NCBI GenBank assembly: GCA_964035545.1
Contig: OZ037768.1
Span: 13,339,675-13,403,674, forward strand
Source of the DNA: Bugula neritina
Lineage: Eukaryota; Animalia; Bryozoa
Length of the DNA: 64,000 bases
Direction of reading: 5' to 3'
In this document: positions 1 through 64,000 of the stretch, in pieces
Layout of the letters: each line of letters opens with the position of its first letter
Position numbering within the stretch: the stretch's first letter is position 1
Translations under genes and position numbers: made by a program
Notes under the pieces: model-generated
What the model was told of the DNA's origin: nothing
What the model saw: only the letters and a program-made list of their open reading frames with translations
Databases searched by the model: none

Positions 1-2539
1 AGATAGATGGTGAAAATGTGCTACTAAATTCCTGATTGGTCAAGAATTTGATTGCATATATGCCTATATAACTCTTAATAGGTTAATAATTATTCAAAAT
101 AGTAACAAATTCAACTTTCAATATTATAGACCGGTTTCCAGTCTAACAGATTTAAGCCACTTATGTCGGAACAATCTAATTTTAAACTATGCACCGGCCA
201 ATAAGTGTATATTCTACAAATATTAAGTCTTTAACTGCATTGGGCTCATTTTTTTACAAGTATCAATTTGAGCATTCGTTTGATTTTTTAATTAATTCCA
301 CTGTTATTCACACTGTACTTTTTCACTCCATACTTATCTACTAGCAACTCCATTTCTCTCCGTCGTTAGTTTATACTTTAGCCATTAAGCTGTAGGCCCT
401 ACCCATAAAGTTCGTGAGTACTTTAGCTAGTAAGTGTAGCTTCACAGGTTGTGTAACAGAGGGCTTTCAAATCTACCCCCTCTTTAGAAAGTGGAAACAT
501 AGCACCATGGCCTAAACCTTTTAAAGAAGAACTTTGGCTATTGTAATGCTCTGATTGATATAGCTATCGCCCATGTTAACGGTGTTGTAGGTATATTTTG
601 AGGTTTATAATGTTTATATTTTCAGTGTAGAATATATATAGCATCTGTACATTAAAGTATGACAAATAGGGTGCAAGTGAAACATGGTTATGCAAATTAA
701 TAAATTTTTGTCAAATCAACTTTGGAGATAAAATGTAACAAGGTTATTTATTTATCATCACTAACTGTTTTCATGCTTTATCAGCAGGGTAATGACTTGA
801 GAGTAGTAAAATATTGCTAGCATCTAGCTTTATCTCTGTTTCAGCCAATCAAATTTATTAAAATTTAATTTGTAATGAAGTTCCTCATGATTTTATACCT
901 AATTTGTATATTTTGCAAATTCATCATTTCGAATTCATTTAGATATGCTGCATCCAATAAGATCGTTGGGTTTATTTTTTAGCAAAGGTGATCTAGCAAT
1001 TAGTTAATGAGTAAAGTTTGATTTTTTGTATGTGAATATTGTTGGCAGGTTTCACCACTGCAGGTCATTATGAGCTCCGCAAAATCAAAGATGTGGATGG
1101 AATTTTTTACTTGTTAAAAGAAATCTGAAATTAAAATAATGCTGTCTAAACTCTTTAAAGTTGTGTACTTTTATTTTTCAATCGAATGCTAGCCATATGT
1201 TTTTTTATTTCTTATATTTCTAAACTTCAAAGTAAAAGAAACACAAAACCCTTGGATATAAAAACATAAGATTGGCTTTCATGAGATATCTGTTTATTAG
1301 AAATCAGGGCTATAGTTTCTACGTAATTGGCATTTTAATCTAGGTTATGGCTGACGTTAGCAGAAATACCTGCTTCAATCTGGTTGTTGGTATTTCTTCT
1401 GAGATTGAATGCTGTTGAAAATACAGATTTGTGTTATCCTAAGGATATATTGGTTAAGGGAGCCATATTTTTCACCCATTTCTTGCTCTTCTTCAAAATC
1501 TGTTATTTCATTATTGATAAGCAGTTGATAACAGTAGCTGAAATGTTAGTGTCTTTTGGCATTTCAGTTCCATTGAAATATGTGGACAAAATCCAAGAAT
1601 TTCTATTAAAAATTATACTAGTCCAAGATATTAAAATTGATTTGTCTGATTTTGGAATTTGTGGCACTAGTCAGAGTAGAGAGTGCAGCCCTGATATGTA
1701 TCGTTCAGGACTAAAAGCTTATAGTTTGTACCTTTATATAGTCTTAAGGAATTTCTTCTTGACTTCATACACTATTTAGTGTGTAATGAGACAAAGCAGT
1801 AAAATTCAGGGATGGTGTTTTATCTGTCCCAATCAAAAATTAAAAGGACTTCCTTGCAAGCTGGTTATTTGTTGGTGCTATTTTGAAATAATTTCAAAGT
1901 CATAGGAAGTCTAGCTGTCACAAATTAGATTTAAATTTCATATTTTGATTAAACTTCAAGACTGGAAAGCTCTATCTTCAATCTGTCCATAGAATGAGTG
2001 TAGATTATACCATACCGTCTTGGCCAATAAAATATGTCCTCTTCTACCAAGAGAGCTTGAAGTTGGTAGTATGAATGTTGCACTACACTTAAACTTGCAT
2101 TATTGCTGGTTCTTGCAATTATGCTAATAGTTCATAAAAAAGAAACCCAGTAATAATCACTAGTAAATGAAGGTAGCAGTCTAACGTGTGTTGTCAGCAT
2201 CTTTGATGTGTTGTAATGGAATTTTTATTACATGAGGTAATTTGGCATTAGGCCTGAGCAGAGGTTTGGAGATTTAGCCAGGTTGTAAACCCTACTGGTT
2301 TTAATAAGCTTTGGCTTAAAATATTTCCCTATTACATTATCAATTTAGTTTAAATGCCTATTAGAGTAGATAGAGGCGTATTAAGATATTTAAAAATTCT
2401 AATTTTTGACATGAAAAACATAAATGGTACTTATGTAGATTACTTCAGATTTGTTGAATGTCAATTTTTTTCCTATGTGAATTTTGGTAATCACCATTAT
2501 GTTGCTGTGTTGTTAGCTGTAGATGTTTGTGTATTTCAG

Positions 2540-5500
2540 GCGAAGAGTTTAGAGATGTGGATGCTGACATGTACTCAGATACAAGCAGCATGACTGGTGG
2601 AAGTGCTGTCAGCACAACGCATACCAGATCTACAGGGTCAGTTTACTTATAATTTTTAAATCTGCTTTTAAACTCCTATGCTACTTCAGTTTTAGCTGAG
2701 GTTTTAAAAAGGTTCTGCAACTTTAAATGGTACACTTAAAGGTAGCTGAATATTGCCCGTATTCTAAAATTGATTATCACGATGCACTCAACTCTCTGTC
2801 AGGTAGAATCTGTTCATCTCAAGCATTGTGGTGATAAGAACAACTTATTATCAATAATTTGTAGTGACTGATGATGAAACATGTACATATCTTAGATGTT
2901 ATCTTTATATATTTAATATATTATACTAAAATATCTATAGATTCCAACAGTCGGTATTTCATTTAACAGAAAATTTATGTACATGCCTTTCGGTATCAAA
3001 TTTTTATATAATTTGTCATATTGATAATAATGGCATATAACTTGATTTTTATTGTATAATTGATGAATTATTAGTATATGATGATAGATGTAGTGTATAA
3101 ATACGCTACTATTTATCATTTTAAGATTAGTAAGCAAATGTTATGTCTTGTCACGTTTTGACCACTTTTTTAGTGATTTCCAGATGCTTGGTAACATTAA
3201 ATAAGGAAGCATCTATTAATCTTATCTAAGCTATGTACTACTATTGCATATCATTAGCTTCCCCTGCAATAACTTATACATATTATTATGACTACTCGGC
3301 AACTCTTGATTGTTTGCCAATAGTGATCGGTAATGTCGCAACGTAATATTTTACTTTTAGGCGAACCTCAAAAAATCAAAAGAAAGCTCAGCGAAAAAAG
3401 TGGAGCCTAAAAGAGGGAAGCAAGTTTGAGGACCTGGCTCTGCTGAATGAGATGAAGAAGCTGGTAGAGAGAGTTGACAAACTCAGGGGTAATCATCTCC
3501 TTTGATTTTAAAGTTCCTTTGGGAAACTGCCATAAATTTGCAGACTCTATGGCGTAAAAAGAAAATGTAAATATAATATATGTGTTTACTAATTGTTGTT
3601 TGGTCTTTGAAGTTTCAATAAGGTGTTTATCTCATGGGTGGTTCAATTGAAAAAGTTGCAACTATTAAATTTAGTTGGTTCCCCAGTGGAGGGGTAGTTG
3701 CAACTACCAGCAAGTTGTAATTATCCTAATATCTTTCAACAGGCTGCTTGCACGTTTTCTCATTCCAATGGAAGGAAAAATTTGAGGTTGAGAATTTTAG
3801 CTTTCAGTCCTGTAAGAGAAAATGCTACCACATTTTTTGTTAAGAGAACCTTCAGACCATTTGTATAGTAAAAAGGTTGAAAGCTACTGGTACAGTAAAA
3901 CATGGCCCGTTGCTGTAATTAGTTACTAGACCCTTCTTTTGCTCATATTTTTGTTTTTGAATTCCTATAAGGGTCAGCTAGTCTTTTATAGTTATTAAAT
4001 AGATTTGTTGTAACTATTTCGAATAACCATCAATAAATAGTCAAATACAAGGCCTGGAGTATTTGGTGACACTTAGTAGATTTGTGACTCCAATTTTATG
4101 CTGTCTTGTAAGTAGCTGAAAGTTTATTGTTCAAAATTTTAGATAGTTTTTAAAAATATATGGAAGTTGTTTTCATCCAATCAAATGTAAGCAGTTGATC
4201 ACACTAAATCTTTTTAATTATAATCAAAATGTTTATAAAAAAACTTGCTTTATAGCAGTATATATTACTCACAGCTGCTATTTGGTATTGAGATATCCAA
4301 ATGGTTAGAAAAACTGAAACTATGGCAAAGTTGTAAGCTATTTGAAGTTCAATTCTTTTTCATTTAAAGCCAGCCACTTTTAATCAATGTATCACAGATT
4401 TTGCACTGCGGACTTTTGCATTTTACGCTGTAGCATTTTTCAATATCTGTAATTCAAAACAAGTATTGTTTAGCTGTTGGTAAGAAAAGTATGATGATGA
4501 GAAAAGTTGGAAGTTATAATAAAAAACCGAACAGCTAAAACGTAAACTTGTTATTGTTGTTATTGTTATAAACTTCAACAAATTAAAATGTAGGAGTTGC
4601 TTAAATTTTAATTTTATGTAAATATTTTATATTAAAATTCAAAATAAGTTATACCTGTTCTTTCATTAGAAAGAAAGTAATATACTACACCAAATTTACT
4701 GGCACATTCACTCGCAACTTCTAGTAGCTAGTTTATATAGAGTTATCTTTATGGCGGCTGTTCTTATTCTTTAAAATATAGATTGTATAGGAGTTCTAAA
4801 ATTACATATCCTTATATTATATGTCTTACAAAACTGTCGGGTGTTTCTCTCTATACAGTACATGCTGTCATTGCTTTGTGATTAAATTAATCGGGTAAAC
4901 AAATGTTCAAAAATTTGGTCCAAGCAGCAGGTTTAAGAATAAAAAAATTACTAGAAGCTTTATTAAAATGAGTTTAAAGGAGTTGAAGAACTTTCTTAAT
5001 TAACATATATTCACTTATATTTCATCTATGCATAACCGCTGTTAATATCTTTATAATGTGACAAATATATACACCTACTTACTTGCTAGGTTTTTGTGGT
5101 CTTAACTACTTTTTTTCTATTTAGAAGCTTTCCTGTAATTGGGAGGGTACGCTAACGATAATTGGTTTGGCTCAAGTCACAGGCGATCTTTTGTTTTTGC
5201 GGTTTCAACACCCACGTTTGTTAGCTTCACTTCAACACAAGTATTTTTGTTCAGTTTTTTTTCAAACGAGAAATCTTTTTTGTAATTTTCAAGCTTCAAG
5301 CTTTTTCTTATTTTGCCGTAAACTCCAAGATATTGTTTTCTGTTAGTCAGTAGTCATTGCAAATTGCATTTAACTATTTTCAGATTTGATTCAACTCTTT
5401 CTTCTTAATAAATAGTCATGTAAAATCAAATAGCTTTCCCTTTGTTTGGCTCTTTCAAGGCCTACCTTTTTGAAGTTTTATTGCCGCTATAAATTAAAAG

Positions 5501-8500
5501 TGGATCAATCTAGCATTTTCTGGTAGATCCTCATCTAAACTATATTTCAACACCTTCTGAGACTTTCTACCCAACTTCAATCTACAAACAGAAAAATTCC
5601 CTTCATGTAACCACTATTTTTTTGCAATAAAAATATTTATTTTTTGTTTTCATGTGTGAAAGAAATTCGAAGTTTCATGGGCTTACATAACCACAAATTG
5701 ATTTGTGCAATCTCACTGCCAGTGCTTTCACCCTAGTTGAGTAATAACCTAATGCGCCAGCTAATTGAGGCTACATAATTGCTGTATTGGACAAGAGCAA
5801 TCAACATAACATTATCTGATCAATTATCAATAATCTAATCTTGTATTTAATCAAACAAAGACTTATTAAGCAAATATATTCATATTCGGAGATAATGTTC
5901 AATTTAGTATTCTTCCCAATGTACAAGCTATTTCCTAATTAAATATGTATGAAAAAAGTGAAATTGCCTAACCACATAATGTCTGGCATTGATTACTTTA
6001 ATAGGTATTAAAATACAACATGAATCTACTGCATTATATGCTAATATATTATACAGTCTGCCTCTGCTAATGTATTACCAATTGAAGAAGTATTTCCTTG
6101 CACATGACTGATCAGTAATTGGTCACCCATCTCTGTTATTGTCTCACATTTTACATAACATTTATTATAATTAACGTAGACTACTAATTCACTAATACGA
6201 CATGTTAGATTTCCTTTTGCTTATTTTTAAATTATGTGGGAATTCTTTCCAAATGTAAATGTTGTTGCGCTTTCCTTTTCACTGTCCCTGCCAACAGCTG
6301 AATTTATTGAAACCGTTGCGATGGCCAGTAGTTAGACAGAAATGCTCTTAGACTTCACCATACATGCAGTAATTATTTTATGGTGGTTATGATTTGAACT
6401 GCTACGTAGTATGTGTACATGATATCTCTCCATCATCTTTACTATTTAGAAATATGCTTCTTGAGACTTTCTAACCTTCTAAACACTTCCTTTGAAATGA
6501 TCTCAAGTATTTCTTATTGCTCTCCGAGTTTAAATTGTAGCTGCTTAAGTTAAAGATTAGAAGATGCCTGTTACAAGTGTTTTGTCATATTCAACAATCA
6601 CTTTCTTGAAACTGATTGCCAATATTCTGCTTACAAAACATTTGAATCACGGTATAAAGTCAAGTACAAGCATGTTTTATTTGCTTTTGGGGGAAAAGGT
6701 CAAGAATTAGAAAAAGGCGTTAAATTTTGTAAATTCATGATGGTGTCGGATCAATGCAATTGTTTTATGGTTTTGAAAAGCTGATTAGTGGATGCCAGCA
6801 TGATTAAGTTGTTCCAAGTGTTCAACATTACAAACGATGAAAAATAATTACTTGTTCATCTTACAGTAAGTACACTTGCAGTTCTTGGAGCTCTTTTGTT
6901 AAGTGAAAATATTAACAGCTTGCAAGTTGATTGATTCTACTTCTATCTGATAAACTACAATAAGTTCTGAAATCAGTGTACTACAAACAAATATTTATAT
7001 ATATAAAGTGTAAAAATGTCACTATAGTTTAAATAAGTTATTTTGTGCATTAATAGAAGTTAAAATAAAATTTCCAGGTTTTAGCGCTGCTCTAAGAAAA
7101 TGTAAACACGGCCTTGCCAATAGAATCTGCAGCTTTAAGTTACTGTACAACCCCAACAGCTACTGTGCAACCCCAACAGTTACTGTATAACCCCAACAGT
7201 TACTGTATAACCTCAGCAGTTACTGTATAACCTCAACAACTACTGTACCACCCTAACAGTTACTGCAGAACCTCAACAACTACTGTACCACCCCAACAGT
7301 TACTGCCAAACATCAACGCAGCTCAAGATATTTTCAAGGTTAAATTTTTAAAAATGGTTAAACCTTTTTTTGCAGTTGTGCAATTAAAAGAAGTTGTATA
7401 GCAAATAGATGGTAATAACCAAAATATTTGCATTGTCAGTTTCTACTAACCACATAAATGTAGCAGGCACAGCTCATCTATAAATACATGCATAATTACT
7501 CACACATAGCATGTTTTACCAGCACTGAATGTGTTACAGTTTTATGTGATTAACATACAATTTAAGGTGTTTTTAGCTCAAAGATAATTTAGTAAGTTGA
7601 GTCTGGTTGCTATGCATAAATGGCATTGGCAAAGTGTCGCCTACATAATTGTATTGCCTTTGGTGTTGATTTTTTTGTACAGCTAATTCCTAGGGACACC
7701 TAATGAATTTTCAAATCAAATATGCATAGCTTAGTTGTTGTTGGGCCTAATATTATTTAATTTATTCCTAAATAACACTCACTTTGCCCAAACACTTGAG
7801 TATTTGATGGTACAAGTCTTCAAAATATTCAATTTCTGCAGATGTTTGTTTTCCTCGGGGAGCAACCCATGAATGTACAATTAACTTGAATGTTAGCAGA
7901 CAAACTATTTCAGTTTTAATTAATTCTCTTTTATGAATTGTAAAGATTTGCATTGAATGGTTTTAGATGAGGTGAGATCACTTCTGCTAGCCATGGTCAA
8001 GGTTGACCAGCTGCAGGCGGCTGCACAACTCCAGGAGGTCTACTCAAACGCACTCTCATCCACCATAGCCTTGCTTCCCCAAGTCTGGTCTTCCGAGGTG
8101 GTCAATTCTTCAGCTCAGGTCAGTTCAATTTAGAAAGTTAGTTGTTAGTTTTATTTTATATTCATGCATGTAGAAGGTTTTTTTTTATGAAATTGAAGAA
8201 ATCTTGTAGATTGCATGGAAGATATGTGATGCTGGAGCTCTCATGCAGTCAGCCATTGTTGATACTGCATTTAATTTATTATACAGAACTGTCAATACTT
8301 CAGCTATTATTACTCTGTAGCTGATATTCTAATTGCCTACATAAATTAATGATATGAATTTAATAAATGAACTATTCATGTACTCGCACTCTTCTTAGTA
8401 ATTAATGCTAAAATAATTGTGTCATCTATACTATCGTAAATACAAGATTTTGTATATTTTTAGATTATGATAAGTAATTTCTGACAAGGAAATGTTTAGA

Positions 8501-9988
8501 TAGTTGACAATAGCTCGATTAAACGTAATAATATTTTTTAAGGATGCATACAGCTTGCTAAGCCTAGTTGTGTCATGTTGTACGCCGAGTTGGCGAATCA
8601 CTCGTGTGACTAATCAGCTGAGATATTATTATATCTTTTCTGTGACTTCCATGATGGAATATTGATATTTATGCATCTATACCGCATCACGTAATATAAT
8701 ATTTTGTTAATCCATAAATAAGCATAAAGTATACTTTCATGTGGATTAGCTGTGTAAGCCTGACACAAATGGCTTCACTTTTCTCATCAATTCTGTATTT
8801 GGAATTAAGCTGATAAGAAAACCTTCTCGCCACTAGCAATTAATTGACAAAACGTTACCTATATAATTTATGAAGGCAGTGTGCAGGTAAAACTGACCGG
8901 CCATCGCCCACATCATCAGTTGCAGAGCCCTCGAGGGCTTTATCCTCGTCTATCCTTACAGTATCACATGCAATCAGTTGAAGGTGATGCCCCATAATTA
9001 TAGGAACACTTGTAATCTCTTGTATGGTGTTATAATTATGTTGTGTTGCAGCTAACTGGAGAGAACAGTACTGTCAACAGTATTCTTGAGTCAATGGCTA
9101 AACTCAACATTTCCAACTCAACTTCCAATGCTACAGCCTCCGCTGCAGGTAACACTCCCTCTGCATCAGCACAACTGGTGCACATATTTTGCTTACATCA
9201 TACTTTTTAGTCAAAAGTATGTTTTAAAACATACTGGAGAAATGTACAGGTGGACTAGGGAGTAACTAGTGGGTAAATCCTGACCACCTCTTAGCAGATT
9301 GTCCTCTCCTTCACCTCAAACACAGCCGCTTTTTATTATCAAATGGCCACATTATTTCTTATCTGGTTTTTTTAAAAAAAGTTTATGCTTATATTTTGTA
9401 TTTTTTGTGTAAACATGGATCAACACCCAAGTATAATTAATGGGTGTATTCTGTGTGCTTTATGATGTGTTTATAATAGCAGATGCAGTGTTGGTTGCCA
9501 TGATACAATAACATAAATATATTTTCATATTTCCACAGCTATTTTTGCAACAGTTCTTAGCCAACCAATGCTAATTGCTTCTGGTAGACATTTTCAAGTA
9601 AATATGTCTGACAAATATTCACCTTTTTGCTCAGACATATCATAATATGTTGTAATTTATAATATTGCAGTATAAGTTATAGTCTTTTATGCGTTATTTA
9701 TGTCATGTGTTATAAGATTGTGTTAAAGCCTGCAGTAGATAAACATATTTAGTTTTATAATATTCAGTTATAAATTAGTAGTTAATTATCATATTGGGGG
9801 GATAATTTCTCAAACTGCTATTCACAGCAGCATGCAATATCTTCTTCTATGACAGCATATATCAGCCCCCTCTGTCTGTGCACCCTCCTGATAAATATGT
9901 TTTGTTTGTAGAGTTGGAAGTGAAGAGGGCCCCCATAATCTCATCAGATTCTACCTGGAAGTTATCCCTGTTGCAGAAGCTGATGTGA
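2540..9988 (+). CDS. ELP1: Elongator complex protein 1, 3' part (5 exons: 2540-2636, 3361-3488, 7967-8118, 9052-9148, 9912-9988); 5' exons not found in window
   Basis: Phase-consistent GT-AG exons translate as DADMYSDTSSMTGGS...STGRTSKNQKKAQRKKWSLKEGSKFEDLALL...DEVRSLL...APIISSDSTWKLSLLQKLM*. The basic R(S/T)SKN..RKK.SLKEGS..EDLALL region and the terminal WKLSLL are hallmarks of ELP1/IKBKAP. Confidence 0.95.
7138..7306. repeat. 20-bp minisatellite (about 8 copies) in an ELP1 intron
   Basis: Tandem units of consensus TACTGTAYAACCYCAACAGT. Confidence 0.95.
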
Positions 9989-11316
9989 TACCTGGTGTGA
10001 AGGCTTATAGATGTACACCCTATGTAATATCCATTAATTTGTACCCTGACAGTGCAATACTCTGTTGATGACTTCTTTATGACCAGTTCTTCAGAATTAG
10101 CCTCTGCATTGAATTATTCAGGGGTTTAGTCTTTACATATGTAGAGCCTGTGTGAAGAACCTACAAATAACAGTATCTTCTGCATTCTAATGACTACTTT
10201 CGGTCCCTTGACCTGATTAGCATGTATATTAAGCTCTTCAACCCACGAATGCCATCTTTCATCCCATCTAAAATCTATTAACTGTTTAGGAAACATAAAC
10301 AAGACAACAATGACCATAAGTAATTAGAAAGTGCCAAGAGTTTGTTGCATGGTTCACCTGTCATATGCAAATAGAGTGATTCTGTATGCTGATGGCTGGT
10401 TACAAACAGTTTGGTCTCTTCACCTTCCCCTATACAAACATGAATCATGTCTCTCACCAGCTTGTGACTGGTGGTACAGAGAACCAAGGCATCGGTTCCT
10501 AGTTGACTCATGCCGCTTAGGTTGTCCAAATCCTTCGAGAAGTTGTTAGCTTTTATCTTCTCTATTTACTCATTATTAATGATAGTTTTCATCAATTTGT
10601 TGAGAAATAGAAAGGAAATTGTGTAACTCATTTTATTGTGGGCTGAAAGAAATAAGGACATCATTAACTAAAGTTCATTATTGATCTATTGATCTTTTTT
10701 GATGTCACCTGTATTTATATAATTACATTCTCTTATGTCAAGTACAAGATTTATGCCTGTAAACAGCAAGGTGCTAGATAGAGAGTTTCATGATCACACC
10801 TGGTCAAAGATTTTATTGTTTGTTATCATTGGGAGTTATTTTTGTACTGGTGATGTAAAATAGTTTGTCAGCTTTAGTTTATGTGAGAAATACAATAAAT
10901 TCTGTTGTCTATCCGGACAAAAGCTGAGTAGTTTCTCTTAGATGTAAAAGATATTTAATGGCTGGACTACCAACATGTTACCTTAGAATACATTGCATCA
11001 AATATATCTTTCACTTGTAAACTAATGGGAAATTTGTATCTCAGGTTTGAATATTATTGATTTCTCATACTTGTCACTAGTTGTAGTCAAATAAACACAA
11101 CAAAAGATTTAGTTGGTCGGAATTTTCTCTTCCTAGCAAATGACCATTAATACTCAAACTCGGCAAAGAAAGTGTCTGCTATGTAATCATGTAGTAAAAA
11201 TAATATAATTGTTGATAAACCTTCAAAATATATCGAACCATGTTCGAAATTCATCAGGAACTCTTCTACTAAAAGACACCTGTACTTAGAGTAATAAATC
11301 TAACTGTTAACAACCA

Positions 11317-11520
11317 TGTTTACCACTTAGTGTTATCTATAAAATCAAGAAGGTCAATATGAACTTAACCGTATTTTCATCTCGACGCATGCTTTATTTA
11401 GCAATATGCTTTTGATCGCAATTAGTGAGCGCAACTTGTCAACATATTCTTGCAGAGGCACGGTTGATTAAGCACCAGAATGGGCGGACTAACCATGGTA
11501 AACAGATGTGGTTTAAAAGT
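11317..11520 (+). promoter_or_regulatory. Candidate FoxB proximal promoter elements
   Basis: Forkhead consensus TGTTTAC at 11317-11323 and GTAAACA at 11498-11504, GC box TGGGCGGAC at 11481-11489, and TTTAAAA about 100 bp upstream of the ATG. Motif matches only. Confidence 0.3.
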
Positions 11521-11614
11521 GCGAAATTTATTAAGACTGGCATATCTTCTCTAGCTCGCAAACTGCAAGGACTACTGGATTACTTTGTCAATATTTTAAC
11601 AACTATCAATCAAT

Positions 11615-12637
11615 ATGCCTCGTCCTGGCAGAAGTTCCTATGTAACTGGTAAACCTCCGTACTCCTACATTGCATTGACTGCCATGGCTATTCAAAGTTC
11701 GGAAGAAAAAATGCTACCATTATCTGGAATTTACAAGTGGATAATGGAAAACTTTCCCTACTACAGAGAAAACACTCAAAGATGGCAAAATTCTTTGCGA
11801 CACAACCTTTCTTTCAACGACTGCTTTATCAAGATCCAGAGAAAGTCAACTGGCAAAGGTAAGCTTGCTGTTCCATCAGTTTGTGGAATAATAATGTATT
11901 TATTCTTCTATACTGATGCAACTCAGTTTTTTCCAAGTTGAAGGTAAAGCTTACTACACAATATTGACCAACAAAGTTATAGCAAGTTTTTAATATTTTT
12001 AGGAAAAGGATGTTATTGGGCTCTTCATACAAATTGCTCAACGATGTTTGAAAATGGCTCATTTTTGCGACGCAGAAAAAGATTTAAGCTGGAGGAAGGT
12101 TTAGAAGGAAACACCAAATCTGTATCAGGCAGCAGTATAGAGAAACCAGGGCAAATTGAGAATTTACCAAAGCCTGTGAACAATTTCAACAGACCGCGTT
12201 TAGACAGTCAATCATACTCACCACGCTCATCAACTTCAGTTTCTCCTCCTGCTATGCCACCATGCTCAACATATAGTGCATTAGCTATGACAGCTCCCAC
12301 TTTGGACAATCCACTGTTCAACAGAACATCTCCTAGCATGGCGGCAGCCTACTCATCCCTGATGATGCAATACGCATTGCCTTATCTTTTCCCACTTCCA
12401 TCAATGGCTCTTCCTGCATCTTACATTGATCCTAGACTGGCTTCAGAGTATGCCAATCTCTTGAAAAAGCAGCAAGAATATCAACAAGTAATCAAACCAG
12501 AAACTACGAGTGACTGCGAGTCATATGGTGACAGATCTTCGCCAGCTGTTTCTATATCAGCATCATCACCAAGTTCTGAACCTGACTGTTTTATTGTACC
12601 ACAAGATCAAGCCTTAGACTTGAGTTCTAAGCATTAA
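11615..12637 (+). CDS. FoxB: Forkhead box B transcription factor (exons 11615-11858 and 12003-12637)
   Basis: [33 protein letters not shown]...[23 protein letters not shown] is FoxB-type. A 144-nt phase-1 intron (gtaagc...tttttag) joins it to GKGCYWALH...[15 protein letters not shown]. Confidence 0.95.
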
Positions 12638-13512
12638 TATCTTTATTGTTTTTTAATCAGATGCTTACATTATGCCTTTTTCTTATTGTGTTTTGTACAT
12701 GAAGCTATTATCAGCCGGACTGATGAGCAAATAGTTATCATAGACAGTAATATGATATTTATAGACAGATAGTTAACTTATAAATCAGAATTTAATTTAT
12801 TTATATTTTATAGTTATAACATTTATCAGTTTGTAGATAATGTACATTATATATTCGTAACGAACTGTAGATCGTAGATCATGTATAAATGAATATATTA
12901 AATCACTCAATAATTTCATATGACTATTACTGCAGTATCGGCTTTAGTACATCTAGTAGCTTACACTATATGAGTTTGTCAATTATATAATAATTACCAA
13001 TGTCATATACAAAATACATTTTCATCGTAAAAATAATATTATGATGAAATTTCCAAAGCATTAAACATTGCCCACTTAGTACTTATAATAATTAATGACA
13101 GTTGAGTAAGCACAACAAGTGAAAGATTTAGTTTGCTAAAATATCTTTTTCTCTAAAAAATGGCCATTAGGGCTCATGAATCTAGCAAGAAAAATGCCTA
13201 TTTCATTATGATGTAATAACAGGGATAGAATTATTGCAAAAAAGTTAAAATGGCCAAATAACTAATTGCAACAACCAATTATAATCATTAATACTTGTAA
13301 ATACGCATAAAGTTATCTTCACATTGCTAGTTGTATGGTATAGTTCAAAACCTACACTTGCAAATAAGCTCTTTGTTTTCGGAGACAAGTTTTATTTTTG
13401 CTGCTCACATCTTTTCAGAAAATAATCAAATAGATGTGTGATACGTAAAATATGGATATAGATATTTAAATATTATCTTCTCTTGCTTATTTGAAACCAG
13501 AGAATGCAACTC

Positions 13513-15076
13513 TCATTTCTTATCTTTGAACTCGTCATCTGAACTGTCCTGCTCTTCTCTATTAATCACAGAGTCTGGAACGCATGGATAGTTGCCCCAG
13601 TGGTTATATTGTTCGTGGACACCAATCTCATAGTCATTCTTTATCAATCTGCATCTCATACATTTGCAGTTTTCATTCCATTTAACTTGCTTCTTTTCGC
13701 TGTTCATGCTAGACCATTCACTTGACAGTCTGCACTGGGATCTTTTACGATTTATTGGAGGCAGGGCTTTCTTTTGGTTTAATTGTATAATTTTAGACTG
13801 TTCAAAATCAAGTTTGTTAACACCCTCCACTACTAGCCCTTCAATAACTGCCTCAGCTGGAGCTTCATTCCCATGATGCATTGTCTTCTGTTTGCAGATT
13901 TGCTCGTAGTGTATTTGTGGAAGAATAGGAAGTTGAATAAATGATTTAGTATCAGTTGATAGTCTCGTTCTGTATAATAAACCCTAAAATCACATTTCCA
14001 AAATTTTACTAATAACAAAATATTAGTACGCATATTATATTAAGTTTAAGGTAAATAATCATAACATTTATGATCAGTATTAGCACAATTACGATAATGT
14101 GTTGTTTTAATTTATCAGCTTATAAAGAATTACCACTTACTCTGGTTGTCTTGGTTGGCTTTGTTGGAAGAACAGCTGATTTCCATGCTTGAGTTTTGTT
14201 TATTTTAGGAAACTGCACATTCTCCATCAAGTTTTTGTTATGAGTAAAGGTAATGGCACTACCAACTTGTTCCAGGTATTTCTTTGCCAATTGTATCTGC
14301 AGTTTAGATACTTGAATAACAACCGAAAAGCATTCATACTAAATGTTCATCAACAGCCTAAGATGGTATTAGTAAATTTTGTTCAAGTTGAACCTAAATT
14401 GATGGATGAATTTGGTTTATTATACCTACTTGAAGTCTGTTTAAATTAATGAACTCTTGAGCTTAGATAATGTACACTGGCATACAGTAGTATGCACCAG
14501 TATATATGGCTATTTTGTGAGATTTACAAGACTTTGTTTAATTGTGTATAAATAACTTCAGCAAATGGGTAACTGTTAATTTTCTGTGTCTTTATTTAGG
14601 TCATTAATCTGTAAACAAGTCCATATAAGATGGGAAAGGCCATATATAATAAAAAGATATTTTTGTAAAACTATGATTGTTTACATTCTTTGTGAACACA
14701 GAATGAAATACATACATTAAAATTTAATCCCCTGTGCACATAAAAGACTTGATATTTAAAACTTATTAAGGCGGTTAAAGATTGAAAAAGATAGAATACC
14801 ATAATAAAGTTTTGTTTATATATATAAGGAGTTGTGGTACCATATTAATGCAAATACAATAATACACTACCATTATGTTAGACATGAAAAACTTAGTTCA
14901 CAAGATGAAAAACAATTCACTATATTTTAGTAAATTATTCTCACCTGATTCCCTAAATCGAAAAATGTTGAGCCTAGTTTTATCCCAGCATACACAATGG
15001 CCATGAGGCAGTTGATAAACTTCGTGTAGAAGGAAATAATACACCATTTACTAACAGGCATGTGCAGAGAGAAATG
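13513..15076 (-). CDS. Unrecognised multi-exon protein-coding gene (exons ~15076-14945, 14296-14141, 13983-13513; 5' end unresolved, possibly extending to ~15690)
   Basis: Three consecutive open exons joined by phase-0 introns with good splice sites (CAG|gtgaga, ctgcag|, AGA|gtaagt, ttttag|): ...AIVYAGIKLGSTFFDLGNQ|IQLAKKYLEQVG...KPTKTTR|GLLYRTRL...MHHGNE...DDEFKDKK*. Confidence 0.65.
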
Positions 15077-17166
15077 CTATTAATAGTGTAAAGGCACCGA
15101 AGAGGCCAGTTCGTTCAGCAGTGATAAGCTATGTTTCAATTGTGTATTGGGAGGCCCAACCACAGGTTAGTAGTTAAAAACATTCATTCTTTTAATTGGA
15201 AAATCAATATTTATTGACAGAAATATTTCCAATAATTGTTCAGTTACAAAGAGATGACAGTCACAGTGAATTGATTTCTGCACCTCTGTATTCGTTCAAT
15301 ATGATAATAAATTGATTTTTTGTTTTGACAATTTTAATCTATAATAGTTCGGTTTGCTTTTCTCACTGTATCACATGTAGTTCATAATTATTAGGCATGC
15401 TTCATATATGAGTATATGTATATTTATTTACTTAAATAGCAACCATACCAAAGATAGTCATTACCTCTTTCTCTAAGAGTCCAATATCTATAACACTCGT
15501 CATGATATGCCCCATAAAGAAATGCAGTCTTGGAACACCAATCACTATTCATACATCCAAAACTGTACCTTTGTATTGCGATAAAAATTTGGGTGAACCT
15601 CTCTTGTGTAATGCTTTCTGTTTAATTGTGCAAACTGCCAGCATTTTCAGCAAGCAAGTAAGCATGTTGGTGTATTAAATTGAGTCCATTGTTTTTTGTC
15701 ATTGCATTAGTTTACAAACAATACATGGACTAACTTATTGTGTTATCGCAAACAGAACATACTTTCAAATTTATTTTAGTACAATATAAAACAATTTAAA
15801 TGTTATTCTACAACTTTTGGCTGTTTACCAACAAATCAAAAGTTGGCAAATATAATCGTAACAGTGTTTACTGCCCACGGCTTCATTACACCTGACCCAA
15901 TCATCACTTATGCAACTGGTTTAAGACTAGTATGTGTGTTTAACATGTTACAGTTTGACAGTGCACTATTGCCACAACGCAAATAATCACTTAACTATGC
16001 CTACAGCATTTCATTATGAATCTATAATTTATGTTGACATTAATTCCTTGGTACACTCACCTCTACGACATCACTGTGAGGAAGCCTATGATTGTATGTA
16101 CGTGTACATATTACGTACATATAAACAAAGACTGCTGTTTGATTACAAGTTTACTGTACAAAATTTCAACACCACATAAAACATTGATTCAATATTCCAT
16201 AAACATCATAATTATGGATAATTTCATGTCACCTAGTACAAGCTTTTATATGCTTAAATATGAAACAGGGTTGCATTACATGCGTTATGCTGATTTCACA
16301 CTCAACATTAAAAACTATTTCAATACTTGCACTGACATATTATATACATACATGTGTAATACATTGTTATACCTTCAAACATTTAGGAAAATAAATCAAA
16401 TATTAAAGTATATTATTTTGCACTCCAAAGTGGTGGTTCAACAATAGAAACTTTTACTACAAGTAGAATTCTAAGCTGCTAAAACTAAACTTGATACCAT
16501 AAAACAAAATAAAAACTAGTTTTACACAAAAAATGAAGCTGAAATCAAAGCTTTTAGGGACAAAATAATGTTGTGTTATACAAATATTTATAATAATATA
16601 TTCTACTCCACGATGAGTATCTATTTAATTTGAGGCAAAACATGCTGTTCAAGCACAAAACTTTATAAATGTGTGGAAGTACCTTTATTGTCACAAACCA
16701 GAAAAAAAATCTTTTTATATTTGTTTAACCAAAACAACTACAATAGATGGTTTGATATGCATTAATTCAGATCAAATGACAAGTAAAAGAATACAAATCA
16801 AATGATGACAGTCTTACATGATTACTGTACAGGAAACATGCATAAGATTGCCTTATGAGGAAAAGCTTTGTATTGTGTCAAACTATTGTAAAATATCCTA
16901 GATATTTCAAAATTTTATACATGCTTGAATAAAAATGAATTAAAATGGGTAAAACTGAGAACAAAACAAAATAGACACCCCGAAGATCATTTGCAAGACT
17001 AGCATTATATATAAGTATAGATGTATTACTATTATAAATTTGCTGCCCAACAAGATAAAACCTACAGGACACTGTGAATATAGACCTGAACAAGCACCAA
17101 AGTTTATTTAGTTAGAGACTTGGCAAAAAAAATAAAAAAATATTTTAGCTATAAATGGGTAAAAAA

Positions 17167-19946
17167 TTACTTCTTACCAAATTCCATTCCATACAAAAAT
17201 GTAGCAAGAATAACAAGGGTTGCACCAATAAAGAATCCAAAACTTGGCTCGAAGTCATCGAGAAAGTAAAAGGACACCAGTGTAGAGATTAGAATTGATA
17301 TGGAGGTGGCAAAGCCTTTGAGAATATTGTCGGCATACTTGACTACGAGTGCTACAGTGATTCCACTTAATACCTGCGTAACAATACAATACCATAATTA
17401 CTAAAACAAACCAGCTTAGCAAAATTCTACAACTTCAAGATAAGTTGTAGTATAATGTTCATGTTTAGAAAACAATTTAGCAGAACTTATATAAAGTGAA
17501 CGTATATTGTTTGTATGTGAAGGAGTTATATTTCCTTTTTTATTTACTGATAAAATACTTTGATAGACTAAATTTTTAAAATATCATGTTTAAACAGTAT
17601 CAAAAATATTCCTAAATTAGTTCAAAAAATGTCTAGAAGCGAACGAATGGAAGAAAGACACCTTATATAGTAACAATATTTTTAGATATCATTTATGAAT
17701 TTGCAACAAATTTTGAGAATATTTTTTCAGGCGAACTAAAGAATACAAGGCATTTAAAGTAAATATGTTAGTGTAAGTATATGATATATCTTTTCAGCTA
17801 CTTGTGGCTATCAAAAAGCTAGAAACCTTCCAGACATACCCCTAAAAACACAATGAGCCATGTTAAATATGTGTATCCCTGGAAGAAGCCATTGGCAGCC
17901 ACTGTCTCTCCATCCTTCACATATATGGAGGCAAAAGCAATAACTATACTGAAACCACCTACAAAATAAACTCTGTTTATATTTCTTCTAATACATTGTG
18001 TACCATCTTCTAGCACCTTCCCAGCTCTAGTAACCCACATAAATCTCTCAGATCTAATCATAATGAGTTGAACCCCAAGTATATAACCCTTACTTGTGCA
18101 TTACAGTATTCAGATAAAGGTAAGATAACTCACAATAATAAAACTAGTTATATTCACACATCATTTCTGATCAGTCTTTTTTCTTAATAACAATAATACT
18201 TAGAGAAAAAATTCAGTGGTTGAAGACTTTTAACTGACAACACACAATGAGTCAAATAACTGATAACACTAAAAACAGAAGATATTATCTAACTAATCAA
18301 TATTTTCTCGGCAAGATCTGCAATTATACAGATGAAACTTTGCAACTTGTAGATCAGAAAAAGTTAATTTTTTCAAAAGATGTTTTGACGCTTTTGATTG
18401 AAACTTGTATCAATTAAATTTGCAAATACAGCATATCTATGAATATCTATACTTAACGCCCAGAAGGATTTAAAAATAGTTTAACTTGACTCCTGACAAC
18501 TCTTCTGTGATTGATTGCATCGCAACTGCTTTCACTCACACTAACTACTGTAGGTCAACCCTATCACAACTGTACAGCAATAGTGATGTCTTTTTCAGTA
18601 CACAATCAATGCTATTCACAAAACCCGCCTTGTGTTTGGCTGAATATTAATAAACAGAGAGAAATGATCACAATATGTACCTAGTTGTACATTTCTAATC
18701 CAGAGAGACTGGTTAGAACCTTTCAACACTTTTTCAAAATAAACTCCGCTGAAGCCGCTTAGACATGAAGCTGCTACTACGGTCAGCAATCCAATGAAGA
18801 CAGAACCCTCTTTGCTCTTTGCTGCCGACTCAGCTCCCCCACTTTTAGCTAGCTACAAACAAGCTTTAGGTTCTACAACACTATAACCTTTAATATACTT
18901 TACATTAATACAACTACGATGAGACTTTTGCTTGTACTTGGAGGTTAATGGCATCACTCTCCAATCATATTTTGTAGATAAAATAATCATATTGGAAAAA
19001 GAAATCCAATGTAAAAGCTGCCTTTTATTAATACTATTTTATCACTATGATGCCAGATGTGGGTTAAACCTGCATAGATGCATACCTGTACGAGTACAAC
19101 CCCCGAGGTGAGAAGTATGAGAGCGAACCATTGGCTAATTCTCAGCCTTTTGTGAAGCATAGCCACGGACAGTAAAGCAGTTGTGAGTATTTTCAGCTGA
19201 TAGCACACCTATGGTCACAATATTACATACACTATTTCTCTTGGATTTATATGTATAGTCTGTTGTGAGATGTAAAGATAGAAGTGAGAGAAACTTGAAC
19301 GAAACATAAATGAATAATAATAGAATTATATAGAGCTGGTACTCTACCTGATAAGTTGCTGAATCTAGATTACTCAATGCGACAAACAACAAACTATTCT
19401 GTATAACATAAAGTAAAGCAGGAACTGACAGTTTTATTGTCTCTCTCGGTTTCTTTAACACTTCACAAGATATAGTTTGAAGTGTAGTAGAGAAACTATA
19501 ACCTGTAGAATTATAAACACTACATGTAGTTGCTGATTTGGGCTATGTGAATCAATTACAAATAATTAAAGCTATTGAAGTATTGGGTTTCGTCACATAA
19601 TATAACCTTTAGTATATTCGGTACAAAATTTTAATGTATACAAGTTTTAAAAATTGTTATCGCAGTTTTATGATTTCCAATGTATATTGAATACATAAAA
19701 CATATAGAGACAATGAGTTAAACAAAAGTAGTTTAGCGATAACCCACCTTTTTCTGCAAACAGCATTGACAGTGTGATCAGCATTTTAAAGATTTCAACC
19801 AATGCTACAACAGTACTTGGTAAATATGGGCTGTCTCTATTGGTGGCTCTAGAATATCTTGTAGCCACAACATGACTTGCAGTTTGTAGAGATAAGAAAG
19901 AAAGACTTGCATACTTCATATGCAGTGCCACTTTCCTGCCGGACAT
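17167..19946 (-). CDS. SLC35A-family nucleotide-sugar transporter, UDP-Gal/UDP-GlcNAc type (exons 19946-19748, 19502-19348, 19208-19086, 18852-18681, 17958-17840, 17373-17167)
   Basis: Motifs [53 protein letters not shown] and [15 protein letters not shown]. All introns are GT-AG and in phase. The last exon either reads to GKK* or splices at 17178. Confidence 0.95.
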
Positions 19947-20688
19947 CTTGACCTTTTGAAAAAAATAAATTCACTATTCACCAGAATCTAGATGTTTAAC
20001 AATTACAGAAAAAACTGCAATCATAACAAACAATACTATATAGATTATAGACTAATAGCTAAATAAAAAACTCAAGCATTCACTTTGCACAAAAATTTGG
20101 CTATAAATAATAATTAGAATAATTTAAACTGAAAATTTCAGCATGAGTGTTACACTGTTGGTGTTTGTGAAGCTCAAACTAAGGTTTAATGGCTACAAAA
20201 ACTCAAAAAGTGTTTTATAGCTTTAAAAAAGTATGCCATTTATTTATCATAATTATTGGCGCAAGATTTACAGTTGTTATCTTCCATGTTTACTTCACAA
20301 ATAGTAATCAGTGATATTCAAAGTAAAAATTGTGAAGTGAATTGAAGTGATTACGGAGGCATCAAATTTTGTTAATTTATCAAAATGGTTACATAATGGT
20401 GAATGGTCAAAAGTCTAGTTTACACCAGATTAACTCATGTGCGCTTTAGTTTAATATGTTTTTTATAAATGATACACTTTTATGAGGGAATTTTTGTTGT
20501 TGCTTATTATATGCCAATGAGATCCTATGCGGAATAGTTTTACTACAATAAGATACAACCACACGGCATGAATGGTTAATAAAATAGAGCATAATTGATG
20601 ATTCATCTAAATGTGTAAAATATGTAGAAATGTAAAACATAATTCTACTTTTTACTCTTCTTGAACAAAATTCTGTAATGCTCCAAGG

Positions 20689-20922
20689 AGATAGTTTAAA
20701 GTGTCTAGGTGTTGTGACTCAAAGTAATTTTAAATGACATATACACATAGAATATATTGTCTGCACTAGTAAGAAGGTATTAAGTTTTATCACTTTTCAA
20801 TACTCAAAGACCAAATTAATAGCTTACAGTGCAGTTGTGTGTCCAGTTATAGAATATGCATGTCAGGTCTGGACTTCATATGATAGAGTATTAATAGGTC
20901 AGCTAGAATCAGTTCAATGAAA
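20689..20922 (+). mobile_element. LINE reverse transcriptase C-terminal fragment (decayed)
   Basis: LKCLGVVTQSNFK*HIHI...KTKLIAYSAVVCPVIEYACQVW...QLESVQ matches the YLG...RP.LEY...W region of CR1/L2-like LINEs. Confidence 0.8.
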
Positions 20923-21834
20923 GTAAATTCTATCATATAGTTTTAATACCTGAGTTCATAAAAAAGCTATATGCTAATTTTTTTAAAAGACTTTGCTCTG
21001 CATTTTTTGCTGAATCAAACCTGAATCAAATTTTCTAACTTGCTCAAACTTTTAAGATGGAATACATTTTCAAAAAAATGGTGTTTGGATGGCGCATGAT
21101 TTATTAACTATAAATTATTGCTGCCATTTTAAGTGACTGTGTTTTGTGGTCATGGCTGATTATCAGCCACATAGCAAGTGCTACTATAATTATTACTATC
21201 ACTATGACATATATGTACATTAGCCTTTAGGCTTAGTTTTTATAGAAAAAACTTTTATACATGTATAATTGCATTCATACAATAACAATGACAACAACTA
21301 CTAGTATCACAATGCAAAAGAGTAAAGAGAGTATTGAATTAACCTGTAAATATACTATGAGCTTATAGTTATAGTAATAACTAGAAAAGTTAAATCATAC
21401 AAAACTAAATAATAGTTATAATATAAAATCAAATTTAAATAAAATAAAATTTCAAATAAATGTAACAGTAAAACTAAAAGGTAATGCAACAAATGCAATT
21501 GTAAAATAATCACGACCAAAATGAATATGATAATCATAATGATATTGATAATGAGTTAATGATTACAATAATCATTATCGTAAGCCAAAATAATAATCAT
21601 AATGATCAGGTAATAATAATTAATATTAATGATAAAATATCATTATTACTGTTAGTGTTACTATTCGACTTAGAGTTAGTAAAACCAATAGTAATACCTG
21701 TCGATGTTATTTCCACACTGGACCTCCCTAGAGGGAAGAAGGGGTGTGCCTCATATAAAAAACTAAGTTGTCAGTACTTGGACAGTAATCTAAAAAGTGT
21801 TAACATTCTTGTGCAGATTAACTTAACAGGCTAA

Positions 21835-22467
21835 CTAGCCTGTCTGTGTGTGATCAGTGCTGATCCTCATATCTCTTATTGTTCTTGGGAGAAAACTATA
21901 AAGATACCCATTCTTGTTCGCTCTCACTGATCTGGGAAATCCTGCAACCTGAGACCGAGTCTGTACAGTGCTTGTGGTCCGCTGATCTAGAAAATCATCA
22001 TAGGCAGCACTCAGAGTTGGATGTAGTTCTTCCTTAGACAATATTTTTAGGAGAAGGCTGATGCGTCGGTTTTTCCTCCTTAGATCAAGCGGCTCTAAAC
22101 ACAGCTTTTTCATCTCTTCCCCAATATCAGTTCTTCCTTTGCTGTTAGAGATAAAACGCACAGCACATGTTTGAACATTCTCCATTATATTTATATGATT
22201 TTTGCTAGATGGGTCCCAGGCTGCACTGGCATATTCCAAGTGTGGGAGACAGAGGGCTTTGTAGGCAATAAGCTTTGCTCTCCTGGGGGCCCAGTAGAGT
22301 GAACGTTTTATCATACCCAATTGCCGTTTTGCAACAAGAACCTTTTTTAGGATGTGTTGGTCAAATTTACAGTCTGACTGCAGTGTTACACCAAGGTATT
22401 TGGTTGAGTCAACATGATCCAACACTGATCCACTGAGCTTGTATCGGGGAGTGTCGGTCTTAGGGTT
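21835..22467 (-). mobile_element. 5'-truncated LINE, ORF2 C-terminus
   Basis: KYLGVTLQSD...KLIAYKALCLPHLEYASAAWDP...YSFLPRTIRD, flanked by low-complexity AT microsatellite-like tracts. Confidence 0.92.
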
Positions 22468-24199
22468 AAAGCTGATTATCTTGCTCTTGGAGATGGTAAT
22501 TACTAATGAGTAATACTAATAGTAATAGTATGAATATCACTATCAAATTGAGATTCGGTATTACTATCACAGTATCAGTATCACTATCAGTATCACTGTC
22601 AGTATGAGTATGAGTATCAGGAGGTATGACTATGAATATAAGACTAAATATTACCAATAGTTAGATAAAAACTACGAATCTATGTATTTGGAGTAATTTA
22701 TGATCTATGATACTCTATGCCTAAAACGTTTCAAATCCATTTTGCTTTTGGCACAGAAATACAAGTCAAACATTATATTTAGTGATGGACTTCCAACTTC
22801 ATATTAATTTAATACATAGGGCTAGGCAGACTGTGCTGAATACTGCTAGAAGCAGCACCTAGTTGGAGGTAACAATTTGCACACGTATCGTTGTTCAAGT
22901 CTAAACCCTGCACCCAACTTCGAGATTCTCGAATCAACGCACTCAGTAGCTACCAATTCGGTGCTGCTTCAAGCAGCTACAGCTTGGTACCCGTTGCAGG
23001 TTTCTATTTTAATAGACGATGTTTTCATCGTTTGTACACATAAAAGCCGAGTTTTTGCCATTTGTTTCGCATTTTTACGCGGCCTAGGTTTTACAACCAT
23101 ATTAGCGATCCCGTTTTAGCTAAAAGGTAAAATTGACAACCAACGTGATCTGTTCATTTGAACCCTTTTATAACGAAAGCCAAAATGGAATGCAGGGTGA
23201 TTATTCCGTGATAATTATATTAAATTTAATATAAATATTCCTATATTATATTGTATAAAATTAAATTTTATATAATTGCATATGCTGAAATAAAAATGCA
23301 GGTGTCGAAAGGCCACAGGGCCCGTGTCACGGTGTCAGATAATAATATTAATAATTATTATCTAAATGATTATATTTATGATATTAATTTAAATTATTGA
23401 TATTCATATAGTTACTTACATCAATGGTGACATCGCGCTAGACCGCTAGTGGCATAAGCCTAAAGAGCGCGCCTCAGTTTTTGGTTATGATTGAGCAGTA
23501 GAATAATACTTTTTAACAGTGTATCAAATCTCATAGGTAGGGCATATTCATATTGCTTCAAAGAGGGTGTATTAACCCATTCAGTAATTTGTCATAAGCA
23601 TTTCTTTTTTTGTATTATTTTTAATTTTATGCATGGTGTAACCATCGCAAAAAATAGATATAATCATAATGATAATGATTAAATTTAATGATATTCATAT
23701 TGATAATCATTATGAATGAGTTTATGAATCATTATCAAATTCGATAATAATAAATATTATTATTATAATCAGATTAATTATTCTTGCTGAGTGCCTCTTA
23801 ACAGAAATATATTGTGCAGAAACTCTTTAGTTTGAGTTTTACTTTTAGCTTAAAGTTAATGGTTTTTTATTTGATGATGATGATGAACTCTATATTTGAT
23901 AAAATGATACACGAAAAAAATACCTCTATTTACAGGCAATGATGAAAGGTTAATATTTTCGAATGTATAAAATACAATCTACAGTATAATTGCGTTCTGT
24001 ACAACAGTTTTCACAAATATTATAAGGTTCCTATTGATATAATATTATGAAATACAGTATGAAAATAAAGATTGTATTGAGTATTAGAATGGCAATTATT
24101 TGAGATTTCTTTCAAAGGAGTTATGTCAGTGATTGTGCTGCGTATTATCTTAGGTTTATGTCTGTGGCACTGGTCTCCATTTCATAAACAACAGATGGC

Positions 24200-24470
24200 C
24201 CTAGTCGCCGCAATACCAAACCTCAAGCACCAGTTTGTAACTTTAGGTTATAGCGTTGCCAGTTACGCCCCAGTGGAGGTATAGCCTTGTTATAGCCTGG
24301 CCTTGGCTTGTCATCTGATCTGGGTAATTAGAACATCAGTCTTCTAGTGAGATTCAGGAATAAAATGACTGATACCCAGCACGGTTTTGTTTATGGTCTC
24401 CCCATGATTCATGACGAGCATTGAGGTCGCCAAGTAACATGAGACCATCTACTTTCATGGATGGCATCTG
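24200..24470 (-). mobile_element. LINE APE-endonuclease fragment
   Basis: The minus strand reads LMLLGDLNARHESWGDHKQNRAG, the GD(F/L)NA..W motif, and then degenerates. Confidence 0.8.
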
Positions 24471-24639
24471 GTTTATGATGTTCTGTGTTTTCTGCTCCGA
24501 TATTCCGGTTTTTTATTTACCACTTGGATTTTTTCTTTCTCCTTCTACCCCTTCCTTTTTTCTTTTTTTCCTTCCCTATCTTTTTTTTCAAAATACTGCA
24601 ACTTGTCTACATCATTTTTTTAAAATTTTATTAGTCATT

Positions 24640-26273
24640 TGTTAAATTCTAGACGGCAGCCCCAAGCTGCCTTCGTGACCTCCTACCACCCTTGCGTCAC
24701 ACCAAACGCCGACTCGGCTTGCCCCACACAAGCCAACGCAGTTTGGCTCCCCAAACTGCCAAGCAGTTAACACCAACGACTACACTAGTAGCCCCCAACC
24801 AGTACCACTTTACTGGTAGGCAACTAAACTGAAATTACAAATAAGATTTAAGACTAACACCACCACCACCCGCTAACTGACCCAAAGTTCACTCGTTTCC
24901 AGTATCAACCAGACACGGGAAACTTCGATTGTTCAAACCAGCCTAGACAACTAGCATTCGGCCTGATGTTAATTAAACGCCAGCTGCCCTCGACAGGTCC
25001 AACCTGCCACCCGGCACACATGCACCACTCAGCAACTCTCTTGGGAGAAAGTTGCCACTTTCGGTAAGCTCGGCTTGCTTGATTTCCATCGGGGAAGGTG
25101 TGCCGCCCCAGTCTGCACCTCTCACCAGAAAATCCTGCGCACTGCAGCTGCCTGCAGGTAGCTGCTGATGTAGTGCTTGATGCTCCCACACCGAAAACAC
25201 CCGGACCTCCTGGCTCCCCTTGCACTAGGTGCCTTACGTTTTGTAGTGCAGTCCTTCACTTTGTGAGGACCACCTCAAGGATAGCAAGCATTGCTACCCA
25301 GCTGCTGCTTCCCAGAAGCAACCACACCCTGGCCTACCTTGTTACGGCTGGCCACCGCTCTCCGCTAGACCACCTTGTCTCGCACCCGTGCCAACACTGA
25401 CCAAAAATCGGCGGTGTAGGTGAGGTCGTCGGTCACTGCCCACTCGTGAATTGCAGGCGCAAGCCTTCATAGAGCTGAGCTCAAAAGCTCAGGTCGTTGC
25501 AGGACATGCCAACCTTGCGGCCGAACTGCTCCAAGCGGTTCAAGAAAAGGTCAATGGTGTCACCTTCCATCCTAGTGGACACAAACTTGCGCCATGCCTC
25601 CTGCCTGGGCATAGTATACTTGGCCATGGGGGCTGCCTTCACGACGTCTCACTGGGACGCCTCCCCCACCATCATTCTGTTGTACACGCGGGCAGCATTG
25701 CCGCCCAGCATGTACACTAGGAGATCTGTCGGAGAAATATTCTTCACATGACAGTACCCCTTGTGCTTTGCCAGCCACTCTGAGATATCCTCGCTTCCAT
25801 CTCCGATGAAGGAATTCGCTAATTGACGAACCGTAGTAAGAATTGGTCCTCTAGCCTGGTTTAGCATGGTAGCTAACATCTCCACGTCCACAAGGAATGG
25901 CACAGCCTCAGCTGCTGAGGTTGAAGGCACAGCCATGCTGGCTGCGCTGTCAGCCCCCAAGCTCTGGGCCACATTTCCAGAGTCCACATGTCCTTCCCTA
26001 AGCGTGGACATTTTAAACTAAGTATAATAAGAAAAGTATACAGCCGAAATAGCTTGTTAAATGATAGACGGCAGCTCCAAGTTGCCTTCGTGGCCACTAC
26101 TACCCCTGCGTCACACCCAGCGCCACCTCGGCTTGCCCCACACAAGCCAACGCAGTTTGGCTCCCCAAATTGCCAAGCAGTTAACACTAACGACTACACC
26201 GGTAGCCCCCTACCAGTGCCATTTTACTGGTAGGCAACTAAACTTAAATTACAAATAGGATTAAAGACCAACA
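24640..26273 (-). mobile_element. Small LTR element with two ~220-bp LTRs and a decayed gag only
   Basis: Direct repeats at 24640-24859 and 26055-26273 (TGTT...AACA, about 89% identical by eye). Internal gag from 26011 has FIGDGSEDISEWL and two damaged zinc knuckles (CYP*GGPHKVKDC, CFRCGSIKHYISSY). A G-rich tract precedes the 3' LTR. No TSD seen. Confidence 0.88.
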
Positions 26274-26699
26274 ATAACTAGAATATTATGTATGTGCAAC
26301 TAACTACTTACAGACAATGATAATTAAATTGTGACTAATATAAGTATAATAATATAACTATTCTAAGAGATGACGAAGCAAAATGATAACATAGCAGACC
26401 ACACGTCCTTCATGGAGCAACAGCAATTTTGAAGTGGCCGTGAGTCATCCAACATGGCCGTTCAACCGGAACACACAACTAGCATGGTCGGTCCGGGAGG
26501 ACAACTCACATTATTGTTTATGTATTGTTTTATTTCTGCTCATTCTCAGACATGAAAAAATATTTCCATCACTTCTTATATCTCTGATAGTTTTGGGCCA
26601 AAATGAGTGAAAGTAAGTCGGTGATCATATACTTATAGCTGGCAGGGACTTTTGCTGTTTAGTGTCATAAGAATGAGCAAACTGCAGAGTAGCTTGCAG

Positions 26700-27950
26700 T
26701 GTTAGCTAACACACTGGTTCTCTGAGCCTCAAACAAGTTTAACTCCTCGACTTTCTACGCTCCTGTAAAGTACCTATATTTGTGTCATATCTCAATTTGG
26801 ACATGCTCACTGGTGACTTACTCAATAAATAAAACGTGATTTATTTTGGAACTTTTCAATCTTTAAGTAAGGATCCTAGACCTGGCAGGCATACTAAAGG
26901 TTTTGAACATACCAGAGTTTTATAAGCCACCAATCTGGTTTCAGCGTGAGGAGTTTTCAAAACCTGAGTCAGCATTCCTTGCACGCGACTAGATTTAGAT
27001 ATTATTTTGTTGATAAGTTTGTCAAATTTTGAGTCATTGCTCAATTCTACACAGAAATATGGATGAGAAATGGGACTACTTACTCACTTGTTATTTAAAA
27101 GAATAACTTTGTTTGAAGTTGCTTTCTTCAACAGAAAGAACAACACATTTTTTTAAGTTAAAAAAAGTTGCTCTGTGTGAGACCAGATTTCTAGAATCTA
27201 GATCTGTTGCCAAAACATCACTTTTATTTTGAGTGTTAAACAGAAAGGCGTCATCTGCAAAAAGTCTGCATTGAGATGCAATGCAATTTGGGAGATTATT
27301 TATATAAAAATAAACAACTGCCCGAGAACAGATCCGGGGAACCCCAGAAAATACAGAGCAAGTGTGAGACGGTACACCATCAACCACTACCAGCTGCTTT
27401 CTGTCTGAAAGAAACTAGCGTATCCATGAGATACAAGTAGTGTTTATACCTATTTTGTCCAGCTTGAATAACAATTTTTGATGGTTCACTGAATCAAAAG
27501 CTTTAAAACAATCAAGAATCAAGATCAGTTATTGCACCATTTTCTTCATTTATAGCCCACTCATTGACTGTGTAGACTAGTTGTGTTACACATGATCGGT
27601 GTTTCCGAAAACTAGGTTGGGCATCAGTTGGTAGGTTATTGTTGGCTAGAAAGTGATGTGTATGTAATACATGTTCCAAAAGTTTGCAGGTTATACAAGT
27701 CAATGAGATTGGCCTATACTTGTTCGGTTTCTGTCTTCTCCCTTTTTTATAAACAGGGTTAACTTTAGCTATTTTCCTTATGTTGGGAAGAGAGCTAGTG
27801 GCTATGGGGTAATTAAAAATTGTAGTAGGTGCAGGAAAATACAAAAGGCAAAGATTTTCAAAAGTATACCAGTCAAATTGTCTGGGCTGCAAGACTTCGG
27901 AACTTGGATGTTATTTAGTAATTTTAGCACACCATTCTCCATTATGTTTC
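26700..27950 (-). mobile_element. LINE ORF2 reverse transcriptase, frameshifted
   Basis: KVNPVYKKG...YRPISLTCITCKLLEH...FRKHRSCVTQL; SGVP; CRLFADDA; RLVAYKTLV. Confidence 0.93.
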
Positions 27951-28019
27951 TTTTTGAGTTATTTACTTCATTATAAATGTGCTAACTAAACTATCTTTAA
28001 ATCTTGTATTAGTGAGTGG

Positions 28020-28830
28020 ACACAGGTGCTTCCTATTTTTCCTAATAACTTTACCATCAACCTGGATCCAATAACTGTCAGGAGTGGTGTCCTATTTTAC
28101 AACAGTACCCTGTTTGCCTAAGTCTGAGGGGGAGTTAACCCTTACTAAATCATTAGTCTGTAATTCAGGTAGTCTCTTGGCTTTATATTTTTTGTTCCAT
28201 TTGCCAGCCCTGTTTTTAATGATCATTCGCCTTACGTTCATTATCACCGTTGTCTATCTGATCTACAAATGGTAATCCTAGGTTAGACCAAACCTAAGTT
28301 TTTTCAGTGAATAGCCTGAAGGCAGCAGGGTTGACCTATAGGCTAGTAAGGTAGAATTTTTATCAGTACTTTTCTGCCACAGTCTTTTTATGGTGCACAC
28401 AGCACTTCCAGCTAACTCATTAGACTCTGGGTACCTGGGGCTACTGGTAACTAATGAAAATCCTCTGCACTTAGCGTAATCTCTAAATTTTTTACTAGCA
28501 AAGCAAGTGCCATTATCTGACCTTATTATCTAAGGTATACCAAAGCAAGCAAACGTGGTTTTCAACGTGGTTATAACCAACTGTGTAGTCTAGAACTCAA
28601 TGGCGGGTACCTCAATCCATTTACTGTAGTAATCTATGACCAGGTATAATTGCTTCTCACACGTAAATATGTCAAAACCAACCACCATTCATGGTGGGGA
28701 GGGTAACTCGCTTTCGACCATAGGTTGATGTTTGATGTCTGTACTTTATGCATGTAGAGCATTGCTCGATGTAGGAAGCAATCTCTTTGCTCAGACCTGG
28801 CTACCAAATGTGACGCTGTGCACGTCTGTG
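28020..28830 (-). mobile_element. Gypsy LTR-retrotransposon integrase fragment
   Basis: W*PGLSKEI..YIEQCSTC; LVIDYYSKWIEV; FGIP*IIRSDNGTCFAS; TSSPRYPESN; RKNRKHL. Confidence 0.9.
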
Positions 28831-28855
28831 ACATTTGGAGATGATTTAGTACCCT

Positions 28856-29284
28856 TCATGAATTTTTATCTAAATATATACTACGCAATGGCTCGAGGGC
28901 GACCAAGGCTCGAGGTAGAGCCAGTATTGGGGAGTTGTCCTCATCTCCGTCCGCAGGGCTCTCACCGAGCAGTATGCGCTGCTCCTCCCCGGCGGCGAGC
29001 TGAAGCTCTACCGGGTTAGAGTCAGGGGCGCCGGTGGAAGGGACCTCTGAGGGGAGAGTGGCGCCCTGCTGGCTACTAGGAGCCGAAACAGGGGCCGGTG
29101 GGGGAGGGGAGTCGACACGACTCGCTTCAACTTCCTCAACATCCATATTATCTCCTACAACAGATAGGAGAAGCTGTGACAGACCAGTCTCACTATCGCC
29201 GAAATTCGGCATGCGAGCTAGGTTACAAACTGGGGTCCGAAATGAATCACAGAGAGTGACCGAGCCCACGTCTTGATCTAACAA
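28856..29284 (-). other. GC-rich, Pro/Ser-rich ORF, probably a retroelement accessory region
   Basis: 142-codon open frame in a GC island wedged between TE fragments; no recognisable domain. Confidence 0.35.
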
Positions 29285-29319
29285 GAAATCTTACTAGTAT
29301 TTTCACAAGCTCTACAGTA

Positions 29320-29490
29320 CTAGTGAACATTTAACACTTGTCCATAATTAGACTTCAAAAATTCTAACAAGCTTTTTGTACCATCGACACATTTATTATT
29401 AGCGTGATACCTGTATTGGCATAAATCACACTGTATTCCTCGTTTATGACTTTTTACTTGTTTTTTACATGCCCCACAATTTCCTTTCAT
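29320..29490 (-). mobile_element. PHD-finger N-terminus of a CR1/L2-type LINE ORF1 (truncated)
   Basis: CGACKKQVKSHKRGIQCDLCQYRYHANNKC follows the C4HC3 pattern. Confidence 0.75.
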
Positions 29491-29989
29491 GGTGGTGAAA
29501 GTTAAGTTGATAATCACAACACATTACTATCAGCCAAGAAAAATAAATCAACTACTGGTAAGAAAATGTAAACCAAGAGACAAGAAAATAAATTCAAACC
29601 TTCCTGATCTAGCAGTCCTGTAATACTCTACGACTATAAACACTCTCACTGACAAAACACACAAACGAACAAAAATAACTTTTCCCTTCCTATAATATAT
29701 AATTGAAATTCAAATTTAAGTCTTATTGGCCATGTAATGGTAAGACTAAGTGTTGGCTTAGCCTTATCGCAAGCCTAATGTAAGCTTATTTTTGATCACC
29801 ATCCATCCTTGGCCTATAAATTTGGTTAAATTTCGATTGGTAATCTTATTCAATATCAATTTGAATTTAATATTGCACTAGAATTCTCTTAGCGTCACCC
29901 TTTTTATAGCAAATCTTCAATTTTATCAACATATTTTACTTTATAAAAAAAAGGACGACCTGGCGCCGTGAAACCGCAAAATGTTAGAC

Positions 29990-31250
29990 ATTGCTTCGAA
30001 AATATTATGTTGACGTGTTGGCATTTTTACCAAGGACACTACACTGGGTGATATTTACATAAGCTTTTTGACATGTCACACTCTGCGCTTGTATGGCCTC
30101 TAACATGAAATCTGTCCATAAGACATTTCAGACGCTTCACAAATGGCTGAAATTCATAAGCTCGATCATAGCCTACATACTTTATTGTGTGCCCATCATT
30201 TACCAACTGTAACAGTTGTACAAACAGCTGGCTGGCTGATTTGAAAGTATACATCCCACGTTGATTCATAATTATTCTACCTGATTTGGCCATAGCCATA
30301 ATTCCTGCTGTTTTATGGTGAAATTCAGTTATGTTTGTTAATTTTTGCAACCAATATATTCGTTTTCATATTGTATCTTTATCACATTTCTACTGATAGC
30401 ACCAATACATGACACTGCTTGATCTGCCACATTTATTGTCACTACTATATGTTTGTCATCAATCCCTAAATCCAAAAATTGATGTTCTTTGCAATATATT
30501 GATGGAGTTTTGCTTTTTCCTCCTAAAGTTGTGTGTGTTCAGGCAGCAACTGATTTGTGTTAAGCATTTTTTTCTTAGCTGGAAATATTATGTCGAATCA
30601 GCATAAATTCTTCAGTTGATTTTCTTATTGCCATCACACATAACAAATCCCTCCGCACATTCTTCATTTTGCAAATGTGAGCAACCCATTTACTTTTTAG
30701 TTCAAAAATTATTTGAGCTGCGTCATCTAACACCTTATCTGTGGAAAGCCGTTTGGAAGCTTTGAGTCCTTTGAAAAGCTGGGGTTGTTATTGAAATATT
30801 GTAATAGTTGAGCTATAAATAAACGATTTCAAGTTTGTTTTTGATGAGTTCTCCACTGTATTCACCCATTCCATACAGCTTACTGTATCTTTCGCACAGC
30901 TTACTAAAGCTACGACCCAGTTAAATATCAACTAACAGTTCCTTGATGTAGTCAACATGTAAAGGCCGTTAACTGCCTTGTCACTATAATCTTCTCGTCC
31001 TTTGATCATGTGTAAAATGTTTTTCTGGTGTCTGTATTTCCATATGATGTGAAATATGTCATTTTACATTTGCTGCATGTAGTGTGATACACTTGTGCTC
31101 TTGTCATACCATCTCTTGTGTACACCACAACTTCTGCAGCCCGGTCTTTGTCTATTTTTATAACTTATATTCAAGTAAAGAATAGTTGGAAACAATCAGT
31201 GATATAAAGATGTCTATTTCCTTCTTCATAATACGTAATAGTTGATCTGC
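29990..31250 (-). mobile_element. Decayed KDZ (Kyakuja-Dileera-Zisupton)-type transposase with CxC5/CxC6-like cysteine clusters
   Basis: VVVYTRDG...YHTTCSKC; WVAHIC...CAEGFVMCDGNKKIN*R; KTAGIMA...IKYVGYDRAYEF...MDRFHVRGH...C...CKYHP. Assigned from recalled motifs. Confidence 0.7.
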
Positions 31251-32317
31251 ATGTACTAATGAAATATGTTCAGTGAATGAAGAATATACTTCGGCTACCT
31301 AGGTTGTTGTTGCAATACTTTAAAAATGAACTGAATTAACTGCAATCAACACTGGCTCCTAAAATGACTTTCTATTTTCATTAACTAAAAAATTGTCTGC
31401 TTAATCTATGCTGGATAAAACAATGAGCAGCAGACCTCAATTGATGATTAGGCTATATATCTGAAAAGTTGATAAATATTAGCTGACCTGGTCACAACAT
31501 AGTTTTTTCCAATTAGGAAAACCATATAAAATTTTAAAGGAAGATTGTACACCATCAAATTGTCCTCTCCAATAATCATGAACACGTAAAAACGGCTGCA
31601 CTCGTAGTCACTGTCTTTATGCTTTCCAGCTCCAACCTGGTTTAATATACAACATTGACTTTGTAATGTATTGCCTTTTTCACTAATTAATGAACACCAT
31701 TAAAATTAAAAGGATGCTTTTAAAATTGCTTCAATTGGCTAGCTTTCCACAGGGAGCCATGTAATTATGTAGAGTTTCTGTCAATATCTCCCTACTGTAA
31801 ATTAAGTATATAGCAAAAGTTTTTGCATTTTCTTATGTGAAAACACATTCTGTGCATTACTGAGAAGTTTGCATATTTAATTAAGGTACAGCATTTCACT
31901 ATGTCTTTGCATCTCTCCAAAAAATCTATAGAAACATTTTAAATACAATATACAACTATTCATGATCAAATTTCTAGCATATTAATTATATTGTTTTAAA
32001 TCAGTTTTTAATTGAAACAAAAAGCAGTACATGATGTATAAAATGCAAGTATGTGAAACTCACCTAGTGTGTTAGAATAGATGAACAGAAAAACATGACA
32101 GTAATGGAAAATTGTTTTTCTATATAATATGCTGAATCAGCAGAGCACTCACAGTAATTTTTGTAAGCTCTCCATAGCTTTGAATCTTGGCCAAATGGTC
32201 TTTGATGTAGCCGGTAATCTTTTTCCATATGAAAGGGGTCCTTCTGGCAGCAAAGTATGCATATGCAAACATGGGCATTATTCCATTATTATGTATGTGC
32301 ATACGTGTGTGCATATA

Positions 32318-34780
32318 GGGGAGACCTGGGTAATATGGGCCACTTGAGCGTACAGCCCATACTGGTGCTATCTCTACTATCATACAAATAGATTTTTAAG
32401 CTCCTATACATATGCTTAACTGAGCTATAATCAAACATTGGTAGACCATATCACCCAAAAATTTTGTGAGATTTCGGGTCATGTGAGCCACCACAGACTT
32501 AGTCACATAAAATCAGTTTGTTTGGGTTGAAAATGTGTTTTGCTATCATAAGAATTAATATAAAACAACAGATCTAAAATAAGTGTATAATAGTTATCAA
32601 GTCAATGTGTGACAGCTTTAGGTATTTAACACTGGGTAGCTTTTCATGCTGTCTTGTTACTCTGAATCTGAATTACAGTTGTGGCAGGTGAAAGCTTGGA
32701 CTGCATACGTCAGGTGCCAAATGTTTACATACCACACACAGAACCCCATACCTCTCTTGAATGGCTTTTTGAAAAGGCTCAAAGCAAGCTATGCATATAT
32801 TAAACTCATCGTCCGATTTTTCAGAATCACTTCAATGTTGTGCAATCCGTTTGGCACGTTTCTTCCCTTTGCTTTTATCTACAACGAATGAACTTGTGCT
32901 TGCATTTTGTTCTGATGCATTACTTGGTCTTTGTTTAAGCTTCATTACTTCAGCCTTTTTATAGCTTTTTTCATGGGGTCTGCTTTCATAGGTGACGAAT
33001 TTACCACAGCACTAGCTTGGGATCTTCGCTTCCTTGTTTGCAGCTTGCTACTGATACGAAGTAAAGGTGACAGCTCCACAATTAAGTTGGTTGTTACAGA
33101 TGTTTACTGAGTTGTGGATTGTTGCTGAACAGCTGGATCTTGAACAGAATTCGTCTCTCTATTATCTTCTTCAACATTTTGTGACGGCAATAAAGCTGTT
33201 TGTTCTAACAGCACTTCCCAGTTTTGTTCTGGTGTCAGGGACTCAACTGCTGAAAATTCTTCATCTGAGAAGATCTCCCTATTGAGTGGAACTATGCTTG
33301 TGGCAGCAAACCCAAACTCAGTCAGCTGCATTCTACATGATGCTAAATAAGCTTTGCTGAAGATTGCAGGGGCATTCACAGGTGCTCAGAATTTTCTAGG
33401 TGCTGCAGATGCGAAAGACGAACCTGCTATGCATAATTAGTTTTAGTGGTTTAAGCAAGCTGGCATCTAGTGCTTGCATTCTGTGAGATGTGCTGGGTGA
33501 AATTTTAACAAGCTGGATCTCATTTTGTCTCAAGAGTTCCCCCGATATCAAGGCTGATGTGGCTAGTGTAGTGTGGTGGTTGGCAATGATTAGAACTGGG
33601 TTACTGGGTTGTCTGTAATAGCTTTTGTTTCTGGCTGAAATTGCTGAAGCCACTTTAAAAACAAAGCTTCATTCACCCATCCACTCTCAGAGCGGTAACC
33701 TACAGATCCTGTTGGTGCACCATGCGCCATTCTTACTCTTTCGAAAATAAACATTAGTGGACTTAAAATTCTGGTAGCACCCATACAGCAAATCACTGGG
33801 GTGTTAGGACTACCCGCAACACTGATAATCGCTCTGACCCTTTTTTTACTTTCTCGGCCACAATTTTTGAAGACTTTGCCATAGTGGAAATACTGGTTTC
33901 ATCTATATTGAAAATTCTGGATGGTGGTATGAAAATGAACGGCTAAATTGTCGAAAAAGATTGCGACAGCTTGTCTATTGAACGCTTTCACCCTATTCAT
34001 GGATGTTTCCTCAGGTGTGCAAATGAATAGATATGGATTCCGTCTCAGAAAAGACAAGAACCACTCCTCACTTGCCATTTTCACTTCCTTGTTAAAGGAA
34101 TTGTCACGTTGCTCCTCTCGGCCAGCTAAAACATAAAAATTCATCTCTCATTCTCATGGAAAACTAGCTAAACAAGCTTAAAATGTCATGCAGCTATTTT
34201 TGAGAAGGAAGCTTTTAAAAGAGTCGGGTTCATAAGGGGAATTTATAGGCATTACCTCAAAATCAAAAGCTAATTTCCTCATCAATAACTGTCATTCCAA
34301 AAAATCTTTTCTTTTTTTCTAAATCTCTAAAAAGTGGTTTCCCACCAAGAGAACTTTTTTCCACCTTTTCTGCATCCAAGCATCTTTTTAGCTTGGTCAT
34401 AGGTATTCCAAATTGCCTAGCACATTGATGCAAAGAATTTCCTTTTTTTGCTCTTTCAATAGCTTCTTTTAGTGCCTCCTCACTTCAAGCATTTCCAATA
34501 TTTTGGAATAATATTTAAGCATCTGAAATACATTGCATGAGTGTGAATATTTCAAATACATATTTTATAGCAACTGAATATAAAGTTGTCTAGTCAATAT
34601 TTAAGGGTTTTAATGCTTCAGCATTGTGTGAAAAAATTTAGAAGTAGTATTATTTTCGCCCATACAAATGAATAAACATGCAATTGTCTGAGTGATATGG
34701 TCCGCAGTCCATATCACCCACTAAGTGGTGGACCATATCACCCAAAAATCACGTCGTCAAAATATTAAATTCGCACCAAA
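32318..34780 (-). mobile_element. pogo/Tigger-like (DDE_1) DNA transposon, decayed
   Basis: Psq-type HTH (SLHQCARQFGIP), ASEEWFLSFLRRNP..TPEETSMNRVKAFN, GAPTGS..SESGWVNEALFLKWL, TSHRMQALD and C-terminal PHD remnants. Repeated GACCATATCACCC subterminal motifs lie at ~32445 and ~34690-34745. A candidate end TA|GGGGAGACC is at 32316; the other end was not found. Confidence 0.85.
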
Positions 34781-34859
34781 AGAGAGTGAACGAGTATCAT
34801 ACTATTTGGGTATTTAAACATACCTTCCGGGAAAAATCCAGATGTAGAGAAGAGACTGT

Positions 34860-35960
34860 ATAGAGCAGGATAGCTTTGCCATACAGCTGGCAAGGTTTGA
34901 TAACTTGATGCCGCTCATCTTACATCAAACACTTTCCCTATGCGTTGCAATTGTATGCCTAAACTACCCGCAATATCATCAAGTTTACGCTTTGCTTTAG
35001 GGCTTTGACTGTATGTGCTGTATAGTTGGTCAATCATGGAAGCCACGTGATTGACTTGAGTGCATGAGTCAACAGCGTCACCTATGGAGAGTTCAACTCT
35101 GTGGCACAAGCAGCCCCAAAGAAATACTGTTGGGTATTTGGCCTTTAGACAATAGGACACCACTTTTACTTCATAGCATCGTTGAAGCACCATCTGATCA
35201 TGCTCCAATCAAAATTTGTGATAAAAAGTCATCCTTAAAGCCATAGCTGTTGAGGCATAACAAAACCTTGTCAAAAATATGTTCAGCTGTAAGAGAAAAG
35301 AGCTCTATCAGCTCTAGCCGGAAGTTGAAGCAATCCCCATGAAGCAGAGGCCACCTTGTACATATGTACAATAGCCAACATGACTTCCTACTCACTGTAG
35401 TGAATTTATCTATGATGATAGAGAGCTTTTGTCTGAGCTTTAAGATCTCTTTGCAAAGCCGAGATCGAATTTCTTTAGCAATACAATCAATCATTCCAGT
35501 AGCACTGAATCTAGAATGAAGCCTAGTTCCTAAATTGGTTCCATTTGTTTCTTGTAGCTCACAGAGCTCGGGATACGACGGCAGAGGCCGGCTTTTTTGG
35601 CGAGGGAGTATGCTGTTCTCATAAGCTTGGCTGTTGTCAATTTATATTTATGCTGCTGCTTTTGAAAAGCATTGGTTAAGGGCTTTCTTTCAACTGTTGC
35701 CTCTGTGCCAGCTGCCCATGTCTTTTAAGTTTAACACGAAGTGATGTCAGTTGCCTTCCACGGTTGCTTCCTGAGCAAAATACACTTCCTACTGTCTGCT
35801 CAGAACGCGAGTATGTTCCTTTTCCTTCAGCCTTGTTCATTTTGTAGTTTGTACAAAGCTGACATAGCAACCTACCTTTGTCTGTCACCATCAGCTATGG
35901 CTTCTCAGCTTTTTTAGCTTTCCAAATCTCTCAAAACCAGCAATCTGGTAGGTTAGCATC
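34860..35960 (-). mobile_element. hAT transposase fragment (ZNF862/KIAA1586-like)
   Basis: LSIIIDKFTTVSRKSC; DGASTML*SKSGV; CLCHRVELSIGDAV; YSQSPK; GKVFDVR*AASS. Confidence 0.85.
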
Positions 35961-37082
35961 GGCTTTGTCCTCTAAGCCATCGTCACCTTTCTCGTCTGAT
36001 GCCACATTGGCAGTAGCAGCTTCTGCTCCATATAATCAACGGTATATGTAAATGTAAGCTTGACGCTATTAAAAGGCACACAAAAGGCAAGACAATAAAG
36101 AAAATAGGCTGTAGTTAATAAGTTGCAATGATTGTCGAAGATAAAAGAAACATGCAATGGTCTTGATAGTGAGGGCTCATCATTGTTTACAGTAGTATTA
36201 AACTCTAACTGTTTCGCTGTAATTCAGAAATATGTAAAGAAATTAAAGCTAAGAATTTTGCAAGTCTTCCAACTGAACAAATTAAGAACAGCTTAGCCTT
36301 AGTAATCAACAGCATACAATAGACCCTGATACCCTATTTTTATGTTTGTTAAGTAGTCCCAAGCTTAAATAATAATTCTATAAATAACTGTATGCTCTGG
36401 TCACAGAATTCATTATTTACATTCTCATGATGATGATGATAGTAATTATGATTATGATGTAATGGTAGTTCAGTAGAGTAGTGGTAATGTACCTTTTTAG
36501 CACGAGCCATAATTGAATCAGAGTGGCAAATAGTAGTAGTACATGTATGTAGTAGTAGAAAATTAAAAATTGTAGTGAACTAGGCTGTGATTTGGGCAAT
36601 AAATCCTCACTGATGTGATGTCCTTTATTGTATTAATAGTCTAAGATTACACTGGTTGGCATCATTTGACAGTAATTGACATTGAGTGACATCGTCAAGA
36701 CTACAATTGCAATTCAAAACTTACAAAATCTCAGCATAAACATATATGAACAATATTATAACTACAAACAGTTGCAATCCTCAAAAAAGAAACAATATAA
36801 TTAATATAAATGACTTACTTATTTTTGCTCTATACAAATATCAACTAGTTCACTAGCTCCTGCTATTATCAAGTTCCAAATATTTGTTAAGTAGCAAGGA
36901 CTAGGCTGTAGAAAGCTTTTCTTTAAAGGTGCTTAATATAGCTAAGATAGCTGACCAAACTAACGCTAATTTCACTACAATAATAATAATAATGATTACT
37001 AGTATTGATAACTCATGACAAGAGGATGATAACAATACACTACTATTAATAATAATACACTATGATAATATTACTATTGTTA

Positions 37083-37640
37083 TTACTTTTTCCTCTGCTT
37101 TCTTTTGGGTGCCCCATCTTTGCGCAGAGCAGCTTTGGGCTGGGGAAGAATTAACTTGATATCAGACAAGCCAAATATGACGTGGCAAAAAAGCATTCTC
37201 ACCTGCATCTGGCCAAACTCACATTTTGCTGCTTGCGTTTTCAGCTTTTTAACAGAAAGGTCTAAGGGCTCCCCATTAGATTGACTCAAAGACCAAAATA
37301 CAATTGTTTCATACAGACTGTTTTTCCTAGGGTTGCAATAAGCCTCAAACTTTGCCAGAACATCCTCATCCTCCAAATCATTAGTTATTTCTTCAGTCGC
37401 AACTCAAACTGGCTGAAGATCTCGTATGCCTCTTCACTAGCACAATAAATCATTATAGCCACTTGCCTCTTGGAAATGGTCACATTCCCGGCGGGTCAGA
37501 ACCATCTGCCCTCTTTATTAACATAATTAAATTTACGGCCTATAAATAGTTCTGAAATGATCTTTTCCATTTTCTTCAATTTTTCGCAACATTGCCATCA
37601 AAGGATAATCGCCTGGAGGTTTCACTCCCTCCATCATAAA
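37083..37640 (-). mobile_element. Gypsy gag fragment
   Basis: VLAKFEAYCNPRKNSLYE..F...Q..GE.....KLKTQAAKCEFG...VIFGL. Confidence 0.85.
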
Positions 37641-37739
37641 CATCAACGGTAAAAAACAAAATCAAACCAACCAACAGTTGTAGTAGTTTTGTGGGTTTAT
37701 TTGAAATAGGTTAAGCAGTCTGCATGCCAGCACTATTCT

Positions 37740-38700
37740 TTGCTGCGTAAGTCTTCTTGGATAAATTAATATACCCGTCTTTATTTCCTAATAGATGTTT
37801 CTTCAGAAAGCTTCAGTGTAAGACTGCCTTAACACTAGAAACTCTCTCCCTTATATATCGACAAAAGTTCCCGCCACTTCGGGTGTCCAAGACTCGGAGT
37901 TCCATTGGCTGAAATCGAACAGACCCCCTCCGAAGTCGCGCCTTTGGGCTTCGATCTCAGTCGAGTTTCGGCTCACATAACATATCCAAGGTTATTTATA
38001 AAAAAATTGGCAGGGGAATACAACTCCAAAAAATGTATCAAGTACAAAAACATATCCGCAATTCCATTACACAATCTTTTCAGACTAAACACAGATGAGT
38101 GCAACAAAGGGCAGTGAGACCCCTCACCCCCTCCCCCCATCGGAAAGCATCCCTTTCCGAGAAAAAAGAGTTCTGTGAGCAGGGTGAGAAAGTACAAATA
38201 TAAAAAAAACAGTATTTTTTTAAAAAAAATATGTGAACTTAGCACGATCTAGGCAGATTGTCAGTAACAGGGTGAGTAGATGCGACTAGTTTCGGCGGCC
38301 AGTCTTTGGGCGCTCTAGGTTTTCCAGGCGGCGTCGGACGGGTCGTAGCTCGTCATCTATATGCCGTAATTAACGCCTGAGGCGGACGACTTCCTCCTCA
38401 TGAGAGCATCGTACTCTGCTGGCTGGGGGGGTCTGGTTTCCGGTTGTCGCCTCCTCTTATGTCCGGCGACCTGAGAGGTCTGGGTCCTGCTGCCGTCGAC
38501 CCGAGCCAGCACGACCCAGAGAGGCTGGGTGGCTGCTGGTCGGGGTGCTGGGGTTGTCTTCTCGTCCGTGCTCTCTAATACGGGCCGGCACGCTGGAAAC
38601 CCCAAGGCGAGCGTGGCCCGTTTGTGGGGTCGCCGACATGGGGCAGAATGAGGTCCCGGAACTCGGGGAAACTCTCTGCATCTACCACTAATGTCTGGCC
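37740..38700 (-). mobile_element. 3' end of an LTR retrotransposon (GC-rich tail, polypurine tract, LTR-like segment)
   Basis: On the minus strand, GATGGGGGGAGGGGG is followed immediately by TG at ~38127, then TATATAAGGG (~37850) and AATAAA (~37780). The LTR end is uncertain. Confidence 0.5.
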
Positions 38701-39035
38701 CGTGTAACAAAATATTTAAAACAAAAGAAAGCAGCCTTTTAAAAAAAGCTTTTTGACAATACCAAGACATTGCCCTCTTGTAAGCTACGTTTTCTGGCAG
38801 TGTTTAGATGAAGGTATAATTGGTTGCAATGATCTCTCCCTGAAGGTAAGCAAAATATTGTAAGAAGTATGGACAAAAACACAAACATAAAATACTTGAT
38901 TGACATCAAATTTTGACAAAGAAGTAACATAGATAGCAAATACCATTCAAGAATTATTTCAAACAAGTCTGATATCAAAACACGTATAATTTGAAATAGA
39001 TTTGCACTTTTGCATAGTCATTCTTGGGTGGTATG

Positions 39036-41282
39036 TAGGCCTGCACGGTGTCAGACTGCACTGCCAAATGATTGAATGTGGTTAAAAATAACCATACATC
39101 GAAAAACATCGAAATTTGGAGTTGTGTCCCCTTTTTTATTCGATGTAGTTCGATGTCGGCTTTATTGGGGAAGCGACTACTCCCACCGACACGCTTAGAC
39201 AACTCCGAATCATGTCGTATCAATGTACTAATGTATTAGCATATGCACCTTATTTTATAACACTGGCTACCAACTCATATTTCAGATTCAGAAAATTGGA
39301 TGGGAAAGCTGTTTCTAGGCCATTCTTGAAATAGACTACTGCACTACACTGTTAACACTAACAATGGCTACACTGCTTTATCAAATCTGTTTCACTGCCT
39401 GTGTGATTTTCAACCACTGTAGCATACAGTTGACAGCTGTTAAGATAATTCACACTGCTTAGAGTTAGTCACTCTATGGATACCTCAGTATGACAGCAAG
39501 TTCCTTATATTTAAATCTTTCACGACAAAAATACGCTAACAACTATAGGAAGCGAGTTTAACCTGCTAACATCGAAAACAATCAAAATGAGTAGTCAAAA
39601 GGTCTTCTCTTCATCTCAAGTAGAAAGATTTTAAAAATTGCAAAATAGAGGAGTGTGTTAGCTCAGAAGCAATCGAACCTCAGGCCTATCAGGCATTGAT
39701 AAAAGTTACGGATTATGTGCAGCTGAAAATTATTACGTTACATTCAAAAATTTGACAGCTTCAACTAAAACAGATTTTGACTATGATAGTTGACTAGTTT
39801 TGTTGAACTCTCCAGGTCATAAATGCAAGCTTTATCAATTAAATAAAACGAAAACAAAACATCAGCTTATTATATCATATACGGCTGGATACCATAATAT
39901 ACGCATGCAAGTGGTCACAAGTTTGTTTTAATGTCTGCACTTCATTCCGGCTTTTAAATGCTAGGACTGTTAGCATGTTCACTATAGTAGGTTTGAGACT
40001 GCAACGCTTCTTGCTGACAATATGGCCTGACAGCGAGAACAGTCTCTCAGATGCCACACTAGAGGCACAGACACTGAAGACACTTTTTGCAATCTCACTG
40101 TATGTAGGAAATTCACACTTGTGAGTCTGCCACCAGGTAGTAATCTCGTTCTGCGCCTCACAAGTCAGACTCAGCAGGAATTCGAGCTGAAAATTTAAGC
40201 AAAGCATTCAATTGCAACATATCACAAGATATATTGAATATGAAATTGTCAAGTATGAATATTCAGCTGTGTATATATATAACTGCATAAATCTCAGTTT
40301 AAAATATTACTAACTGGTACTCTTATGTCATGTCACTACTTCTCGTTTTGATTTCTCCTCTGGAGTCAGAGAGCCACTTTGGGTCTGTGACAGAGCTCCA
40401 ACATTTTTTTGCTTACTCAACAGCATTGCTGCTAGGAAGGATTTCTTCGGCGCTCGCGATTCTGCAAATAAATTGACAAGTACAATCATGAATATAATCT
40501 GTGTAGCCTGACCAGGGAGTATGGCAACCTCATTGGCCTGACTGGCAATGGTTCATTATTATAGATAATCATTTGAATAATTATTAGGCCTACTACCTCA
40601 GTATACTCAGACTGAGATTCTAAATAGATTCTACTACCTTAGAACAATATTTTTTATTAGTATTAAGAATAAAATCAAATCAATGTGATTATTTATGATA
40701 ATAATAGTAACAATAATCATAGACTCTATAGACCATCGCATAGATAGTCAATAGTGATAATTTAGTTTGAATGGATAAATAAATTAATAATACTTACTAA
40801 TAATTAATATTATTATTATTACTGCATGCAAACTTTTATAAGTCACCATAAAATTAGCCAACTCCTGTCCCACCTTTAGTTAAGTTGGTATAGAAAACCA
40901 GCTAACTCGACACCAACAGCAAAACATTACTCACCGATTGATCAATCATTTGAACGTCATTATCAGCTTCAGACATTTTTCTTGCTCTGCTGCTCTTTTT
41001 TCACCGCCTTTTCTTCTCATACGCTAACAATAGTCTGAAGAACTAACTCCATTTTATGACACAGCAGCTATTTTACAAATTCTAATACTCCTAACGGAGC
41101 GGCATAACGAACTAATTTAAGAAGGCACGCAAAGAAAAATTAATTATAAAGAGGGAGAGCAACTCCAAAACACCGAAACTTTGGTCGATGGCTTTCGGTT
41201 GTTAATAAACTGATAATCAGTGATTTGATTGGTAGGTCATCAACATAAACATCGTTTACCATCGAACCATCGTGCAGGCCTA
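39036..41282 (-). mobile_element. Internally deleted hAT transposon with TIRs and an 8-bp TSD
   Basis: TIRs TAGGCCTGCACGGTG / CATCGTGCAGGCCTA; exact TSD GTGGTATG at 39028-39035 and 41283-41290; dimerisation domain WWQTHKCEFP...ASSVASERLFS at 39875-40190. Confidence 0.95.
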
Positions 41283-41546
41283 GTGGTATGTGCTGCACAT
41301 GTATTACATTTCGAACATAATAATATTGTAGGTAGAATTGTAGGAAAGATGCAGCGTAAAGCAGTAATATATATGAATATACAATAGTGGCTTGTCAGTC
41401 AGCTTGCTAGCTGTAGTAGCTCTCACTAGAAAGTGGTTGATTGAAGATAGCAGCGGCAAGCCTACTCTGAGAAAGAATGCGGCTTGCAATGCTATTCAGT
41501 AATGCAGAGCTCTGGTTTATAAATAAGTCATAAAAATGTGTATTTT

Positions 41547-44490
41547 TTAATAATATTGTGACAGCTTATCCTGATCTGAACAAAGCAGTAGAGAAGCTTT
41601 ATAACTGACGATAAAAAATTGTGAGTCAGATCTATGATACTGATACAGGGTTTCATTTGACTGCGCTAATGCATCACAGGCACAAGTAACACAGCTTTCT
41701 ATCTGTAGTCGAATATCATCTGCCATGTGAGGCCGAAACACAGCGTTCCTTATTTGCCTCACAGTAGCAGCCGTTCTTTGTTGGCCCGTATGCAACTTCT
41801 TGAGTATTTCCGGATGCATCCTGGTTGGAGCAATGAGCCTGAATCCTTTGTATATAATCCCACCGAGAACAGGCAGGTCATCTCTGTATGAGAAATATAG
41901 TTGAGGTAAAACATGTACATTAGTGAGTTTCTGTGCCCACCCCATGGTTATCATTACCTGGACTGCATCAAACTCAGAATCTGTTCTAGTCTCTTGCTGA
42001 ATATTTAAGTCTGTAGTCTCCGATACAGGGAGGTCCTTCTTCAGGTTTGCCGTGCTTAGATCTGACATAAAGGATTTAAGTTGATTTACTGTAAAGATCT
42101 ACTCATCTGAAATCTTGCCAACAGCATCTCCCACAGAATCTCTGGATAACATGTCCATTCCGCAGTTATTTGTTCAGAGCCGGGTCTGTAGGTCACGTTC
42201 ATTGAATAGCACTTCAGAGCATGCAGCATAGACTGCAACCTCTTCGGAGCTTTATGCAAAGGCTTTTTAAATATTGGCTCAAGAGGCCCATGGCTCAGTG
42301 TTATGTTTCTTGTTTTGTTGTGATAATATAAATCAGAAGTAGTATGTGTAGTGTATGACTGTATTGATAGAGCACTAGCAGGCAACTAACTAACAAGTAA
42401 AACAGGGATGAGTGAATACAATGACAACTGGTCATGTGGTAATAATAGGCAAATAAACATTTTACATAAGAATGAATGACAAACCACTAATGAGAATGAG
42501 TTTATAATGAACAAATATATTACAGAACTAAGCTGCTAGTCAGATTATGTAATTGTAAGAGTATCTATACTTATGTATCACCAACCACAAAACAGATAAT
42601 GCTTACCTGTATCTGTGTGCAGCATCAACTATGTTTAAATACCCATCGATGTTACCGACATACGGATGCAGAGACTTACTCAAACTGTTTTGAGTTTGAA
42701 AATCAACTTCATTGCCAACACCATCAACAGACCTGGCACCTACGTAAATCCAATGACAACACATAATTTAAAATGTTCAACACAACTGAAAGTTAGATGA
42801 CGATTAGATGCCTATCATTGAACCAGGAAGAAATGAATTTGCCTTTCACAGTTACAGTTAAATGTGTACAATGACATGAGTAACACAAGTGCAGTAATCA
42901 ATACTATATTACCTGTGATGATTTGAAAAGTATTAAACATGTAGTATGATCACTAGAGACGATGACATCTGTTAGTTATGAAACTCTTTTCACTGGAGAG
43001 GTAAAAATAGTGTTTCTGTTTCACTGTAAGTGTTTCTAAAGCAGACAAAAAGGAGAAAATATGGCATAGAAAACTACTTCTAGTGCCTTTCATGAACTAA
43101 ACCTCTTGAATATGAAACTCTTCCATCTGTAAAAGATGACTGTCTAGCTCAGGGAACAGATTGATTTACCCAGTGCAAGACTTTGCTAAGTTTACACATG
43201 TATGCAGTATGAAAATTGGAACAAATCTCAAGCATAGGCTAAAAATCTTAAATAAAAACCAATTTTCATTCTCAAATCTGATATTGAAGTTATTTCATAA
43301 TAAAATAATAATCGTACCAATATGATTTTGCATTAATTACTGAACAAAAAGATGCCTCAACTGTTATGTTGTGATAATATGAATTTGAAGCAGTTTGTGT
43401 AGTATATGACTGTATTGATAGAGCACTAGCAGGCAACTGACTAACAAGTGAAACAGGGATGAGTAAATACAATGAGAACTGGTCTTGTGGTAATAATAAG
43501 CAAATAACAGTTTACATAAAAATGAACGACAAACCACTAATGAGAACGAGTTTATAATGAACAAATATATTACAGAACTAAGCTGCTAGTCAGGTTATGT
43601 AATTGTAAGAGTATCTATAAGTATGTATCAGTCAGTGTGTACAGTCACTTTGGGGTTTCCAAATACATACTGATCAAATTTTTGTATGCCAAATATGATC
43701 ACAAGCAGCTCAATTCCGATGGGTGCATAAATCTTTTCACTGTCCGTCAAACTTCTGGATGCATAACACCAGTAAGCCATCCTGAATCAACACTGCACCC
43801 AAGCCTTCGCTACTAGCATCAGTCTGCACTATGACTGGTTTCTTAGCTTGAAAGTACTTCAAGATGCCAGCATCAGTTATGAGCTGTTGAGTTGCTTCAA
43901 AGTTCATTTTTTTAATCAAAAGTCCAAACAAATCCTTTGCCTGACAAACCAATGACCCTCCATAGTGGTTCACATTGTGCCGAACAATGTGGGACAAACT
44001 TTGACATGTAGTTCTCAAGAATCGCCGCACACCATCACTTTCAGTAGGAGCTGACATTTTCTGTATCGCTGTTACTTTACTTGGATCTGGCTTCATACCC
44101 TCATCCGATATGATGTGTTCAATATAAGGCAGTAAATCCATCAGGAACTTGTACTTATCTTTGTTGAGCCTCAGATTTACTTGTCTAGCTCAGGTCAACA
44201 GCATTTCAAGTTTCTGGTTGTGATTCTGGACGGCTTCCTCATATGTTGGCCCTTTTCCATATATTAGTATGTCGTCAGCAGCAACCGTCACTCCACTTGA
44301 GCCATCAAGTGTATTAGAGAGCCATCTTTGGAATTTTTCAGGGCTAGAGGACAGACCAAATGGTATTTGCAACCACTTCATCTTCCCAAAAGGTGTCCAA
44401 AATGTTGTAAGATCACTTGATTCCGCACTAAGTTTGACCTGAAGGAACCCATCTTTGGCATCACACAGTGAAAAAACCTTAGCTCCATGC
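41547..44490 (-). mobile_element. Gypsy pol (RT, RNase H, integrase zinc finger), split by a nested insertion at 42299-43630
   Basis: GAKVFSLCDAKDGFLQV...TTFWTPFG...PFGLSSSPE...AADDILIYG; QTDASSEGLGAVL; VTVHT|HGPLEPIFKK; LHTGQQ...CVTC. Confidence 0.95.
42299..43630 (-). mobile_element. Non-autonomous LTR element: two ~270-280-bp LTRs around 781 bp lacking gag/pol
   Basis: Direct repeats at 42299-42580 and 43362-43630 (TGTTATG...TGTATCA), flanked by CTCAG/GTCAG (near 5-bp TSD). Removing it restores the RNase H HTDH motif apart from one base. Strand inferred from LTR composition. Confidence 0.88.
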
Positions 44491-44609
44491 TGCTCGCATA
44501 AAGTAGTGGTCTTCAACAAGCGAGCTCCAGTGGTAGACTGAACTACACTGGAACTCGCCTGCTTTTATACACACAAGACAAAAGAATACGTAAACAAAAA
44601 GGATCTTTT

Positions 44610-44712
44610 TTGCCTGAAATGGTGAGGCCCGAAATGCAGATCTTCGGCATTTCGGGACTCCGAAACGCCGATCTTCGGCATCTGGGGATTCCGAAATGCC
44701 GACTTCAGGCAA
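44610..44712. repeat. Array of ~31-bp palindromic units inside a short inverted repeat
   Basis: CCCGAAATGC-n9-GCATTTCGGG repeated about 2.5 times, bounded by TTGCCTGAA / TTCAGGCAA. Confidence 0.85.
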
Positions 44713-45179
44713 CAACATTTAGTATAAAAATTCACATCAGTAAGTAAAGAATGGAGATGATAACTTTCCGTTATAAAATCCACAACAGTATATTTTGTTC
44801 CTGCATTTTAACTAGGTGTGTGCACTGTGCTAATATGGGCATAAATTTATTTGTTTTGCCAAAAAATGTTGCTCTTGTCTTTGCATTTAATTTAGGAATT
44901 GAACATGGACACTCACACAGATATGACCAATCTAGAATGTTTTGTCCAAAAACACCACTTAGATTACTAATGAAGAAATCTCTGAACATGTAAGTATTTT
45001 AGTTTTCATTAGTCGCACATCAGCATAACTATAGACATGTATACAATTATTGTTCTTTTTATTGGTCAGAGCCCAGAGGTAAAAGTTTGAAAAAAGTTAT
45101 AGACCATCTATCGAATTTTTTAATAAGTATTTATTCACACAAAGTTTTGCTTATTTCAAGTAAATTCTGGTTCATTTTG

Positions 45180-47886
45180 GGAAGTTCACCAACACCCCGC
45201 AGGTACAGCTGTTGGTTGAGACTTCCAAAGAGCCATCAGTGAACGTATCCATGCTGTTGTTGCCGGTTCTAACAATTGTGTCAGGATTGATGGAATTTTC
45301 AGTGTCTTTACCCATAAAGACGAAATAAACTTCTCGAAGCCAAATATTTGGTCAGCAATAGCTGCTCCTTCAGGTTAGGCAATTTAAGCATTGATATATA
45401 GAAACAAAGTGACATGTGTGCACATAGGTATTTATTGCCTAACAACTATTAAACAACTTAAATTATGAAAAACAATATAATTACACTTAAAATCATTTAT
45501 TAGTCTTTTGCGTCATGTGATTAGAGTTGGCATTGAACTGTCCGCTGGCAGCACTAAAACGAGTCAAAGATGCTGTTTACGATGACCAAGCAGAGTAAAG
45601 TTATAGTGGACGTTCATCACAAAGTAGTTGTACGTGTAATGTTTTATAATATTTTTAGTTCCAATTTCTTTTTGAAAAATTTAAATGTTATCTCAGTTAA
45701 TCATTGTTTGTTTCACTTTACTAAAATAATGACGAGCCTAAATTTGTAAAAGATTAGCAGTTTATCAGCAATGAGTTTCTTTGTTGCTATTTACTAAAAC
45801 TATTTAATTTTATATAGATGAGCCGTGTCTATCTTGCCTCTACTGCTTCAACAAGAAATTTACCACCCCAAAATTGCACGAGCCATTGTCAACCAACAAC
45901 GAAACCTATCTCAGCATACTGGACGAGATAGAAGGTCTATTCTAAAGAATAAGGGAAGGCCAGATTTTCTAGATAGACGAATTTAGTTAACGCTTATTGC
46001 TGGTGGTAGCTGGGCACGAATTAGCAAGCAAGGTTTGAAAGAAATCGACTAACCAAGACTGAATTACACAGGTACACAAAAATTATGTGCGTGTGTGTGG
46101 TGTGACATTCCTCAATTTCTTTTTTTGTCATTTGATTTCTATTTTCTGCTGGTTTTTTATTTATAGACAGAAGAGTTGTACAATGGCATATATACTTTAC
46201 CTGTTGAAACTTAATACAAACTCTTCTACAAATTTCTAGACTTTCTTCAACCTCGGCTGCTTAGCACTGCACAGCCTAATCACTGAGATGGCTTTAAACT
46301 TTGAACTTTCAAGCCATCTCAGTGATTAAGCAGTGCAGCAGCTAAAAATAGCATGCAATGAAAGTTAGCTATGATTAGTATAAGTTTTATAGCAGCGGTA
46401 AAGTCAAAGCCAACCGGAAATTTCATCGGCAATCTATCAGAAATCCCAACTCATTTCAGCACATACTCGCACAAAATTCATTATAAAACGAAATTGTTTG
46501 GACATGCAACCTTAAAGCAGCTTGTAGATGAAAACTAAGATATATAAGAATATTTTAATACTGCGTAAGTGAAGTGCGTCAGGGATTCTTTAAGCAGCTT
46601 TTAAATTTAAATATACATTATATTATTATTTCAGAACAAAAGCGAGAAAAACTGCTATAAATTGGATTCTGAAGCAGGCGCATTGTTTGAGGACTATTTT
46701 GAAGAAATAGAAGTACATCTGAGCTTCTGGCAGCTAATCCTTCTCTGAGACTAGTAAACAAATCTTCAGTAAGTGAAATGTTGGCAATTTACAAACTTCA
46801 TATATGCTAGCCTTTACAAATGTCTATGTTATAAAACCAAGTTTATATACGAAAATAAAAGCTACTTATTACGTTATTGACCCAATACCAGTAAAAATTA
46901 GGTTATAATAGGTCTAAACCACAAAATCTCAAAAATGTTGCTATAAAAAATTGTAGTATGTACTGTTATAAACTATAGTGTAAAACCTCAACTTGTTAGA
47001 ACTACATGATTTAGGTGGTCATAATTTTGTTTACAATTACCCGAACCGGACAAAGTGGAGATCTGTGAAAATAAAAAAACATTGTTTACAATCACTTTTA
47101 GAAACTCACTTTTATTTGTTTTGATGAAAATATTCAGTGTCGCGTCATGCAGCTCAGTAAGTATGTTTTTGTAAAAACCCTGTTGTGTTAACTTATATTT
47201 GCTTAATAGCAGCTAGAATATTTATGTCCTACGGTTGTTGATGATTTTACAGGCAGCGAACAACACCCTTGAAGAGACAGCAGCTAAGCCTGATGTGCAA
47301 ATCTGCAGCATGCAACGGGCGATTCCAATGATGCGCCATTTCAATGGCGAAAAACTAAACATTCTAGGAGAGCCCCGAAGAGAAGGTGGAAGAGCTAAAG
47401 AGGTTTGTGGATATTAAACATTAATGACGTTTAAAACATAAAAGTTGCAAGCATGCATGTACAAAAAAGTATGAGATAATGTTAATCAATGTTGTGAGAT
47501 TGATATTCAGAAACCAAAATTTAAAAACATCATCGCTGCCTTTTAATGTTTTTTATTGTTCAAGATAGAGAACATTTGAGAACATGGTTATAAAATAATG
47601 CAGAGCAAATCATCTTTGTCACCTCTTATTGACTGTTAATGGAACAGATGTTTTGAATTAGCAGAATGTTGGCGACTATGGGACTGTGGCAGAAGTAACA
47701 TTCCTAGACTTCAACTTCTCAAAAAGACTCAATTATCTAAAAGAAAAACTGATAAGCGCAAGGACTTTGCAGCAAAATAAAATAATCAGAACTGCAAGCG
47801 AATGGCTGCAGCAAAGTACAAATTGGGCCAATCACACAATGGCCAATGAAGAACTCCATTCAATTCATAAAAATATGAAAAATTAA
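45180..47886 (+). pseudogene. Decayed, intron-containing DUF3987/YfjI-like ATPase gene
   Basis: Colinear exon-like pieces: MLLLPVLTIVSGLM / FSKPNIWSAIAAPSG | FTTPKLHEPLSTNN..LSILDEIEGLF / DRRI*LTLIAGGSWARISK | FLQP...DGF | YKLDSEAGALFEDY | LRLLMILQA...SMQRAIPMMRHF. Contains stops and frameshifts. Confidence 0.6.
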
Positions 47887-49576
47887 TGCGGTTTTTTATA
47901 TTGTTCATGCAACTTGCCAAAAAAAGATTGATAACTTGATTGTAATTTTTTTTCATATTTAACTATTTTTTTATCAAATACTCCAATAAATATTGAAATG
48001 GTAAAAACGGAAGCGCAATTGCTATGATTACTGATTTCAGACCCAATTATTACTGTTTTAAACTAGACGGAAGCATTGCATTGTAACTCCATGTTTTGAA
48101 AACAGTCCACTATAACAGCATTCAATAAATGCATTGCAGCAAAACAATATCTAAATGACTCCTGTATATATACATTTCAGCACATTTCATTGCATCATGA
48201 AACTTATGCTTACAGCCCTCTATTTAAGTATCAAATATAATGAATTTAAGCGAAGTATGTTATTTCATTGTAATCAATTTTAGCAACAGACATTTAAAAG
48301 ATCTACAATTGTTCCTTGCTTTATGTATACAGCAAGCATACAAATAGTTAGGTTGTACTGTAACTTAGAAAGATATGTAAAATGAAATAATGGCAGCTTT
48401 TAGAATTTAAATGCTGTACGAATTATTATTTTTCTATTGATACCTAATAAAAATAGTTGCAGATTCTTTACTTATATTGCATTCAGGTGACAGGAAATGT
48501 AATTATTTTATTCTATAAGCTTGACACTTGAAGTTGTCCACTCAAGCTGACATCTGACGCTTTCAATCTGCCCCATAGTTTGAAATACAACTCATTTAGT
48601 AAAGTTAAACTCAAGGGACAAGCCGCAGGTAGAACTTTCGGCACATACTCCATTTAACCGAATATCCACAAATAGCTATAGCTGGTATAACAGAAAAGAA
48701 TTAATTATAGTGGGAAGACTGTAAAGACAACTTCTTTCACTGTATACTATTCTCACCACTGCAGCCGTCTTCAAATCTAGGTATATATTATGTATACTAT
48801 ATATGAACAATGTTACTTAAAATATAAACATTTTAAATTTCATTTTTGCTATTCTCTTATAAACATAAGGTACGTATTGATATTAATCTACAACAGCTGA
48901 CAAATTTTACTTTCATAAACCAGTTTCTCTGCTTATTCTGTTTACAGTATATTAAAAGTGTGGTAATTTAACAATCATCTTCTATACACACTATAAATAT
49001 ATATTATATCAAATATCATTGAATACAATATACGTAGCAATGCACACCGGTGCATTGTAAGTTATGCATTTCCATTGATTTTATAGCATCATTATCCCAA
49101 ATGAGTTGATGTCACTTGTGTGATGATAACCCATTTTATATCGCACTATAAATGCAAAAGACTCTTATGTATTATTTCTCTACTGAGTTTTCTTTGCAGC
49201 TGCTTTACTACGTATTTTTATTGATAACATTTATCTAAATCTTAACTCAGTTACAAACAAATGGATTGCAGGCTAATTTATTCTCGTCCTTATTGATTTT
49301 TTCAACAATACTTCCGTTGTTTTGTAGGAAAAGCAAAGGTTATTGGTAGATTAAAATAAGCTTTTGCTAGAATAAAGGTAAACCATGCATGTTTATGTAG
49401 AGAGTGGTATAGTTTGTGTCAAAAGTACCTCATCTGACCTGCCTGTCGGTTGTAAGTGTATCTCTTGTCATAGTCATTGAGCTGGATTATGCAGTCTTTT
49501 GTACATGTAATCCACATAGAAGCTACAAATCTTTAAATACTTTTTTATTTCTACTTTAGAACAAATTGAAGAAAAT

Positions 49577-52500
49577 ATGAATATTACTACTGAAAGCTTC
49601 TTAGACACAACAACAGATTTTATAAGTAATGAAACTTATAACCATCCTTTACTGGAGCCGTACAACATTGTAAATCCTATTCTAGCAGTCATCGGCATTG
49701 GTAATATAATATTCTCATGTTATTACAATATTATATACATTATAGTAACCTCACAATATTACAATATTATGTACGTTATAGTAACCTCACAATATTACAA
49801 TATTATATACATTATAGTAACCTCACAATATTACAATATTATATAGCATAGTATGTAATATATAAGAATGTAACTGGTTTTCTTCTATTTATTTTCAGAT
49901 TGTAATATATAAAATAGAAACTACGTTCAAAGTTATACATTCTTATTTAGCATTTAGGTAGATTCATCTATACTAAAGCATTTAAACAAATTGGTTTTAA
50001 TCACTTCACATTGTGTTTCTTGTTCTCTATCTAATAGGCCTACTATCTTTTAGCCTTTTGATGTAATTACTTAGGCATGCATTACCATAAATATGTTTTA
50101 TGTAACTTATATAATTCTAAAAGTAATGATTAACAAATCTGCAGTCTCAATTGATTGGATATGTTAAATTTTATGCTTACTTTGAAATCAGCGGAGAGGG
50201 CAGAATATTGAGTGTTTATAGCTGCATTTAAAAAAATTGCATAATTAAGCAAGTTTACAGTTTACTGTAAGCAGTTGATGTTGCAATGTTTCAAATTCAA
50301 TTCTCATAAAATAATTCAGTTGGTTAGTTCTTAAACTTGCAGTATTTTAAGCACCGCACAGTCGCCAAATTATTGGTTTATATTTTTTTATGTTCTACTT
50401 TTGAAAAGTATCTCTAATCAATTACATTACATTTGTTTAAATTTCACTTGAGATAAGGGGGAGGGGGGGTTGTAATTTTTCTTACACTGTTTAATGAAAT
50501 ATTAGTTCATGTATGTCATATAAAACAACTTGTATTTTTTCAGCTATAAATGTGGCAGGCGTGAAAAGCTTGCTGCATCAAAAGAAGAACAGAAAAGAAT
50601 GTCTGAGGATGAGAAAAATCTTGTTGATTTCATTATCCTTGTCCGACATAGCTACTTGCATTTGTGTTCCTCTTAAACTGTTCACAATTTTTGCTTTCAA
50701 ACAATCAAACCTTCACCAGACAAAGCCACTAGTCTACAACTGCACCAGCACTTTCTTTGATGTGCTAGTCCCTGCCTTCTATGTGATCACTCTGCTTAAC
50801 CTGCTTGGGATGGCTATAGACCACTGGATCACATTCACCAAGCCCTTCAGGTACTTTGTGGTAAGTTCTATCACAATTATGTATTTTATTAGTTTAAACT
50901 GTTCATTCTTACCAGCTAAATTAAAAACTTTTGAGCTCATATATTAATTGCAATCAATTACTGTGTAGTAATCTCTTGCATATTTCTTTTTGAAAATTCT
51001 TCTAACAAATTTGTCCAATGTAATTAAGCTCTTTTTATGTTTGCAGCTTATGAGCCGAGATTTTTAGCTTTTCAAATGTATTTGTGTATATTTTCAATTG
51101 GCTGCTTTACATGAACAGAAGCCATGAAAACCTCACAAACTATTTATTTTTAGCTAAATGTTCTTGCACTGAATTATGTTTGCGTTAGACATACTATAAT
51201 TCATTATAATAATAGAATAACTAATTTTCTGAATTATAGCTACAATGAAATCATCAACTGCAGCAGATGATAAGAATAAATGCATTCTCTGTTAAAATTT
51301 ATTTTCAAATTTAAAACCAAACAATCAATTTAAACAGTAAAATCAACAGGGCTGTGTGAATTTAATTTTAGTAGTATGTGAGATGTTGTTGAATGCACAA
51401 TTGAATATACTAAAAGCACCAGAGGTCTTTATTTTATGATTTTATAATTTGATGCAACACATTTTAGTTTACATTTTTAGTATAAAAGTGAACTTAATTT
51501 GTATAGAATTACACAGCAAAAAGTACTAATCCACAATTCAGCTACAATGTTTTTATGATATATTTCATATCTATAACAATGCAAATTAGCCACAGTTTTA
51601 AAAAGTAGTACTTCTAAGCTCCTAGTTTATATTACCAGTAATTTTAAATCTGCTTCCGCTATTGGTTTTATCACAAATAAAATATGCCTGAACAGTCATT
51701 ACTGCATCTGAATTCAGTTTTAATTTTGCTGTAAGCTGACACTTGTTTATATAAACTACTAAACCTACTTTATTATGTGAAACAGCTCTTCTCTTTTTAA
51801 TTTTGTTTTCAAGACTATTGATTGTGCCATTGTTGAACAGTATAGCTGAGAAGTGTCGTCATTACCATAGCTGTCATCAGTATCACATCCTCATGCAGTC
51901 TCAGTGTTTTGTTAGTTGCTGTGACTGTCATGATTTAGTGTATTATTAATTAACAGCTGCTACCATTAATTTTATTGCTAGTTTAACTGAATTAGGAGAA
52001 TATAGTTATAATTATTTCATATATACTCTATAGTTTGTCTTCTTTACTTTAAAATGCTACTTTATTTTACATATTATCAAAGCTAGGTTCTGTTTTATAT
52101 TAGTACAAAATCTTGCAATAAAATGTAGGAGAGGATATAAATTGCAAAATAAATAAAATGTGAAGAGTAGTTACTGTATGTGTAGTTGATTATTCATTAT
52201 TCATTGTTAAACAACAGCGTCTTTTTTAACTACAATTTAATCAAGACACCAAATTGTATTTTATCCAAAATTAATAATGTTCTATGCAGAAATCATGCAA
52301 CTCTCTTATGTATACTAAATCTAAAATCAACAGCGGACTTTACATCAAATTTGCTACAAGGTTCAACTCTATAACAGGTTGACTTTTTATTATTCAAAGT
52401 GTTTGTAGTTTGATATCATAAAATCAAAGAGTAAAGATGTATTATGAAAAAATATCATGTCTCACTTATCGAAGAAACATTCAACTCATGCATATAAGCA

Positions 52501-55500
52501 AAATAATATAGTAATAATTTAAACCATCTGGGATATCAATAATAGAATACTATAGCAATAGAGTATTGAGTTAGTTCAAAGTTCTAATATGTCCTGTCAT
52601 GTTTGTTGGATTCAGTGTTTCAATTATTTATGAAAGTAACAAACTTAGCGAGCCTATCCAGTACACTGTACACCAGGCCATCACACAAATATTATGTATC
52701 GTATGGATGAGTGCAACTTTCTGTACCCACTAAACTCTGTTATCTAAAATGAAAAATTTTTGCAAGTTGATAACAGAAGCATTTACTAGAAAACTCATAA
52801 AATTGTTTAAGGCTTGAAAGTTTATAGCTTGCAGGTGACTGTTTTCCATCTATAATACTTTGGCATGAGATAAGCTTCAACCTTTATTTGTGCTGGTCTA
52901 TATGTGTGTTGACTATGTTTATTACCGAATACAGTTCTCCTTGCATAGCTCACGGATCCCTTTCTCATGAAATCCTATAGGTGACGAGAAGGGCTTGAAC
53001 CCCCTTTTTTGGCAAAAATACTATTAAAAATCCGTGAAATAAAATGTTTTCGAGTCAATTTCAAATTTTGAGTAAGTAATGCGCCACTTTTGGGGAAGCT
53101 CTCTCTTGTATAACCAATGGCCATGAGATGTGTTGTTTTTATGGTAATAGGACTGGAGGTCAAATGCAATTGTGTGTAAATTGACAAGTTTGGATTAAAT
53201 GGTCAAAAGTATACACGCCTATATGTATGTGCATGTATATGAACAAAATGGCTGAAGGTGAGGTAAGTATGGTATTCTACTATATGTCACAAATTGAGGT
53301 TTCGAGACTCAAAGCTTAGTGAGATACAGAGGAGTACTGTATAGTATATAAGTTTTATATGTTGTATAACTCGTATCCATATGTAACTTTTATGTGCGTT
53401 TAAACTGAAACTAGTTACATTATTGAAGATAAATGTAATAGTAAAGGAATAAAATTAAATCCCAATAGTATGATTCAATTCATTACAAATTACAGTATCA
53501 CTTTTATTAGTTGTGGAGTGGACCAAATTAGTCCTATTTACTGTGAACTATCAAACTGACTCACACTGCTAAGCAAATTAATACTCAAAGGGCTCAAACC
53601 CCAGTGCTAGCATATTGTTTTCTTCATTATAGTATTGCATGTAGTTCAAACAATATAACCCTCGTAAAGAAAGAAAGGCCTGTAATAAGTTTTAATAGCT
53701 CGTAGGATGTAAGCACATCTAAGTGCCGATTATATGAGGCTAGAGGTAGTTGCTTCACCTTGTTTAAGCATACGAGGCCTTTTCATGCCTCATAAAGTTT
53801 AAAGTATTTCCGCTATGCTTTTGCTTTATATTATAATGTATTAGCAAAAGCCCTTACCAGCATATAAAGAAGTATAGGAAAAGTCCAACATCATGCATAT
53901 ATAATATTATAATAGCATTCCGACATCACTACATAACTAAACACGAGAATACAACTCTACTGCAAAATTATGCTTTGCAATCTGCAAATACAGCAATACA
54001 CCGTTTATTGGTGTATTTGCAAGTTAATGTTGCATTTCAGATACTGTATAGAACAAGGTTATTTCATAGTTATATAAATAGTATTGACTCAAAATGAAAC
54101 ACATACAGTATATCTCTTAAGGCAACAACCATCCACATATCTGCTATGGTCTCTTTTTGAATAAAGTAATAGCAATTGCTCCAGGCCCTTAATATGCTCC
54201 TGGTACTGCAGTATGACATTTACATTACTCTGTATATTAATAGACGATAGCATGGCACTGGGTGTTGGCTAAGGGCAATCAGCTATGATTTTGGCTTTAA
54301 ATAGAAAAAATGCTCCCAGCTTCAATTTTATTTTTATTTCCACAGTTTCATTGCTGTATTTACTGCTAAAATCTTAATTTTGGTAATCAACAAACCGACC
54401 TTTTAGCATTTTTGCATTTTTCCATAACTTGTAAAAATTTCATCATACATGCATTATATTGTTAGTGTTATACTTATTTGATAATTTAATTAGTATACAC
54501 AAAGTAAAGTCAGATTTGAAATGAGGTCAGGTTGAATTTTAAAAATTTGGAGGAACACTCAATTTGTAGAATTTCTAACTATACATTTTTAAAATAGGTT
54601 CGTAAATTTAGTTTTTTTCTATAATTATCTTGTGTATATGCAATATAAGCTGCAATTAATAATGAAAAGTTGCTCCTAAACTTTTATTGCTATCTTGCAT
54701 AGCCAATTGTTTTTCAGCCTGTACTACATTTGTAACAAAATGATGAGCATTTCAACATATAGATATGCTATTTGAAAAAATAAACTGAATTTGTTTTAAA
54801 TCTATAAATGGATTAGAATACTGCACTTTCTAACGCCTCATTAGCATGATTGATTTTTTCAAGTGTTTTGCAACAAAATAAGAGTATTTGATTTGAATTA
54901 CAATTGCGTTTGATTTATATCTAATAGTATGCTTATCGCTATACGAAAATACCTATTAGCAGTGTTGTGCTGAGTTGAACAGTTAATAAAGTGAAATATT
55001 TTGATTCCCATGCAGATGATTTTATTAAAGGAGCTCTTAGATGTCATTCATATGTTATCTGATACAGCTTTTTAAATATTTAGCATATGACCTGCATATG
55101 TAACTATACTGACATTCACCTGAGGTTTTACATAATATTATAACCTGTCATGTGTTGTCATACATTCACAGACGACAATCTATCTATCACAAGAATACTC
55201 CTTCCAGCAATTAAATCCCCAAGGTAAAGGTAAATGTCAATGAAGGGAAATTATGAGTGATATATTGAAGATAATAACAATATCCTATTGCTACATTCTA
55301 ATTCTAAAAAACTCACAAGTCTCAACAACTTTACTTTAATACTAATGTGGTGTTTATACGACTAAACTATACAGACTATGCACAGGAGTCTTTACTATTT
55401 CTATAACTTTTGTTGTGAATCATATTTATTAGAAATATTACTTATAACATGATTGATTACAATAATATGCATACATACACTATTCCATATACTATGTTGT

Positions 55501-57739
55501 AAAAATCACTTGGATATCATTAGACACTCAATATTAATTCAATGGTGTAAAATTAACTTTAAATACCTTTAGAAAATATTAATTTGAACTTAGTCATGGC
55601 AACAATATAGACTGAGAGTCAAACACCTTGCTATATTTATTTGTCACTGCAGCATGCATTCGATAACATTTCAACCTCAATCTAAATTTCTTATGAACTG
55701 TCTCTAAGGCTTTAAAACAAAATATTATAGGCCTACCTGTATAGCTTTAGTTTCTAAGCTAAAATCGAAACATATTGGTAGTTGAATTATTTGACCAAAA
55801 GCAACTTCGCAAATGGCTCGGTAAAAGTAGAAATGTTTATCTAATTTTCTATCTAATAGAAATATACAAATTATCAAATCAATTTCTACCTTAGTTAGCC
55901 AGCGTCACCATCATAGCAGTCTGTCAGTGCAAACAACACATTATAAAAAGATTCCTACTTTCACATCCAACCACTAGCAATTTTGATTATAAGAAACTTT
56001 ACAATAACTTTTCTTTATTTTTGCATTTAATTATAATATTAATTGATATTGTTTGTTTTACCCTCAGTAAGTTATTACATGCTTTTATAAAATTCTACAT
56101 AATTTAAAAGTAACAAAAATGGTTAGCCAAACATACATGCGTTGTTTGTATAAGAAAACACCACTATCTATTCAGCCATCTTTGTTATAGCTGATGAGTA
56201 AGAAGAGAGCTACAATAATGATCTCCAGTTTCTGGATATTTGGAGGAATAGTGGCTCTATCAGAGTATATAGTGGGACTCAGAGTGCTCAACACTGAGTT
56301 GTATGGTGACTTGCACTTGTGTGAGCTCCTGGTGGTTAGTTATCACTTCTTAATTAATAATTATAACTGAAATCAAAGAGTCCAAATTTACTGTAGCAAA
56401 ACTTTGCTTTTTATGTGATTTTCATTCTGACATGCAAACTGCTCAGCCATCTTTAGCTGGGTTCTGTTTTCATTTATAGTAATAAAACATTAGACCAGAT
56501 AATATAGTTAGAACTGCTTTACCTGGCAGACATGTTAAGTTAAAATCTATAAAATTTGTTCAGCTTTCCAAAAAAATTCTTTAGCCTATATTGTATACTA
56601 AACTATAAAGCAGAGACATGTCACAATAGAATATATTGCAAATAAGGCAAATATGTCCACTTCTCTTTTTCTCATATAAGATACATTAAGATAGCAGAAT
56701 TTGAATACAAAACTCTTTAAATAAAAGTTTACAATTTGAGCAGTTTTTATCCCTTATCAAAAGTATAGCATGTCTTTTAAAAGTATTATTAAACCGTATT
56801 TTATGAAGCAGGCGTTAAAATTTACTAAAATTGTCAATAAAAATTTTGTTAATATTGATGTTTGTTCTGAAGCTTTAAGCAACACATGTTCATTCATGAT
56901 AATTTCAAATTTTGATTATGGGTTGATAAAACTTAAAGTACTGAGAAAGCAAAACATTAGAATTTAGCATTGAATTTAGTTTTCTAAAAACACGGTAGTT
57001 TATTTTATTTACGCATACCCATCACTGGTATATTTTTAATATATAAAGTTATGTATGCTTCAGAACAGCAGAGTCTACAAAGCAAACTACATTTTGCTGG
57101 CTTTGGCCCCAATCTGCCTTGTAGCGATGACGATGATTTACTACTGCATATTCCGAGAAATTAAGTTACTGGTTGTGGCACCTCCCCCGTTACAGGTATG
57201 AATATAGTTGTTAAAAGCTATAAAATATAAAACAAAAACATTACAATTGTGAGGTGCTGTTTATATTAAGTAATTTGAAATTGCAGGATTTTGGTCAGGC
57301 AAAAAGAGCTTTGTTTACCACTCTAATTATTGGTGGCACTTTTCTCATCTGCTGGCTGCCTTGCTTCGCTCTAACGACAGCTCTTCAAATGATCTTCTAT
57401 CACTTGTCAATTGGAAAAGAAGTCAAGATATCTGATGCTACCCTTATCACATTGCTAAGAATTCAGCAGTGGTCTTACTCTCTGCTGATAGTAAACTCCA
57501 TCTTGGATCCTCTGGTTTACATGACGTACTTGAGAGTAAAACTCAAGAGTCTTTGCCAGTGCGCATTCTCCCAATCTCAGCATCAGTATGCCGCTGTGAT
57601 GACCAGGGATAAAACCAAAGAGGAAGCTGTAACAATTAATACATTAACAGGGGTAAGATCAAGCATCCAAGTATCTACACTTAGTAACTTAATGGCCGTT
57701 GAGTCAGAAGTTAACAGATCATCTCCTGATTGGTTATAA
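49577..57739 (+). CDS. Class A (rhodopsin-like) orphan GPCR (exons 49577-49700, 50544-50860, 56191-56334, 57064-57195, 57287-57739)
   Basis: N-glycosylated N-terminus, TM1 Asn, SLSLSD (TM2), MAIDHW..PFRY (TM3), FW (TM4), FLICWLP (TM6), NSILDPLVY (TM7). All introns are in phase. Confidence 0.92.
49721..49843. repeat. 36-bp tandem repeat (about 3.4 copies) in a GPCR intron
   Basis: Unit TATTACAATATTATATACATTATAGTAACCTCACAA. Confidence 0.95.
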
Positions 57740-58018
57740 AGTAGGACAGATTTAGACAACAGCCATTATATAGTCTGTGACATGACCATCAATTCTATTT
57801 AGTTACAATGTCTATTGAATCAGTTAGCCAAATCACAATTTCATTTAGCAGAATAGGATATTTTACTAAACTAATTATAAGATTTTAAAAGTGCAAATCA
57901 AACCGTAAGAATAATTATTATATTGCAAATTTTAAAAATATAGTTGCTGGCTGTAGTGCTTTGAATCAGTCTGAGTAAAGATTAGTGTAGTAATAATGTA
58001 TGGAACTATCTAGACATT

Positions 58019-58073
58019 TATATATAGGTATATATATATAGGTATATATATATAGGTATATATATAGGTATAT
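58019..58073. repeat. (TA)n-GG microsatellite
   Basis: Repeated TATATA(TA)nGG units. Confidence 0.9.
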
Positions 58074-58650
58074 AAAATATAATATAATAACTATTATTAT
58101 TTAATCAAAATCATACCTGCTTAAATTAATTTATGTATAACTATTTATTGTCTGCTTGTGTGCTAAAGATTAATCATTCATAATTCAGTGAAAGTATATG
58201 ACATGTAAGATCTAAATATTACTATTTGGTTGATGTTTGGTGTTATAGTATAGTGAATTGTATTTCTAAAAATATGCTTGAAAAGAAGAAAATTTAACTT
58301 GAAATAATGATTTTAATACCTAAGTTGGCTGTAGCTACATAACATCTGGTCTACACTTTGAAGTTACCATAGGTGGTAACAGATTTTATCTGCTAAAAAC
58401 TGCTGTATAATTTAACATTTATTTTAAAATATTATGTTTAGGTGGAAAATAAATGAGTTATATTTCTACAATTAGTACAATTTTGATCTTTGATATCAAA
58501 AAATATGAGAGCTTTAATGGCATCCGAAAATTAAACAGGTTTTAATGTTAATAAAAGAATTAATGAGTGCAAAAATAAAAAAATTTACAGAAACTGTAGC
58601 AAAAGTTAAACACGTATAATATATTAGAAAATGTTAAACTATTAAAATAG

Positions 58651-61600
58651 CTATGTGCAAGTATTCAAGATAAAGATAAAGATACTAAATGAAATAAAAT
58701 CCGTTAGTGGGTGATAACTGGAGTTATATTGAACAGCTTTCTGCTTGTTTGCATATTTTATTGAAACTTGAGTAGAAGTACTATGATGTCTAGATTGACT
58801 AGATGCATTTACATATGTTGTGTTTCTGGAAGACGTCAAAGTGGAAGAAATTGTATCATATTGTTTTGAAAATCTTTTACCAGGAGTGGATGAGGATTGA
58901 ATAGGAGTTGAGGGGTTTGGTTTAACAGTTCTTGACTGTGCAGTGGATGAGTGTTGACTCACGGTAGCCTCGTGTGTTTTAGAAGTTTTAGCAGTTGTTG
59001 AGTATTGCTTAATAGTGCTGGAAGCACTAAATAATGTGGGTTCGCTAGTTGTGAAGGTAGATGACTCATCGTCTTGTTTACTAAGGGTGGATACACCTGG
59101 TGTAGTTCCAAGGGGGCTTGACTGAGTCAACTCAGGTGTAGCACTCAATGTGCTAAATGACTCAGTACTAGTCACCTCTAAAGGTGATCTGTAGTCTTGG
59201 TCTGCTGCATGCAATATTTCATATAAATTTGGTCGAGTGTTTTCGATGTGCTTAAAATAATACCTGAAAGAAAATAAATCTAGCATCATGCAATATTTGA
59301 CCCAAAATGTGTTATCAACTGCTTTATTGCCCCTGAGTTCAACAGAATATTATGGGTTACATGCTCATTTGTTACAAATATTCTTAGCATAGAGTGTTGT
59401 TGAACATTTTGCCATTTACCTGAAACCATCCAAAAGCTCCATAGCTGTGGGCGCAATTCGCTCTCTTGGTAGAACAAATGACGTGCTAGGTAACTCAATA
59501 GTGTATGCATAAGGTATCAGAGCACTGCCATATGCCCACGATTCAGAGCTTCCTGACGCAACATCTACAATAACCTCAACCAGTTGAAAATAACCGCAGT
59601 TTGTTTACAAGTATATTGAAAACATTACATAATATTACTTCTATTATTACATATTACATATTATAAATGTATATATAGTGTGTATGTTGTGTGTGTGTTG
59701 TGTGTGTGTATGTATGAGAACATAGTTATGATTTTTGAGAAACATTCTTCCATTTTTAATGCAGACAACAACAAAACAGATATTGTGTTGCCAATGGTGG
59801 TCTTCACCGGATGCATTTGGAGAGCAACTCTACTACCCTCCCCTCTACTTACATAAAAGGTCTGTCACAGAACCTGTTTGATAGGTAATATTATTCAATT
59901 GGCTCAACCCTTCAGCAAATTCGTGTGCAGCCGAGGCGTGATAGTGATAGTCAGGGGAATCTAAGTCAGAATGAGACCACGGGAATAATATGAGCTGGCC
60001 GTAGCTGAAACAGACATTGGTGCATGTGATGCTACATAAACATGTAAATAAAAAATATCTACTTGCAGATGAAACTTTTCATATAAGAAGTTTGCTAAAG
60101 CTAAATATTGTCAGTCTCTAAATGTTTTGTGCTAACACGTGCAGTGTAAAATATACTCCAACTAAGTGACTCAATATTAAGTAACACCATGCAAAGGCTT
60201 TTACTAGTGTTGCCTGAGTATCTACAAATGGAAATTTGGTTTCTCAGTGGGTATAGCATGCTTTGTATGCAAATAGAGAATCTGTTACTTTTCTTTACAG
60301 TTTTACTTTTCCATTTACAGCTGATTAAATAGAAATTTAAAAGCAATTAACAGTAACTATAGCAAAAAAATTATTCCACAATCGAAGAATCACAAGAATA
60401 GCTGAATATAATATCAGCCAAGGTCTACCTGCAATGATGTTTATTACCTGTGAAAGGAGAAGTATGAATGCCATGTGCCGTTATATCTGTTGATATACTC
60501 TGCTGCGCTTTTAGTCTCAGACTCAGAAAACTCTGATTTACCTCGATACAGTTCTGAGCACAACCACTTGCTCCCACCCAGCCCTGAATTAAACCATCAT
60601 TTGCATTATAAGACATACACAACAGATGTTTATAAATATAATATTTGTACATACTAAAAACTGGTAGGCCTATGTAGTTATTAATAAAAAGTATAACAAT
60701 GTTCTTTTTTATAAAAACAGACAAAAACATTTAGCGTTGTAATTTATAAGTATAATGACTGTATTCTGTAAACACATTATTTGACTTTAATTTTAGAGTT
60801 TTTAATATAATTAATATAAATTAAATTCACAGGGAATATTGTCCTTATCTGTATGAGCAGCCAGTGTCAAGCTTATTACAAGTTGTATACTTTTACCTGA
60901 CCAATGAAACCCCCAGTTTCTGTTGAGATCCACACCAATGCACCGGGTTCCATTATATATAACTTTTCTATTTTTCCTCCAAAACCTTGTCTAAAATACA
61001 AATCAATTAGTTTAGGCAGCAGCAATGCATGATAATAGTTTGTATTACTGCCTGGTTTTATGTTTCAGCTCTTTGTAAGCAGACAGTTTGGTGCACATGT
61101 CAGAGTTGTAAGCACTCAAAACTTAATACAATGAATGTTAAACAATGAGCAAAACTAAATTTGACATTACAAAAATAAATAATTTTTCTAAATTTTTCTA
61201 TTATAGAACATAATTTATAGCATCACATTATCTCTAAAGTCACTCTGTATTATAAGCACCTGTGAACTGCTGTACGTGTACTCATATCCATCAGGATTCA
61301 TGACTGGTAGGAAATGAAACTCGTATTTATCTAAGAGCTGCACTGTCCAACTATCTTTTTCTGTGTAGCCTTTGACCATCTAAAGTACACACAATTCAGG
61401 GTTGTTTGGTAAATGCTGAGGTCATAGTTTAAATAACTTAGGCACTGTTTCCCTCGCTAGAACATACACACTATGAGGGTTGATAGTCCAGGTACTGTGG
61501 CTTGAAAAACATGGTTATACGATGTCAGCATAATATAGAATGGCAATGGATTAGCATTCAACTGCAGTAACAGAGAAATTACAATAGCCTAACTTCTTCA

Positions 61601-63710
61601 ATTGACTTTATGATTTCAGTTTAGGGGTTGGGTTGCAAATATCTTGAGAATATAACCTATTTTGTAACAAATCCCATCTAAAAAGCAGGCTTTTCCTAAT
61701 TTATCAATTGCTGCACATAACTCTGCATCAGCCCGTTGCTACAATTTAGCATCGAAATTTTCACGATATATAATTTTACAAAAAAGACAAAGTCTACTTT
61801 TTAGTTACTAAAGCAATAAATATAGGATTTATTTATCTGACTATACCATACCTGGTTGCTAAACATACAGGAGTACACAATGAATTAAATTACCACATAA
61901 GCACAGCAATTAAAACTTATTGGTTCATGTGAAACACAATGTTGTTTATCTCCCCATACTCAAAGCTGGCTAACAAAGTTGTTTGATATCAAGCAAGTGA
62001 AATATACAGCATCGGGTAATGCACAATTTCAAGTGAAAAGAGCAGAAACAATACTGACAGCTTTATTCTGATAAAACATAGCAACTGTTAACCATGAGCT
62101 ACTCAATATGACACATTACCTGCTGAATCATATAAATGATAGCTGCCGGTGATATCCACTCTCTAGAATGTTGGGTGCCTTCAATGAACACCCTCACTCC
62201 AGACTTCCCTGCCAGACCATGAAGCTAAAAAATGTAACATCAATACATTTTCTCTTTTATGAAAATTGCTCTTAGTAGCAACTCATTATTTTGAGTGCTT
62301 TTGGTTTAGGCTGAACATTTGCTTTAAGCTGATTATGAAAACTGAGGTGGTCAATTAGTATTATAATAATGACCTAATTTGTAATTTTGATACATAATAA
62401 AAATTGTGAAACTAATTACTACAAATTCTTAAAGTAAACAAACTAATAAAGACCAACACTTCAAAATATTTAACTGGTTTATTTATTTATAATACAGAGC
62501 TACTGTTGAGAGGTAACGTGGGTCAAGCAGTGCACTACTGAAGAATAATAATATGAAGCTTCATCACAACAACTGGTATAATTACATTTCAGTGATGTTA
62601 CAGTGCTCATAGCTACTATACAAATAGCTAACTTATTTTGGGTTACAAATCATTATGAAGCCCATCCTTCTACTCTGGCATATATTGCTTAGCTTAGGGC
62701 CACACTGTGCGTATTTTCGCATGCGAAAATTAAAATCACAAGTAGCAAAGGTGTCCACTGTAGCGTCAGTGATGCGTGATAAATAAAGCTTTCATTTTTA
62801 AATCGCACTCGCTTTCAATAAAACGCAATTTACTGGAATATAGCACTAAATAAAGAAATTGGGCTCGCTGATTAACTACTAGCCAATTAGGTGACGACGA
62901 CAGAGACGATTCGCACTTGCGTTGAAAATGCAGAGCGACAAGTGCGAATGTTTTCTCAACGCGCACAGTGGACACCTTTGCTACTTGTGATTTCAATTTT
63001 CGCATGCGAAAATACGCACCGTGTGGCCCTAGGCTTAGTCTGCATGCATCCCTGCATAGTGAGCAGGAGTTATGCATGAGAACTTTGCACATCCCTTCTG
63101 ATTTTAATCTTTTAAATCAAAAGCCATTCATAAATCAATAGGTTGCAGGGTAGTCCACCTTTGAATGACTTTCTTTAGAATTACAAGAATATAATTTCAA
63201 AGCAATTGCCCAGCCAATAATATTTTTTGTAACAAATACTAAAATGATTAGAGAAAACACAAGCAGTATCTACTGTAGCTGTAGGCTAAGATAGTGTAAT
63301 GTCTTTGATGCTTTTGTAATACCACTACGTAACCAAAATCATATTTCGATAGTTGAGATTACTGGCAGTCAAAACATCTACTTGAAAGTTAAGTATGAAA
63401 GAGGTTGGTGCAATAATAGAGAAATTGAGAAAAGCCTGTATTCTTGATTAGAAATGTAGCAAGAGAAGTTATGTTCCCGCAAGAATTTCAACCCGTCCCA
63501 ATCTAAAATTTAATAATAAAATTAAAGAATTTAGGCTATCTCAATTTCTCCACTACTGCTCCTAAATGGTATGGAAATATCCAACAGATTGGTTAGTGTC
63601 AGCAGTACCTTAATTACTTTGATGTCTCTTCCTTCATAAGATGATCCAATAACTTCAGTCTGACAGAGTTGGGGGTGAGACACAGCGAGTTCGTCTAGAT
63701 ACTCCATTAT
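58651..63710 (-). CDS. M14A zinc carboxypeptidase (CPA/CPB-like) with Ser/Thr stalk and hydrophobic C-terminus; 5' end not found in window (exons 63710-63609, 62224-62120, 61379-61260, 60990-60897, 60583-60448, 60004-59853, 59564-59420, 59263-58651)
   Basis: IGSSYEGRDI, HSREW (zinc ligands), NPDGY, WRKNR, GVDLNRNW, FSESET, FHSYGQ and YTIEL (catalytic Glu). All splice phases are consistent. Confidence 0.95.
62692..63034. mobile_element. PIF/Harbinger-type MITE in a carboxypeptidase intron
   Basis: Near-perfect TIRs of about 70 bp (GCTTAGGGCCACAC...GTGTGGCCCTAGGC) with TTA on both sides. Confidence 0.9.
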
Positions 63711-64000
63711 CTAATGAAAATAAGCATTATAATTCCCTGTAATGCAATAACTGTTTGCATACAAATAGAGAGTTGTTAGCTGACACAAACTGCATTTAGT
63801 TTCTGTACTACAGTCAGTATATTAAATTAATTTTCTTCTTATAGTCATTACTCTGTTTTCAGAATCTTAACCTATAACTATCCCACTCTGCTGCAGCTTT
63901 CTTATAACGATGGCTATATAAGGAACAGAATTTGGTATGTTATTTACACAGAGAAGACCTGTTGGAGGCAAGAAGTTCTTGTGAAAAAAAGCAATTGAAG

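What the first reader, a model, noticed from the sequence alone, without database searches (positions are those of the whole stretch)
21835..44490. Strand-polarised transposon graveyard: candidate uni-strand (flamenco-like) piRNA cluster
Seen: about 23 kb of nested, decayed fragments from unrelated classes (LINEs, Gypsy, gag-only LTR, KDZ, pogo, two hATs). Every orientable coding fragment lies on the minus strand, about 12 independent insertions, including DNA transposons that should insert in either orientation. The only plus-strand relics are at the edges (20689 and 45180). Counting those, 12 vs 2 gives a two-sided binomial p of about 0.013. Established: uni-strand piRNA clusters such as Drosophila flamenco are diverse TE fragments oriented antisense to one long transcript. 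Inference: a plus-strand precursor, perhaps starting divergently from the SLC35A promoter region (~20-21 kb), would yield antisense piRNAs against many TE families.
Basis: partly seen in the sequence, partly recalled or inferred. Interest (0 to 1): 0.85.

Follow-up and report, generated by a model that had tools for sequence, protein, structure and literature searches.

The report
One-strand transposon pile between two genes
A 23-kb gap between two bryozoan genes holds about ten separate transposon remnants that all point the same way, which is the layout of a piRNA source locus, but no RNA data could be reached, so chance and ordinary transcription remain live explanations.

Summary
Between a minus-strand SLC35A-type transporter gene (17.1-19.97 kb) and a plus-strand GPCR gene (from about 49.5 kb), window 21.7-44.6 kb is a mosaic of transposon remnants. 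I found 9 well-supported and 2 weaker independent coding fragments: LINE x2-3, four LTR-retroelement pieces, KDZ, pogo and hAT x1-2. All are on the minus strand. None of 147 plus-strand ORFs of 38 aa or more hit a transposon domain. ORFs of 100 aa or more split 16 minus to 2 plus. The only plus-strand relic I could confirm is a LINE RT piece at 20699-20917.

Locally the run is unlikely (p about 0.001-0.004). Under random orientation, though, a 216-Mb transposon-rich genome should hold roughly 2-90 such runs, and the scan has flagged at least 7 similar loci in this genome (one followed up, s1-441661, also without RNA).

My odds are: uni-strand piRNA source 0.35, chance 0.30, another plus-strand transcription unit 0.25. 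The block is far smaller than flamenco-type clusters and more mixed in class. It is a candidate, not a discovery.

The parts
17170..19970 (-). Left flanking gene: SLC35A-type nucleotide-sugar transporter exons, with the 5' coding exon ending at about 19946-19970
   Evidence: Nuc_sug_transp, E 2.2e-18, on 19138-19542; exon-like ORFs listed
20699..20917 (+). LINE RT relic, the only confirmed plus-strand transposon fragment in the intergenic gap
   Evidence: tblastn with LINE ORFs of this genome, E 2.5e-7
21101..23950 (.). 3/6-nt periodic low-complexity tract, the only strong one in the window, split by LINE-A. It may mark the promoter or first-intron zone.
21694..22506 (-). LINE-A: a young, 5'-truncated LINE 3' end
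   Evidence: tblastn E 1.4e-53; more than 20 genome copies at 97-100% identity
24357..24512 (-). Weak LINE endonuclease fragment
   Evidence: Exo_endo_phos_2, E 2.4e-4, below the curated cut-off
24639..26273 (.). Small LTR-like element: 221-bp direct repeats (89% identical) around a GC-rich core. It cannot be oriented.
   Evidence: Self-blastn; GC 0.49; genome copies at 79-82%
26571..27910 (-). LINE-B: an old LINE RT fragment
   Evidence: RVT_1, E 4.4e-7; tblastn E 1.2e-35
27989..28893 (-). LTR-retroelement integrase fragment
   Evidence: Integrase_H2C2 at 28675-28800; rve at 28281-28529; genome copies at 81-82% define its borders
28897..29523 (-). 3' ORF of a different LTR retroelement, plus a C1/PHD-like zinc-finger ORF
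   Evidence: Sixteen homologues, E down to 4e-43; in related contigs the ORF lies downstream of RT-RNaseH-rve on the same strand; a separate set of genome copies; C1_1, E 4.3e-6
30044..32285 (-). KDZ-type DNA transposon remnant
   Evidence: CxC5, E 8e-8, above the cut-off, at 31009-31164; Atlas lead to KDZ, score 0.78; genome copies at 74-76%
32311..34828 (-). pogo-type element. Its two ends lie next to each other in about 20 short deletion-derivative copies elsewhere in the genome.
   Evidence: HTH_psq 8e-4 and CENP-B_N 1e-3 at 34266-34484, with colinear weak DDE_1 at 33399-33898; copy structure
34835..37089 (-). Probable hAT #1, interrupted by a 413-bp MITE at 36569-36981
   Evidence: Atlas DUF4371 (hAT RNase-H-like), score 0.93, a lead only; 84% identical copy on C8; 30-nt terminal inverted repeats of the MITE
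37086..37640 (-). LTR-retroelement gag fragment
   Evidence: 784 relatives; the match falls at residues of about 75-165 of gag-pol polyproteins carrying RVT_1/RNaseH/integrase; 85% identical copy
39036..41288 (-). hAT #2
   Evidence: Dimer_Tnp_hAT, E 1.8e-16, at 39878-40207; contiguous copies at 76-92%
41550..44564 (-). Gypsy-type pol (RT, RNase H, integrase zinc domain), split by an insert of about 1.25 kb at 42386-43630
   Evidence: RVT_1 1.6e-11, RT_RNaseH_2 5.3e-9, Integrase_H2C2 4.8e-7; RT_RNaseH 1.6e-9 at 43631-43786; 270-bp direct repeat 42311-42580 / 43362-43630
49520..57736 (+). Right flanking gene: rhodopsin-type GPCR, transcribed away from the block
   Evidence: 7tm_1, E 1.8e-5, on 57224-57736; N-terminal and TM-like ORFs

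Best explanation
SHOWN. Window 21.7-44.6 kb is a gene-free gap between two divergently transcribed genes. It is filled by at least 9 (up to 11) independent insertions from five superfamilies and of very different ages. Every coding remnant is on the minus strand.

INFERRED. The leading single reading is a uni-strand piRNA source locus. A Pol II transcript would start in the promoter zone shared with the SLC35A-type gene (about 20-24 kb, where the window's only strong periodic tract lies). It would run on the plus strand through the block, so every transposon piece would be read antisense. It would then be cut into piRNAs that guide PIWI proteins against LINE, Gypsy-type, hAT, pogo and KDZ transcripts. 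Insertions in the other orientation would be lost or never fixed.

The 0.35 confidence is for this piRNA reading. The broader claim, that some plus-strand transcript shaped the orientation, I put at about 0.6.
For: - Strand uniformity: 9-11 independent minus-strand fragments and no transposon domain among 147 plus-strand ORFs. The two-sided chance of all pointing one way is 0.004 for 9 fragments and 0.001 for 11.
- The bias covers DNA transposons (KDZ, pogo, hAT), which have no known orientation preference on insertion.
- It holds across ages: LINE-A has 97-100% identical copies, while other pieces are 74-92% identical to their nearest copies.
- No host gene lies inside the block, and a promoter-side gene start abuts its left end.
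- Most fragments belong to multi-copy families still present across the genome.
- The genome has at least 6 Piwi-domain loci, including a four-copy tandem array. Bryozoans are reported to have PIWI1 and PIWI2 (PMC11114477).
- The scan noted at least 7 similar piles of 19-27 kb in this genome. These are leads, not support.
Against: - There is no RNA evidence of any kind.
- At 23 kb the block is far below the 227-1,085 kb of flamenco-type clusters. It is mixed in class rather than Gypsy/ERV-enriched (PMC10643416).
- Plus-strand poly(A) hexamers are not depleted (24 AATAAA plus 18 ATTAAA on plus vs 16 plus 14 on minus).
- Most fragments are old (74-85% identical to their nearest copies), so many derived piRNAs would match targets poorly.
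- Random orientation would give N/2^k runs of length k or more among N orientable fragments. For 5,000-47,000 fragments that is about 10-92 runs of 9 or more and 2-23 runs of 11 or more (RVT_1 alone has 2,192 first-look candidates). That is the same order as the number of loci the scan flagged.
- Young intact RT copies lying within 50 kb of each other show no clear co-orientation (8 same vs 4 opposite, my hand count; low power).
Confidence: 0.35

Rival explanations
1. Chance run. The gap is an ordinary landing zone for transposons between two gene starts. The uniform orientation is a random run picked out after the fact from a scan of the whole genome (3,374 windows).
For: Expected chance runs genome-wide are about 10-92 for 9 or more fragments and 2-23 for 11 or more (using counts and the window's own density). 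That is comparable with the roughly 8 loci flagged. Two of the 11 fragments are weakly supported. Neighbouring young RT copies are 8 same vs 4 opposite, not different from 1:1. There is no positive sign of plus-strand transcription.
Against: The run includes every orientable fragment between the promoter zone and the next gene, across five superfamilies and a wide age range. Real chance runs would also need to be this compact, which lowers the expected count. An earlier follow-up reports about 15 co-oriented remnants at another locus (s1-441661), which is harder to get by chance. That note is unverified here.
Confidence: 0.3
2. Another plus-strand transcription unit. The block would be a long 5' intron of the downstream GPCR, used from a distal promoter near 20-24 kb, or a lncRNA or upstream-antisense transcript from the SLC35A-type promoter. 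Sense-oriented insertions bring poly(A) and splice signals and are purged, which leaves antisense ones. No piRNA processing is needed.
For: The next gene downstream is on the plus strand (7tm_1; ORFs). The transposons are antisense to it. Antisense bias of transposons in introns is established knowledge.
Against: Known intronic bias is moderate (roughly 55-65% antisense, from my own knowledge) and weak for DNA transposons, so 9-11 of 11 is more extreme than expected. No exon or splice evidence links 20-24 kb to the GPCR. The plus strand holds 42 poly(A) hexamers.
Confidence: 0.25
3. Mechanistic insertion bias. A regional asymmetry such as replication-fork direction would favour one orientation at the moment of insertion.
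For: Three of the fragments are LINEs, for which a modest lagging-strand preference has been described in other animals (my own knowledge, not tested here).
Against: It would not act on cut-and-paste elements (KDZ, pogo, hAT) or LTR elements, which make up 8 of the 11 fragments. Reported effects are small. The cumulative GC skew shows no switch bracketing the block.
Confidence: 0.05

Closest known systems
Drosophila flamenco and flam-like unistrand piRNA clusters (PMC10643416)
   Same: A gene-flanked, gene-free stretch in which transposon fragments lie almost entirely on one strand, proposed to be read antisense from a single promoter at one end.
   Different: Those clusters are 227-1,085 kb, are enriched for Gypsy/ERV elements that alone drive the bias, and were validated by small-RNA-seq. 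This block is 23 kb, mixes LINE, LTR, KDZ, pogo and hAT, and has no RNA data.
Promoter-sharing or genic piRNA clusters (for example mammalian pachytene clusters with bidirectional promoters; the 'promoter hijacking' idea, PMC13252550, title and abstract only)
   Same: The block abuts the 5' end of the SLC35A-type gene.
   Different: Pachytene clusters are transposon-poor and defined by A-MYB-driven transcription (my own knowledge). Nothing here shows a bidirectional promoter.
Antisense orientation bias of transposons inside introns of host genes
   Same: The transposons are antisense to the nearest downstream plus-strand gene. Selection against sense poly(A) and splice signals gives the same direction of bias.
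   Different: The known bias is partial and weak for DNA transposons. Here it is complete, and the block is not shown to be intronic.
Other one-strand transposon piles noted in this genome (s1-441661, s1-467140, s1-456821, s1-449165, s1-469296, s1-481312, s1-449203)
   Same: Piles of 19-27 kb, strand-uniform, mixed transposon content. Several lie between genes and one between divergent genes, as here.
   Different: These are unverified AI notes on other DNA. The one follow-up also lacked RNA data.

Membership tests
flamenco-type uni-strand piRNA cluster | Transposon fragments overwhelmingly in one orientation across the locus | tested here: met
   9-11 minus-strand fragments and no plus-strand transposon domain within 21.7-44.6 kb
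flamenco-type uni-strand piRNA cluster | Abundant 24-32 nt, 1U-biased small RNAs mapping to one strand only | not testable with these tools
flamenco-type uni-strand piRNA cluster | A single Pol II promoter at one end and a long continuous precursor transcript | not testable with these tools
   No RNA or CAGE data. The only hints are a periodic tract at 21.1-23.95 kb and the adjoining gene 5' end.
flamenco-type uni-strand piRNA cluster | Size of hundreds of kb (227-1,085 kb in PMC10643416) | tested here: not met
   The block is about 23 kb and is bounded by genes at 19.97 kb and 49.5 kb
flamenco-type uni-strand piRNA cluster | Enrichment for Gypsy/ERV elements, with the strand bias driven by them | tested here: not met
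   Only 4 of 11 fragments are LTR-retroelement pieces. The rest are LINE, KDZ, pogo and hAT. An env gene was not searched for.
flamenco-type uni-strand piRNA cluster | PIWI-clade machinery encoded in the genome | tested here: inconclusive
   Piwi-domain exons at 6 or more loci, but AGO and PIWI clades were not separated. The literature reports PIWI1 and PIWI2 in Bryozoa (PMC11114477).
intronic antisense transposon bias | The block lies inside an intron of a gene transcribed on the strand opposite to the transposons | not testable with these tools
   A plus-strand GPCR lies downstream, but no transcript model or RNA links it to an exon upstream of the block

The most novel reading that the evidence does not exclude
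This block and the other strand-uniform piles of roughly 20-27 kb noted in the same genome would form a family of compact, promoter-adjacent uni-strand piRNA clusters. They would trap every transposon class, cut-and-paste DNA transposons included, in antisense orientation. To my knowledge no piRNA cluster has been described in Bryozoa; my one paper search surfaced none, so these would be the first. They would be a miniature, class-agnostic counterpart of flamenco.
Probability: 0.3. Interest if true: 0.6.

Novelty: new member of a known kind. Interest (0 to 1): 0.35.

Why it matters
If small RNAs confirm it, this would give bryozoans, a phylum with no piRNA cluster described to my knowledge, a set of compact uni-strand clusters recognisable from sequence alone. 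It would also show that the orientation filter acts on DNA transposons as well as retroelements. If it is chance or an ordinary intron effect, the lesson is methodological: one-strand runs of about ten fragments are expected several times over in a transposon-rich genome and should not be scored as clusters without a genome-wide control.

Tried and rejected
I did not try further or go round it, so read laying was never run.
2. Transcript contigs. The look-up of encoding contigs on a block ORF found no record.
3. Genome-wide control.
4. Substitute control from metagenome contigs. The search for related loci with a LINE ORF returned a single unrelated 2.4-kb contig.
5. The only control achieved. 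A hand count of young RT copies within 50 kb of each other gave 8 same vs 4 opposite. This is too few to decide anything.
6. Poly(A)-hexamer asymmetry and base skews show no plus-strand transcript signature. They are confounded by the transposons' own composition.
7. CpG observed/expected is low everywhere, 0.33-0.8, so it is uninformative.
8. tRNA and Rfam scans meant to orient SINE-like repeats found nothing.
9. The search for homologous proteins gave nothing for the KDZ ORF, and only unnamed fragments at 56-75% identity, with no Pfam domains, for hAT #1.
10. I considered that several fragments might be one split Gypsy element and rejected it. Two separate Integrase_H2C2 regions exist. The 3' ORF lies on the wrong side of the neighbouring integrase. 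Genome copies of adjoining pieces fall at different loci.


Full report
**Context**

The window is G000:C4:13339675-13403674 of a 216-Mb, 321-contig genome. An earlier follow-up in this scan calls it a bryozoan. The window is AT-rich (GC about 0.30-0.35), rising to 0.34-0.49 across 22-46 kb.

Flanking genes:
- Left: a minus-strand SLC35A-type nucleotide-sugar transporter. Nuc_sug_transp scores E 2.2e-18 on 19138-19542, and the 5' coding exon ends near 19.95 kb.
- Right: a plus-strand rhodopsin-type GPCR. Its N-terminal ORF starts at about 49.5 kb, and 7tm_1 scores E 1.8e-5 on 57224-57736.

The block therefore fills the gap between two divergently transcribed genes.

**Checking the observation**

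I extracted every stop-to-stop ORF on both strands and scanned each strand's set against Pfam in the same way.

| Strand | ORFs scanned | Transposon families hit |
|---|---|---|
| Plus | 77 (55 aa or more) + 70 (38-54 aa) | none; only noise at E 0.003-0.04 |
| Minus | 63 + 70 | RVT_1 x2, RT_RNaseH/_2 x2, Integrase_H2C2 x2, rve, Dimer_Tnp_hAT, HTH_psq/CENP-B_N, CxC5/CxC4, Exo_endo_phos_2 |

Per-ORF scans placed the minus-strand hits.
- tblastn with LINE ORFs taken from this genome's own copies found three LINE pieces: 20699-20917 (+), 21865-22506 (-) and 26571-27853 (-).
- The ORF at 37086-37403 (-) has 784 relatives. It aligns to residues of about 75-165 of gag-pol polyproteins carrying RVT_1, RNase H and integrase, so it is a gag fragment.
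- The ORF at 28859-29290 (-) has 16 homologues. In related metagenome contigs this ORF sits just downstream of RT-RNaseH-rve on the same strand, so it is a retroelement 3' ORF.
- The protein Atlas gave a DUF4371 (hAT) lead for 35201-35641 (score 0.93) and a KDZ lead for 30042-30365 (score 0.78). The KDZ call is backed by the CxC5 hit above Pfam's cut-off.
- ORFs of 100 aa or more are 16 on minus and 2 on plus. Excluding the GC-rich core the split is 13 to 0. Stop-trinucleotide counts are nearly equal on the two strands.

**Independence of the fragments**

DNA searches of the genome give element borders, because adjoining pieces match different sets of loci. The map is:

| Element | Window coordinates | Note |
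|---|---|---|
| LINE-A | 21694-22506 | more than 20 copies at 97-100% identity, so a recent insertion |
| Weak LINE endonuclease piece | 24357-24512 | below the Pfam cut-off |
| LTR-like element | 24639-26273 | 221-bp direct repeats; cannot be oriented |
| LINE-B | 26571-27910 | old |
| Integrase fragment | 27989-28893 | |
| Retroelement 3' ORF | 28897-29523 | lies upstream of that integrase on the minus strand, so it belongs to another element |
| KDZ | 30044-32285 | |
| pogo | 32311-34828 | its two ends are adjacent in about 20 short derivative copies elsewhere |
| Probable hAT #1 | 34835-37089 | carries a 413-bp MITE with 30-nt inverted ends |
| gag fragment | 37086-37640 | |
| hAT #2 | 39036-41288 | |
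| Gypsy-type pol | 41550-44564 | split by an insert of about 1.25 kb |

The plus-strand relic claimed at 45180 got no Pfam support on the ORFs I scanned. It belongs to another note and I did not pursue it.

**Is it more than chance?**

Locally, yes. The two-sided chance that all fragments share a strand is 0.004 for 9 and 0.001 for 11. Counting the plus-strand LINE relic, 9 vs 1 gives 0.021 and 11 vs 1 gives 0.006 (my arithmetic).

Genome-wide, not clearly. With N orientable fragments and random strands, about N/2^k maximal runs reach length k. RVT_1 alone has 2,192 first-look candidates, and the window's own density would scale to about 40,000 fragments. For N between 5,000 and 47,000 the expectation is 10-92 runs of 9 or more and 2-23 runs of 11 or more. 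Requiring runs to be compact would lower these numbers.

The scan has flagged at least 7 similar piles in this genome. One was followed up and also lacked RNA data.

I could not run the proper control. A hand count of young intact RT copies lying within 50 kb of each other gives 8 same vs 4 opposite, which has low power.

**What it is**

Shown: a real mosaic of transposons of many classes and ages, uniformly oriented, in a promoter-side intergenic gap.

Sequence proxies do not help.
- The plus strand of the block has 24 AATAAA and 18 ATTAAA hexamers, against 16 and 14 on minus.
- Base skews are confounded by the transposons' own composition.
- CpG depletion is uniform.

One local feature may bear on a start site. 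I confirmed that the tract exists but not that link. It would fit either an SLC35A 5' intron or the first intron of a plus-strand unit.

**Explanations and odds**

| Explanation | Odds |
|---|---|
| Uni-strand piRNA source read on the plus strand from the SLC35A-side promoter zone | 0.35 |
| Chance run | 0.30 |
| Another plus-strand transcription unit that purges sense insertions (long GPCR 5' intron, lncRNA or upstream-antisense RNA) | 0.25 |
| Insertion-mechanism bias | 0.05 |

- The piRNA reading is favoured by the completeness of the bias, by its reach over cut-and-paste elements and over very different ages, and by the presence of Piwi-domain genes at 6 or more loci, one of them a four-copy tandem array. 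Bryozoan PIWI1 and PIWI2 are reported in PMC11114477.
- It is weakened by the missing RNA, the old age of most fragments (74-85% identical to their nearest copies), and the multiple-testing argument above.
- The insertion-mechanism reading is weak because 8 of the 11 fragments are not LINEs.

**Comparison with the known**

Flam-like clusters were defined by size (227-1,085 kb), Gypsy/ERV enrichment, strand bias and small-RNA validation (PMC10643416). This block meets only the strand-bias criterion. It fails on size and on Gypsy dominance, and the remaining criteria cannot be tested here.

It may work like flamenco, but it should not be filed as a flamenco-type cluster. At best it is a small, mixed-class uni-strand candidate.

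No stretch was reported as human-like.

Noticed in passing
window 21101-23950: This is the only strong 3/6-nt periodic low-complexity tract in the 64-kb window. It lies just upstream of the SLC35A-type coding start and is split by a young LINE 3' end at 21694-22506.
   Followed up: partly
window 42311-43630: A 270-bp direct repeat (92% identical) brackets 780 bp inside the Gypsy pol. A 95% identical copy at G000:C4:12939588-12940648 is circularly permuted relative to it. This suggests a tandem or rolling-circle-type unit of about 1.05 kb rather than a simple LTR pair.
   Followed up: partly
window 32311-32595 and 34458-34828: The two ends of the pogo-type element are directly adjacent in about 20 copies of roughly 600 bp elsewhere in the genome (79-84% identical). 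These look like a MITE family derived from this pogo by internal deletion.
   Followed up: partly
window 24639-26273: A small element with 221-bp direct repeats (89% identical) surrounds a core of about 49% GC in a genome of about 33% GC. ORFs are open on both strands and there is no Pfam hit. Copies at 72-82% identity exist on other contigs.
   Followed up: no
G000:C2:12874319-12917145: Four tandem Piwi-domain gene copies lie within 43 kb. Further Piwi-domain loci are at C4:9.39 Mb, C2:7.08 Mb and C216. I did not assign them to the AGO or PIWI clade.
   Followed up: no
window 46256-46598: A palindromic MITE-like repeat with an internal inverted repeat at 46261-46345. It has dozens of copies in both orientations genome-wide (80-87% identical).
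   Followed up: no
window 49721-49845: A 36-bp tandem repeat (3.5 copies, 95% matches) lies inside the ORF that appears to encode the GPCR N-terminus.
   Followed up: no
G000 genome-wide: Very many intact, near-identical retroelement copies. More than 100 RVT_1 hits share the same score and sit in open frames of 1,100-1,580 aa, and LINE families have 900-960 aa frames. This points to very recent or ongoing transposition.
   Followed up: no
L032-L035 (JGI samples 3300002729 and 3300003318): Metagenome contigs carry Gypsy-type elements with the same extra ORF downstream of integrase as the fragment at window 28897-29290. The contigs probably come from a related bryozoan host.
   Followed up: partly
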